Origin: Perna viridis
Taxonomy: Eukaryota
Length of the DNA stretch: 64,000 bases
Direction of reading: 5' to 3'
Assembly: GCA_037379345.1 (NCBI GenBank)
Contig: CM074512.1
Span: 36,642,001 to 36,706,000 of the forward strand
The number at the start of each line of letters is the position of its first letter. The stretch's first letter is position 1. This document shows, piece by piece, positions 1-64,000 of the stretch. A model generated the notes under the pieces. That model made no database searches and was not told where the DNA came from. It was given only the letters and a program-made list of their open reading frames with translations. A program made the position numbers and the translations under genes.

Positions 1-394
1 TGGCCTGTCAGTGTTTGTACATTGCCTTATACATATATGTATTCCTTTTGAGTGTAGGGTTAACCTATTTTTATGGTTTACCGGGTCATTTTTTTTGGTG
101 ACAAACCAGTTTTTACAATTTCCTTGTCGAATGGCTTTTCAATAAACAAGTTTTAGGGAATATTTTAAGTTTAAATTTTGTTATATCATTCAAGGGTTTT
201 AAAATATTTTGATTGTCGAATTTAGTTCAAGGATTATAAAAAATTAAAATTGAAAGTCCACTATTCAGCTGTATAGATAATCAGAAATGTCAATTAGAAA
301 TTGACACAACGTACAAACGTGTATGTGAAATATTTTTACTTGGACTGGTATAGAAATTACAGAATAGTCTTTCGAAAGTGACAACTGTTTTAAG

Positions 395-3300
395 GTTCTC
401 CCTTCATACAAGAGATAGAAGAGATCACCCCTAAGGTTGCTGGTGAGGGGCTGATACGTGGAAGAGAGGGTTACGAGTGTACGTTTAAAATAGATGCTCG
501 TGGATTTCCAGGGGAGCTAACTGTCATTGTTGAAGGTGCGTATATATATTTTTTTCGGGGGAGGGAGGGGTGGGGGTAAAAGTTACATATAACTTTGAAC
601 CATAAGTTCGGGCCTTTATGATTAGCCGTGTGTAAAAGTTAAATGTTTGTCTTGAAAGGGATGAGACTGAGATGCAGTGTCTGTCATTATTGTAGGCGTG
701 ACAAAAATGTGTGAAAAAATGTTTTTATCAGTTTACACTAAAGTAATAATAATTTCGTACTTCACGGTTCTATGAGTCTTAAAAATGTATTAAATGTTAT
801 CACATTAAAATCTTTAAAGATGAAAGGACTCCTACAATTTTTGGTGGTTAAATGAAATTGCAGTGATCATACGTTGGTGGTGGCAAAAATATTTCATTCG
901 TTATACATGTAGTAACTTACATTATGTACGTTAAAGCGGCATTATATAAACATTTCAATGATTTCTATAACGATATTCTAAACTGCTTTTCAACAGATCT
1001 GATTGTCTTGTTTGTTTATTATGCTTATAAATGAAATATTTGTCATATACTCCATTCTACGTGTAGTAGATGCTAAATGTCTTTGTTCAGTTTTTGGAAG
1101 TGGTTTGGCTGCATATTTGATAGTGGGGACACATCTCTGTGGTTGTATAGTTCTAAAAGTGAAAATCTTATTGCTTACCTTTAGATCTTTACTCTTCATC
1201 AGGTCCACATTTCCCCATCCAATGTAATGTGAAGACGAACGATGACGGTACACACACAGCCACGTACGTCCCTGAGGAGTCTGGTCCACACAGGGTTCAC
1301 ATCAAACTAGATGGCAAGGATATTGATGGTAAGACTACAGAAAGAAATGTTTATTTTTTCACCGCTCTGATACCATGAAATGGTTTTGTATGATGATAAA
1401 ATGGTACTTTTACTATACTGTTAGAATGGAAGGCTTTAGTTACATTTCGATGTCTAGATGTTATAGAACGAGAGAATGAAGAAGGAAGGAGGAAATCAAT
1501 TAATATGATTTGATGAAATATTACACTCAGTATTGGTCATTAAAAATTTAATGAATTCAAGGATGAATAAAAGTTAATAATGATTTACAGTGTGCTTGAG
1601 CGTGGAGTTATGGTACACAGGGTTTTAGTTTTCATGCCTTCACTATGAATTTACACTTTGATGAATTTGCTGGTGTATTTTTAACTATACTGTTTTGCAC
1701 ATGCATTGACTTAAAAAACTCTATTGATTGGAAATGGTTAACGACATATTAGTTTCCTTTATAGTCAATATATATTTACATTGTGTATGGTTCTAATACA
1801 ATTTGAACACTTATTTTCCTGGACACATTAATTAACGGTTCCTCACCATGACAGGATACATCTATGAAGTTGCCTATAATTGTATGTGTTTTACACCGAT
1901 TCTTTTTAACAAGACGCATTTCCATAGACACAGTTTGCGTATATTACATACGTAACACGTATTCATTACAAGGCTTCCATGTTTTCTATCTCAGATAGTC
2001 CATATAGACCTCTTATAGTTGATCCATCTAAAATACGTGTTTCTGGTGGATGGCGCCCTCTTTTGGATGAACACGACAGAATACCATTGATTGTCAATAA
2101 AGAAAAACAGATCCCGTTTGATGCATCAGAAGCGGGATTAGGGGAGCTAACTGCTGAAGTGCACGGCCCAAGTTATAAGGTTCCAGTTGCAATAGATTCC
2201 CGAATAGGCGGGAAACATACGCTGATTTTTACACCTAGAGAAGAAGGTTTGATATTAAAGAACAAATTGTTCTTTGCCATATAAAAAGTCGGTATGACAA
2301 AAAATATACAAAATGTCATTCTTAAAGAGCGTATTTTATTTCTGTTCGAAGTCAATAGAATAAAAACAAATTACTGGAAAAGTACAAATTGTAGAAAATG
2401 TATTGTGTATATTGAAGTTAAACGACCATTTGTTTTTGTAATAAAAACAAATCTTAAAAAATCCCCAGTCATATGGTTAATAAAATTGTATTGATCTTTG
2501 CCAATGTAGGGCGACATTATATCGAAGTAAAGTGGTGTGATTTCCCAATATCGACCAAGCCTTTCCTTGGGTTTGCTGTCCGACTACCTGAGAGTGAGAA
2601 CAGCATTCATCCTGTGATATCACCGGTCGTGCTTATGCAACCGAAAGAAAATTCACCAGATTCAACTAACTTCGAAAAAAGTCCAAAGAGGTAAGGGCCA
2701 ATGATTTCATTAGAATTGTCTCTAAAATGGTCTGTTTTTGTATGATGGCATGTTCTTGTGTAAAATGGATGTTACTATATTAAACGGAACTAAACACAAA
2801 GCTCTTAGTTTCTCATGATTGTTGCTAAATCTTACATGTACATGTAAATACTATTTTCAAACTATTTATTTTACATAATACTGTGGCAGAACTATATAGT
2901 ATGATCTATAATTTTAGCTTCAAATTAACTCAATTGAATATCTGAATATAGATGTAGCATAATGGTTCTCTTTTTTCATTATTCATCAATCAATTGATTT
3001 CATTATAATATTCTTTTATTTAACGTGTAAGCTTGAGATAATACGTCAGTCTTTTGCGCTTTTAATTAATTTGTTGCTATTTTCTTAGTATGGCTTATAC
3101 ATGTTAGTGACTGTCATGAAAATGGCGCTGCTGTATAACATTTCGGCCCATCTGTAAATCTCTTTTTATCATGTGTTAAGGGAAATAGTATAATAATATT
3201 ACCAAAAATAAGTAGATAGGGAAAAATAGTTATTTTCAGACTTTTTACTTCATCCTAAGATCAAGAAACAAACCGCATGCAAATGCTGTAGTTTTGTAGT

Positions 3301-6300
3301 ATTGTAGTTTTGTACCACTTTTTCTAGTTGAACAGAAGTTAAAAGTTGTAAAAATGGTAGCAATTTTGCGATGGGTCGACAAAAATTGAAACAAGTTTTT
3401 TTTAATTCATAAAGCCATTTTGGCTTTTGACCTAAAAAGTCCCCTGCAATCAAATAGAACAACTTTTAAATATATATATATATATAGTTCACTTTATACA
3501 AACACCAGCAGTTGCAACCCACACATTTGTTATTTGGTATTATCAGTTATAAAAGTACATGTACATGTACAGATTGAATTAAAATGTGACCCCAAAACTA
3601 ACATAATTTCCAAGCGTCACTGGAATGATACCAAAAACTGTCTTTGTCGTGCACCGTGCTTGTATTCGTAGAAGATTTACATGTTGCCCAGAGTTGAAAT
3701 TTTAACTGCATGTTTTAATTAAATGCTTTTAATACCATAGCATGTTTTTCATTTAGACAAAATTATCATCTAATTCACCCAACTTATAAAGAAATGGAGC
3801 TCCAACAACAAAGGGTTCAGGGAAAATCTGTACCTACTAAATTTGAGGTTCATACTGAGGAACGAATATTTAATTCTATGGACAGACCCTCAGAAACGAT
3901 AGAACATGTGCTTAATCAAGAATATATAGAAACTGATAGATCTGAAAAACCCCCTGATGATCGTTACTTTTCCATGGATAAGCCAAATGAAATTATAGAC
4001 ACGGTTTTACAACAAGAATATGTCCCTGATGATGTAAGCGAAAGTCAGCCATCAGAACTGTTCACAATTCATGCCACATTTGAACCATCAGAAAATCATC
4101 AGACATCCACTTTCAAAAAGCAAACAGAAGTGAAGCAACCTTTCCCTACCTATAAGCAGACAGAAGTTCCGTGGCATCCGACTTTTGAGCAACCAGAAGT
4201 AAAGCACAATCCGTTGTATGAGGAAACGGAGGTGAAACCTCCTATGTATAAGAAAACGGAAGCTCGCCATCAAAAAGAATCGGTGCAATACAAAACAGTT
4301 CCGGATACAAATAACAACAAACAACCTGTCGATCCAAGTGTTTATTATTCAACAGTGAATAAAAATAGAAAGAATGGAAGACAGATGGAATCCAAATCCG
4401 TATCTGACCGCATTGATAACTCGTTCGATGACGATCCCACACCGACGACCTCACAAATATACAGCAGGCCTATGAACCGATCACTGTATAGTCAATCGAC
4501 GTCTGATCATTTCATAAGCGGGTTTGATGACTATTCAAATCATTATGCAACGGTTTCGCATAGAAAACCTGAAAAATCAGGTTCAACTTACTACAAATCC
4601 GTAACCTCTAAACTCAATTCACATCGGTAAGACTTTGTAAGTTCTCGATGATAAAATTATGTTTGTATTTGGTCGGGATTTGTGTGTATATCATGCAGTG
4701 TGTTCAGGTTTTTTGGAATATGACATTGTGATAACAATCCATATAGATTAGATACACAGCATTGCTAAATATGTGCTCACAAAAGTTAAAATATCATTTG
4801 AATAAGAAGTGAATTTATAATTCAATGTATAACTGCATTTTCTGACTTTTCTTATTGTCAGTTTTAACCATTAAACAATAAATAACAAATATAAAAACAT
4901 AAAATACAACCCATGCGTTTCCACATGTGTATAACATATCCATTGTGGTCTATCCCCTCTCCTTGTTCTGTTACAGTGTGTGTTGTAATAATTTGCCAGA
5001 AAATCTTAAAACATTGATTAGAACATTGAATGTCTTTATGGCATCAACTTATTTTCTGCATGTTTCTTTAATGTAGTTTAATAGAAATTTTTGTAGTTTT
5101 CTCTTGTCTTTAAATTTGTAGAATTCTTAACTTAAATGAAATTAGACGTAGGTTTCTGTAGGCTAGAAATCATCCACATTATGAAATTTGGTGCTTTATT
5201 TCCGTTACGCTCAAGAACTTCTATTATGATTCATTTGACGATGGAAACGTGGTTGAATTATATTTCAAGGTTTAACAGAACACGTTTGCAATTAAAAGAG
5301 AAATTCAGCTTGCCTCTGTCTGTTTATTTTGGACAATTTTGTATTAGCAGCATAGATGTACATGTTTGAAACCTTGCTAAATTACGTTTATATTTTGACT
5401 AATTTTAATGACGGAAAATAAGATTGGCATTTTAGACTACGAGCGGCATCTTTATACTATTTTTAATTACTTAAGTGTTCCAAACTGTTTTTATTCTTGT
5501 AAGAAACTGATAGTTTTTTTTAATTTTGTGAAAAAAAATAGTTTCAATGTTAAGGAAATGTGTCATCGATGTCCTCTTTTTATTCCAGTATGAGTGATGA
5601 TATTGAAGGAACGTATGTAAGTGCAATGAATAAACAACCTTCAAAAATATATGTTGCCAAGCGGATAAAAAGACGACAAAGGAGAAGCAGTGGCTCTTCA
5701 AGCTCATCGTCCTCGTCTTCTGATGATGATTCTCGGCGGAGGGATCATTCTAAAGTCACATTGCTGCGCAAAGTGGTAGACGAACCACGTGTAAAATTAG
5801 TTCCGGTTGTGAGACCAGAAGTACAGGAAGTAAGCGTTGTACGACGAACTGTTGCTCCTGAGGTTAATGTTGTTCGAGCGGTTGTCCCGGAAGTACCTAT
5901 TGTGCGGACAGTTGTACCGGAAGTGCCAGTTGTTAGACGAGTAGTACAAGAGGCGCCCGTCCTGCGGAGGATGGTGCGATCAGTACCCACTGAGACTGTT
6001 ACTTTGGTCCGTAAAGTTTCTGATAGAAGCGCTAGGTCACCATCACGATTAGTAGTACCAAGAAGCACAGGTGAAACTTCAGACAACCTTTACTCTCTGT
6101 TATTTTGGTAAATGTGTTTGGAAGAAAACATATGATTCAAGTAAAAAAAAACGTGCCTTTTGGTTTGTTTGTATCAGTTAAATCAATGTCGTGTACACTG
6201 ATCATGTGCTGAGTGTAAATTAATTAAAGCAAATCTAGTCGCTCTTGTAAATTAATGCTCTATTTCAATCGTTTACTACTTAAAATCTGAAAATTTTAGT

Positions 6301-9300
6301 AAAAGCATTCTTACAAGCTCTTCTTTATTTCAGCAAGTTTACCGTCAACAATTACAAGCATTACTGGTGATTCCGATCGAGTGGTTTACAGGACACCTAT
6401 TGTTTATTCTACATACATTTCAAACAAAAGTCCGAAGTCCTCAAGATCACCATCTCGGACTCCATCATATAGGTTCAATGAAGGTTATTCTGTAGCTACT
6501 CGAAGTGAACCAGAAACAACTAAAGATGCCCCAAAAGTGATTTTAAGTGGAAAAGGTTTAAAACAAGCTTTTGTCAGCAGACAAGCAACTTTCAATGTGG
6601 ATGGTCGTGAAGCGGGTCCAGGTAAGGTACCACCTCAAACAACTTCATAAAATAAATGAAATTCAACATTGTGTACATGATATACATAACGACTGTGACA
6701 TTTTGTGTCTTACATCTGGTTGCTTCAAAAGCATACTTTGCGTGGGAATGATGAAATACAGCTTATAATCACATGCATGTACCGGGCTGAATGATCATTT
6801 AATTCACTCCAATATGCATCATCTTTGTTTTCTTGTCAAATTGTTACATTATTTCGAAGCAAAACTCGTTTCATAGTTAATTCTTTTAGTAGCTCTCTTT
6901 GTAATTGAATATGTGATGTACATGTTGTATTTTAGGTGAACCAAGCGCTAGAATGTTCAGTACACAACACGAAATCCCTATTGATATGAAACCAACAGGA
7001 CCAAAGCAATACTACTGTAGCTACACCCCTACCCATCCTGGATCTTATCTACTGGATATAAAGTGGAATGAACGACAGCTGAAATGTTGTCCGTTCAAAA
7101 TAATCGTCAATCCGCCATACTATCCAGAGAAAGTCAATGTCAAGGGAGCTAATCAAAAGAGAGTTGTTGTAGGGAAAGATTTCCATCTACATGTAGATCC
7201 TAGATTGGCTGGAAAAGGTATGATAATGCTGTATTTTAATCTGTATGAGAATATTGAATTACAGAAGTAAAGTATTTTCAGGTTGGATATTGGACATATT
7301 TGACATATTTTTACCTGCTGTAACAGTTCATTATCTTACTTTGTGACACAGATATCATCTGTTCAACAGTTTTTGTGATTTTTTTAAAGTATTAAAAAAA
7401 ATTAAGGACTAACTTTTATAATTCCAATCAAATTAACATGTGCCTTTTCGTATGATTGGTTGATCACCTTTTACTACATCGGTGATTGTCAATTTCACTT
7501 AATAAAAGTCTACAAGAACAAAAACCATAAAATAGGTTTAAGATGGTTTGGGATTGGAATTAGAAGGATTCATTTAAACATGATTTATGGATGTGTAAAA
7601 TTGAATCATTAATTTCACTAACAAACCTGATATCCTTTGGACTTTTATTTGTTTTGTATATAATTCCATATAAAATTGGTATTTTTGTAATTATAATATT
7701 ATTGTGGTCTGTTCAAGAAAAGTAGGTGCACACATAAAATAATGATGATTACATCATAAGGAGAAAGACCTAGGGTAAGGGACACAACTCTTACTAATCA
7801 TTGGAACGTTTGTATTCAGCATCTTACATCAATCTCTTGTAAGCATTAAAGGTAACTTGGACTGATTTCATTCTGTTTCAAATGAAAGCTTGATAGACTT
7901 TGGTGAAATTGAATGTGATACAAACATAATTACTGATTTCAAGAGTTACACCCCTTACCCTAAGTCTACCTCCATAAGTATGCATTCAGTTGGTGAGAAA
8001 TCAGCCCTTGAAACGATTTCTTTCAATGATTGCTTTTTGCATAAACTGTACTTTTGATATTTTGCATAGGCCACCTAACTGCTAAATGCACCGGTCCATC
8101 AAAACAAAAGGTAGCGGTAGGTTTAATTGAAAATGCCGATGGTACGACGAAGCTGTCCCTTCGGCCAGTGGAAACTGGAAGACATATACTTTCGATAAAG
8201 TATAACAAAGATCATGTACTAGGTAAAAATATCTATTTCATGGTTGTGTAGTTTCTATATAACATAAATGTTAGCATTTGTTTTGGCATTACCCACCTGA
8301 ACTTAAAACGAATAAAATTCATTCCTTTTTTTTCACGAACCATCAAAAGAGAATCTACAATCAAAAATCTTAAAATACTCCAATACCTACATTTGTAAAA
8401 CATGAAAAAAAGCTGAACAAAACACTATTTGTTTTTCTTTTTTAACAAATGAGAAACCCAAAATGAAGAAATTAACACTTATGTCTCTCTAAACAGGCAG
8501 TCCATATGCAATAGATGTGATGGTCCCGCACCAGTCGGGCGAGGTACAAGTACATGGACCAGGTATTGAGAACAACGGTGTGCTCGGAGATTATGAGAGC
8601 CATTTTTGGGTTGACGCACGTGGTGCTGGCTCAGGAGAGCTTAACGTTAGTGTTGTTGGCCCAAAAGGTAAAGGCTTGTTATGTTTCTAAGTAATGTGAG
8701 TGACGATTAGACATTTCGTAAACATTTCAATCTTTTAATTTAATTCAGATATGTTTGCCTTTTTGTTTTTACTGTTACATGTATTGTTCTTTATTGCCAG
8801 TATTTCAGTTGAACAATAAAAATGTTAAGTAGTTCTGTGTGATCACTGCTATTTTTACTTACATTGAGATATTGTCTTCTTTTAACTTATAATTCGATGT
8901 CGGAGGTCGTCCTTTCATGGCTATGTTTTGAATTTCATTTTCACTGCATCATGATGCATTGTAGCATTGACGTCTTAAAGACCCTTTCCTGCTACCTTTT
9001 TTTGTTGTGGTATCTAAGTGTTGTGACCATGTGGACAAATCACATGGCCTTAGGTACTAAGACTCGCGATGGTCTGTTATTTGCCTCTACATGTACTTAT
9101 ACACGTGTACTTATAGTATACTTAAGTTAAACTGATGCATAAGTACCAGCTGGGTACATTTTTATGATCATCTTTGTCAATTACAGGTGCGTTTAATGTT
9201 GAAATGAAGCGAGATAGCCAAAAAGACAAGATTTTCCACTGTAGATACAATCCTCATGAGGCAGGGACATACACTATAAATGTAAAATGGTCAGGACGTC

Positions 9301-9413
9301 ACGTGGGTAATAGTCCGTATCGAATCCACCTTGGGGAGTCACGTGATGATTTGGAAAGATTTCTGTATGAATTACAGCAAGCAGAAGCATCAGGCGATAC
9401 AATACTGTATTAA
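395..9413 (+). CDS. FLN: Filamin, jitterbug/FLN-2-like subfamily; 3' portion (5' exons lie before the window)
   Basis: Eleven GT-AG exons with matching phases: 395-535, 1203-1328, 1995-2246, 2510-2690, 3757-4626, 5589-6070, 6334-6621, 6936-7217, 8070-8222, 8497-8667, 9187-9413 (TAA). Filamin Ig motifs: GSPF..VAGEGL, DGTHTATYVPEESGPHRV, KVILSGKGLKQA..FNVDGREAGPG, GSPY..VHGPGI..VDARGAGSGELNVSVVGPKG. The C-terminus GAFNVEMKRDSQKDK..YNPHEAGTYTINVKWSG..DLERFL resembles the jitterbug-type end (recalled similarity, not searched). Confidence 0.92.
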
Positions 9414-11099
9414 ACTCGCGATGTTGTACTGCAACAAACATAAATGACAGAAATTACATGTGCACGTGATATGAATGTCGATGGTTTTATTGAATGTTAT
9501 AATGATAAGCCAGATTATTTGAAGGTACATGTACAAATGACCATTCGTGATGGGATTGTAAATTGTGCATTGAGAGCAAAACATAACCACAAAAGCAGTG
9601 TAATACCTTTTCATAAGCAATCTGAAAAATACTTTTTCGTTTAAAGAAGCATATTGATGCTAAAGGTTGGTTGATATCTTAAATATTTGGTGGACTATGT
9701 TAATGCAATTATGAAAATTAGCTTATTTGTAGATAGACATGAATATCTTTTATTTTAAGACCATTTTAATAATTTACCATAGTATATTAAAGTGAGGGAA
9801 ACGAGGGTAAAGAAGGTAACTTTTGTTGGTCATTTTGCAAATATATTGAGGTACATTTATTAAGTAAGTTATTTTCTATTATAAATATAACAAATTCGCA
9901 GTAGGAGTAAATATTGCGTACATTATTTTTCACTGATATGTGGCTGGTTCCGGATCTGAAGAAACTGTAAATGTTTTATCACACCAGGATAATGCATAAT
10001 AAGCATGGAAGGCTTGGCATGTGATGGCCATATAGAAGGTGTATTTCAATTGTTCCGTTCGATGTATTACATGTAACCAATCTTCTTATGTGTTGACCAT
10101 TATATCCAGTTGTATCATTTATGAGCGGTATAGAAAGTTGTGAAAGAATATAACGTATGTATCTTTACGTTTAGTACGTCATCTGTAGAGAATTCGTATG
10201 CCTGCATACTATTAATACAAGTATTCAATTGGTAGGTAGTATAATCCTTATTTAGTTTCTTCTCCAAAACACATGAAATTATTCAAATTCTCTACAGATA
10301 GGAAACTAAATTGAATAAGTGTAATTGTTAAGTTCAAACCTGTACTTGTGTACACTGGTTTTGTTTTGTTTCATGAAAGTTTGCATAAATATTTCAGATT
10401 TTAATTTGGATTAAGCTATACGTATAACAAGCTAATTCTTTATTAGTTTACATTTTGCACAATTTACACATTGACTTCAAGCTAAAGCTGAGATAATGTA
10501 ATGATAGATTACCAAATTTCTTCTGTAATAAAAATCAGCCGTACCCTAACATATTGATTAAATATTACTTAAGAGATACCTCTATCTGCCTGCATTTTAG
10601 GTAGACTTTTATTGAAGGCATTATATAACAATTGACATATTTTCTACATATAACCCCTACTTTTGTATACACGCAAGCTTGCCCGGAGATGTATAGCACA
10701 GGTTGCTTGGGTACATGTATTTGCAAAACGACAAAATAATCATTTTATATAATATTCAAACAAAAATGTAGCCTTATTATTTGTTTTGTTATAATATAAA
10801 TGTATTCAAAACTGTAGTGTTGTGCATTTTGTGCCTTTCCTTCAAAGTAAGGGATATATTTGGTTGGTCTTTGTGTATAGAACGGTTAAATATACAAACA
10901 AACTTTTTCAATGCAAATTCAATACAGTCTAAAAATAATGACCAACCGTGCCTACATGCACATACATATATTAAACTTTCGGCAGCATTGATTGGTGCAC
11001 TGGGTCGGTTAAACATTCAATGACTAAAAATAGACATTCGATGACTTAGTAATATCTGAGAAAATAATGGAGAGACATCGACGCATGGAATGAATATAT

Positions 11100-11400
11100 C
11101 CTGGTGCTTTCATGGAGATACACCTTATGGGCGCGGCTAAGTCATGATGCCGCCCATACACCTTTCCAGAATGGATGTTGCTACAGATGAAAGGAAAGTT
11201 GACAAGACGGAAAGAGCGGTCATAGCGTTGGTCGTATAGTTTGCCCATGAGTATTCCTTTTCCATCGACTTCTAAGAGTAGACTTTATAGTGTCCATTAT
11301 CACAAGTTCTTCTGGGTAGATGTGCTGTATAAAATCCCTGAAACCAGGATATTAATCAAATTAACACGTCATCTATGAAGCGGAATCTAAGATCAAAGGA
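11100..11400 (-). mobile_element. Decayed Penelope-like (Naiad-type) RT C-terminal fragment
   Basis: Minus strand reads FRFIDDVL..IYPEEL..GKLYDQRYD..LVNFPFICSNI..YGRHHDL, with internal deletions. Confidence 0.75.
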
Positions 11401-11940
11401 TCTAGATCAACGATGTCCCTTTTTCATAAGATCGGCTTTTATTTTAAGTCAGTTCAAAATTCATAATTCAAGGTCAAAAAGTTTGTGTCATTGCTGACGT
11501 GACAAAAATTGGTCTCGCTTTTACATATCCAGTCTTCTGCAGTGGACTTGACTGAAGTGCAGTCGATTGTTTGCTCCAATATCAAAAGACTGGATATATT
11601 TAATAATATATGTACAAATTTATAATATTTTGTACTATTTAAGAGATCTACAAACTGTACAAATTTAAGAAAATGTAGAATATCATAGAAAACATTTGTA
11701 TCCGCATGACAGAACATTCTAATAAGAATTAAACCTGTATAAATAAATCACGATTCCTTTTATAGAATTTTAAAAGTACATATTTACAGCCAGTGATGTG
11801 TCTATTTGTGGACTCAGCTCTACTACTTTCACCTAACTCCTAGGTAATAATATTGATGGCTTAATTGCACGACTCTTTATATGGCTCCATAATCCATTGA
11901 ACATAATTAGATGGTATTTGTCCAGCCAAGATAAACGTTA

Positions 11941-13255
11941 CTCCTACAATGTCAGTGGTTCCTCTATACCCCAACCTCTTACATCCGAGCGCCATTTTGC
12001 AAACCGCTCGTTCCGACATTCTTTGAAATAGACAGAATTATAGTAAAATATTTACCTCTTGAAACATTTAAGACAGTTTCTTGACATGTGAGAAGGTGAC
12101 TAAACTGAAGAAAAATAAATTACCTATCTGATGAGAAAATCCAGCGATCCTGGCAATACTTTGTAAAAGCAGTTTAAATGGACTTCTTATTTGGTTTTCA
12201 ATATTTTATATGGGAACATCCGGTTAAGAAAATTACGGATTTTAATTTGCGAAACGATAATATTAAATTAACCAACGAATTGCCTTTACCAACCTAAGTT
12301 CGCTTTGTCAAAAATATATTGTACTCCGTAAAATTAGTGACCTAATTCAAAATGACTGTTCACTTTGATAACTGTCTTCATTACAAATGTTTTCTAGCCT
12401 AAGGTATTTAACAAAGATTTAGGATTTCCGGTGGGTTAAACTTCTTTTATGTAAATAAAATGTGACGCACAGGCGTAAATAATAAAGTTTGTATAATATA
12501 CATTTATTTGAGGTTTCTGATTTACATATAGAACATTTTTATCATCACATTATAAACATGATAATGGATGGTTCCAACAATTCAATAATTATTTCTGATG
12601 ATAATTACTCCAAAAGTGAATCTAATAAGTGTGTTTCAATATCAATTCATTGATTCCGAAAAATGGCAACGTCCTAAATATGGTTATATAATAGACTGTG
12701 TTTCATCTTCTGACCAAAAATACATGTTCTGTGGTATTACAAAACCTCGTCAAGGCAGCTATTTAGGAATAGTGTTCCTTGACTTTACAGATAATTGTCT
12801 ACCAAAACATGACAAAATTTGGGCTGGCCTTGGCAAAATTGACTTTCAAAATATCCACCGAAAATAAACGCTGATGAGTGCGCAGACTCGTATATGTACC
12901 TGTATTTTTCAAACTTGATTAAAAAAATGGAATTTATTGATTTATGAAAAATATGAATAATCAGAAATTCTTTTGAAATAATAAGATTAATAACTTTAAC
13001 GTTTTAGTCAAACAATAAAAATACTGTTAAAATTTATCTTTACCACATTTCTGCTTTAGATCTGGCCAAAGGGAAATAACTCCAAAAATTCTCTCAAAAA
13101 GTTTTAGAAATTACAAAAAGACCTAAAACATGTTAAAACACATGTTTAGTTCCTGTATTCACATTTGCAGCGGCTTTCAACATGTCAGATGCTAAAGGAT
13201 AGGATAGCACCAAGTCAGAAAATAGTTTTCCAGATAACCTCTAGTACTGCTGGAG
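11941..13255. mobile_element. Non-autonomous TIR DNA element, same family as 43180-43854 (opposite orientation, longer)
   Basis: 11960-12160 and 13140-13255 match the reverse complement of 43570-43785 and 43180-43300; the right end is ..TAGTACTGCTGGAG|TA. The left end is degenerate. Confidence 0.6.
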
Positions 13256-26362: not shown

Positions 26363-28984
26363 AATAAACAGACGACTTTGCGGTTTAGAAAGGACCATGG
26401 ATTTAGAAAGAAACCTCACTACTATCCTTCAGCAACGTGAGGCACTGAATCGAATAATATTAATGATGTGCAGATAGGCGTTGATACGTGAAAATTAACT
26501 GAGAAATAATTTGTATCTTAAATTTAATATTCTTTTAAAATTAATTTTTCACAACGCATACATTGATGATATTCAGGGGATAGAGTTTGTCCTCTCTTGA
26601 TTAGATGGATTGGATGATGTTAAAATTCTAATTCGCCTGTTTATTATTTCCATAGCTTAATAGCTACGGCTGTTCGTCAGGTGATTGTTATTTAAATACG
26701 GAAAGATTATCGACACCCCCCTTCACATCATCATTGTATGCGCTGTAATATGTTTGTAGTTATGTGTTTTGTTTCTCTATGTATATAAATATTTTATGGT
26801 ACATTTATTACACTAGAATGGCTTGTCAAGATAAAGGTTAACTTGTTTAACACTGTTCTTGAAAAAAAACTTATTTTCTTCTTTCATAATCGTTTGTATA
26901 GTCCGTTTGAGTTTGATAAATCTTCGATAATAAATTCTAAGACTTATAAAATCATTTTTTTTTTAAGTGATTAATTTTTTTTTTATTTTTAAACTTCATT
27001 TCCTTTTCTATAGTGCATACGAATGCCGAATAATATTTTCAAAATATTATTTCAACAAACTAAGAAATTCCCATTATGCTTTACGCAATTTTAAATTTTG
27101 AATATTTTAATAATTTTGTCTGTTTGAATGTTAGAACAGCTATTTAAATTTTTGATGCACATATGAAATTTTTTTTTAAATGTGGTCAGGCGTCATAACA
27201 TCACAAGGTCACTTCCAGTAGTTTGAATATCTATAGATCCAGATGTAAGTACAGGATTAGAATGCATGCTTTTTTGTATTGGCCAATTGACAACTATAAA
27301 TATTTAAAAAATGCTTTAATTTGCGCCAATTTCTGAAATATTAACTATTTCATTTGCGCAACTAGGTTGCATTTCATTTGCGCTATTTTCCGTGTAACCG
27401 TTAGGTAAAGGTACAATCATGTAGATATATAAAGTTTAAGTAAATAGTTTTGACGCTTTGTACCCATAAAAGATTGAATGCAGAACAAGAGGCTATATAA
27501 TACTAGTTAACTTATATTAAATCCTTTGGGGTAAAACAGACATGTAAAGTAATTACAGTGGTACATGTTTGTAAATAATTATTGCAGGTTTATAGTAAAG
27601 AAACATGTATGGTGCTTCTAGGACGTTTTAAGATGACTACGTACTCTGTCTTATTCTGTACACGCTATTTCAGTTTTTTAACCTTCAACATTAAGTGAAC
27701 TTTTCTGCTCCAAATCCAACCTTTGCTTTGCCGTAGTGAGTTTGAACACATAATACTGACAAACAGAGAATATGACTATTAAATTAACCTGCAATTCGAG
27801 TAAATTAAATAATTTATTTATGGCGCAAATGAAATACAAATTGGAAAAAAGCAATGTGCCTTAAATAAGTTGATATCACTTTACTCAGTTAAGTTCCTGA
27901 TTAATCAAAAGCTCTCCAAACATTACATAATAAAAATATGACATTGAAATTATATTAATAGTTTTTAGTTGTTGAAAGAAAATCCTGAAAATATTTCCCA
28001 GAATTCGCGTATATGTACTATAGAAAAGGATATGCAGTAGAAAAGTTGAAATATTATGTCAAATGACTGAAGAATTTTTAAGATTTTTTTTCGAAGATTT
28101 GTAGAACTCAAACGGACTATACCTTGAGTTTTTTTCATGTAATTATGTACATTATCTATGTTTATAAAAAACGTGTTGTTAATTTCAACCCCTTAAATAC
28201 ATTCCAAAACACAAGACACATTGAGCCAGTATACCACCAAAGAACATTAAAAAATCATGTCACAACTGTGTTGTTAAATAACAATATAACAATAAAGTTG
28301 AAAATGATTGCACTTTCCGTATATCCGTTACACCCCTCATTTCGTGCGTTATATAGCTAGGATATGGTGGCTTCGAGCAGATAAACCACTAACATCTCCC
28401 AAAATCATTTGTAACACAGTGTTAGCCAACCAATTACACGATACGACTGACGCTGACCATCAGCTGCCATCAGCCGACTGTTCCTATACGTGGTTTAATT
28501 GTCGCTTTCGATCTAACATATATACTCAATACTGTTAGACCCGGTTTACACTTATACATGTATGTATGTGGTATTTGTAATACATGACGGACTGAGGGGT
28601 TTCTTAAAGTCATCGGCTATCATTTATGGTCTCTCACGGATGGTGTTAAGCATCAGAGTGTTTACACAGTCCCCCGGCATAGTCACACCCGTGAATGTGG
28701 GTCATGGTGTTTTCGGGGAAATTAGTTGTCATGTGATTACGTTCATTCGTTAAATTGTTAAATTCATTAAAAGCACCACACGTGATTTAATATCGATCCG
28801 TGACCTAGTGATCCAATTAGTGATATACAACCTACTGCATTTGCTGAAATTTTAGATTTTGGTAAAGGGGGGGGGCAAAAAAAATTCTTAATAGGAACAC
28901 CGGTGAGGATCACGAGGTGAGTTTTTTTCATAATTTAACACACAATTTTTTCAACAATTTTTTTCTAAGGCATCCTCTGGATCT

Positions 28985-30102
28985 TTGGCCCTCGAAATAC
29001 TATTTGGGATAAAATCAATATTTACCAGTGCAAAAAATAAGTTATGTTTCCGATCAACATTAAAAAATTTTGTCGAGTCGGAAGGTAGGGATTTATTTTC
29101 ATTTTTCTTTACATTTTGAAACGAAGTAAATCACCAAATCAGAATACAATGAAATACAAATCTGCAAAGACTAAACATTTAATAGACTCAGTCCACGGCC
29201 TAATCCCTTTTGGGATTCGTCGCTGGAGATGTTTTTTTTTTTGTTTTTTATTAAACATATCTCAAGCGTCGATTTCTAAAAAGGGATTATCCTCGGCCAA
29301 GAGCACACTCCCGGCATGTGTGTTTACAATCTATTATAAATATAAGCAACCAGTTTTTCTAACTCCTTTCCATCTATGATAGGAAAGAAATCTTTGGCTT
29401 TATTTTCTTCTTCAAAATTGCGTTTTATTAAGTTGAATATGGTCCATATTTCTTCACATTTTGCTGGAGGAAAAACTTAGGATCCAAGGTTAAATAGGAC
29501 CTCCCTTCTACATATCTTTTATGGGTTTATGTTCCATACACGTACGCGTATATCATGCATATGAACTTTTTGACGTTTTGTTGCAAAACACATGGCATTT
29601 AGGAATCTGCTAAGTTCGGGTAGTTCCATTAGCTGCCCATTACTGTAACGTGAAGTTTCGGGGTTCTACATTATACATATAGAGGTTATGTACACGTAAA
29701 AGTACAGTGTACATGTAAGTACATTCCCAAGGAGATGTACGATTTTTAGTTTTTCTATATTGTACATGTCCGACTGCATGTGCTGACAACTCTTTATATG
29801 ATTTTTAATTTATTAATTTTCTTTTAATGACTTCGTGTCAAAAAAGTAAAGTTTGTACATGTACATAAAATATAATTTAGTCTCCTTCATACTTAAATAT
29901 TGTACACGTAAAAATAACTGAATTTTGTTAAATTGTGAGAAGATTTACAGGATTTAATGAAATAGAGATTCTAAAGAAAAATTAATGATAGTGTTGTGAA
30001 GTGCTGAATGCAGAAATAATACTGGCAGTGCCTCTGGATATATTGTACACAACTGCATAACAAGTACTGTAGTATACAGTTTTTGTCCAAGGAAACATTT
30101 TT
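28985..30102. repeat. Left arm of a diverged ~1.1-kb inverted duplication (partner 33868-35147)
   Basis: Colinear reverse-complement blocks, e.g. AGTCCACGGCCTAATCCCTTTTGGGATTCG (~29190) vs CGAATCCCAAAAGGGATTAGGCCGTGGACT (~34847), and TTAGCTGCCCATTACTGTAAC (~29629) vs GTTACAGTAATGGGCAGCTAA (~34384). Confidence 0.85.
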
Positions 30103-30832
30103 CAGGCTACAAACGTATAATAACTATTTAGAAGTTGTATATATATAAACCAAACAGACATGCTACAATGGTAAATAAATTGGGGAAATAGTGTACGTGT
30201 AAATGAAATCAAATGATTAATTGATATATTTAATACAAGTTTGTTAATACATTGTATAGAAGTGAAATAATTCATCCTTCAAATGATAGCTCTTAAAAAT
30301 CTTAATATAAAATAGATTGTTAATGTCAGTTTGTATGGATAAATAAGCTTGGTTCATGTATGGTCTTGTGCCACGTAAAACTATATCTATTATGATTTTG
30401 ATGAGTCACTTTAGAGATATAAATTTTCTCTCGAGATTTCATTGCTTAATATTCTTTCCCATCATTTTCGGGACTGAAAACAAAGAACCCGATTTTTGCT
30501 TTTTGTTTCACAATGTCTGCTCTTCCAACGCTACATTCAGCCGTGTTAGCAGATCCTAAGCTTGATTTCTATTCTTCGACAACATAAATCGTTAAATATT
30601 GGTTTTCATATAGGTCAAATGAATTTCCATAGCCACAAAGCTTCAAGGAGTACTCAAATTAATACACAAAACTAATTATCTTCAATTAAGTCAAGTGAAT
30701 TTCCATTACTATAGAACTTGGAATATATTCAGATAATATATCATTGCTTTAAAGACGCTTAAAAAATATTCAGAAAATCTTTGTCAGAATTCATCTTTTC
30801 TTTCTTTATTTCTTTTCCCTTATGTTTCATTT

Positions 30833-32436
30833 CTATCTTTTTCTTATGCATTCTTTCTTTATTAGTCCTGTTTCCTCCTTCTCTTTCTTTGTGTTTTCCC
30901 TCGTCTGCTTTCTCCATTCTCTCTGCTTCAACTCATTTTTTTCGTTATATCTTTTATTTATCATTTTTATGTGTGTTCTGGCTGTTTTTTCTTGGATTTT
31001 TTTTGCAATTCCTTGTCCCCTTTGTCTTTTGTCTTTACAATTTCTTTAAGTTGTTTGTTCTGGTTCTTACTGTAGCCCTGTGCAATAAAAGCAGACTGTT
31101 GCACAATTTACACATGTTGCATTATTTTTTACTAAGGGGATTAGTAGTCATAATTACTTTACTGTATCGGTTCTTACAGGTTTAAATCGACAAAACATCA
31201 TTCAAAGGACTTATTACCAAACGAGTCATAATATCTGTTCACTTATAGATTTCGGTTAAGACAGGTTTCTGGTTCTTTCACGGTTCCATAAAAGGCATTT
31301 CTTGAAGTGTAGGTTCCAGACACATTTACTTGAATTAGGGGCAAGTTAACTACACATAAATTACTCATTATCACCCTCAAAGTTTGAAAACTACATTGAC
31401 AAACCCTTTTTTTTCTGTTAATTGAAATGCAATGTCTCCTACTCCTTTTTGTGTCCCTTCATGGTAATCTGAAAGACAAGCAAGTGACAAAGTCCTTATC
31501 GAATTCATTTACACGACTCGGGCCTGAGCACTGAAATAAATTCGCAAATGGTATATCACATTAATACAACTTTATGTTGATAAAGGTAGAGTTTTTAAAT
31601 TACAAATAATTATGTATTCAGATTCATAAAAATGTTTACTCATTTCTCCCATTGTCATTTCAACTTTGTCCTTTTTTCTATTGCCACCTCGAAAGTTAAA
31701 GTGGAAATGACATCTTGGCAGAACGGTTTGATTGCTTCGTCTTTGGTCAAGGTCACCTGAGGAAAATTTCAGGATCAAAATGATTCATCTGATGCGTTTG
31801 ATGCATTGTATACATGGGAAAAGATGATGCGTTTGGTACATTGTATACATGGGGAAAGATCAAAATTGAAAAGAAGCAAAAGCCATAGTAATTTATTTAC
31901 TGTAGCTTAATACTATCACAAAATATGGACACGTACATATATTACGAAGAACAAAAAACGCTTTCTTCCTATCTCCAAAAGCCAGTTTTTGATGATCAAA
32001 TACAATTGAAAAATTCATTTTCGGTATAATACCTACTTTTATCTGATATCTAATACATGGTGGTCCAGAATCGGTTTCTCTTCCCTTATTAACGGCTTGG
32101 TGTCCTAAAATTTGACAAGTCAAATGATGTGACAACGGTAAAGGGAAACTACAACGTAAAGGCGATGTGTTATGTGATTCTGACCATACTGATGTCATGT
32201 AATATACTAGTACATGTATTCATATAATCATATTTAACTCGTCACATATTTTAGTATTTACAATGGACACCAATCTCCTTTTTTTTTACCTTCCCTCTTT
32301 ATTGGCTTGACGTTTCTGATTTTATAGCTGGGCATGGCTTCTCTCGTCTGCTTCAGAGAGAAGTGGAAATCTCGTGCTGATATTGGTACCTGCTTTACGT
32401 GGACTTTTGTCCTTTCCCGTCGTTTTCGTTCCATGT
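30833..32436 (-). CDS. Orphan Lys/Arg/Glu-rich exons: alternative 3' end of L1 or remnant of a third gene
   Basis: Clean phase-1/1 exon 32436-32290 (MERKRRERTKVHVKQVPISARDFHFSLKQTREAMPSYKIRNVKPIKRE). Acceptor at 31077 followed by GYSKNQNKQLKEIVKTKDKGDKELQKK, continuing in another frame after an A8 run. The two exons are not phase-compatible directly; linkage uncertain. Confidence 0.4.
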
Positions 32437-32982
32437 CTGAAAATGAAAATTAAATCTGAAAAATTAAGATTTGTCCTAATTCAACGAAGATCGACCTGAA
32501 AATGTAAGACCAGCTACTGTGTTCTTTTTGCCAAAGACTCTGAAAGTATAAGTAGAGAGATGAGTATCGAGGCAATTCCGATAACAAATGACTAATAAAA
32601 AAAATGCATATATAATAAACAATGTTAAATTATAACACGAATGCAGTAAAACGTAACATAAAGTAAAGTAAAATATGCCTATTGAAAATATATATTAGGA
32701 ACTTACTGAATTCGCCCAAAACCCACCTAATTATGTCCGTTTTAGCGATATGTAGATATTTTTGTTGCACGATGACAGGGCAATCAATCCTTCCCCAAAG
32801 AAAATGCACGTCTGTATTGTCTGAATAGTTCACCTATGGTGCGATCGCTAGCGACGTTGCTTTGTAACGTTAAGAATTCATGTAGACCTCACAAACGCAT
32901 CGCGAATGCTTTCGATGGGGCATGGTTAATAGTCTTTTAAACGTAATGTAATGCCCAATCTGTGAATTTTATTTTAACTGAA

Positions 32983-33190
32983 CAAGTGTGGACACAGACT
33001 GGTATTGCCCAAGAGGCAAGTATGGACGCAGACTGGTATTGCCCGAGAGGCAAGTATGGACGCAGACTGGTATTGCCCGAGAGGCAAGTATGGACGCAGA
33101 CTGGTATTGCCTTGAGGCAAGTATGGACACAGACTGGTATTGCCCGAGAGGCAAGTATGGACGCAGACTTGTATTGCTCGAAGAGCAAAT
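32983..33190. repeat. 34-bp minisatellite, ~6 copies
   Basis: Unit AAGTATGGACGCAGACTGGTATTGCCCGAGAGGC. Confidence 0.92.
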
Positions 33191-33399
33191 TTGAACATAC
33201 ATACGTTTTGTCTTGAATATGTATGCTTTGTCTAGAAAATTCCTTCATTTACTGATATCAATAATTGAATTATGCACATGTTGGTAAACATCCCTTAACA
33301 TATGTTACTAAATATCTACTGACATCAATAAATATATATATATCAATGCTTCTTTCTTGAAGGTGTACTTGCACGGATGTCTTCGAAAACAGAGTGAAT

Positions 33400-33490
33400 A
33401 TGGACGACGACAAAACGGACGCCGCCGACGATGACGCCGCCGTCATCACCATACCAATATACGACCGCATTTTTTTTTGCGGTGACATAT
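33400..33490 (-). mobile_element. End structure of a Helentron/HINE-like element
   Basis: Hairpin ACCGC-A(T)n-GCGGT next to GTATATTGGTATG and a GCGTCGTCGGCGGCGTCC-like tract on the minus strand. Confidence 0.45.
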
Positions 33491-33867
33491 ATAGGCAGAT
33501 TCAGAGTTATGCATGCTCAATATCAATTCATTAAAAAGCCTGTCATTTACTTTTACTTAAGACCAAATTAGCAGTCAGTGTGTGTGATTTGCTAAGAATT
33601 TACATCTATAAGATCTTTGTTTTTTTTAGATTAGTCCTAGTTAAACAGTTCTCTATCAAAAGAGAAAAACACTGTAAAGTTTTCCCACTTACAGTCATGT
33701 ACTCAAAAGAAAACATTCAAAATTCTTATGAATCATAATTACAATACCGGTATATGAAGGACTTTAACTAAGGCTAAATCCATCGATACTGGCTCACAGT
33801 TAACACTTCAAAATCAATATTTCAACTAAATCTTGTATCAAACAATTTTATCAACTTCTAAATAGTA

Positions 33868-35147
33868 TGAAAAATGTTTCCTATACTATAGTACTTGTTT
33901 TGCAGCTGTATAAAAATATATCCAGAGGCAATGCCAGTATTATTTGGTTTCAGAACCAATATAACTTGCATGTTCAGTACTTCACTACATTGTCATTAAC
34001 TTTAGAATCTCTATTTCATTAAATCGTGTAAATCTTCTTCACAGTTTAACAAAACTTATTTTTACGTGTGTAGTATGTAATAATGCCTTGATACTTAATA
34101 AAACCCCCACCTTTTTAACAAATGTTGAAGTATGAATGTGACTAAAATTATATTTTTATGTACATGAACAAACTTTAAAGTTACTTTATTGGCACGAAGT
34201 CAAACACAAATGCTTTAATCAAAAATCATATTAAGAGTGGTCAGTACATGCAGTCTGACATATACATATAATTACAGCAAAACTAAACATCGTCGGAGCT
34301 TCTGGGGATGTACTTACACGTACAATGTACTTTTACGTTTACATAATATCTGTATGTATAATGTAGAGTCCCTGAAACTTCATGTTACAGTAATGGGCAG
34401 CTAATTGGACTATCCTAACTCAACAGATTCCTCAATGCCATGAGTTTTGCAACAAAATAGCTTGACAGACAACCTTTAGCACTGCTGGAGTAATAAATAG
34501 ACCATCATATTAGGCCTTAAAATATGTCATGTTTCCGGTCACCCTACCGACCCTCCTTCAGACCCCTACCCAAGTTTTTATTTGTTATTTTGAAAAAAAA
34601 AATATAAAGTCTGCCGATTGTCTTTCAGAAAAAAAAGTAGAATATAAAGCCATATATGTTCTTTTTCTATCCTAGATGGAAAAAAAGAAAGAGAAATATT
34701 GGTTGTTATATTCAGATTCGATTGTAAACACACATGCCGTGAGTGTGCTCTTGGTCGTGGACAACCCCTTTTGGAATTCGGCACTTGAATTAAATATTTT
34801 TTTGTTTTGACCACCACCGTCAAAACAAAAAAAATATCTCAAGAGTCGAATCCCAAAAGGGATTAGGCCGTGGACTAAGTCTATCAGTTTAGCATATTTG
34901 GTTCATTGTATTCTAAGTTTGTTGTCACTATGACTTATTCCATTTAAAAAAAATTAATAAAAATAAATCCCTACCTACCGACCCGACAAGATTTTAGAAT
35001 GGGGATCGGAAACAACATTATTTTTTTTTCAGCCTAGAAGATTTCTCATCAATTGACTGGCGTGCACCATTAAGTTGACCTATCTTTCTGCCTTACATGC
35101 ACTTGGAAGTATTGATTTTATCCCAAAAAGTAGTTTGCTGGGTCAAA
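33868..35147. repeat. Right arm of the inverted duplication; a composite of two MITE remnants
   Basis: Reverse complement of 28985-30102. Contains the TIR end TAGCACTGCTGGAG|TA (~34490) and a TAGGCC..AGCCTA-bounded element (~34511-35036). Confidence 0.8.
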
Positions 35148-35156
35148 GGGTCTTAA

Positions 35157-35888
35157 AGCTGCATTTGCTGTCGTTTTGGTAAATTTTTGTTACTGTTGAA
35201 ATATGCCTCAACTTTGAATTTTTTCTACTAAATTGTACTTTTCCTGTATAATTTCACTTGATATCCACGTCAAATAAAATGCATTTAATATATGAAATAG
35301 GTGTCGATATAATTATTGTCTTGCAAGACAAAAAAGTCGACCAAGATAAATACGTATGCATGTAACTTCTGGTGACCTTAATCCGCGCATGTGCTGTAAG
35401 GGTCGATTCTTTAAAAAAAAATGGAAAGTGGAAGTGGTTAATCAACGGCAAGGAAGACCGACGGACTGAAGCCGTAAAAAGTTCGAATGTAATGCAAGGA
35501 TCCTTTTGTAATTTACATATTGTGATATGATGTGGCACAAATATGGTCAGTAATTGTTATTATTTATTATTATTATTGTTGGTATTTGAAAACTAATCAA
35601 GGAATAGATCAAATGAAAATGTAAACAAGATACATGCTTACCTGTGTATCCATTATTATTATTTTTTAACTCGGATGAATATACTGTCGGCAGCCTCCGG
35701 AAGTAATGGCGAAAAATAATTTGATCAGAGCTGTCGATCATCTTTGATTAAAAAAAATGTTGTATTCACAATATTCTGTAGGTATTATCAGCATTTATTG
35801 CTTCAATTGCATTACTACAAACTTATTTCATTGAATCAGCAAAATTCAGTAGAATCAGAACTGAACAAATTTGGCAGCTAATGCAGCT
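35157..35888. mobile_element. TTAA-target MITE (Kolobok-like termini), copy 1
   Basis: TTAA|AGCTGCATTTGCTG...CAGCTAATGCAGCT|TTAA; internally homologous to 48748-49504. Confidence 0.85.
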
Positions 35889-37794
35889 TTAAGATTTTTA
35901 AACCTATGATTTTAGAATTCCGAGCAGTGATATGAACTAGTTTTGCATACATAAGGCCCCGTTTTTTTATTGGAATGTATCATTATGCAGTGTGTGAAAC
36001 CTTTCTATGAATAATCTTTATGTATACATGTACACATATTTGCTTTGTTAAACTGTTTTTTTTTTTTTTATCATGATCATAGTCACGGCGAGCTTATCAA
36101 AAGTAAAATAAAACCCGTTACTTTTTTTTCTTTTTCTTTTCTTTTCCCTTTTTCCGATTTCAATGAAATTTTCGCTTTTGTTTTTGTCATTAAATTAAGT
36201 TTGTTCATGATCTGGCAAATAAGCCAAAAGCTTCCAAGTTATCACAGGGTGTCATTTTTTTCTGCGACTCTCCCTACTCATATATATCACGGAATTTCAC
36301 CAAGCTCCACAAAGGCCAGACGTTCGTTTCCGCTCTTACTAAATGCTGCAGATAGGCTTTTCGAAATTCTCGGGCATTGTTCAAATTATACGTGTCGTTT
36401 GACAACATAGCGTAAAATCATTCACTTTTCCCCGACTTTGGGAGATTCTTGCCTGTTCTGATAGGGCTGGCTGCTGCGTCTAGAATGAATTTCAAACGTC
36501 AGACGCTATTCGGATCTTGGGAATTTCACAAGATTATAGGCTTTTGTCGGAATGAATAAAACAATCGTTAAAAGCCGTTCCTCCTGAATAAAGTAGACAA
36601 CGTATGATTTATGTTTTCATATCCTTTATATAAATTGATAACCTTCTAATTCTGCCTGTATGTGTGGATTTCATAAATACTTGTTCTAAAAATGTTCATA
36701 GAATTAACTTTTGAGAAAAGTTCTAGTTTCCATGGGATAATTTTCTGGCAACATTGAAAAATGCTTGACAACAACTTCATCAGCACCATACTAGGCTTGC
36801 TGTGTTATATTGCACTATAAAGTAGTAGTGTTGTATATAATGGCTTTTTTCCTCCGTACAAAATAACAGATCCAATAACCCCATGACATCTTCCAACATG
36901 TATAGAGGGAGAAATTGAGCACAATGCAATGAACAAAAATCCAAGACGAAGATATTAGCTTTCTTAATTAATGAAGTAGCAACTCTATCCATAAGTAAAG
37001 TAAAAAGTATGATTTTACATCCAGAATATATGTGTATATGTTTATATACTTTTTCTGTATTGATTAAAATTATAATCAAAGCTAGATACTTGTAAAGTTT
37101 CGTGAACTTACATGTAAAGAAATCAAAATATATTTTGTGATATTTGAATAAAAAAAACTCTTATATACTGAAAATATTCTAAAACGGTGAATGGCTACTG
37201 AGCCTTGTTTGCATTTCATAATTAAGAAGCAAGCAGCTATGTTTACCTAATGCAAAAAGGCAAACACAAGACAGATTTTTTTATATATATTTTGCAAAAA
37301 ATCATCTTTTTCATAAGCTAAAATTGTCTTAGGTCGGTAATAATATATCTTCATATATACTCTCTTTGCTTTATCTGTATATACTTTTCACTCTTTTCTT
37401 TAAGTACCAGTCGATAAAATTGTGTAAAAAATCTCTCCGAACAAACGGTCCTAATGCTATATTTTACGTAACGATAGTCCTGTATTCAATCCGTATTTTT
37501 GAGATCTCCCAAATCAAACCAAATTAAAACGATTACTCTTGCAAAAAGCCAATTTCATACACAATTTATATAATGACTATCTCAAATTAAAAGTGCAACG
37601 ACCAAATGACAAACTAAGACTAGTTACGTAGTTTTTTGAATTAGAAATAAAAGTGAATTTTATCGGTTTCTGAAATTCATGAATCACCTCTGATTTTGTA
37701 AAGACTGGTAATCAATTATTCAACTTAATATTCATATTCAATTGTCCGAAATCCCGTCTTGTCCGAGTATGGTTTCTTCTTTTAATATAACAAG

Positions 37795-40700
37795 TTAATG
37801 AGGCTGGCGCCCGATTGTCGTTTTCTTACGAATGTGGTCCCTAATGCTGGAATGCAATCTCAACTTTGTAAGTACTTTATTTTCAGAAATTCTATCATCC
37901 GGATATCGATTCTTCCTTAAGACCAATTTCTTCAACATTCGTTCAATATTGTTCGGTTTTTCTTCTTTACCTACAATATGTACTAAGGTCCAGTTAAATG
38001 TGTTATATAAAACAGAGTTTACAACAGTTTTTGTTTTGTTTTGTTTTGTTTTGTTCCGAATTTCCTCTGATCCTGTAATACTCCTCTATTTTATTTGGAT
38101 ATTGATATGTCGGGTGGGGTCAGAACGATGTACCATACAAAAAGTTGGAGATTCAGCGGTACAGGGGCGGGTCCGGATAAGGGTGTAATGGGCGTAACCC
38201 ACCTTTTTAAATATGTCATGATCTGGTATCCTTTTATATCGATTCTCGTAACTACGCCTTCCCTTCTTAAAATCCTGTATCCGCCCCTGGCGGAGTACCG
38301 CCCTTCAACCGCTTTGTTACGATTTTCAAGTTAAAATCGTGCATGTCACATTTACCTCGTTTGATTCCGGAATCATTTTTATGTATGATGAAACCATATT
38401 TGCTACATAAGTTGTATTTTTATCAGAATTATGAAATATTTTGTTAGATTCCGATTTTCAAAATCGTGTCTGCTCCATTTCGAACGAAAAGTAACAAGCT
38501 CCGCCTACTAGGAAATTCGGACTATATCTATACGCTCGCTGTAAAGTAACTGTTAGTCCAAAGCTGTTATAATACATGGAAGAAGTTGATCATGACCTGT
38601 TCATTGTATATAGTAGAAAACTGATTCCTTTGGGTTTGTGCTTTAACATTGAAGATGCAATGACACAATATAGGTATTCAACAGTCAATAGAATGAACAA
38701 ACACAGGAAAATATGCTTTCGTTGAGGGATCTTCTTGTTTTTTTAAAGCTCATGCTTGTCAACGTGTGATCACATACGCAGTGATTTAAGACAAAACTTA
38801 CACTCACTTGCCTGTCCTGTACCTCCCCTCAGTTCATCACTGCAGTCAAGTTCATCTGAGCTATCCTGACAGTCAACGTACAAATCACACCTAAATTCTT
38901 CAGCAATACACTGGCCGTAAGTTTTACAATGAAATTGGTCAGAGTCGCATTCCCAATCAATATCCGTTCCATTTTCATGTTGTTCAGATGTCATTTCTGC
39001 TGATGAAATACGTGCAACTTAGGGTAAAGAGTAATTAGGGAACCAAGATTATAGGAAAAATTAAAAGAATGAAGTCCAGGGACAAAGACCAGACATGGAA
39101 AACAAGACACACACACACAACACAGGTCAGACTTTGTAAAATAACAAAAAATAGTGCACACAAAGCAGCAAAAGTAAATGAAATCTTTTACGTTTGAAAA
39201 TGTTTTGCTAATTATTTAAGAAGAATAGCTAGAAAACAGATTATCTGAATATTTTTATAACCGCAAGATGATACGTTTAATTGTTTTCACTTGAAAAGTT
39301 GTTTTTTTTTTTTTTATTTTGTTGGCCAGAACATGTCTAAGCTTAAAAAATAGGTAAATGAACCAGATACGTCACTAAAATAGAAAATAAATTATAAGAT
39401 TGTATATCTAAAAGAGTAATCAAGGGAACCAAGGCCACAGCGGTAATCAAAAGAATGTAATCCAGGGACAAAGACCAGACATGGAAAACAGACATACACA
39501 ACAAAGAACATAAAGTAACTAAAATCATACATAGAAAGTAACAAAAGTAAATGAGCAACTCGGACTCCACTAAAAACTGGGAGCATGGACCAGGTGCACC
39601 GGTAGGGTAAGCGTCCTAGGATTTTATCTCAACTATATACGAATGATAAAATATACATACATTGTACACGGATACTACCACGGATTGTTAATGTATCTGG
39701 TCTTACGTGTACCAGATATTCAAAAAGATTTAATGTATAATTGGTGTCTGTGGGTGAATTTCAAAATACAAGTACTTTGTTTTGCCTCTTCATAGCTCGA
39801 TGTTCTGTACATCGAACTAACTCTAAAGTGAATCAATTACAAATCAATATGTTCATGTGTCCTTACTATCAGTCTCGTCCCAAACATCACAACTGGCTTC
39901 GTCAGAGGCATCCAGACAATCTACAAAGAAGTCGCATTCATAATCCCATGGAATACATTCATCGTCCATAGCACACTGGAACTCGTCGAGTGTACATTTT
40001 CTTGCTTTTGTTGGATTCTGGGTTGACGCTATATTTAAAAAAATAGGATAGTGCTATGTCAAATTAAAAATGTTGAAGCCAAACGGGTTACATGAAAATA
40101 ACCCAATTTGGAAACCCAAATATGTAACTTTTTGTGACTCTTTTTCTAGTTTAGAATATCGCTTTCCCCTTTCACCTTGGTAACAAAACACTTGTTTATA
40201 TATAAATAAAAAAGTTTGGAATGATGATTTGCATTATACATTGATAGTATCTCCTGTTTTATATCACTTTTATATGATTTATATCTTTATCAAACTATTG
40301 TGACTTTATGAACGTGAAAATTGTGAATAAAATGTATCAATTTATGCATTGTACTGGTTTTCGCTATTTTCTCGTTGGGCAAATACGCGCAAAATAAAAT
40401 AGTATCTACGCGATTAGTTTTTCACAATATTTTTCAAAACTGCGAATTCAATATCCGCGGATGCGTACCCACAAAAATCAATACGACTACAGTATCTTAC
40501 GTCCTGGTGTAACCCCTCCACCACCCATGGTACCGCTATCATCGCCACAAAATGCTTCATCGGAGTAATCTGAACAGTCTGGATAATTATTACATTTGAA
40601 ATTCTTGGGGAAGCATTGTCTATTACACTCGAACTCATCTTCTGTGCATTGGATTGTTAGAGTATTATCTGTATGGAATAATAAAAACATGTTCAAATGT

Positions 40701-42242
40701 TTAAAAAAAAACATGGTGCAAAAGGTCAAGTGAGGCGACAGTAAAATTATCATGTATCATGTAAATGCATCACAAGTTATAAATGAATTTAAAAGTTTAC
40801 CCATTTCGCCCTCCTTTAACATTGTTTTAGTCTTTCCTTCCATTCAATATATTATCCTCAATCTACTTGATCTTGTTTTTGCTTTCCATAGTTGCAGTTG
40901 CGTACACAGTTCATAACTGACATCTACCTTTAGTTTACATGTAGCTTAATTATGAATTTTACACATAGAACTAAAATCATTTAAAACACATACACGTACA
41001 CATACAGATAGACAACTGCCAAAAAAATTACCATGTTTCACTTGTAGGCTTTTCCATCAATGGTACAAATTACATTACCTGTACATCCGCGTTCGTCACT
41101 ACCGTCTGGACAGTCCAATATTCGGTCACATTTCCAGGAATCGTGGATACAGGTGTTGCCGCTGTCACATGGTGAATACTTGAATGGACATTGCGTTGAA
41201 ATGGGTTCTATGAAAGATATAGATAATTACAGTTGTGAATTAAAAGTACCATGAACCCATGCAATGTCCACGTTGCAGGGTTACCCGATAGTTAAGATGA
41301 CCATTAACCGTAATGTTTGACGAATGATTTTCTTTACTCTTTTTGTATGGAACGCCGTAGCTGTCTTATGTTAAATGATTTATTATATGCTGTTTGAAAT
41401 TATTTATATGCTGCGGGTTTGTTACATTGTACATGTATTATATGTTGGGGTTCCATTATTATATGTTTTGGTTCCAAGATTAAATGATGTGGTTTCATTA
41501 TTGTATGCTGTGGGTTTAATATTATGTGCTATGGTTCTATTCCGGAATACCGGTACATGCATTTATTTTTTTTACTAGACCCGACGGAGGAAAATGGCCG
41601 GTTCTATTACCGAAATACTATATCAGAACGTTACTTACAAAAGGCAGTGGACAAATTAACTCATCAACTGATTTACCTCCATTTTTGTTGCTTTGTAGAG
41701 CATTAAATGCAAAGAACCACAGCATATAATAATGGTACCACAACATATAAGTACAAACCAACAGCATTAAACAAACCATTGTTGTGACGTCAGCCTATTT
41801 TTTAACAGTGGATTCTTATTTTTTATGAAACGACGGTGGACAAGCAGTAGACAAAACTTACCAAAAATAACTCAGTGAGTAATTTTTAGAAAGTGTAAGC
41901 CGTTGCTCGATTTATTGGTTTCCCATTATTACCACTAGTCCAAAAAGAACTAATGAAAACGTTCTGTCATTTTTATTAACGTTGACTTCCGAATTTCCAA
42001 CCATTCAACATTAGACAGCTATATGTACAGTGTTCCATATTTTTGTATTCATTTGTTTTGTGTTATTTGACCAAAAAATTTGTATGGTCATTCTCTTTAA
42101 CTAAATGTTTTCCAGTGTTTTATTTCCTGCTTGTAAATTGATCAATAAACCAATGCTTACCCGCATATTTATGTTGCACAACAAATCCAAACGTAACTCC
42201 TATAAGACAGAACAGTGCTAGCCAAGTATTTGCTACCATCAT
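37795..42242 (-). CDS. Gene L1: secreted protein with signal peptide, 4 LDLa modules and a basic tail (~301 aa, no TM)
   Basis: Exons 42242-42161 (MMVANTWLALFCLIGVTFGFVVQHKYA, signal-peptide-like), 41207-41079 (CPFKYSPCDSGNTCIHDSWKCDRILDCPDGSDERGC), 40668-40501, 40028-39867 (CTLDEFQCAMDDECIPWDYECDFFVDCLDASDEASC), 38996-38808, 37970-37795 (SKEEKPNNIERMLKKLVLRKNRYPDDRISENKVLTKLRLHSSIRDHIRKKTTIGRQPH*). All introns are phase 1 and GT-AG; total 906 nt. Confidence 0.82.
38162..38289. mobile_element. Short MITE with CAGGGGCGG termini
   Basis: CAGGGGCGGGTCCGGAT ... ATCCTGTATCCGCCCCTG. Confidence 0.7.
39410..39617 (-). mobile_element. 3' tail of a Naiad-type Penelope element (second partial copy at ~39025-39125)
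   Basis: Reverse complement of the tail seen at 44745-44920 and 58685-58890. Confidence 0.8.
41383..41770. repeat. Foldback-like element with short subterminal repeats, in L1 intron 1
   Basis: Degenerate TATATGCTG(T/C)GG units at 41383-41535, mirrored by ACCACAGCATATA / ACCACAACATATA units at 41716-41770. Confidence 0.5.
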
Positions 42243-43179
42243 GCAAAATGCATTTGCGCTAGATTTCAGGCTATAAATACTGTTGATCTAAGCATAGGTG
42301 CATTTGACATTTCGAATGTCTAAGCGAGATTGAACGTTCGCTGACGTGATGAAAATAGTAAACAAAATACCTTTGATTTTGTACTTTAATAATTGTATAG
42401 AAATTCGAATTTATATGAGTTTTCACATAACAACATGCCACTTTTAATTTCCCTACTAACGATAGGTACGGTTGATCTTCAATAAATTTTTCTTCAAATG
42501 TTGTGGCATTTTGTATTGTACTAATCAGTCACACGAAATTAGATGTCAATTATAGAGGGCTTTAACTTCTGCGGTTTTCAGATTATATATATACAGGTTC
42601 TAACAAGGTATAAAATGTTCTTCTCACGTGTACAAACATGCTGTGGTACTAATATATAATACCACTAAATTGACGAAAGGACGGACATTTTAGTTAAGAG
42701 GGGATAGATGCAACAATAGTAGAAATAATGCACTAGGGTTACACTGTTTCCCATAGAATTGAAAATCTGATGAATGTGATATGTTTCTAACTATGCCTAT
42801 TACTCATTAGACTGAAAGGTTCGGTTGCGAAGGTGTATTATTAAAAGGGAAGGAAACTTTTAATTGTTAATTCTCGCACTCTTTTTTTCAACTTTATTAT
42901 AGTTTTCTTGCAGTTGTTTCAATTTTTTTTTAAGATAAGAGAAAAACGAAAACAATAACTTTGATGCTAAATTTTAAATTTGTGAAAAATTAACTGGATT
43001 TTTTTCTTTGCAAAATATTTGCGAAACCTTCACATATAATAATTTTAACATTATAAAGGCAATGTATGGGAACACGCCTATTCATTGAAGTAATCTCGGC
43101 GATGGTCTGACAGGTACATAACTATTCTGTATATCAGTCGGTACAATATATAATACATGTAATAGCAATCCGGTTCTTA

Positions 43180-43854
43180 CTCCAGCAGTGCTAGAGGTTG
43201 ACTGGAAAGCTATTTTCTGACTTGGTGCCATCCTAACCTCTAGCATCTGACATGTAGAAAGCCATCGCAAATATGAATAAGCTAAATATGTGTTTTAAAA
43301 TATTTTCAGTCTTTTGTTTACATAAAAGAAGTTTAACCCACCGGAAATCAAGCGATAAAAATCCGTATTTTTTTTGTAAAATACCCAGAAAACATTTGTA
43401 ATGAAGACAGTTATCAAAGTGACCAGCCATTTTGAATAACGTTGGTAAAGGCAATTCGTTAGTTAATTTAACATTTTCGTTTCGCAAATTAAAATCCATA
43501 AATTTATCAACCGGATGTACGCATTCAACATGCTGAAAACCAAATGTGAAGTACATTTAAACTTTTTTTTACAAGATTTCCAGGATTGCTGGATTTTCTC
43601 ATCAGGTAGGTCATTTTTTTCTTCGGTTTAATTATCTTCTCCCGTGTGAGAGTAAAGAAACTGTATAAAATGTTTTAAATGGTTAATATTTAACTATAAT
43701 AATTCTGCCGATTTCAAAGAAGGTCGGAAAGAGCGATATGCAATATGGTACTCGAAAGTAAGAGGTTGGAGTATCGAGGAACGGAATTTCCACCTCTTAT
43801 GTTGTAGGATTAGTCAGAAAGTAGCTTGACAGACAACCTGTAGCACTGTTGGAG
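43180..43854. mobile_element. MITE with ~44-bp imperfect TIRs and TA target duplication (Tc1/mariner-like)
   Basis: TA|CTCCAGCAGTGCTAGAGGTTG..TTTCTGAC ... GTCAGAAA..CAACCTGTAGCACTGTTGGAG|TA. Confidence 0.8.
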
Positions 43855-44568
43855 TACTATTACATGTATATACATATCTGACGTCAAACTTTTACTTAAA
43901 TATCATGTTGTACGGTAATACACCCATACTTAGTCATTCATGAGCATTCGTGTCTAACTCGTATGCAGTTACAAATAACTCTTAACTGTTACAACCCGTA
44001 GTCATTCGCTGGCATTTGTATCGATTCGAAAAAGGAGATGAAATTTATTTGGTATATTTAAAAAAAAATTAAATGCATGTCCACAAATTTTTTTAAAATT
44101 TTTTTATTAGTAAAGAGCTCGGAAACTACTAACCATTCGTAAGGCACCGTTAAACAACCTGTTTGGTTTGCTATTTTTGCGATTTTTTTACGATTTTTTA
44201 CGAGTCATCTACGAATGACTGTGAGTAGTCAACAATAGTTTTTCGATGGATAAACGAATAAACACGAATTAAAGAGAGCAGTTTGTGGATATATAGGAAT
44301 ACTTTGCCCAGGGCGGAGAGCGTTGGGCTGTCGTAGCTAGTAGGGGATAAGTCGAAAGATTTTTTGTATAGTAAAACATGGTCAAATGTTCAATTGAAGA
44401 GTGCATGGGGCTATTTGGCTTGAATTTATATGGCAAAGTGCAACTTCATTGAAAATCATTACCATTAGTAAAAACTCGTAACACAACTGCGAGTATTTAC
44501 CAGTAACGCTATTGTAACCATTCGCGTTTCGTTAATTACGTGAACGGAAAAAGTACAATGCTTTCGCA

Positions 44569-44610
<42 letters not shown>

Positions 44611-44710
44611 ATTTCATTTTATTTTATTTAGGGTTTTTGAGTTTTATTTGTGTACAACGAAGAACTGTATAAAAATATGGTTCTTAAATTAATGCCGTCC
44701 CCTAGGTTTT

Positions 44711-44922
44711 ATGAGCAACTCGGCGGGTGTATTTAGAAAAGCAGAGGACGCTTACCCTACCGGTGCACCTGGTCCATGCTCCCAGTTTTAAGTGGAGTCC
44801 GAGTTTATCATTTGCTTTTGTTACTTTGTATGTATGATTCTAGTTACTTTATGTTTTTGTTATGTATGTCTGTTTTCCATGTCTGGTCTTACCGCTAATA
44901 CCTTGGTTCCCTTGATTATTCT
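44711..44922 (+). mobile_element. 3' tail of a Naiad-type Penelope element
   Basis: Homologous to 58652-58890, which directly follows a PLE RT C-terminus. Confidence 0.8.
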
Positions 44923-45071
44923 TGCAAGGAGTTCCCCATTACACGGGACTAAATACGAACGGTACAGATATATAATTCTTCAGATCTCAGTTAATAACTG
45001 ACAATTCTTGCTTACAGTGTTGTGTTCTGTACCACAGAATAAAATGATAACAATTGATGTCAAATTGCAGT

Positions 45072-45252
45072 TTAGAAATACTTCCTGTGTGCGATAGATG
45101 GTCCAGACTCATCATATTCTTATTTGCCTATCCACATCTGTTGGAAGGTTGATAATAAGGCTAAGATAGAACCATCAATCCAGATTGAGTATTTTCTTTC
45201 TGATGGAGCAATGATTTCAAGGAGCAAGTGCGGCGATTTCTTTCTGCATTCT
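45072..45252 (-). pseudogene. ACT: Actin pseudogene fragment (C-terminal ~60 codons)
   Basis: Reads [58 protein letters not shown], matching the actin C-terminus with a frameshifting deletion and one premature stop. Absent from the ORF track. Confidence 0.93.
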
Positions 45253-46415
45253 TTACAATATCGTATGCATTCGTTATCTACCCTTATTTAATCGAAATGA
45301 ATCCTTTTTTAGTGATCGTTCATACTCGATACTAATCGTATTGCACTCGCAAAGATTCGTATTAGATTTACAAATCTTGTAAATATTTGAAATTCGTATG
45401 GAGTTGTAAGAAAGATTCGTGTTTGTGAAGGGAGTATACCAATAACTATTACTGTTCGTATTTAATCGTAATGATTCGTGAACTGCTTTTATATACACTT
45501 CGCATTTGTAAAGTGATCGTTCATAGTCGTTAATAATTCACAAGGATTCGTGTTAGTTTTGCGAATCTTGTAAATTTTTTATTCGTAAAGAAAGTTCGGG
45601 TAGGTGATAGGTATATCAAGGAATATCATGTAACATGAGACAGTTATTCGCTACCTGAAACGCTCCAGAAGAAACAAAAGTTTCAGGAATGCTTGGCATG
45701 ATCAGCCTTTTGTCCGAAGAGCCGCATATTCGTGAGAGTCTGCTGATGACAAAAAAATTATTCGACAGTACGGTGCCTTTTTATCTATTTCAGAAGCCGG
45801 GCGCCCCTTTCCGACATCTTTTCACAAGTCCAGAGCATACATTGTTAGTAGTTGCTCAGTGATCCAGAGACTTTGTAAAAAAAACTATTAGCGTTATTAC
45901 TTAATTGGTGGACAGTTTTAAAACCTCCTTACTAGATGGAACTTTTTGCAAGTAATTATGAACTCTAGTAATTGTGTGAATCAGAGCAATGTGTATTTCT
46001 ACCTAAAACAACGAATTTTTGTCATAATTAACTTAACAAAGACTTACAATATTGAATGAAAAAAACTCTCACCTTTTTTACGTGGACAGTACTTGATCAA
46101 GCCATTCATATTGCAAATAAAATAATAGTAATATACATGTATATTTGTATATTCAAATAATATATGATACAACATATTAAACTCAGAACGTCATTTAACA
46201 TGTCATTTTATCTGATATCACGAACTGATCATGACTCTGTGCCATCTTACTGAAATGGCTAACATGTAAAGAAAAAAAACACCATCCCTTTTTTACTCGT
46301 CTTATAAAACATATTATAAGTGAAACGGACAAGTAGGGTAGTGCATTTACACTAACGGTCCCATAAAAAAAAACTGATCGTCCCGTACAGGTTAAGTCAA
46401 GCATATCGCTACCAT

Positions 46416-47220
46416 TCACTCATTCATCTCTAAATCGTACTCGAAAACTTCCACTTGAGTTTCCATATACTCAGAACCACCATCACTACTACTCTCATCC
46501 TCTTCGTCATTCGCCTCTCCCTCTTCGTCGCTTGTCGCCTCCTCTCCTGTAAGATCGACAACAGTTGTATCTTTCTCTGTTGTTGTCACACGGTCGTCCT
46601 TAATTTGCATGGAAAAATGTAGGTGTCATTGTTTCCTCATCTTTCTGTTCAGGCGTTGTCTGAATCCCTTCACTTTTCAATGTGGTTATCTTTGGGTCAG
46701 CAACCCAAGATGAAGATAGAGTATTAACAGTCCCATCGGGAAAAACGACCTTTTCCTCCTCTTTTACGCAACTATAACCGTAACGAATTACTGTCCTAAC
46801 GTAATTGTTATTTGTTATTGCTTGTCTTCTAATTTGTTCCAAAGCTTTAGCTTCTGGAGCCTCACTAAAGGAACTGGGAGGGGCAAGAAACCGAGGTTGG
46901 TTCTTGCCCTCCCGTATGATATCTGAATTAGGCACAGCCAAATGAATGGAGTCCCATCCTCCTTGCATTGTCCGTTCCTCGTGAACGAGAGATATGTTCA
47001 TTGTGCCTGCGTTAGCGCATGTAGGTGGTTCTTTCACTTGCGACATCTGGCGGTTGAATGCATTGTTGGAGGTCAATTCTTTTCTGTGAGGGTTTGACGT
47101 CAATGGAGGTGGCAAATGATTAATACCCTCCGTACAAATGTCTAGTACTACTGGTTCATCTAGAATTTCTGGTGCCGTAGCAACCTGTGTTTCATCACTG
47201 ATGATATGATTCGGCATCAT
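46416..47220 (-). pseudogene. Unknown intronless ORF (~270 aa) split by a 1-nt frameshift, with an acidic C-terminus
   Basis: The 206-aa and 64-aa ORFs overlap at 46600-46610; removing one T from the minus-strand T5 run (~46613-46617) fuses them (TPTFSMQIKDD..). No family recognised. Confidence 0.45.
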
Positions 47221-48369
47221 TTGAAACAGGTTAGTTGTTTTATTTTTCGAACGCGCAAACCTACTTAACGTGCTTTTTCAAGGTTCCGATGTGTCTAGGA
47301 TATGCCCAGTCTCTCTGTCGCTCAACTCTTAATGCAAATATAATGACATCTGAAAATACAACATGAACGAAGCATTCAGAATCATATCTAAGAAAGACAG
47401 GATCAGCCAGTGACAAGAGAAACAGCATGTTTATTTATTTTCCGGATTACCTATAGAAATTATCTGTAAACCAATTTACTATACATCACTGCGCTTACTG
47501 TACGGTATACTCTACACATTTAACTAGATAGGCTTAAATAAACAATTCTATAAATTGCAAATAGCCCAGAGCGACTAATCAGTGGTCATCGGAGTTTTTA
47601 TTATCATAAGGCAAAATGCATGTATATTAGCGCAGCAGGATAAATATAACAACAATGCGTACTAAAGCAATCGCAAATAACATACATATGGTCATACATT
47701 GCATTTCAAAATACAAATAATGTGTAGCGAAGCATTCTATATCACGGACGGCCTCGCTGGTTAGGAAAACCACAAAACCCAACTGCAAGGTTGTGCAACT
47801 ACTTTATATGTAGGAAAGTTCTGTGGAAACCTGTGTCCATACCCAATGCGAAAGACTGTACCAAGAGTTATACCTGGACGAAGTATTAGTTTAGAATATT
47901 GGAAAACATAAAATAAAATAAATTATATATCTATAAAACATATTTATCAAATATTATTGAAAAATGTATAATCATAAGCAAAGACAAAATTATATCTACT
48001 ATATTTTTACTGCTGAAACTTGAGTGTTGACCAGTCAGGTGTAGGCTAGAAAGTGATTACAAAGGAAATATTCTACTATACTATCGAAACGTCGGAAATT
48101 ATACTTATTGGTTACAAGAAAAAAATCATAAGGCATGATCACCACTCATTATATGAAGCTTATTTAATAAGAAAGCGGGGTTTAGTACTGGGTAAAGTTT
48201 TAAATGTTAAAATGGCAAAAACATGAAAACAGGGGACAGAAGAGACGATCCACGTATACATGTTAACAAGGGAATAAAATACAATAACACACAAACTTCG
48301 TATAATAAAAACAAGAATGCACACTTTAAACTAAAGCAATTGTAAAATAAACTTCCACAAAATCAGTAA

Positions 48370-50085
48370 TTGTCATCAAGTGCTTCGAAAGGGTAGGTGT
48401 CTCCTGCTCTGGCGAAGGCAACAGAATGAGTAAAATGAGAAAAAGCCTGGACCTTAAATTTGACGCAAGATACACGTATCTTGCCTAATCTGTGAGATGT
48501 AAATTTCATATAGGTCTATCAAATTCTTTTGACGACCATAAAACTTCTGCACTGATGATATCAAGTAGATTTTGAAAATATTTTTGCTTTTCTAAGAAAT
48601 TCAGTATACGTATCACATGTGCGACAGTGAGGGTCAACTGTGAAATGTACATTCTATAGGCTGGAAGTGATGGTGCATATTGCCACCAAGAAAAGGGAAG
48701 CTCACAATCGGAAAGTCAAAATCATCTTCTTCGTTATAACGTTTTAAAGCTGCATTAGCTGTCATTTCCGTAAATTTTCGTTTCTTTTGAAATATACCTT
48801 AACTTTGAATTATTTTTACTAAATAGTACATTTCTTGTACAATTTCATTTGATATCCATAAATAAAATGCATTAAATACATGAAATATGTGTCTATATAT
48901 TTATTGTCTGGCAAGACAAAAAAAAATCAACCTAAGTAAGTTCGTATGCATGTTACTTCTGGTGACCTTAATCCGCGCATGTGCTATAAGGGTCGCTTCT
49001 TTCATAAACATCTGATCGCAAAGCGAAAGTAGTTATTCAACGGCAAGGAAGACCGACGGACTTTTGTAAAAGAAAAAAGTTCGAATATAACGCAAAGATC
49101 CTTTTCAAATTTACGTATTTTGATATAATGCGGCTCAAATATGGTCATTATTTATTTGAAAACTAATCGAGAAATAGATGAACTGAAATGAAAACAAAAC
49201 ACGTGCTTACCTGTGTATCCGTTTTTGTTTGTTTGTTGTTGTTGTTTTTTTTTTTTTTTTTTTTGCCAAGGTTAAAGTATTTTTAACCCTGGTGAATGTC
49301 CTGTCGGCAATCTTCGGAGGTAATGGCGAAAAGTAATTAGATCTGACCTACCGATATTCTCTGACTGAAAAAACGTTGTTTTCACAATATTCTGTAGGTA
49401 TTATCAACATTAATTGCTTCAATTGCATTACTACAAACTTATTTCATTGAATCAGCAAAATTCAGTAGAATCAGAACTGAACAAATTTGGCAGCTAATAC
49501 AGCTTTAAGTTCAAACGTCCTGTATCATCCATATATATATGTTAAGATCTTGGTATGAAGCAAGGTATGATATTTCGGTTATCTCTTTAATTTCAAGTTC
49601 AATCAGTTCAACCAGGTAGATTAACGTAATTAGTTTTTGCAAGGACTTTTTAAAGTTAATACAGTATCTATCTGGGATATTCGCTTACCAACTTTGTAAA
49701 GAATATAGAACCGACCGACCGAGAGTGGTGCACAGTATGTTCACATGGGTATTCTAATGGTCTGTTAGAACAAAAACGTTGTCGATCAGACCAGGAATTC
49801 CAACATTAAACAACAGACTCATGGAATTTCTTGTACATTTGTAGGAATCCGTATAGTTTTTTTTTCACAATTAATCATTGTCAGTGCCCAATACTAGATA
49901 AATGTATCTTTTATTGCCCGGTTTGTATAGTAACATTGGTTGAACTGACTGTAGCTAGTCGTATGGAAGGGTGGTGTACACGATAGAGACATCAACAACA
50001 TTCACAAATCATTTGCACGGAATGAGCTTCATTATTTTATTCAATATCATTTCGTTACAAACGCTATTCAACGATTAGGGATCCG
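48370..50085 (-). mobile_element. Degenerate Naiad-type Penelope-like retroelement (RT plus 3' tail), interrupted by a MITE
   Basis: Minus-strand motifs in order: DVSIVYTTLPYD, MLEFL..IDNV, IRIPM*TYCAPL, ELEIKEITE..ASYQDL..DDTGRL [MITE] LYNEEDDFDFPIVSFPFLGGN, AYRMYISQL, KFYGR; then AGCAGGAGACACCTACCCTTTCGAAGCACTTG. Confidence 0.82.
48748..49504. mobile_element. TTAA-target MITE (Kolobok-like termini), copy 2
   Basis: TTAA|AGCTGCATTAGCTG...CAGCTAATACAGCT|TTAA; PLE coding sequence resumes on both sides. Confidence 0.88.
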
Positions 50086-51910
50086 TTTAATTTCATTGAA
50101 ATAAAAACAATCTATCATTTACATATTAACGAACAAAAATAAACAAACAAACCTGTTAGAATCATGATACGTATACAATGCTACACACTTATAGGCTGCA
50201 AATGAAGAAAAATAAAGCGCAAAGATTGATATATAAACGAACAATTAAACGTCTTCAGCGTCAGTCCTTGTAAGAATCAAGCAGTAGGTGAGGCATGGTT
50301 GTAAAATTCCATCATTTTGATAGTGTAATTTGACTACTGTCAGAATCAAGAAAAACAGACAAAATTTTCAATATTGTACTGGACCATTGACTTACAATTT
50401 CATTGAAATGCACTGAAAATGAACATTTCAAGGGCAGATAACTCTTTCAAAAAACTCATTTTTCTATACTTCTATTGAAACATTTCTGAACAAAGCCAGT
50501 GATAAGGAGATCAAATAATGGTATTTTCAAATATAGCAAGCATCCTAGAGAGAAGTTATATTGTCATATCGATGGGTTTTTGAAATGCATGTTTCTAATT
50601 TTTTTCCCATTTTGCCTGATTCTTACAAATACTTAAACTTAATGGTCACTCTGTCTGCTTGTTACCACACCCTGTATTTTTACCAAAACGTTATCAGAGG
50701 TAGTACTTTAGAAAGCAATTGGAAACAACAAGCAAAGATGACCTGCGTTACAATGATAACTTAAACATGGTCAAGTTTCGTGCATTTCAATAAATTTAGA
50801 TCGAATGTTTTGTTTTGTCATTGAAAAAGATTATTTCTATTGCTACCATATAATCTATTACAAAAGAGACAAAAAATAAAATGAATAGATACTAAAACAT
50901 TACTAAGATACGATACGATAAAACAAACGATAAACAAATTAAAGGAAAGAAAATTAAACAAAAATAGTATCGGTCATCATGATATGGGCGGTTTCACATT
51001 TCATCCTGTTGATGACTGTTTGTATTTATATGTATTTTGTTAATTGGATAGAAGTTGTATTCGACAGATCTTCCTATTTTGTAGATATCCATTTCTGCGG
51101 AAACTTCTTTTGTTTATGACATAACCTATTGAAGAAGTTATGTACAATTCTTGTTAAAACCGATAAAGTAATTTTTTTCTGAACCGCAAAATTTTAAATA
51201 AATATTCTGACCCAACAAATTTTACCAGCCCCCACCTTCCCCCACTCAGAATCAAATGGTTGTCTGCCAAGTTCCAATACTTGAATACAGATTTTAAACA
51301 GAATGACTTGATTCGAACATTACACGACTCATGAAGGATTTATTTAGTTCTCCCACCTTCTTCAAGGACTCATGTGAAATAACAGATATTTTGCTCACTA
51401 ATTGCTTCTGTTAAACGAATTGGAAACTCTTTTTTACACAGAGTGCAGTGGATGAAATCATCTATGGCTTGTAGTTCATGTCCTTAGGGAAACTAAAGTC
51501 GTAGCAGCTTCTTTTCTATACCACTTACCACAGACAATACAGAATAGCAACTTCGACAAATAGTTTTAGGAAAAATAACCCTGTAGCGTGGTCTCCCCGC
51601 GTACACGTCTTTTTTTTTGTACTAAGGATTACACTTGGCTACAAACTCCGAGTGTTTCCTGTTCCAGTCAAGAGCGATGTAGGCAACATGCTACCGGTAT
51701 TGCATCCCTCCTTCAGATTCCTGTCGGCATTAATTCAAAAGATTTCTACAGAACAAACTATGTATCATCATTCCTTTTCCTCAATTTTTTTTTAAGTAAG
51801 ATAAACCTTAAATCTCCTAATTCAAATTCCAGATTCTTTATTTCAATCTTAAGAAGTTTTGTTTCTTTACGTAGTATCTCATGAAGTAATTTCAAAAAGA
51901 AAAAAAATAC

Positions 51911-52250
51911 CTCAGTCTGAGCACGTAGATAGACTTTCGTCAAAGTGTTGTATTCTTAATTCTCTCTTAGCTTCTTAGATGAAAAAGTGAAATTCATGTT
52001 CATTGCCTAATTTTGTACCGGTATACGCTTCAACAGAGAAATGTCTTTTGTTACTCTTTTCTGCTGATCTAGCCTTTTTATTTTTGATCGAGTTTAAAAT
52101 CAATGAATTCTGGGCTTTTCTGGTAGTTCTTGTTTAAATGTGTTGCTTAACCTTCATATTTTTCGAGCCGCTTAGAATTCTACATCATTTATTTTTTGCT
52201 TGAATTTTGATCTTTAAATCTTATTAATTTAGCTTTTTTTTTTAAAGAAG
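51911..52250 (-). pseudogene. Possible decayed Lys/Arg-rich exon
   Basis: One frame reads ..KIKRLDQQKRVTKDISLLKRIPVQN*AMNMNFTFSSKKLREN*..RAQTE|gt with several stops; weak similarity to exon 32436-32290. Confidence 0.3.
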
Positions 52251-52426
52251 ACCTTGTGAAAAGTGTATACGTAAACGTCCATGATATGAAAGCTATTTCT
52301 ACCTCTTTTACATTTGTTATTATAACGTTGCAAAGCGGGAGGTATATAGTGATCATGATGTCTGTCTGTCCGTTCGTCCCTTCTGAATTTCGTTGAATTT
52401 ACTGGGTGCTGTCAAATAAATTTCTT

Positions 52427-52739
52427 GGGGCAGGGTGGTAGAGTGTTAGTCGTATGACTTGTAATAAGGAGGTTGACACCGCTGTGGGTTCAAATACCGC
52501 AGGTGTCCAGGTTTCCAGGCATCTTCCCTCCCCTGGGAGTTTCACCGATTTTCCGGTCTGGAATATCATACTTTCCTCCCCATCGGCCTGGCAACCATTG
52601 CGAGGAGCTCGTGCTAGCCAAACGGGCGTTAAAATTGCCGTCGGTTAAAAAAGCTCTACAGAGCTTAAATATGTTAGTTGTTGACTTGTAAAAGCACGTG
52701 TATTCACCGACAGTAAATAACATTTACCTTTACATTTTA
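52427..52739 (+). mobile_element. tRNA-derived SINE
   Basis: A-box-like TGGTAGAGTG, B-box-like GGTTCAAATAC, GC-richer body, TTTACC/TTTACA repeat tail. Confidence 0.6.
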
Positions 52740-53771
52740 GAACAGGAGTATGTTCAGCTTTTGTTGATAGTTTCTGTTGAAAATTTCAGTTAAGTATCCC
52801 CATTTAGCCGATTGACAACCCATTACACTTACCAGATTTTACTCACTCGCAATATGACGGGTGTCTTAAGCAGAGCAGGAAAGACATTCTTCTTAAGCAT
52901 CTGATGTCATGCATGTTTTTCTACTACTAAGGGAAGGGGGGGGTCAACGTCCTTCACTATCCTGTCGGGTTTCGCACGGACGGCATGTTTTTCCCAGTTT
53001 CTTCAGTTTTTACATGTTGCTGCATTTCATACTTTTGTCTATGTTGCACATGTAGATTGTTCAAAGTAAAAACTAAGAAGCAAAGACAATGTGACTGAAT
53101 GCAATTACGTCTTCCTGTGGGATATTGTGGCTGTAGCAAACTACTGCAGGATATGTTCGATTGATCAGATCTTCTTATTGTTAATCTATAATCAATCAAT
53201 CAATCCATGGCTAGCAAATACGGGTGTTGGTACCGTACGCTTAATATCACCTAAACCATGTTGTGAACCGATATGTAGGCCTACATGGTCGGGAATAAAG
53301 AAAATGGACCTCGCATGTATGACTTGTCTTTATCTTGTGTCTATGTAAGAACAATCTAAGAACTTTCTAGGTGTAAAAATTTAAAACCTTTTTAATGTGT
53401 AAAAACTAAGACTTGCAATTTTGGTTTTACTTGTTTGTTTGTTAGTTTGTTTTTTATTCTTGTTTTTTTTTATCAAAACTCCTACTTATTTAGAGCTTAT
53501 CACATTTTAAGCCAGTCAACATAGAATATGTGTACATAAAACATTTATTTTTAAAATTTATTTGTCCAATTTTTGAGGTTATTTCTTTCTTTCCGGACGT
53601 TTCATTCATTATGTAGTGCGAATTTCTGCTGATAGGTTCTTTAATATTTTGCAGTGAAAATGGATAAATATATGTCAACCAAACCAACGTACCTTTTAAT
53701 AATATCTGGAGTAAATATCCGAAACATAAAACTTCATTTAGGCTAAAGATCTGAGTTACTGTAGAAAGATA

Positions 53772-53777
53772 TTTATT
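53772..53777 (-). terminator. Candidate polyadenylation signal of gene L2
   Basis: AATAAA on the minus strand ~90 nt after the stop codon; this motif is common in AT-rich DNA. Confidence 0.3.
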
Positions 53778-53865
53778 GTGCTAGATATTTCAAAAATATT
53801 CTTGATATTCAAATAATTAACGCATAAATTACATAGTTGGTCTAATTTTGAATGAGTAAATTTGT

Positions 53866-56800
53866 TCATCCATGTCTTTTTTGGGTCAAGTATCTTTTCT
53901 TTTTCTCAATCATACGTTTCTCCTTTTCCATCAAATAACGCTTCTTTTTCTCCATCATTTTCATTTTCTGTGCATGTCTGTCCATCATTTTGTGTTTTCG
54001 GATCAAGTTCTGTTTTTTAGCAAGGTTACGGTCGTTAATGTGTCTCCTCAAAGAGTTATGAAGGTTCTTCCTGGACATGTGCATTGCTTTCAACGCGGTT
54101 CGGACGACATTGTTGTTTCTTTGCGCGTGTCTCTTGCTCCTTGATTTCAGTTCTTTTAATAGTCTCTGAAACTCTTTCAGCATTGCTCGTCTACCTAATA
54201 GAGGTGAAATTGAAAAAGTTGGTCAGCATAGCAAATAGTTGACAAATGTTTGATCCTATTCGGAAATTCAGAAATCTTAAAAGTAGCGTATTACTTTATT
54301 ACCATCCCTTAGGTTTATACATGTATTACTTCATTACCATCCCTTAGGTTTATATATGTGTATTACTTCATTACCATCCCTTAGGTTTATGCATGTATTA
54401 CTTCATTACCATCCCTTAGGTTTATATATGTGTATTACTTCATTACCATCCCTTAGGTTTATACATGTATTACTTCATTACCATCCCTTAGGTTTATATA
54501 TGTGTATTACTTCATTACCATCCCTTAGGTTTATACATGTATTACTTCATTACCATCCCTTAGGTTTATATACATGTATTACTTCATTACCATCCCTTAG
54601 GTTTAATTCCAAGATTCATGTCTACATCATATATCATACTAAATGCTTTTAGCATCATAAGACGCTTGGTATATTAGGTTGTCTTTTTGTCTCTTTTTTA
54701 TCGTAATGTTAAGAATTATACTAAAGGATACTCTAGGTACCACTATATCCAACTCTGATTGATTGTCCATTCGGTTGGACTTTCTGACGCTAATCACTTT
54801 AACTTGAGAGCAAATGGGCAACACATAACGTGGCTTTCCTCGCCATTATAAATAATGGCCTAGGAACTTGACTTTCCACATAAAAAAATCAAAAAGCGTC
54901 TTCACTTCTTTTAAAGGATCGATCCACTTAAAGGATTGAAAGATGTTTATTGTAGAGGGCTCGCAAGTGTGTTACGACAAAAAAAAAACGGGCGTTATTG
55001 TCAGCATACACATATTTCACAATTTCATAGTCGAGATTGGTTAAATCTTTCCTGATGAAAACTTACTTGGAGAAGGGTTATTACAGTTAGCTTCATCAGA
55101 CCTATCTGGACAGTCCGTAAACCCGTCACATTTCTCTGAGGCCTGGATACACAGAGTGTTGTCAGTACATCTTACCATTGTGGCACTGGGACATCCTACA
55201 AATATTTTTGTATGAAGTACTGCTGAACAGTTCTACCCAGGAAAATGGTAATTAAATTGGTAATGCGTTATCAACCACTTGGCACACTTTGAGTCATGAT
55301 TTGTTCACTATTTGCAATGTATGGTTTTTGTGGGTACATTTGGTTCAAATAATAGCTTATAGGTATAGTTGCATAAAATATTGTTTCTAATGAAGAGTAA
55401 AACTGCAAGACTTAAAGTCATGAATTTAAAATCAATTGTCGAACCCAGAAATAATCAAAACACAATTTTGAAAATACAGTTTCAACAAGAAAAATAAAAA
55501 AATCGATGAATTAGTACCCCACCAGCGTCTATTAATTAAATTCAACCTAAGGGGCTCGGGGAGAAATTTGACGTTTCAAACACACAAAAGATGGTGTATG
55601 TTTAAGAAAATGAAATCTTAACATGTTTATCGATTCCAGTTTCGCTTAAGAATCTGTATAATATATTGTGATATCAGACCATTACTACATACCACTACAA
55701 CCTTCTTCGTCACCCCCATTGGTACAATCAGGAATACCGTTACATTTTTCTGTGCTTGGTATACAGTAGCTGTTGGGACATTTAAATTGGTCACTGGAAC
55801 AAGTAGTAGCTGTAAGATCAGGAAGTTTACTTTTATAAGTGTAGGCTCTTCTTTTACTTAAAATTTTCTGTAACCTGTGCACTTGGGTGTGCACGTTGTT
55901 TTAAAATATCAATGCTAATTAATTCATGTCCACTACTAAAAGATATTTGATTTTTATGTTGAGGTATTGCTTTGTGTTTTAAAAAATGTTGTATTTTTGT
56001 TTTAGGTATAACGAATGAATTTAAACGAAATCTACTAAATAATTTTACTTTGTCAAATTGAAAGACCAATAATGTGACTTGTACATGTACTACACGTAAA
56101 ATATTTCACATTTCAACAATATTTTAGACAGAAATGGTAAGCTATTGACCTTCCAATCTACTATACTGTAATACATACCTTCACAATTTTGCTCATCATC
56201 TCCAGTAGGACAGTCCTGGTAACCATCACAACGGGCGGAGGTAGCAACGCAGGTTACGCCATCTGAACACTTGAATTTTCCGGCTGGACATGTAAAGCCT
56301 GTAAAATTGCGAAAAATTCATAAGGCACCAAAGCTAAGGGCGGATGAAATCAGATTTAAAAAGTACTATCTTTAAAAAAAAATATAGCCGACGCAAATTC
56401 TCGCTTTGTTAATACAAAAAAAAAACTGATTAAGATCTTATTTGGTGACCTGTGTGATCACTGTGCAATGTTTCGTATTTCAATTAATAAATTGGTTCAA
56501 CAAGTAAACAATTTCCAATTATTCAATATATATTTTTGTATGAAAGTGATTGAAATATTCGGGAACCAATGCCCCCAATGGAGCCTGAAATTACACGGTT
56601 GCTATCACAATCAAGCTTCATATGTTAGGTTGCGATGGTTAAGCATCATGGATGTCACTTGATGTCAAAACAAACTCAATATCGAGTGGAAAAAAATATT
56701 GAAACTCGGTTTTCGTCCACTTCTATATTTTGTTAGTCCCTTACTTTGACACATTGAAGCGTCCTCGTCAGCTCCGTCATCACAGTCTTTGAACATATCA

Positions 56801-59800
56801 CACTTCGTAGAATCATCACCGCAATCTGTAGAAAAAAATCAAATTGGTGAGTCAAAGAATAGAAACGAGGTAAACGCTTCTTTTCGCAAAAAGAAAATTG
56901 AGTAACCACATGGGCAATGCAAATTGATCAATATTTAACAAACTTTTGAAAATCCACTGGAAACTCCAAACTTACTTCCGCCGCCGCCGCCACCACCACC
57001 ACCACCACAATTGGCCTCATCTGAATTATCATTGCAGTCTTTATAGTCGTCACATTCATATGAACCCGGATAGCACGTGCCGTCACTGACACATTGGAAT
57101 TCACCGTCTTTGCAGCCACCTGGGGCTGGAGTTGTAGTTGCTGAAAAAAAAAATCGGTTGCGTTTCTAAACTAAATATTAGTAATTTTTTTTAAAAAAAA
57201 GTAGTATTGACTAGTTTTACCATCTGTTGTTTTGGGAACGAGAGGTATGATAATGGTTTATGTTTAATTTCTTTAATTGTCAAATCCCGGAAATAAAAAA
57301 GCACATGTACTTGCCACAGACGACACAAAAACTACAAAAAAACAAATTATCAAAACGGATGACGGAAAAATGCCATTTCCGGAAATAATAATTAGAAAAG
57401 AAATCGAATTCAACTCATGTATATAATAATAGTGGGAGTAAACATAAATATTGTTCATATGTATATGGGTTTGAATATACAATTTAGAATTTACCACATC
57501 TTAATCGCATACTCGTTAATGCTTATGTACACGAAGCCAAACATATTTGTTTTCGATTATATTTCATTATTTCTTTGTCTTTTAAATGCCAAAAATATCA
57601 AAGCTCCAGTATTTACTGGGACAATTGGCCTCATCTGAATTATCATTGCAGTCTTTATAGTCGTCACATTCATATGAACCCGGATAGCACGTGTCGTCAC
57701 TGACACATTGGAATTTGCCGTCTTTGCAGCCACCTGATTATGATGGTGGACGGCAAATTTAAAGTAAAGGTTAAGGTCATCATAACTGACAGCTATTCAA
57801 AATTATGAGACAGTGTCCAAAAGATCACACAGGTTCTCTGAGGTAGTTACGGACACATTGGTATAATGAAGGGCAGATTTCTAGCTAGAGAGCTACTAGT
57901 ATTTAAATTAATCACAAGCCTACCTAAATTTGTATTGATATTGCAACTGGTCAATTTCAACTAACTGTAAAATAATCAGCCTTAAATGATGTTGCACTGC
58001 AAAGGTTTTGAATACTAGTATAAAATTAAGAATCTACCTCATCTTAATCGCATACTCGTTTATGCTTATGTACACGAAGCCAAACATATTTGTTTTCGAT
58101 TATATTTCATTATTTCTTTGTCTTTTAAATGCCGAAAATATCAAAGCTCCAGTACTTACTGGGACAATTGGCCTCATCTGAATTATCATTGCAGTCTTTA
58201 TAGTCGTCACATTCATATGAACCCGGATAGCACGTGCCGTCACTGACACATTGGAATTCACCGTCTTTGCATCCACTAGGGGCAGGAGTTGTTGTGGATG
58301 CTGAAACAAAATGATCCAAGTGTTTCGCGTGAACCATAACAGATATATGTTTCATTCCATTCCCGACGACCGTTTAACAAAAGCAGAGTTGATGTTTCTT
58401 ATATTATGCATTTAAGTACATAATTTAAATGAAGCTTGATCAGTTTAAACTCGATTCAATTATTTCTAACAAATAGGCTTCTGGAACGGGGTTATATGGC
58501 TACAAGATTGAAGTCATCACTACAGAAGTTTTATGGTCGTCATCATGAACTCGTGGATCGTTATGGTGTATCCATCTGCACCAAGAAAACTTATTTATTC
58601 AACGTGTCATAGTTTTCTTTTCCTTTTCGTCTACACCGGACTTGACTTTTTATGAGCAACTCGGCGGGTTTTCCAGAAAAGCAGAGGACGCTTAGCCTAT
58701 CGGTGCACCTGGTCCATGCTTCCAGTTTTTAGTGGAGCCCGAGTTGCTCATTTGCTTTTGTTACTTGGTATGTATGATTTCAGTTACTTCATGCTCTAAG
58801 TTGTGTACGTCTGTTTTCTATTTCTGGTCTTTGTCACTGGATTACATTCTTTTGATTACTGCTATAACCTTGGTTCCCTTGATTATTCTTTGGTGATCTT
58901 GGATGAATTCAGATGTTTATAAAAGGCGGTTTGAGGTTATAGTTTGCTAGTTTTTTGCAAAAATAAAATCGTGTTTGTGAAACAAAAAGAGGACTCTAAC
59001 CCCGGAAACTTCCCAGGATCCGCCACTTTTGATTACTACATGAACCTAATTATGAAAATTGGGATCAACAATTGTAAATGATTTAGATATTATGCTCTAA
59101 TACTTACTGGGACAATTGGCCTCATCTGAATTATCATTGCAGTCTTTATAGTCGTCACATTCATATGAACCCGGATAGCACGTGCCGTCACTGACACATT
59201 GGAATTGGCCGTCTTTGCAGCCACCTGATTATGATGGTGGATGGCAAATTTAAAGTAAAGGTTAAGGTCATCATAACTGACAGCTATTCAAAATTATAAG
59301 ACAGTGTCCAAAAGATCACGCAGGTTCTCTGAGGTAGTTACGGACACATTGGTATAATAAAGGGCAGATTTCTAGCTAGAGAGCTACTAGTATTTAAATT
59401 ACTCACAAGTCTAACTTAATTTGTATTGATATTGCAACTGGTCAATTTCAACTAACTGTAAAATAATCAGCCTTAAATACTGTTGCACTACAAAGGTTTT
59501 GAATACTAGTAGAATAAAATTAAGAATTGATCTCATCTTAATCGCATACTCGTTAATGCTTACGTACACGAAGCTAAACAGATTTGTTTTCGATTATATT
59601 TCATTCTTTTTGTGTCTTTTAAATGCCAAAAAATATCAAAGCTCCAGTACTTACTGGGACAATTGGCCTCATCTGAATTGTCATTGCAGTCTTTATAGTC
59701 GTCACATTCATATGAACCCGGATAGCACGTGCCGTCACTGACACATTGGAATTCACCGTCTTTGCATCCACTAGGGGCAGGAGTTGTTGTGGATGCTGAA

Positions 59801-62800
59801 ACAAAATGATCCAAGTGTTTCGCGTGAACCATAACAGATATATGTTTCATTCCATTCCCGACGACCGTTTAACAAAAGCAGAGTTGATGTTTCTTATATT
59901 ATGCATTTAAGTACATAATTTAAATGAAGCTTGATCAGTTTAAACTCGATTCAATTATTTCTAACAAATAGGCTTCTGGAACGGGGTTATATGGCTACAA
60001 GATTGAAGTCATCACTACAGAAGTTTTATGGTCGTCATCATGAACTCGTGGATCGTTATGGTGTATCCATCTGCACCAAGAAAACTTATTTATTCAACGT
60101 GTCATAGTTTTCTTTTCCTTTTCGTCTACACCGGACTTGACTTTTTATGAGCAACTCGGCGGGTTTTCCAGAAAAGCAGAGGACGCTTAGCCTATCGGTG
60201 CACCTGGTCCATGCTTCCAGTTTTTAGTGGAGCCCGAGTTGCTCATTTGCTTTTGTTACTTGGTATGTATGATTTCAGTTACTTCATGCTCTAAGTTGTG
60301 TACGTCTGTTTTCTATTTCTGGTCTTTGTCACTGGATTACATTCTTTTGATTACTGCTATAACCTTGGTTCCCTTGATTATTCTTTGGTGATCTTGGATG
60401 AATTCAGATGTTTATAAAAGGCGGTTTGAGGTTATAGTTTGCTAGTTTTTTGCAAAAATAAAATCGTGTTTGTGAAACAAAAAGAGGACTCTAACCCCGG
60501 AAACTTCCCAGGATCCGCCACTTTTGATTACTACATGAACCTAATTATGAAAATTGGGATCAACAATTGTAAATGATTTAGATATTATGCTCTAATACTT
60601 ACTGGGACAATTGGCCTCATCTGAATTATCATTGCAGTCTTTATAGTCGTCACATTCATATGAACCCGGATAGCACGTGCCGTCACTGACACATTGGAAT
60701 TGGCCGTCTTTGCAGCCACCTGATTATGATGGTGGATGGCAAATTTAAAGTAAAGGTTAAGGTCATCATAACTGACAGCTATTCAAAATTATAAGACAGT
60801 GTCCAAAAGATCACGCAGGTTCTCTGAGGTAGTTACGGACACATTGGTATAATAAAGGGCAGATTTCTAGCTAGAGAGCTACTAGTATTTAAATTACTCA
60901 CAAGTCTAACTTAATTTGTATTGATATTGCAACTGGTCAATTTCAACTAACTGTAAAATAATCAGCCTTAAATACTGTTGCACTACAAAGGTTTTGAATA
61001 CTAGTAGAATAAAATTAAGAATTGATCTCATCTTAATCGCATACTCGTTAATGCTTACGTACACGAAGCTAAACAGATTTGTTTTCGATTATATTTCATT
61101 CTTTTTGTGTCTTTTAAATGCCAAAAAATATCAAAGCTCCAGTACTTACTGGGACAATTGGCCTCATCTGAATTGTCATTGCAGTCTTTATAGTCGTCAC
61201 ATTCATATGAACCCGGATAGCACGTGCCGTCACTGACACATTGGAATTCACCGTCTTTGCATCCACTAGGGGCAGGAGTTGTTGTGGATGCTGAAACAAA
61301 ATGATCCAAGTGTTTCGCGTGAACCATAACAGATATATGTTTCATTCCATTCCCGACGACCGTTTAACAAAAGCAGAGTTGATGTTTCTTATATTATGCA
61401 TTTAAGTACAAAATTTAAATGAAGCTTGATCAGTTTAAACTCGATTCAATTATTTCTAACAAATAGGCTTCTGGAACGGGGTTATATGGCTACAAGATTG
61501 AAGTCATCACTACAGAAGTTTTATGGTCGTCATCATGAACTCGTGGATCGTTATGGTGTATCCATCTGCACCAAGAAAACTTATTTATTCAACGTGTCAT
61601 AGTTTTCTTTTCCTTTTCGTCTACCCCAGACTTGACTTTTTATGAGCAACTCGGCGGGTTTTCCAGAAAAGCAGAGGACGCTTAGCCTATCGGTGCACCT
61701 GGTCCATGCTTCCAGTTTTTAGTGGAGTCCGAGTTGCTCATTTGCTTTTGTTACTTGGTATGTATGATTTCAGTTACTTCATGCTCTAAGTTGTGTACGT
61801 CTGTTTTCTATTTCTGGTCTTTGTCACTGGATTACATTCTTTTGATTACTGCTATAACCTTGGTTCCCTTGATTATTCTTTGGTGATCTTGGATGAATTC
61901 AGATGTTTATAAAAGGCGGTTTGAGGTTATAGTTTGCTAGTCTTTTGCAAAAATAAAATCGTGTTTGTGAAACAAAAAGAGGACTCTAACCCCGGAAACT
62001 TCCCAGGATCCGCCACTTTTGATTACTACATGAACCTAATTATGAAAATTTGGATCAACAATTGTAAATGATTTAGATATTATGCTTAAAAGGGATTATT
62101 AAAATGCAGTAAACAAAAAGTCAATGTTATTTATTTTCATATCTTTGTGCCCGTTGTTAACTTTTCCTTAAATATCTTCTCAGAAAATCGCTCAGTGGAT
62201 TTATATCAAATTTGCATTGTCCCCAGCATCCTTGCCGTATCTAAAACTTATTTCGATTATGCAGATCAAAGGTAAACATGGCCGCTGTTGCTATTTTTGC
62301 AGCACATGGGTCAGGTCACCAATTTCTACATATATTCAAAAACTATTAAAGATATTAGCAAATAAATGTGACCGTCCTTCAGCTTGAAAAACTTTATACA
62401 AGTCTCTGTTTGGTTGAAGTTGTACAACGATTACGCAAAATATCGAAATAAACTGTGATTGTTGAAATTATCCTTATGACAAGGCCTACAGAAGTCATAA
62501 ACATTTAGTCTTAAATAGTGGGAGTAAATGTAAATATTATATTGCTGTACTGCCTAGATTTCAATTGATTATACAATTTAGAATTTACCTGATCTTAACG
62601 CATTCTCGTTAATGATTATGCGCGCAAAGCTAAACAAATATGTTCTCAATCATATTTGTTTTATCGTTCGTCTCTTCCAAAGCTCCAGTACTTACTTCCA
62701 CAATTGGCCTCGTCTGAATTATCATCGCAGTCTTTATAGTTGTCGCATTCAAATGAACCCGGATGACACGTGCCGTCACTGACGCATTGAAATTCTCCAT

Positions 62801-63448
62801 CTTCACATTGTGATGGTCTAGGTGTTGGAGTTGTGTCTTAATTACAATAAAAATGGAGGAGAAGGATAATATATCAATCGTAATGCTTTATACAGATTCA
62901 GTTATAATCACTTGTTCATAATTTAAGAATAAATTTTCCAGTCGTCTCCAGTTCAGTATGGCGTTTTAACTCTCAGTAGGTCATCTAAAAACTTTCTTAT
63001 TACACTTAGTTCGATTCTCAAGTTACGAATTGCAAACGATAAAGATGTACATTAAAATCTAGTAAGCTTTCTAAGATTAATTCTACTTTGAAACAACATC
63101 TTTCTATGACATTTATTTGTGCACTTTGTTTTAAGAAATGTTTGGGGGCAATGTTTGCCTATACATTTTGTATTTTCAAAGTTGAACAGTTTCATGCCTT
63201 TTTCAAAGGGTTCATATTCAAAATTTCAAATTTTGTAATAGCTGCTGTGACTCAAACCATATCACTGAAGTGAGGTTCAAAGTGTCATGATCTTGCAAAA
63301 ACGGGCTGAGTTTAATACATACCATCACATCCACATTCGTCACTTCCGTCCATGCAATCAGCTATGCCATTGCATCTTCCATTTATGTCAATACAAGTCA
63401 TATCTTTACATTGAAATTCATTAACTGTATCACACATATCAGTCTCTT
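53866..63448 (-). CDS. Gene L2: multi-LDLa protein (13 modules visible) with a very basic C-terminal tail and no TM; start exon not found
   Basis: Phase-1 exons 63448-63323, 62836-62696, 61290-61150, 60719-60603, 59795-59655, 59224-59108, 58300-58160, 57733-57617, 57140-56976, 56825-56745, 56298-56179, 55809-55693, 55195-55067, each encoding one LDLa (e.g. [36 protein letters not shown]). Terminal exon 54194-53866 reads [26 protein letters not shown]. Confidence 0.88.
54299..54604. repeat. Minisatellite with alternating 35/37-bp monomers (72-bp higher-order unit), 9 cores
   Basis: CCATCCCTTAGG starts at 54302, 54337, 54374, 54409, 54446, 54481, 54518, 54553 and 54590. Confidence 0.93.
58466..58890 (+). 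mobile_element. 5'-truncated Naiad-type Penelope element, copy in unit 1
   Basis: [48 protein letters not shown] followed by the 3' tail; no C-terminal GIY-YIG after the RT. Confidence 0.82.
59961..60385 (+). mobile_element. Same PLE fragment, unit 2
   Basis: Copy of 58466-58890 at +1495. Confidence 0.82.
61456..61880 (+). mobile_element. Same PLE fragment, unit 3
   Basis: Copy of 58466-58890 at +2990, with a few substitutions. Confidence 0.82.
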
Positions 63449-64000
63449 CTAAAATATGATTATATATATATATATTTATTTATTTATATATTTCAGATAA
63501 CATATAAGGTCCAAAGGTCGTCACAAAGGTGGGAAACATTAAGTAGGTCCAGTTCTAGGCCTTTCTAGCGCAGGCACCACCCATACAATAGTACAATCAT
63601 TATGATATTTTTGTTTAACATCCCCTCCTTTTGAACCCCTCTCTACGGGTCCGACACTCGATGCACGGGTTATTTGTTCGTTTTTGTTTTTGTTTATTTT
63701 ATTTCTTACTTTTTGGTAGAACTGGACCAACAGATTGTTCAATATTACCTAGGGTATTCTGTAAAAGAACCAGGTCTAGATTTTACAAACACATTAGAAC
63801 AAGCGCATTACTCTCTTCTAAACTATCAAATTATTAAGAAATATTCTTGAAATCTTATACCATGAAGAAGATAGGCTTTTGTAAGGATATGTTCGTGTAT
63901 TGGTATGAATATTATGACACTAGACCTGGTGTGCAACAACAAAAAAAAATGGTGAAAGGTGTTCAAGGATTTTAGAAAAACGTGTAGTTTAAAAGTTAGT

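What the first reader, a model, noticed from the sequence alone, without database searches (positions are those of the whole stretch)
37795..63448. Candidate new system: tandem family of secreted 'LDLa array + polybasic tail' proteins carrying both a lysine-binding module and a lysine-rich ligand
Seen: two same-strand genes made only of single-LDLa phase-1 exons followed by a K/R-rich last exon. L1 has a signal-peptide exon. Neither shows EGF, YWTD, protease or TM sequence. Most modules keep the (W/Y/F)xCDxxxDCxDxSDE-type acidic cage. The L2 tail has 36 K+R against 8 D+E in 105 aa, plus 7 His and 10 Met. Known: LDLa modules bind Lys side chains of basic helices (RAP, apoE) in a Ca2+- and pH-dependent way, and sea-urchin fertilization-envelope proteins (SFE1, SFE9, proteoliaisin) are secreted LDLa arrays. 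Inference: head-to-tail, Ca2+/pH-triggered self-assembly into an extracellular material (cement, shell or periostracum matrix, egg coat, mucus), or self-masking of a cationic peptide until secretion. Automatic annotation would probably mislabel these as LRP- or SORL1-like. L2 secretion is inferred from L1 only.
Basis: partly seen in the sequence, partly recalled or inferred. Interest (0 to 1): 0.85.

Follow-up and report, generated by a model that had tools for sequence, protein, structure and literature searches.

The report
Secreted LDLa arrays with basic tails
Two neighbouring genes in what looks like a mussel-type bivalve genome encode strings of calcium-binding LDL-receptor-type modules ending in a positively charged helical tail; the anatomy is real and the long tail is conserved in one other genome, but the function, and whether the tail binds the modules, is untested.

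Summary
On the minus strand, 17 LDLa modules sit one per exon. Every internal exon is phase 1-1 with canonical AG/GT sites. They form two arrays. L1 has a signal-peptide-like exon, four LDLa exons and a basic last exon. L2 has 13 LDLa exons, one a half-module, and a 108-aa last exon with net charge +30. The L2 tail is a real coding exon. Its only relative among 1.84 billion representative proteins lies on a short genomic contig from another sample. Similarity there begins at the AG acceptor and stays within the exon, with dN/dS about 0.18. AlphaFold2 predicts one long helix, and the sequence is amphipathic. It matches no Pfam family or solved structure.

Three weaknesses remain. L2's 5' end lies outside the window. 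The L1 tail exon has no detected relatives and several alternative acceptors. Similarity between the two tails is marginal. Two 1495-bp units carrying exon pairs differ at one base, so they are a very recent duplication or an assembly artefact. No transcript evidence was obtainable.

Self-binding of the tail to the LDLa cages is chemically plausible but untested, and anchoring to other polyanions is about equally likely. I rate this a new variant of a known kind, of moderate interest.

The parts
42161..42242 (-). L1 exon 1. It starts with ATG, has a hydrophobic signal-peptide-like segment (MMVANTWLALFCLIGVTFG...) and ends in phase 1 at a GT donor.
   Evidence: A TATA-like TATTTATA lies about 30 nt upstream of the ATG. 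No signal-peptide predictor was available, so cleavage is inferred.
41079..41207 (-). L1 LDLa exon 1, with a full W + acidic cage
40501..40668 (-). L1 LDLa exon 2, with an F cage and a Gly-rich linker
39867..40028 (-). L1 LDLa exon 3, with a Y cage
38808..38999 (-). L1 LDLa exon 4, with an F cage and very acidic flanks
37795..37970 (-). L1 putative last exon: 57 aa, 17 K+R against 7 D+E, followed by a stop codon. The acceptor is uncertain.
   Evidence: alternative in-frame acceptors at 38072, 38066 and 37982. AF2 predicts two helices with pLDDT 74. No relatives were found. ATTAAA lies at 37786.
63323..63448 (-). First L2 LDLa exon visible in the window. It has an upstream acceptor, so it is not the first exon of the gene. 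It lacks the aromatic cage residue.
62696..62836 (-). L2 LDLa exon with a Thr/Pro linker and an F cage
61150..61290 (-). L2 LDLa exon, long type (STTTPAPS linker), in tandem unit 3
60603..60719 (-). L2 LDLa exon, short type, in tandem unit 3
59655..59795 (-). L2 LDLa exon, long type, in tandem unit 2
59108..59224 (-). L2 LDLa exon, short type, in tandem unit 2
58160..58300 (-). L2 LDLa exon, long type, in tandem unit 1
57617..57733 (-). L2 LDLa exon, short type, in tandem unit 1
56976..57140 (-). L2 LDLa exon followed by a Gly10 linker
56745..56825 (-). L2 half-module exon: only the C-terminal, Ca2+-binding half, with 4 Cys and no aromatic residue
   Evidence: (E 4e-4)
56179..56298 (-). L2 LDLa exon with a degenerate cage (A at the aromatic position, T at one acidic position)
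55693..55809 (-). L2 LDLa exon with a degenerate cage
55067..55195 (-). Last L2 LDLa exon. It has the acidic residues but no aromatic residue, and its phase-1 donor reads in frame into the tail exon.
53866..54194 (-). L2 last exon: 108 aa, 38 K+R against 8 D+E, net charge +30, predicted as a single long amphipathic helix, followed by a stop codon
   Evidence: It has the best acceptor and the longest in-frame ORF downstream of the last LDLa donor. Its single relative is P0001 on L001. Conservation starts at the AG acceptor. dN/dS is 0.18 and differences are commonest at third codon positions. AF2 gives a helix over residues 2-107 with pLDDT 94.7. AATAAA lies at 53777.

Best explanation
What it is (mostly shown). 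Two adjacent minus-strand genes lie in a bivalve, probably mytilid, genome. They encode strongly acidic, Ca2+-binding arrays made only of LDLa modules, and each ends in a lineage-restricted cationic helical C-terminal exon. L1 has 4 modules. L2 has at least 12.5, expanded by very recent tandem duplication of a two-exon unit.

L1 starts with a signal-peptide-like exon and shows no membrane anchor. It is most simply a small soluble secreted protein of roughly 300 aa.

How it most likely works (inferred). 12 of the 17 modules keep the aromatic-plus-aspartate cage that, in LDL-receptor-family modules, grips basic side chains, best of all proximal pairs of them. The L2 tail is a 108-aa helix with net charge +30 and 14 dibasic positions, tethered to that array. 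It is therefore the nearest and most concentrated ligand the cages will meet.

I propose that the tail docks onto LDLa cages of the same or a neighbouring molecule. Binding would be Ca2+-dependent and weakened by acid or by competing polyanions. It would keep the array latched or self-associated until another basic ligand or an anionic surface displaces the tail.

Whether the outcome is autoinhibition, a RAP-like built-in chaperone effect or polymerisation into a material cannot be decided here.
For: Anatomy:
- 17 modules lie on one strand. All internal exons are phase 1-1 with canonical splice sites.
- PF00057 is above its gathering score.
- The closest solved modules are from LRP2, VLDLR and LDLR, and Y/W/F aligns with the ligand-contact Trp.
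- 12 of 17 modules have the full cage.

The tail exon is real and spliced:
- The phase-1 donor of the last LDLa exon reads in frame into the tail.
- It has the best polypyrimidine tract and the longest ORF among downstream candidates.
- Conservation with L001 starts at the AG acceptor and is confined to the exon.
- The two substitutions in the 11 nt before the internal ATG fall on third codon positions in the spliced frame and are silent, since both tails read RRAM there.
- dN/dS is 0.18 with dS about 1.8.
- Differences are commonest at third codon positions.

Tail properties:
- Charge is conserved: +30 in the window and +29 in L001.
- AF2 predicts one long helix with pLDDT 94.7.
- The amphipathic moment is z = 3.0 against shuffles.

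Charge blocks: per-exon D+E minus K+R sums to about -90 for the L2 array and -38 for L1, against +30 and +10 for the tails.

Binding rule: proximal positive pairs dominate binding to LDLa/CR modules, and Arg and His also bind (PMC3304490).
Against: - There is no transcript or protein evidence for either gene. Nothing tests binding.
- The five L2 modules without the aromatic residue include the four nearest the tail. An intramolecular latch would have to reach back past them.
- Any polybasic sequence would satisfy the LDLa binding rule, so the fit is not specific.
- The L1 tail is short, has only +10 net charge, is not significantly amphipathic, has an uncertain acceptor and has no relatives. 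The model may apply to L2 only.
- L2's 5' end is unseen, so other domains or an anchor may exist.
- The AF2 helix comes from a 3-sequence alignment. A +30 helix is unlikely to be stable alone.
Confidence: 0.35

Rival explanations
1. The tail is a polyanion anchor. The cationic helix tethers a soluble LDLa ligand trap to sulfated glycans, mucus, acidic shell or byssus matrix, mineral or membranes. This is how the polybasic C-terminal tails of many secreted cysteine-rich proteins work (TFPI, EC-SOD, R-spondins and class 3 semaphorins, named from general knowledge). The LDLa array would then capture foreign basic ligands such as lipoproteins, protease-inhibitor complexes, toxins or viruses, and not its own tail.
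For: - The tail has net charge +30, is helical and amphipathic, and its charge is conserved across two genomes.
- The array is free of other domains within the window.
- LDLa proteins are listed among candidate adhesive components in a scallop foot secretome (PMC9168380).
- The modules nearest the tail have degenerate cages, which fits a tail that points away from the array.
Against: No binding or localisation data exist. A polyanionic array (about -90) on the same chain would compete with any external polyanion, so self-interaction must at least be overcome.
Confidence: 0.3
2. L2 is only the 3' part of a larger mosaic gene. Exons upstream of the window would add other domains, a signal anchor or a much longer array, so 'LDLa-only' is an artefact of the window edge. 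This does not exclude either tail model.
For: - The first visible L2 exon begins at an AG acceptor in phase 1.
- No signal-peptide-like exon lies in the 550 nt that remain upstream.
Against: - L1, which is complete in the window, shows that a signal peptide + LDLa array + basic tail architecture is possible.
- L1's first intron is 953 nt. A signal-peptide exon for L2 just beyond the window edge is therefore the simplest expectation.
Confidence: 0.3
3. The tail is a released cationic peptide, either antimicrobial-like or signalling. The acidic LDLa array would serve as a neutralising pro-region, with cleavage by a proprotein convertase at the conserved RSKR or at the RR at the exon start.
For: - RSKR at tail residues 18-21 and RR at residues 1-2 are conserved in both genomes. 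They lie in the most conserved block of the tail.
- The tail is cationic and amphipathic.
Against: - By my estimate from the tail's K/R content, about one RxKR motif per tail is expected by chance. Only its conservation counts as evidence.
- An 87-aa fragment is long for a helical antimicrobial peptide.
- A pro-region of 13 or more modules would be extravagant.
- The L1 tail has no RxK/RR motif.
Confidence: 0.08
4. The tail is a coiled-coil oligomerisation domain that bundles several LDLa arrays, as the C-terminal coiled coils of matrilins do.
For: AF2 predicts a long uninterrupted helix. The first 15 residues show 3-4 hydrophobic spacing.
Against: - Heptad a/d enrichment is not above shuffles. 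200 of 500 shuffles reach the observed maximum and 60 of 500 reach the observed mean.
- A net charge of +30 disfavours homo-oligomers.
Confidence: 0.07
5. Part of the picture is artefact. The L1 'tail' may be a mis-modelled exon, with L1 ending by read-through or elsewhere. The near-identical 1495-bp units may be an assembly duplication. The 'tandem family with a shared tail' would then reduce to one gene with a tail plus a neighbouring LDLa gene.
For: - The L1 tail has four alternative in-frame acceptors and a weak polypyrimidine tract.
- It has no relatives.
- Its similarity to the L2 tail is marginal, and it has none to the L001 tail.
- Units 58625-60119 and 60120-61614 differ at 1 of 1495 nt.
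Against: - The frame stays open for 92 codons in 34% GC DNA and joins in phase 1.
- Both tail exons begin with AG|GTA and have an LK.L motif within their first 15 residues.
- An older unit at 96.8% identity shows the duplication is a real, continuing process.
Confidence: 0.2

Closest known systems
Ligand-binding clusters of LDL-receptor-family endocytic receptors (LDLR, VLDLR, LRP1, LRP2/megalin)
   Same: - The modules are canonical LDLa (PF00057) with six Cys and the acidic Ca2+ cage.
- Best PDB matches are LRP2, VLDLR and LDLR modules.
- There is one module per phase-1 exon. From general knowledge, the LDLR gene is built the same way.
- The expected ligand chemistry is the same: pairs of basic residues (PMC3304490).
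   Different: No EGF-precursor/YWTD propeller, transmembrane segment or cytoplasmic NPxY tail is seen in the window. L1's model runs from a signal peptide to a stop codon without them. The C-terminus is a cationic helix instead.
Sea-urchin fertilization-envelope proteins SFE1, SFE9 and proteoliaisin (secreted LDLa-repeat structural proteins)
   Same: They are secreted proteins dominated by LDLa repeats and assemble into an extracellular structure. This rests on general knowledge. The open literature found here only mentions them in reviews.
   Different: They come from a different phylum and no orthology was tested. As far as I know, no polybasic helical tail is described for them. Expression of L1 and L2 in eggs is unknown.
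RAP (LRPAP1), the ER chaperone and universal antagonist of LDLa clusters
   Same: It is a lysine-rich helical polypeptide of similar size (D3 is about 100 aa). It binds tandem LDLa modules through spaced lysines and lets go at low pH (general knowledge; PMC8239462 title and abstract). This is the functional analogy behind the self-ligand model.
   Different: - There is no sequence similarity: no Pfam RAP domain even at E up to 10 and no PDB sequence hit.
- The tail is predicted as a single helix, not a three-helix bundle.
- It has no HNEL/KDEL-type ending.
- It is covalently attached to the array instead of being a separate protein.
Secreted cysteine-rich proteins with polybasic heparin-binding C-terminal tails (TFPI, EC-SOD, R-spondins, class 3 semaphorins)
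   Same: The architecture is disulfide-rich modules followed by a K/R-rich C-terminal tail, often with convertase sites (general knowledge). The L2 tail has a conserved RSKR.
   Different: The module types are unrelated. This is an analogy, not homology. The L2 tail is far longer (108 aa) and is predicted to be helical throughout.

Membership tests
LDLa / Ldl_recept_a domain (PF00057) | Pfam profile match above the gathering score | tested here: met
   The four LDLa-containing ORFs submitted score 33.7-38.3 bits against a cut-off of 24.1. All 16 full modules score E 1e-15 to 1e-20 with an HMM built here from the window's own modules.
LDLa / Ldl_recept_a domain (PF00057) | Six cysteines and the acidic Ca2+ cage (D/N..D.D..DE), with an aromatic residue two positions before Cys IV | tested here: met
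   16 exons have at least 6 Cys (15 have six; exon 63448-63323 has seven) and one is a 4-Cys half-module. 12 of 17 modules have the full aromatic + acidic cage, and 5 lack the aromatic residue or one acid.
LDL-receptor family endocytic receptors (LDLR/VLDLR/LRP) | EGF-precursor homology region with a YWTD beta-propeller | tested here: not met
   The ORFs submitted to Pfam gave no such domain. The L1 model is complete without one. For L2 this holds only within the window.
LDL-receptor family endocytic receptors (LDLR/VLDLR/LRP) | Single transmembrane segment and a cytoplasmic tail with an NPxY motif | tested here: not met
   Both models end in a hydrophilic basic exon followed by a stop codon. 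No TM predictor was available, and alternative splicing past the tail cannot be excluded.
RAP / LRPAP1 | Sequence membership (Pfam Alpha-2-MRAP domains) and a three-helix-bundle D3 fold | tested here: not met
   There was no Pfam hit even at E up to 10 and no PDB sequence hit at E up to 10. AF2 predicts one continuous helix.
RAP / LRPAP1 | Ca2+-dependent, pH-reversible binding to tandem LDLa modules through lysines | not testable with these tools
This needs ITC, SPR or pull-down assays.
Sea-urchin fertilization-envelope LDLa proteins (SFE1, SFE9, proteoliaisin) | Secreted, LDLa-dominated architecture | tested here: inconclusive
   L1 fits: a signal-peptide-like exon and only LDLa modules. L2's N-terminus is unseen.
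Sea-urchin fertilization-envelope LDLa proteins (SFE1, SFE9, proteoliaisin) | Cortical-granule or egg expression, incorporation into an egg coat, and orthology | not tested
   No expression data or echinoderm sequences were available through the tools, within the length limits of exon-by-exon searches.
Coiled-coil oligomerisation tails (matrilin-type) | Significant heptad a/d hydrophobic periodicity | tested here: not met
   Heptad enrichment is not above shuffles.

The most novel reading that the evidence does not exclude
L2, and perhaps L1, is a self-complementary block polyampholyte: an acidic, Ca2+-loaded array of lysine-binding cages covalently linked to its own polybasic helical ligand. 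Head-to-tail docking would give a Ca2+- and pH-switchable extracellular polymer or coacervate, such as mucus, an adhesive, or an egg or shell matrix. Alternatively it would act as a built-in RAP-like latch that keeps the cages closed until secretion. Either would be a previously undescribed use of the LDLa-lysine interaction as a materials or auto-regulatory principle.
Probability: 0.15. Interest if true: 0.75.

Novelty: new variant of a known kind. Interest (0 to 1): 0.4.

Why it matters
If the tail really is the array's own ligand, this would be a natural case of a receptor-type binding module and its ligand fused in one secreted chain. That would give a simple Ca2+/pH-switchable assembly or latch principle, of interest for invertebrate extracellular materials and for LDLa biology. 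If the tail is only a matrix anchor, the genes are one more lineage-specific secreted LDLa protein in a bivalve, with a nearly orphan tail domain. Either way, automatic annotation is likely to mislabel them as LRP- or SORL1-like receptors. The near-identical exon-pair units also suggest that module number is changing rapidly.

Tried and rejected
1. RAP homology of the tail is rejected at the sequence and fold level: no Pfam or PDB hit and a single predicted helix.

2. Coiled coil: the heptad test is not significant.

3. Tail as a stand-alone small ORF starting at its internal ATG, which is how the public gene call for P0001 reads it. This is unlikely. Conservation begins 11 nt upstream of that ATG, exactly at an AG acceptor behind a pyrimidine tract. 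The two substitutions in those 11 nt fall on third codon positions and are silent in the spliced frame.

4. The antisense ORF across the tail (53872-54144, + strand) as the real gene is rejected. The most conserved 50 nt lie outside it, and differences are commonest at third positions of the sense frame.

5. The 206-aa and 64-aa ORFs at 46416-47220 as part of L1 or L2 are rejected. They are multi-copy and retroelement-associated in Mytilus genomes.

6. Further LDLa modules or a third family member in the window: none found.

7. Relatives of the L1 tail: none found within the 31-100 aa length band.

8. Relatives of the L2 tail: one only, in both large protein searches.

9. Literature searches found no description of an LDLa array with a polybasic tail in molluscs. 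The run accession of the related contig appears in no paper.

10. All searches were exon by exon, by reference. For that reason, annotated full-length homologues of about 300 aa or more could not be retrieved through the length-limited protein search. A structure search with the single-helix model was not run, because a lone helix gives meaningless matches.

Full report
**Setting.**
- The window is AT-rich (about 34% GC) and has no N runs.
- It is eukaryotic, with short exons and canonical introns.
- A repeat-derived ORF between the two genes has its annotated relatives in Mytilus edulis and M. coruscus, at 41-55% identity. One of them carries a reverse-transcriptase domain.
- The host is therefore a bivalve, probably a mytilid. 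This is an inference, not an identification.
- No contig handled here was taken for human.

**Observation.**
- All LDLa modules are on the minus strand.
- A pattern scan and an HMM built here from the window's own modules find 17 modules between 38808 and 63448 and none elsewhere.
- Pfam PF00057 is above its gathering score on the four LDLa-containing ORFs submitted.
- The nearest solved modules are those of LRP2, VLDLR and LDLR.
- Each module is one exon. Lengths are multiples of three, both flanking introns are phase 1, and acceptors and donors are canonical.

**L1 model.**
- It starts with an ATG exon at 42242-42161, encoding MMVANTWLALFCLIGVTFG... A TATA-like element lies about 30 nt upstream.
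- Four LDLa exons follow.
- The basic last exon is at 37970-37795: 57 aa, 17 K+R against 7 D+E.

**L2 model.**
- It has 13 LDLa exons from 63448 to 55067, one of them a half-module.
- Its last exon is at 54194-53866: 108 aa, 38 K+R against 8 D+E.
- 12 of 17 modules keep the aromatic residue and the complete acidic cage.
- The five exceptions are the first module and the last four of L2.

**Is the L2 tail a real exon of this gene?**
- The phase-1 donor of the last LDLa exon reads in frame into it (...[14 protein letters not shown]...).
- Among all in-frame candidates in the 6 kb downstream, it has the best pyrimidine tract and the longest ORF.
- A search of 1.84 billion representative proteins with the tail gave one hit, P0001 (E 8.7e-13).
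- The 5.8-billion-protein search gave the same single hit.
- P0001 lies on a 1078-bp genomic contig from another sample, L001.
- Nucleotide similarity between L001 and the window begins exactly at the AG acceptor and is confined to the exon. Intron and 3' flank are unalignable.
- The two substitutions in the 11 nt before the internal ATG fall on third codon positions and are silent in the spliced frame.
- dN/dS is 0.18 at a saturated dS of about 1.8.
- Differences fall 32, 23 and 48 on codon positions 1, 2 and 3.
- The tail is therefore a selected coding exon entered through the predicted acceptor, not a free-standing ORF and not the antisense ORF.
- Its junction to the LDLa exons in mRNA remains an inference. 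No transcript data could be reached.

**What the tail looks like.**
- It matches no Pfam family even at E up to 10 and no PDB sequence.
- AlphaFold2 on a three-sequence alignment gives one helix over residues 2-107, with mean pLDDT 94.7.
- The helical hydrophobic moment exceeds shuffles (z = 3.0), but heptad periodicity does not.
- Net charge is +30 in the window and +29 in L001.
- The most conserved block is [22 protein letters not shown], which contains an RSKR motif. By my estimate from the tail's K/R content, about one such motif per tail is expected by chance, so only its conservation is notable.

**Weak points.**
- L2's first visible exon has an acceptor, and nothing signal-peptide-like lies in the remaining 550 nt. 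The N-terminal part of L2 is unknown and 'LDLa-only' cannot be asserted for it.
- The L1 tail has four possible in-frame acceptors and no relatives in the searchable length band.
- The L1 tail has modest charge (+10), no significant amphipathicity, and a two-helix model of moderate confidence.
- The L1 tail resembles the L2 tail only marginally (BLASTP E 0.004; 15 of 2000 shuffles). It does not resemble the L001 tail at all (779 of 2000).
- 'Tandem family sharing a tail' is therefore plausible but not established.
- Three 1495-bp units, each carrying a long and a short LDLa exon, make up 57130-61614. Two of them differ at one base in 1495, introns included, and the third is 96.8% identical to both.
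- This is either a very recent, possibly polymorphic expansion or an assembly artefact.

**Mechanism.**
- Shown: an acidic array faces a cationic helix. Per-exon D+E minus K+R sums to about -90 for L2 and -38 for L1.
- From the literature: LDLa (CR) modules bind basic side chains in a Ca2+-dependent cage. [quoted passage not shown]
- From the literature: RAP binds LRP1 in a dynamic bivalent mode (PMC8239462, abstract).
- Inference: the L2 tail, with 14 dibasic positions, is the most concentrated ligand the cages will meet. Self-docking, within or between molecules, is the mechanism I commit to, at about 0.35.
- The chief rival, at about 0.3, is that the tail anchors the array to other polyanions. 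The degenerate cages next to the tail fit this slightly better.
- Release of the tail as a cationic peptide, and coiled-coil oligomerisation, are minor rivals.

**Comparison and novelty.**
- The modules are ordinary members of the LDLa domain family.
- Within the window the proteins lack the propeller, EGF, TM and NPxY features of the LDL-receptor family, so they should not be filed there.
- They work like, and may be analogous to, secreted LDLa-repeat structural proteins such as the sea-urchin fertilization-envelope proteins. No membership test could be run for these.
- The tail is not RAP. It is nearly an orphan, with one relative in the databases searched.
- Open-literature searches found no description of this architecture.
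- LDLa proteins are listed among putative adhesive components of a scallop foot secretome (PMC9168380).
- I rate it a new variant of a known kind, with interest 0.4.

Everything was done exon by exon, by reference. This is why full-length annotated homologues, a signal-peptide or TM call on the whole protein, and an LDLa-tail complex model are missing.

Noticed in passing
window 57130-61614 (units 57130-58624, 58625-60119, 60120-61614): There are three tandem 1495-bp units, each with two LDLa exons and their introns. The last two differ at 1 of 1495 nt, and the first is 96.8% identical to them. This is a very recent exon-pair amplification or an assembly artefact, and copy number may vary between individuals.
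   Followed up: partly
window 54288-54605: A minisatellite with 72-bp and 37-bp periods (about 4.4 and 8.9 copies, 91-97% matches) lies inside the last intron of L2, just upstream of the tail exon.
   Followed up: no
window 46416-47220 (-): Two adjacent ORFs of 206 aa and 64 aa (the second very acidic) lie between L1 and L2. Their relatives are multi-copy 'unnamed' proteins of Mytilus edulis and M. coruscus, one with a reverse-transcriptase domain. This is retroelement debris, not part of either gene. A 99%-identical copy exists on a Logan contig.
   Followed up: partly
window 39343-39586, 44776-45001, 58436-58922, 59931-60417, 61426-61912: Short repeated ORFs sit in introns and the intergenic space, with motifs such as ...SGVRV...LLLL...FDY... 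and ...[14 protein letters not shown]... From memory, they look like a dispersed bivalve repeat. Pfam finds nothing in the two copies tested.
   Followed up: partly
window 1979-7270 (+) and 21392-21664 (+): Unrelated neighbouring genes lie on the plus strand. There are filamin/ABP280-repeat exons (the 6953-7270 exon scores above Pfam's cut-off; the 1979-2284 exon scores 20.2 bits, below the 26.9 cut-off), with a long disordered ORF between them, and a scramblase-family exon.
   Followed up: partly
window about 56977-57006 (-) and 56745-56825 (-): A run of ten glycines, encoded by a GGT/GGC run, ends one LDLa exon. After a 150-nt intron comes an exon encoding only the C-terminal, Ca2+-binding half of a module (4 Cys).
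   Followed up: no
window 54130-54141 (-); L001 457-468: An RSKR motif (proprotein-convertase type) is conserved at residues 18-21 of the L2 tail in both genomes, inside the most conserved block. Chance expectation in this composition is about one per tail (my estimate).
   Followed up: partly
window 53872-54144 (+); L001 454-720 (-): The strand opposite the L2 tail exon is also open for about 90 codons in both genomes. This is probably a by-product of the AAR-rich sense codons. The best-conserved 50 nt of the exon lie outside it.
   Followed up: yes

What the first reader, a model, noticed from the sequence alone, without database searches (positions are those of the whole stretch)
57617..62086. 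Ongoing 'exon accordion': a 1495-bp unit adding two LDLa modules (86 aa) per copy
Seen: three units whose introns differ at only a few positions. Each adds 141+117 = 258 nt of phase-1/1 exons, so any copy number stays in frame. Eight consecutive modules are near-identical. A PLE fragment that inserted before the amplification is copied in every unit. Inference: valency of one LDLa specificity is being changed by unequal crossover, so protein-length alleles are expected; valency would matter for an avidity- or assembly-driven function.
Basis: partly seen in the sequence, partly recalled or inferred. Interest (0 to 1): 0.7.

Follow-up and report, generated by a model that had tools for sequence, protein, structure and literature searches.

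The report
Young exon array in mussel protein
A secreted mussel protein gene carries three tandem copies of a two-exon block, the middle one an exact splice of its two neighbours, so the gene likely gains and loses binding modules by unequal crossover, a known process seen here in an unstudied protein family.

Summary
The array is real in this assembly: three units (1491, 1495, 1495 bp; 57603-62086), each with a 141-nt and a 117-nt phase-1 LDLa exon. The gene is a secreted mytilid protein of 845 aa: signal peptide, FAMeT domain, 12 LDLa modules plus a half module, basic helical tail. The middle unit is an exact recombinant of its neighbours with no private change, so the third copy is very young (segregating allele likely; assembly duplication not excluded). 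Five Mytilus orthologs have four central modules, differ in which one is doubled, and do not share this species' module sequence: repeated duplication and homogenisation. Only the central modules keep the aromatic residue of the LDLa lysine-binding pocket, which supports the valency idea. Corrections: unit 1 differs from unit 2 at 32 columns, and the 117-nt exon has lost its linker and native acceptor to a second repeat, so it may be skipped and a unit may add one module, not two. One RNA run shows the gene spliced, but not the joints inside the array. Polymorphism is untested. Known kind of process (like LPA KIV-2); uncharacterised family.

The parts
57603..59093 (-). Unit U1 (1491 bp): exon B1, intron b1, exon A1, intron c1
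59094..60588 (-). Unit U2 (1495 bp): exact recombinant, left part = U3, right part = U1; crossover interval 59681-59915
   Evidence: U1 and U2 share two derived changes inside the retroelement piece
60589..62086 (-). Unit U3 (1495 bp plus 3-bp GCT microhomology at the outer breakpoint)
63323..63448 (-). Exon E3: first LDLa module (stable flank; no pocket aromatic). Upstream exons E1 (signal peptide, L001:2296-2392) and E2 (FAMeT domain, L001:806-1264) lie beyond the window end
62696..62836 (-). Exon E4: central LDLa module 1 (86% to the others; Phe at pocket site)
61150..61290 (-). Exon A3 (141 nt): Thr/Pro linker + LDLa
60603..60719 (-). Exon B3 (117 nt): LDLa without linker, cryptic acceptor; inclusion not shown
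59655..59795 (-). Exon A2 (141 nt)
59108..59224 (-). Exon B2 (117 nt)
58160..58300 (-). Exon A1 (141 nt)
57617..57733 (-). Exon B1 (117 nt): two amino-acid changes and a weaker donor (+5 G to A) against B2/B3
56976..57140 (-). Exon T: last central LDLa module + 10-Gly spacer
56745..56825 (-). Exon P: half LDLa module (also in Mytilus orthologs)
55067..56298 (-). Three stable flanking LDLa exons (56298-56179, 55809-55693, 55195-55067); spliced in run X11
53866..54194 (-). Last coding exon: 108-aa basic tail (net +30), conserved K-R site, predicted single helix
58465..58891 (+). 3' fragment of a Naiad-type Penelope-like element in intron c (also 59960-60386 and 61455-61881)
59228..59462 (.). Half of a foldback-type dispersed repeat that begins right at the acceptor of exon B (also 57737-57971 and 60723-60957)

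Best explanation
This is an intragenic tandem array in a secreted mytilid gene whose middle unit is an exact recombinant of its neighbours, likely made by a very recent unequal crossover and likely one allele of a length polymorphism that changes the number of predicted lysine-binding LDLa modules. History (inferred): a four-module state (E4, A, B, T), as in Mytilus; a first duplication of the A+B block joined at a GCT microhomology a few bases from the B donor; later homogenisation of the A/c half; then one crossover within 59681-59915 that made three units from two. Every exon is phase 1-1, so any count, and any skipping, stays in frame (shown). Function (inferred, about 0.4): a soluble multivalent cross-linker of an extracellular secretion. 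The calcium-bound central modules would grip lysines of basic partners, and the cationic helical tail, perhaps cut off at the conserved K-R site, would bind polyanions. Each unit adds at least one module (A) and two only if B is spliced in (about 0.45).
For: Recombinant U2 and clustered differences, p 5e-14 and 0.008. Three divergence levels: 5.1% in the B/b half, 0.8% in the c intron, 0 in U2. Run X11 differs from the window at 11 of 1886 bases, so 7-9 differences would be expected over one unit at allelic distance; none are seen. The eight central modules form one clade (100/98) apart from Mytilus modules, while the three C-terminal flanking modules group by position across species. All 5 Mytilus species have four central modules; the first type is doubled in trossulus and coruscus, the second in edulis, galloprovincialis and californianus. 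Aromatic residue two before Cys4 in 8 of 8 central modules here and 20 of 20 in Mytilus, and in 0 of 5 flanking positions in each of the six proteins; PMC8239462 (passages) ties this residue to lysine binding and doublets to avidity. Signal peptide by inspection, no hydrophobic stretch after it. Gene is transcribed and spliced in X11. Both b-intron types occur outside this assembly: b1-type in X11, b2/b3-type in ENA protein P0161.
Against: A 1730-bp perfect match is also what an assembly duplication gives, and no DNA run could be laid. No A-to-B, B-to-A or A-to-A joint is listed for X11; the one joint into T has a 28-nt side that is identical for A and B. Rough bin arithmetic gives A-linker depth about 200, T-start 190 and shared core 456, closer to one A than to three (contig depths are a poor measure). 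Three raw RNA runs have no exon coverage. B has a T-poor acceptor (5 T in 20 nt, against 10 for A and T; E2 also has 5) at a repeat breakpoint. The pocket residue is Tyr/Phe here, not Trp, which PMC8239462 links to weaker binding; the middle position between Cys4 and Cys5 is Tyr, not the acidic residue I recall for RAP-binding modules. Mytilus keeps four modules in all five species, so eight may be neutral drift. No ligand or tissue is known.
Confidence: 0.6

Rival explanations
1. The third unit is an assembly duplication; the true allele has two units, and only the older duplication is real.
For: 58186-59915 matches 59681-61410 with no mismatch; removing 1495 bp there leaves a clean two-unit gene. 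X11 contigs give no joint that needs several units.
Against: 4.5 kb is short against long reads and the 164 kb read here has no N (read type unknown). A mis-join of two haplotypes should carry about 7-9 allelic differences, and there are none. The two-unit step and the Mytilus doublings show that the locus does duplicate.
Confidence: 0.17
2. The array is real, but exon B is a mostly skipped remnant: a repeat replaced its linker and acceptor, so each unit adds 47 aa (one module), with B as a minor in-frame cassette.
For: B is homologous to T up to the exon-internal CAG, and the repeat half starts at the next base in all three units. B1 has two amino-acid changes and a weakened donor, while A copies differ by one silent change. 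No B-start contig or A-to-B joint is listed in X11. RefSeq models of Mytilus orthologs include isoforms that skip central modules.
Against: B keeps six Cys, the calcium ligands, the frame and a GT donor although the repeat is old (81-84% to its family). B restores the four-module count of Mytilus. Contigs show presence, not absence.
Confidence: 0.45
3. Copy number is real but neutral: in-frame exons and near-identical introns let the array drift, and valency is of no consequence.
For: Symmetric phase makes every product viable. Copies are too young to show selection. No function is known.
Against: In six species the duplicated modules are always among those with the pocket aromatic residue, never the flanking ones; but adjacency and mutual similarity alone could give this.
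Confidence: 0.35

Closest known systems
Human LPA kringle IV type-2 copy-number array
   Same: Two exons per unit, near-identical units including introns, in-frame addition of ligand-type modules to a secreted protein (PMC7613587 passages; PMC6314250 listing).
   Different: There two exons make one kringle in a 5.5-kb unit and more than 40 isoforms are documented; here each exon is a whole LDLa module, the unit is 1.5 kb, three copies are seen and polymorphism is untested.
Mytilus orthologs (XP_071164950, XP_076097036, XP_063429964, XP_052104809, CAC5363644; auto-named LRP1B-, LRP2- or egg-1-like)
   Same: Signal peptide, FAMeT, first LDLa, central block with Thr/Pro linkers, half module, three LDLa, basic tail with K-R; 60-71% identity in flanking modules, 25-33% in FAMeT and tail.
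   Different: Four central modules with Trp at the pocket site and mutual divergence, against eight nearly identical ones with Tyr/Phe; tail net charge +19 to +23 against +30.
LDLR/LRP ligand-binding clusters (complement-type repeats binding RAP lysines)
   Same: Pfam PF00057 modules with calcium ligands and pocket aromatic residue in tandem.
   Different: No EGF, YWTD propeller or membrane anchor; modules are near-identical, not diversified.
FAMeT-domain secreted proteins: sea-star footprint proteins, mussel shell-repair transcripts
   Same: FAMeT domain in a modular secreted protein (PMC9382459 and PMC8194122 passages).
   Different: Neither main text holds the term LDL; tissue and role of this gene are unknown.

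Membership tests
LDLa module (PF00057) | Pfam score above gathering cut-off, six Cys, acidic calcium motif | tested here: met
   35.8-45.9 bits against 24.1 for 8 of 9 exons scanned; the half module P has no hit
Lysine-binding (RAP-type) LDLa | Aromatic residue two before Cys4 | tested here: met
   Tyr/Phe in 8 of 8 central modules, absent in flanking ones; criterion from PMC8239462 passages
Lysine-binding (RAP-type) LDLa | Acidic residue midway between Cys4 and Cys5 (criterion recalled, from no call) | tested here: not met
   Tyr here, Ile/Val in Mytilus
Lysine-binding (RAP-type) LDLa | Measured calcium-dependent binding to a lysine ligand | not testable with these tools
   needs a binding assay
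LDLR/LRP endocytic receptors | EGF repeats, YWTD propellers, transmembrane helix | tested here: not met
   Ortholog P0006 has only PF00057 and PF12248; highest 19-residue hydropathy after the signal is 1.06. The LRP names in the databases do not fit.
Coding copy-number array of the LPA KIV-2 kind | Multi-exon unit repeated in frame with near-identical introns | tested here: met
Coding copy-number array of the LPA KIV-2 kind | Unit number varies between individuals | tested here: inconclusive
   Indirect only: youth of U2 and X11 contig depths; no DNA run was laid
Coding copy-number array of the LPA KIV-2 kind | All repeated exons reach the mRNA | tested here: inconclusive
   Entry into T from an A- or B-type end is seen; joints inside the array are not listed
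Naiad Penelope-like element (fragment in intron c) | C-terminal RT preceded by a CxC linker, no C-terminal endonuclease | tested here: met
   695-aa frame in L017 with CSC motif and weak RVT_1 hit, below cut-off; fragment 92% to its 3' end; definition in PMC8557442 passages
Naiad Penelope-like element (fragment in intron c) | N-terminal GIY-YIG endonuclease | not tested
   no full-length copy was sought
FAMeT domain (PF12248) | Pfam score above cut-off | tested here: met
   25.8 bits against 24.2; 66.3 in the Mytilus ortholog. Enzyme activity is not implied.

The most novel reading that the evidence does not exclude
A mussel-specific secreted polyampholyte whose valency is tuned at two levels, by segregating unit-number alleles and by a cassette exon that a transposon breakpoint created. 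Its acidic LDLa array would bind lysine-rich helices, its own cleavable tail or lysine-rich mussel secretions, to drive calcium-dependent assembly; the tail has gained charge along with the array (ratio near 3 to 1 in all six proteins).
Probability: 0.15. Interest if true: 0.7.

Novelty: new member of a known kind. Interest (0 to 1): 0.4.

Why it matters
The process is textbook, but the locus records several steps in readable form: microhomology duplication, partial homogenisation, a single exact crossover, and an exon reshaped by a repeat. It also brings out an unstudied mytilid protein family, mis-named as LRP in databases, in which only the predicted ligand-binding modules turn over. If size alleles segregate, they give a natural valency series that one PCR and one binding assay could test.

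Tried and rejected
No RNA holder was listed on record by the run search. Raw RNA runs X21-X23 (19-25% of each read) gave no exon coverage, so junction counts could not be made. No DNA run was laid, so unit number in other animals is open. Word-index search with the FAMeT exon among longer proteins found nothing; the HMMER library search found the orthologs. No paralog of the FAMeT exon or tail in the own genome. Atlas look-up of the Mytilus tail gave no usable hit. Complex prediction of a Mytilus LDLa doublet with its tail: no verdict, score 0.00 in two runs, alignments not used; neither for nor against. No linker micro-exon found in introns b2 or c2 by a simple scan. Literature searches and six accessions (0 papers) found no description of this protein; one mytilid shell-proteome paper has a single LDLa row that I could not match to it. 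No supplements were read; byssus, shell or mucus proteome tables could hold it. Earlier scan notes: none. Rejected: LRP-type receptor; separate tandem genes (one open frame, flanking exons single).
Full report
Observation. The window lies on contig C2 of a 723-Mb animal genome. Three head-to-tail units run from 57603 to 62086: U1 1491 bp, U2 and U3 1495 bp. U2 and U3 differ at 6 positions. U1 and U2 differ at 32 alignment columns, all in the first 583 bp, and at none in the last 908. The array and its junction occur at this locus only.

The gene. On the minus strand, 16 coding exons, each internal one bounded by AG and GT and all in phase 1, give one open frame of 845 aa (model built by hand). 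Order: signal peptide (by inspection); FAMeT domain, PF12248, 25.8 bits; one LDLa; eight central LDLa (E4, A3, B3, A2, B2, A1, B1, T); ten glycines; a half module; three LDLa; a 108-aa tail of net charge +30 against -92 for the LDLa region. The tail is predicted as one long helix (pLDDT 91, pTM 0.40, six-row alignment). There is no membrane segment. Seven central modules differ at no more than 2 of 36 residues; E4 is 86% identical.

Expression. Of four runs laid on 54620-59090, three raw RNA runs had no exon coverage. Run X11 (contigs, RNA by guess) covers the flanking exons at depth about 1520 against 6-13 in introns, with joints matching L13-L12, L12-L11, L11-P and P-T, and a loose end matching the tail exon. 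That contig stops 30 bases into the shared core, as expected if the core recurs in the RNA. A joint enters T from an exon end that is identical in A and B. No A-to-B, B-to-A or A-to-A joint is listed; 357 loose ends and 560 pieces were not shown. Rough arithmetic on bin depths gives about 200 for the A linker, 190 for the T start and 456 for the shared core. That is nearer one A than three, but contig depths are a poor measure and fall steeply towards the 5' side. Inclusion of all array exons is therefore not shown.

How the array grew. U2 is identical to U3 over 59094-59915 and to U1 over 59681-60588, so it is an exact recombinant with a 235-bp crossover interval and no private change. Inside the retroelement piece U1 and U2 share two changes where U3 keeps the family state in 5 of 5 family copies. 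X11 differs from the window at 11 of 1886 bases, so 7-9 differences would be expected over one unit at allelic distance (P of none below 0.001). The third unit is thus younger than ordinary alleles: a segregating allele, or an assembly duplication (about 0.17). Divergence is 5.1% in the B/b half, 0.8% in intron c and 0 for U2 (p 7e-7 for the first two), which implies at least three events (inference). The unit junction joins intron c to a point within ten bases of the B donor, at a GCT microhomology. A b1-type intron piece is in X11 and a b2/b3-type frame is in an unnamed ENA protein, so both types exist outside this assembly, though these may be alleles or paralogs.

Two repeats ride in each unit. 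The piece at 58465-58891 is the 3' end of an abundant RT element (39 further hits at 91-93% among 40 scored candidates; 136 protein matches). A 695-aa frame of the family has a CxC motif before a C-terminal RT, as described for Naiad elements in bivalves (PMC8557442, passages). New here: 59228-59462, and its twins in U1 and U3, is half of a foldback-type dispersed repeat, 81-84% like other copies. It starts at the base next to the acceptor CAG of exon B. That CAG corresponds to an exon-internal CAG in the linker of T. So B is a module that lost its linker and native acceptor and can only be spliced through a cryptic, T-poor site. B1 also has two amino-acid changes and a +5 donor change, while A copies differ by one silent base. 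A unit may add 47 aa rather than 86; both are in frame.

Relatives. A HMMER search with the FAMeT exon gave 13 hits, one of them a Mytilus edulis protein of the same architecture. A second search found orthologs in five Mytilus species and none with this full architecture elsewhere among the 120 of 305 hits listed. In a tree of 46 modules (36 columns; the first LDLa and the half module were not captured by the pattern; one duplicate edulis record left out) the three C-terminal modules group by position across species, while the eight central modules of the window form their own clade (100/98). Every Mytilus species has four central modules, but trossulus and coruscus double the first type (identical copies in coruscus) and edulis, galloprovincialis and californianus the second. 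One further edulis model lacks the central block and part of FAMeT and is fused to an RT piece, probably a bad model. Duplication and homogenisation of this block are therefore a standing trait of the family.

Mechanism. [quoted passage not shown] The aromatic residue is present in all central modules (8 of 8 here, 20 of 20 in Mytilus) and in none of the five flanking positions of any of the six proteins. The modules that multiply are thus the ones predicted to bind. Against this: Tyr/Phe replace Trp, and the middle acidic residue that I recall from RAP-binding modules is missing. The tail keeps an amphipathic start and an invariant K-R pair. FAMeT domains occur in sea-star adhesive proteins and mussel shell-repair transcripts with unknown role (PMC9382459, PMC8194122; passages). 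I favour a soluble multivalent cross-linker of an extracellular secretion, at about 0.4; ligand and tissue are unknown.

Comparison and verdict. The closest known system is the LPA KIV-2 array (PMC7613587, passages; PMC6314250, search listing). This works like it, but membership needs population data that I could not get. It is not an LRP receptor, whatever the database names say. Six searches, one of them by accession, found no account of the protein; supplements were not read. Observation confirmed, interpretation partly supported, new member of a known kind, interest 0.4.

Noticed in passing
window 42239-38800 (-): A second secreted LDLa gene just downstream: signal-peptide exon at 42239-42161 and four LDLa exons that pass Pfam; two carry Trp at the pocket site. 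Possible basic last exons near 32440-30760 were not resolved.
   Followed up: partly
window 53866-53940 (-): The tail ends in a short internal repeat rich in Lys, and is 10-12 aa longer and 7-11 charges more basic than in Mytilus; the ratio of array charge to tail charge stays near 3 in all six proteins (2.5-3.6).
   Followed up: partly
window 54288-54605: 35/37-bp minisatellite, about nine copies, in the last intron of the gene.
   Followed up: no
window 17950-18294: Two adjoining near-perfect minisatellites (59 bp x 4, 37 bp x 4) that share a core.
   Followed up: no
L010:3639-4262 (+2108): Another near-perfect duplication at a lag of 2108 bp, with exact runs of 186 and 364 bp.
   Followed up: no
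L003:4820-6550 (+): Intronless 577-aa frame that looks like lipase maturation factor 1 (label recalled, not tested).
   Followed up: no
L002:6401-7399 (-) and L004:8884-9762 (+): Two long frames with repeated Pro-Arg-rich motifs that look related to each other.
   Followed up: no
window 46603-47277 (-): 225-aa stop-free frame between the two LDLa genes with no Pfam hit; possibly part of a mobile element.
   Followed up: partly
L021-L029: The foldback repeat family has a constant arm and loop but a second arm of variable length: 3 of 9 fetched copies are full, 6 are halves. Its class was not determined.
   Followed up: partly
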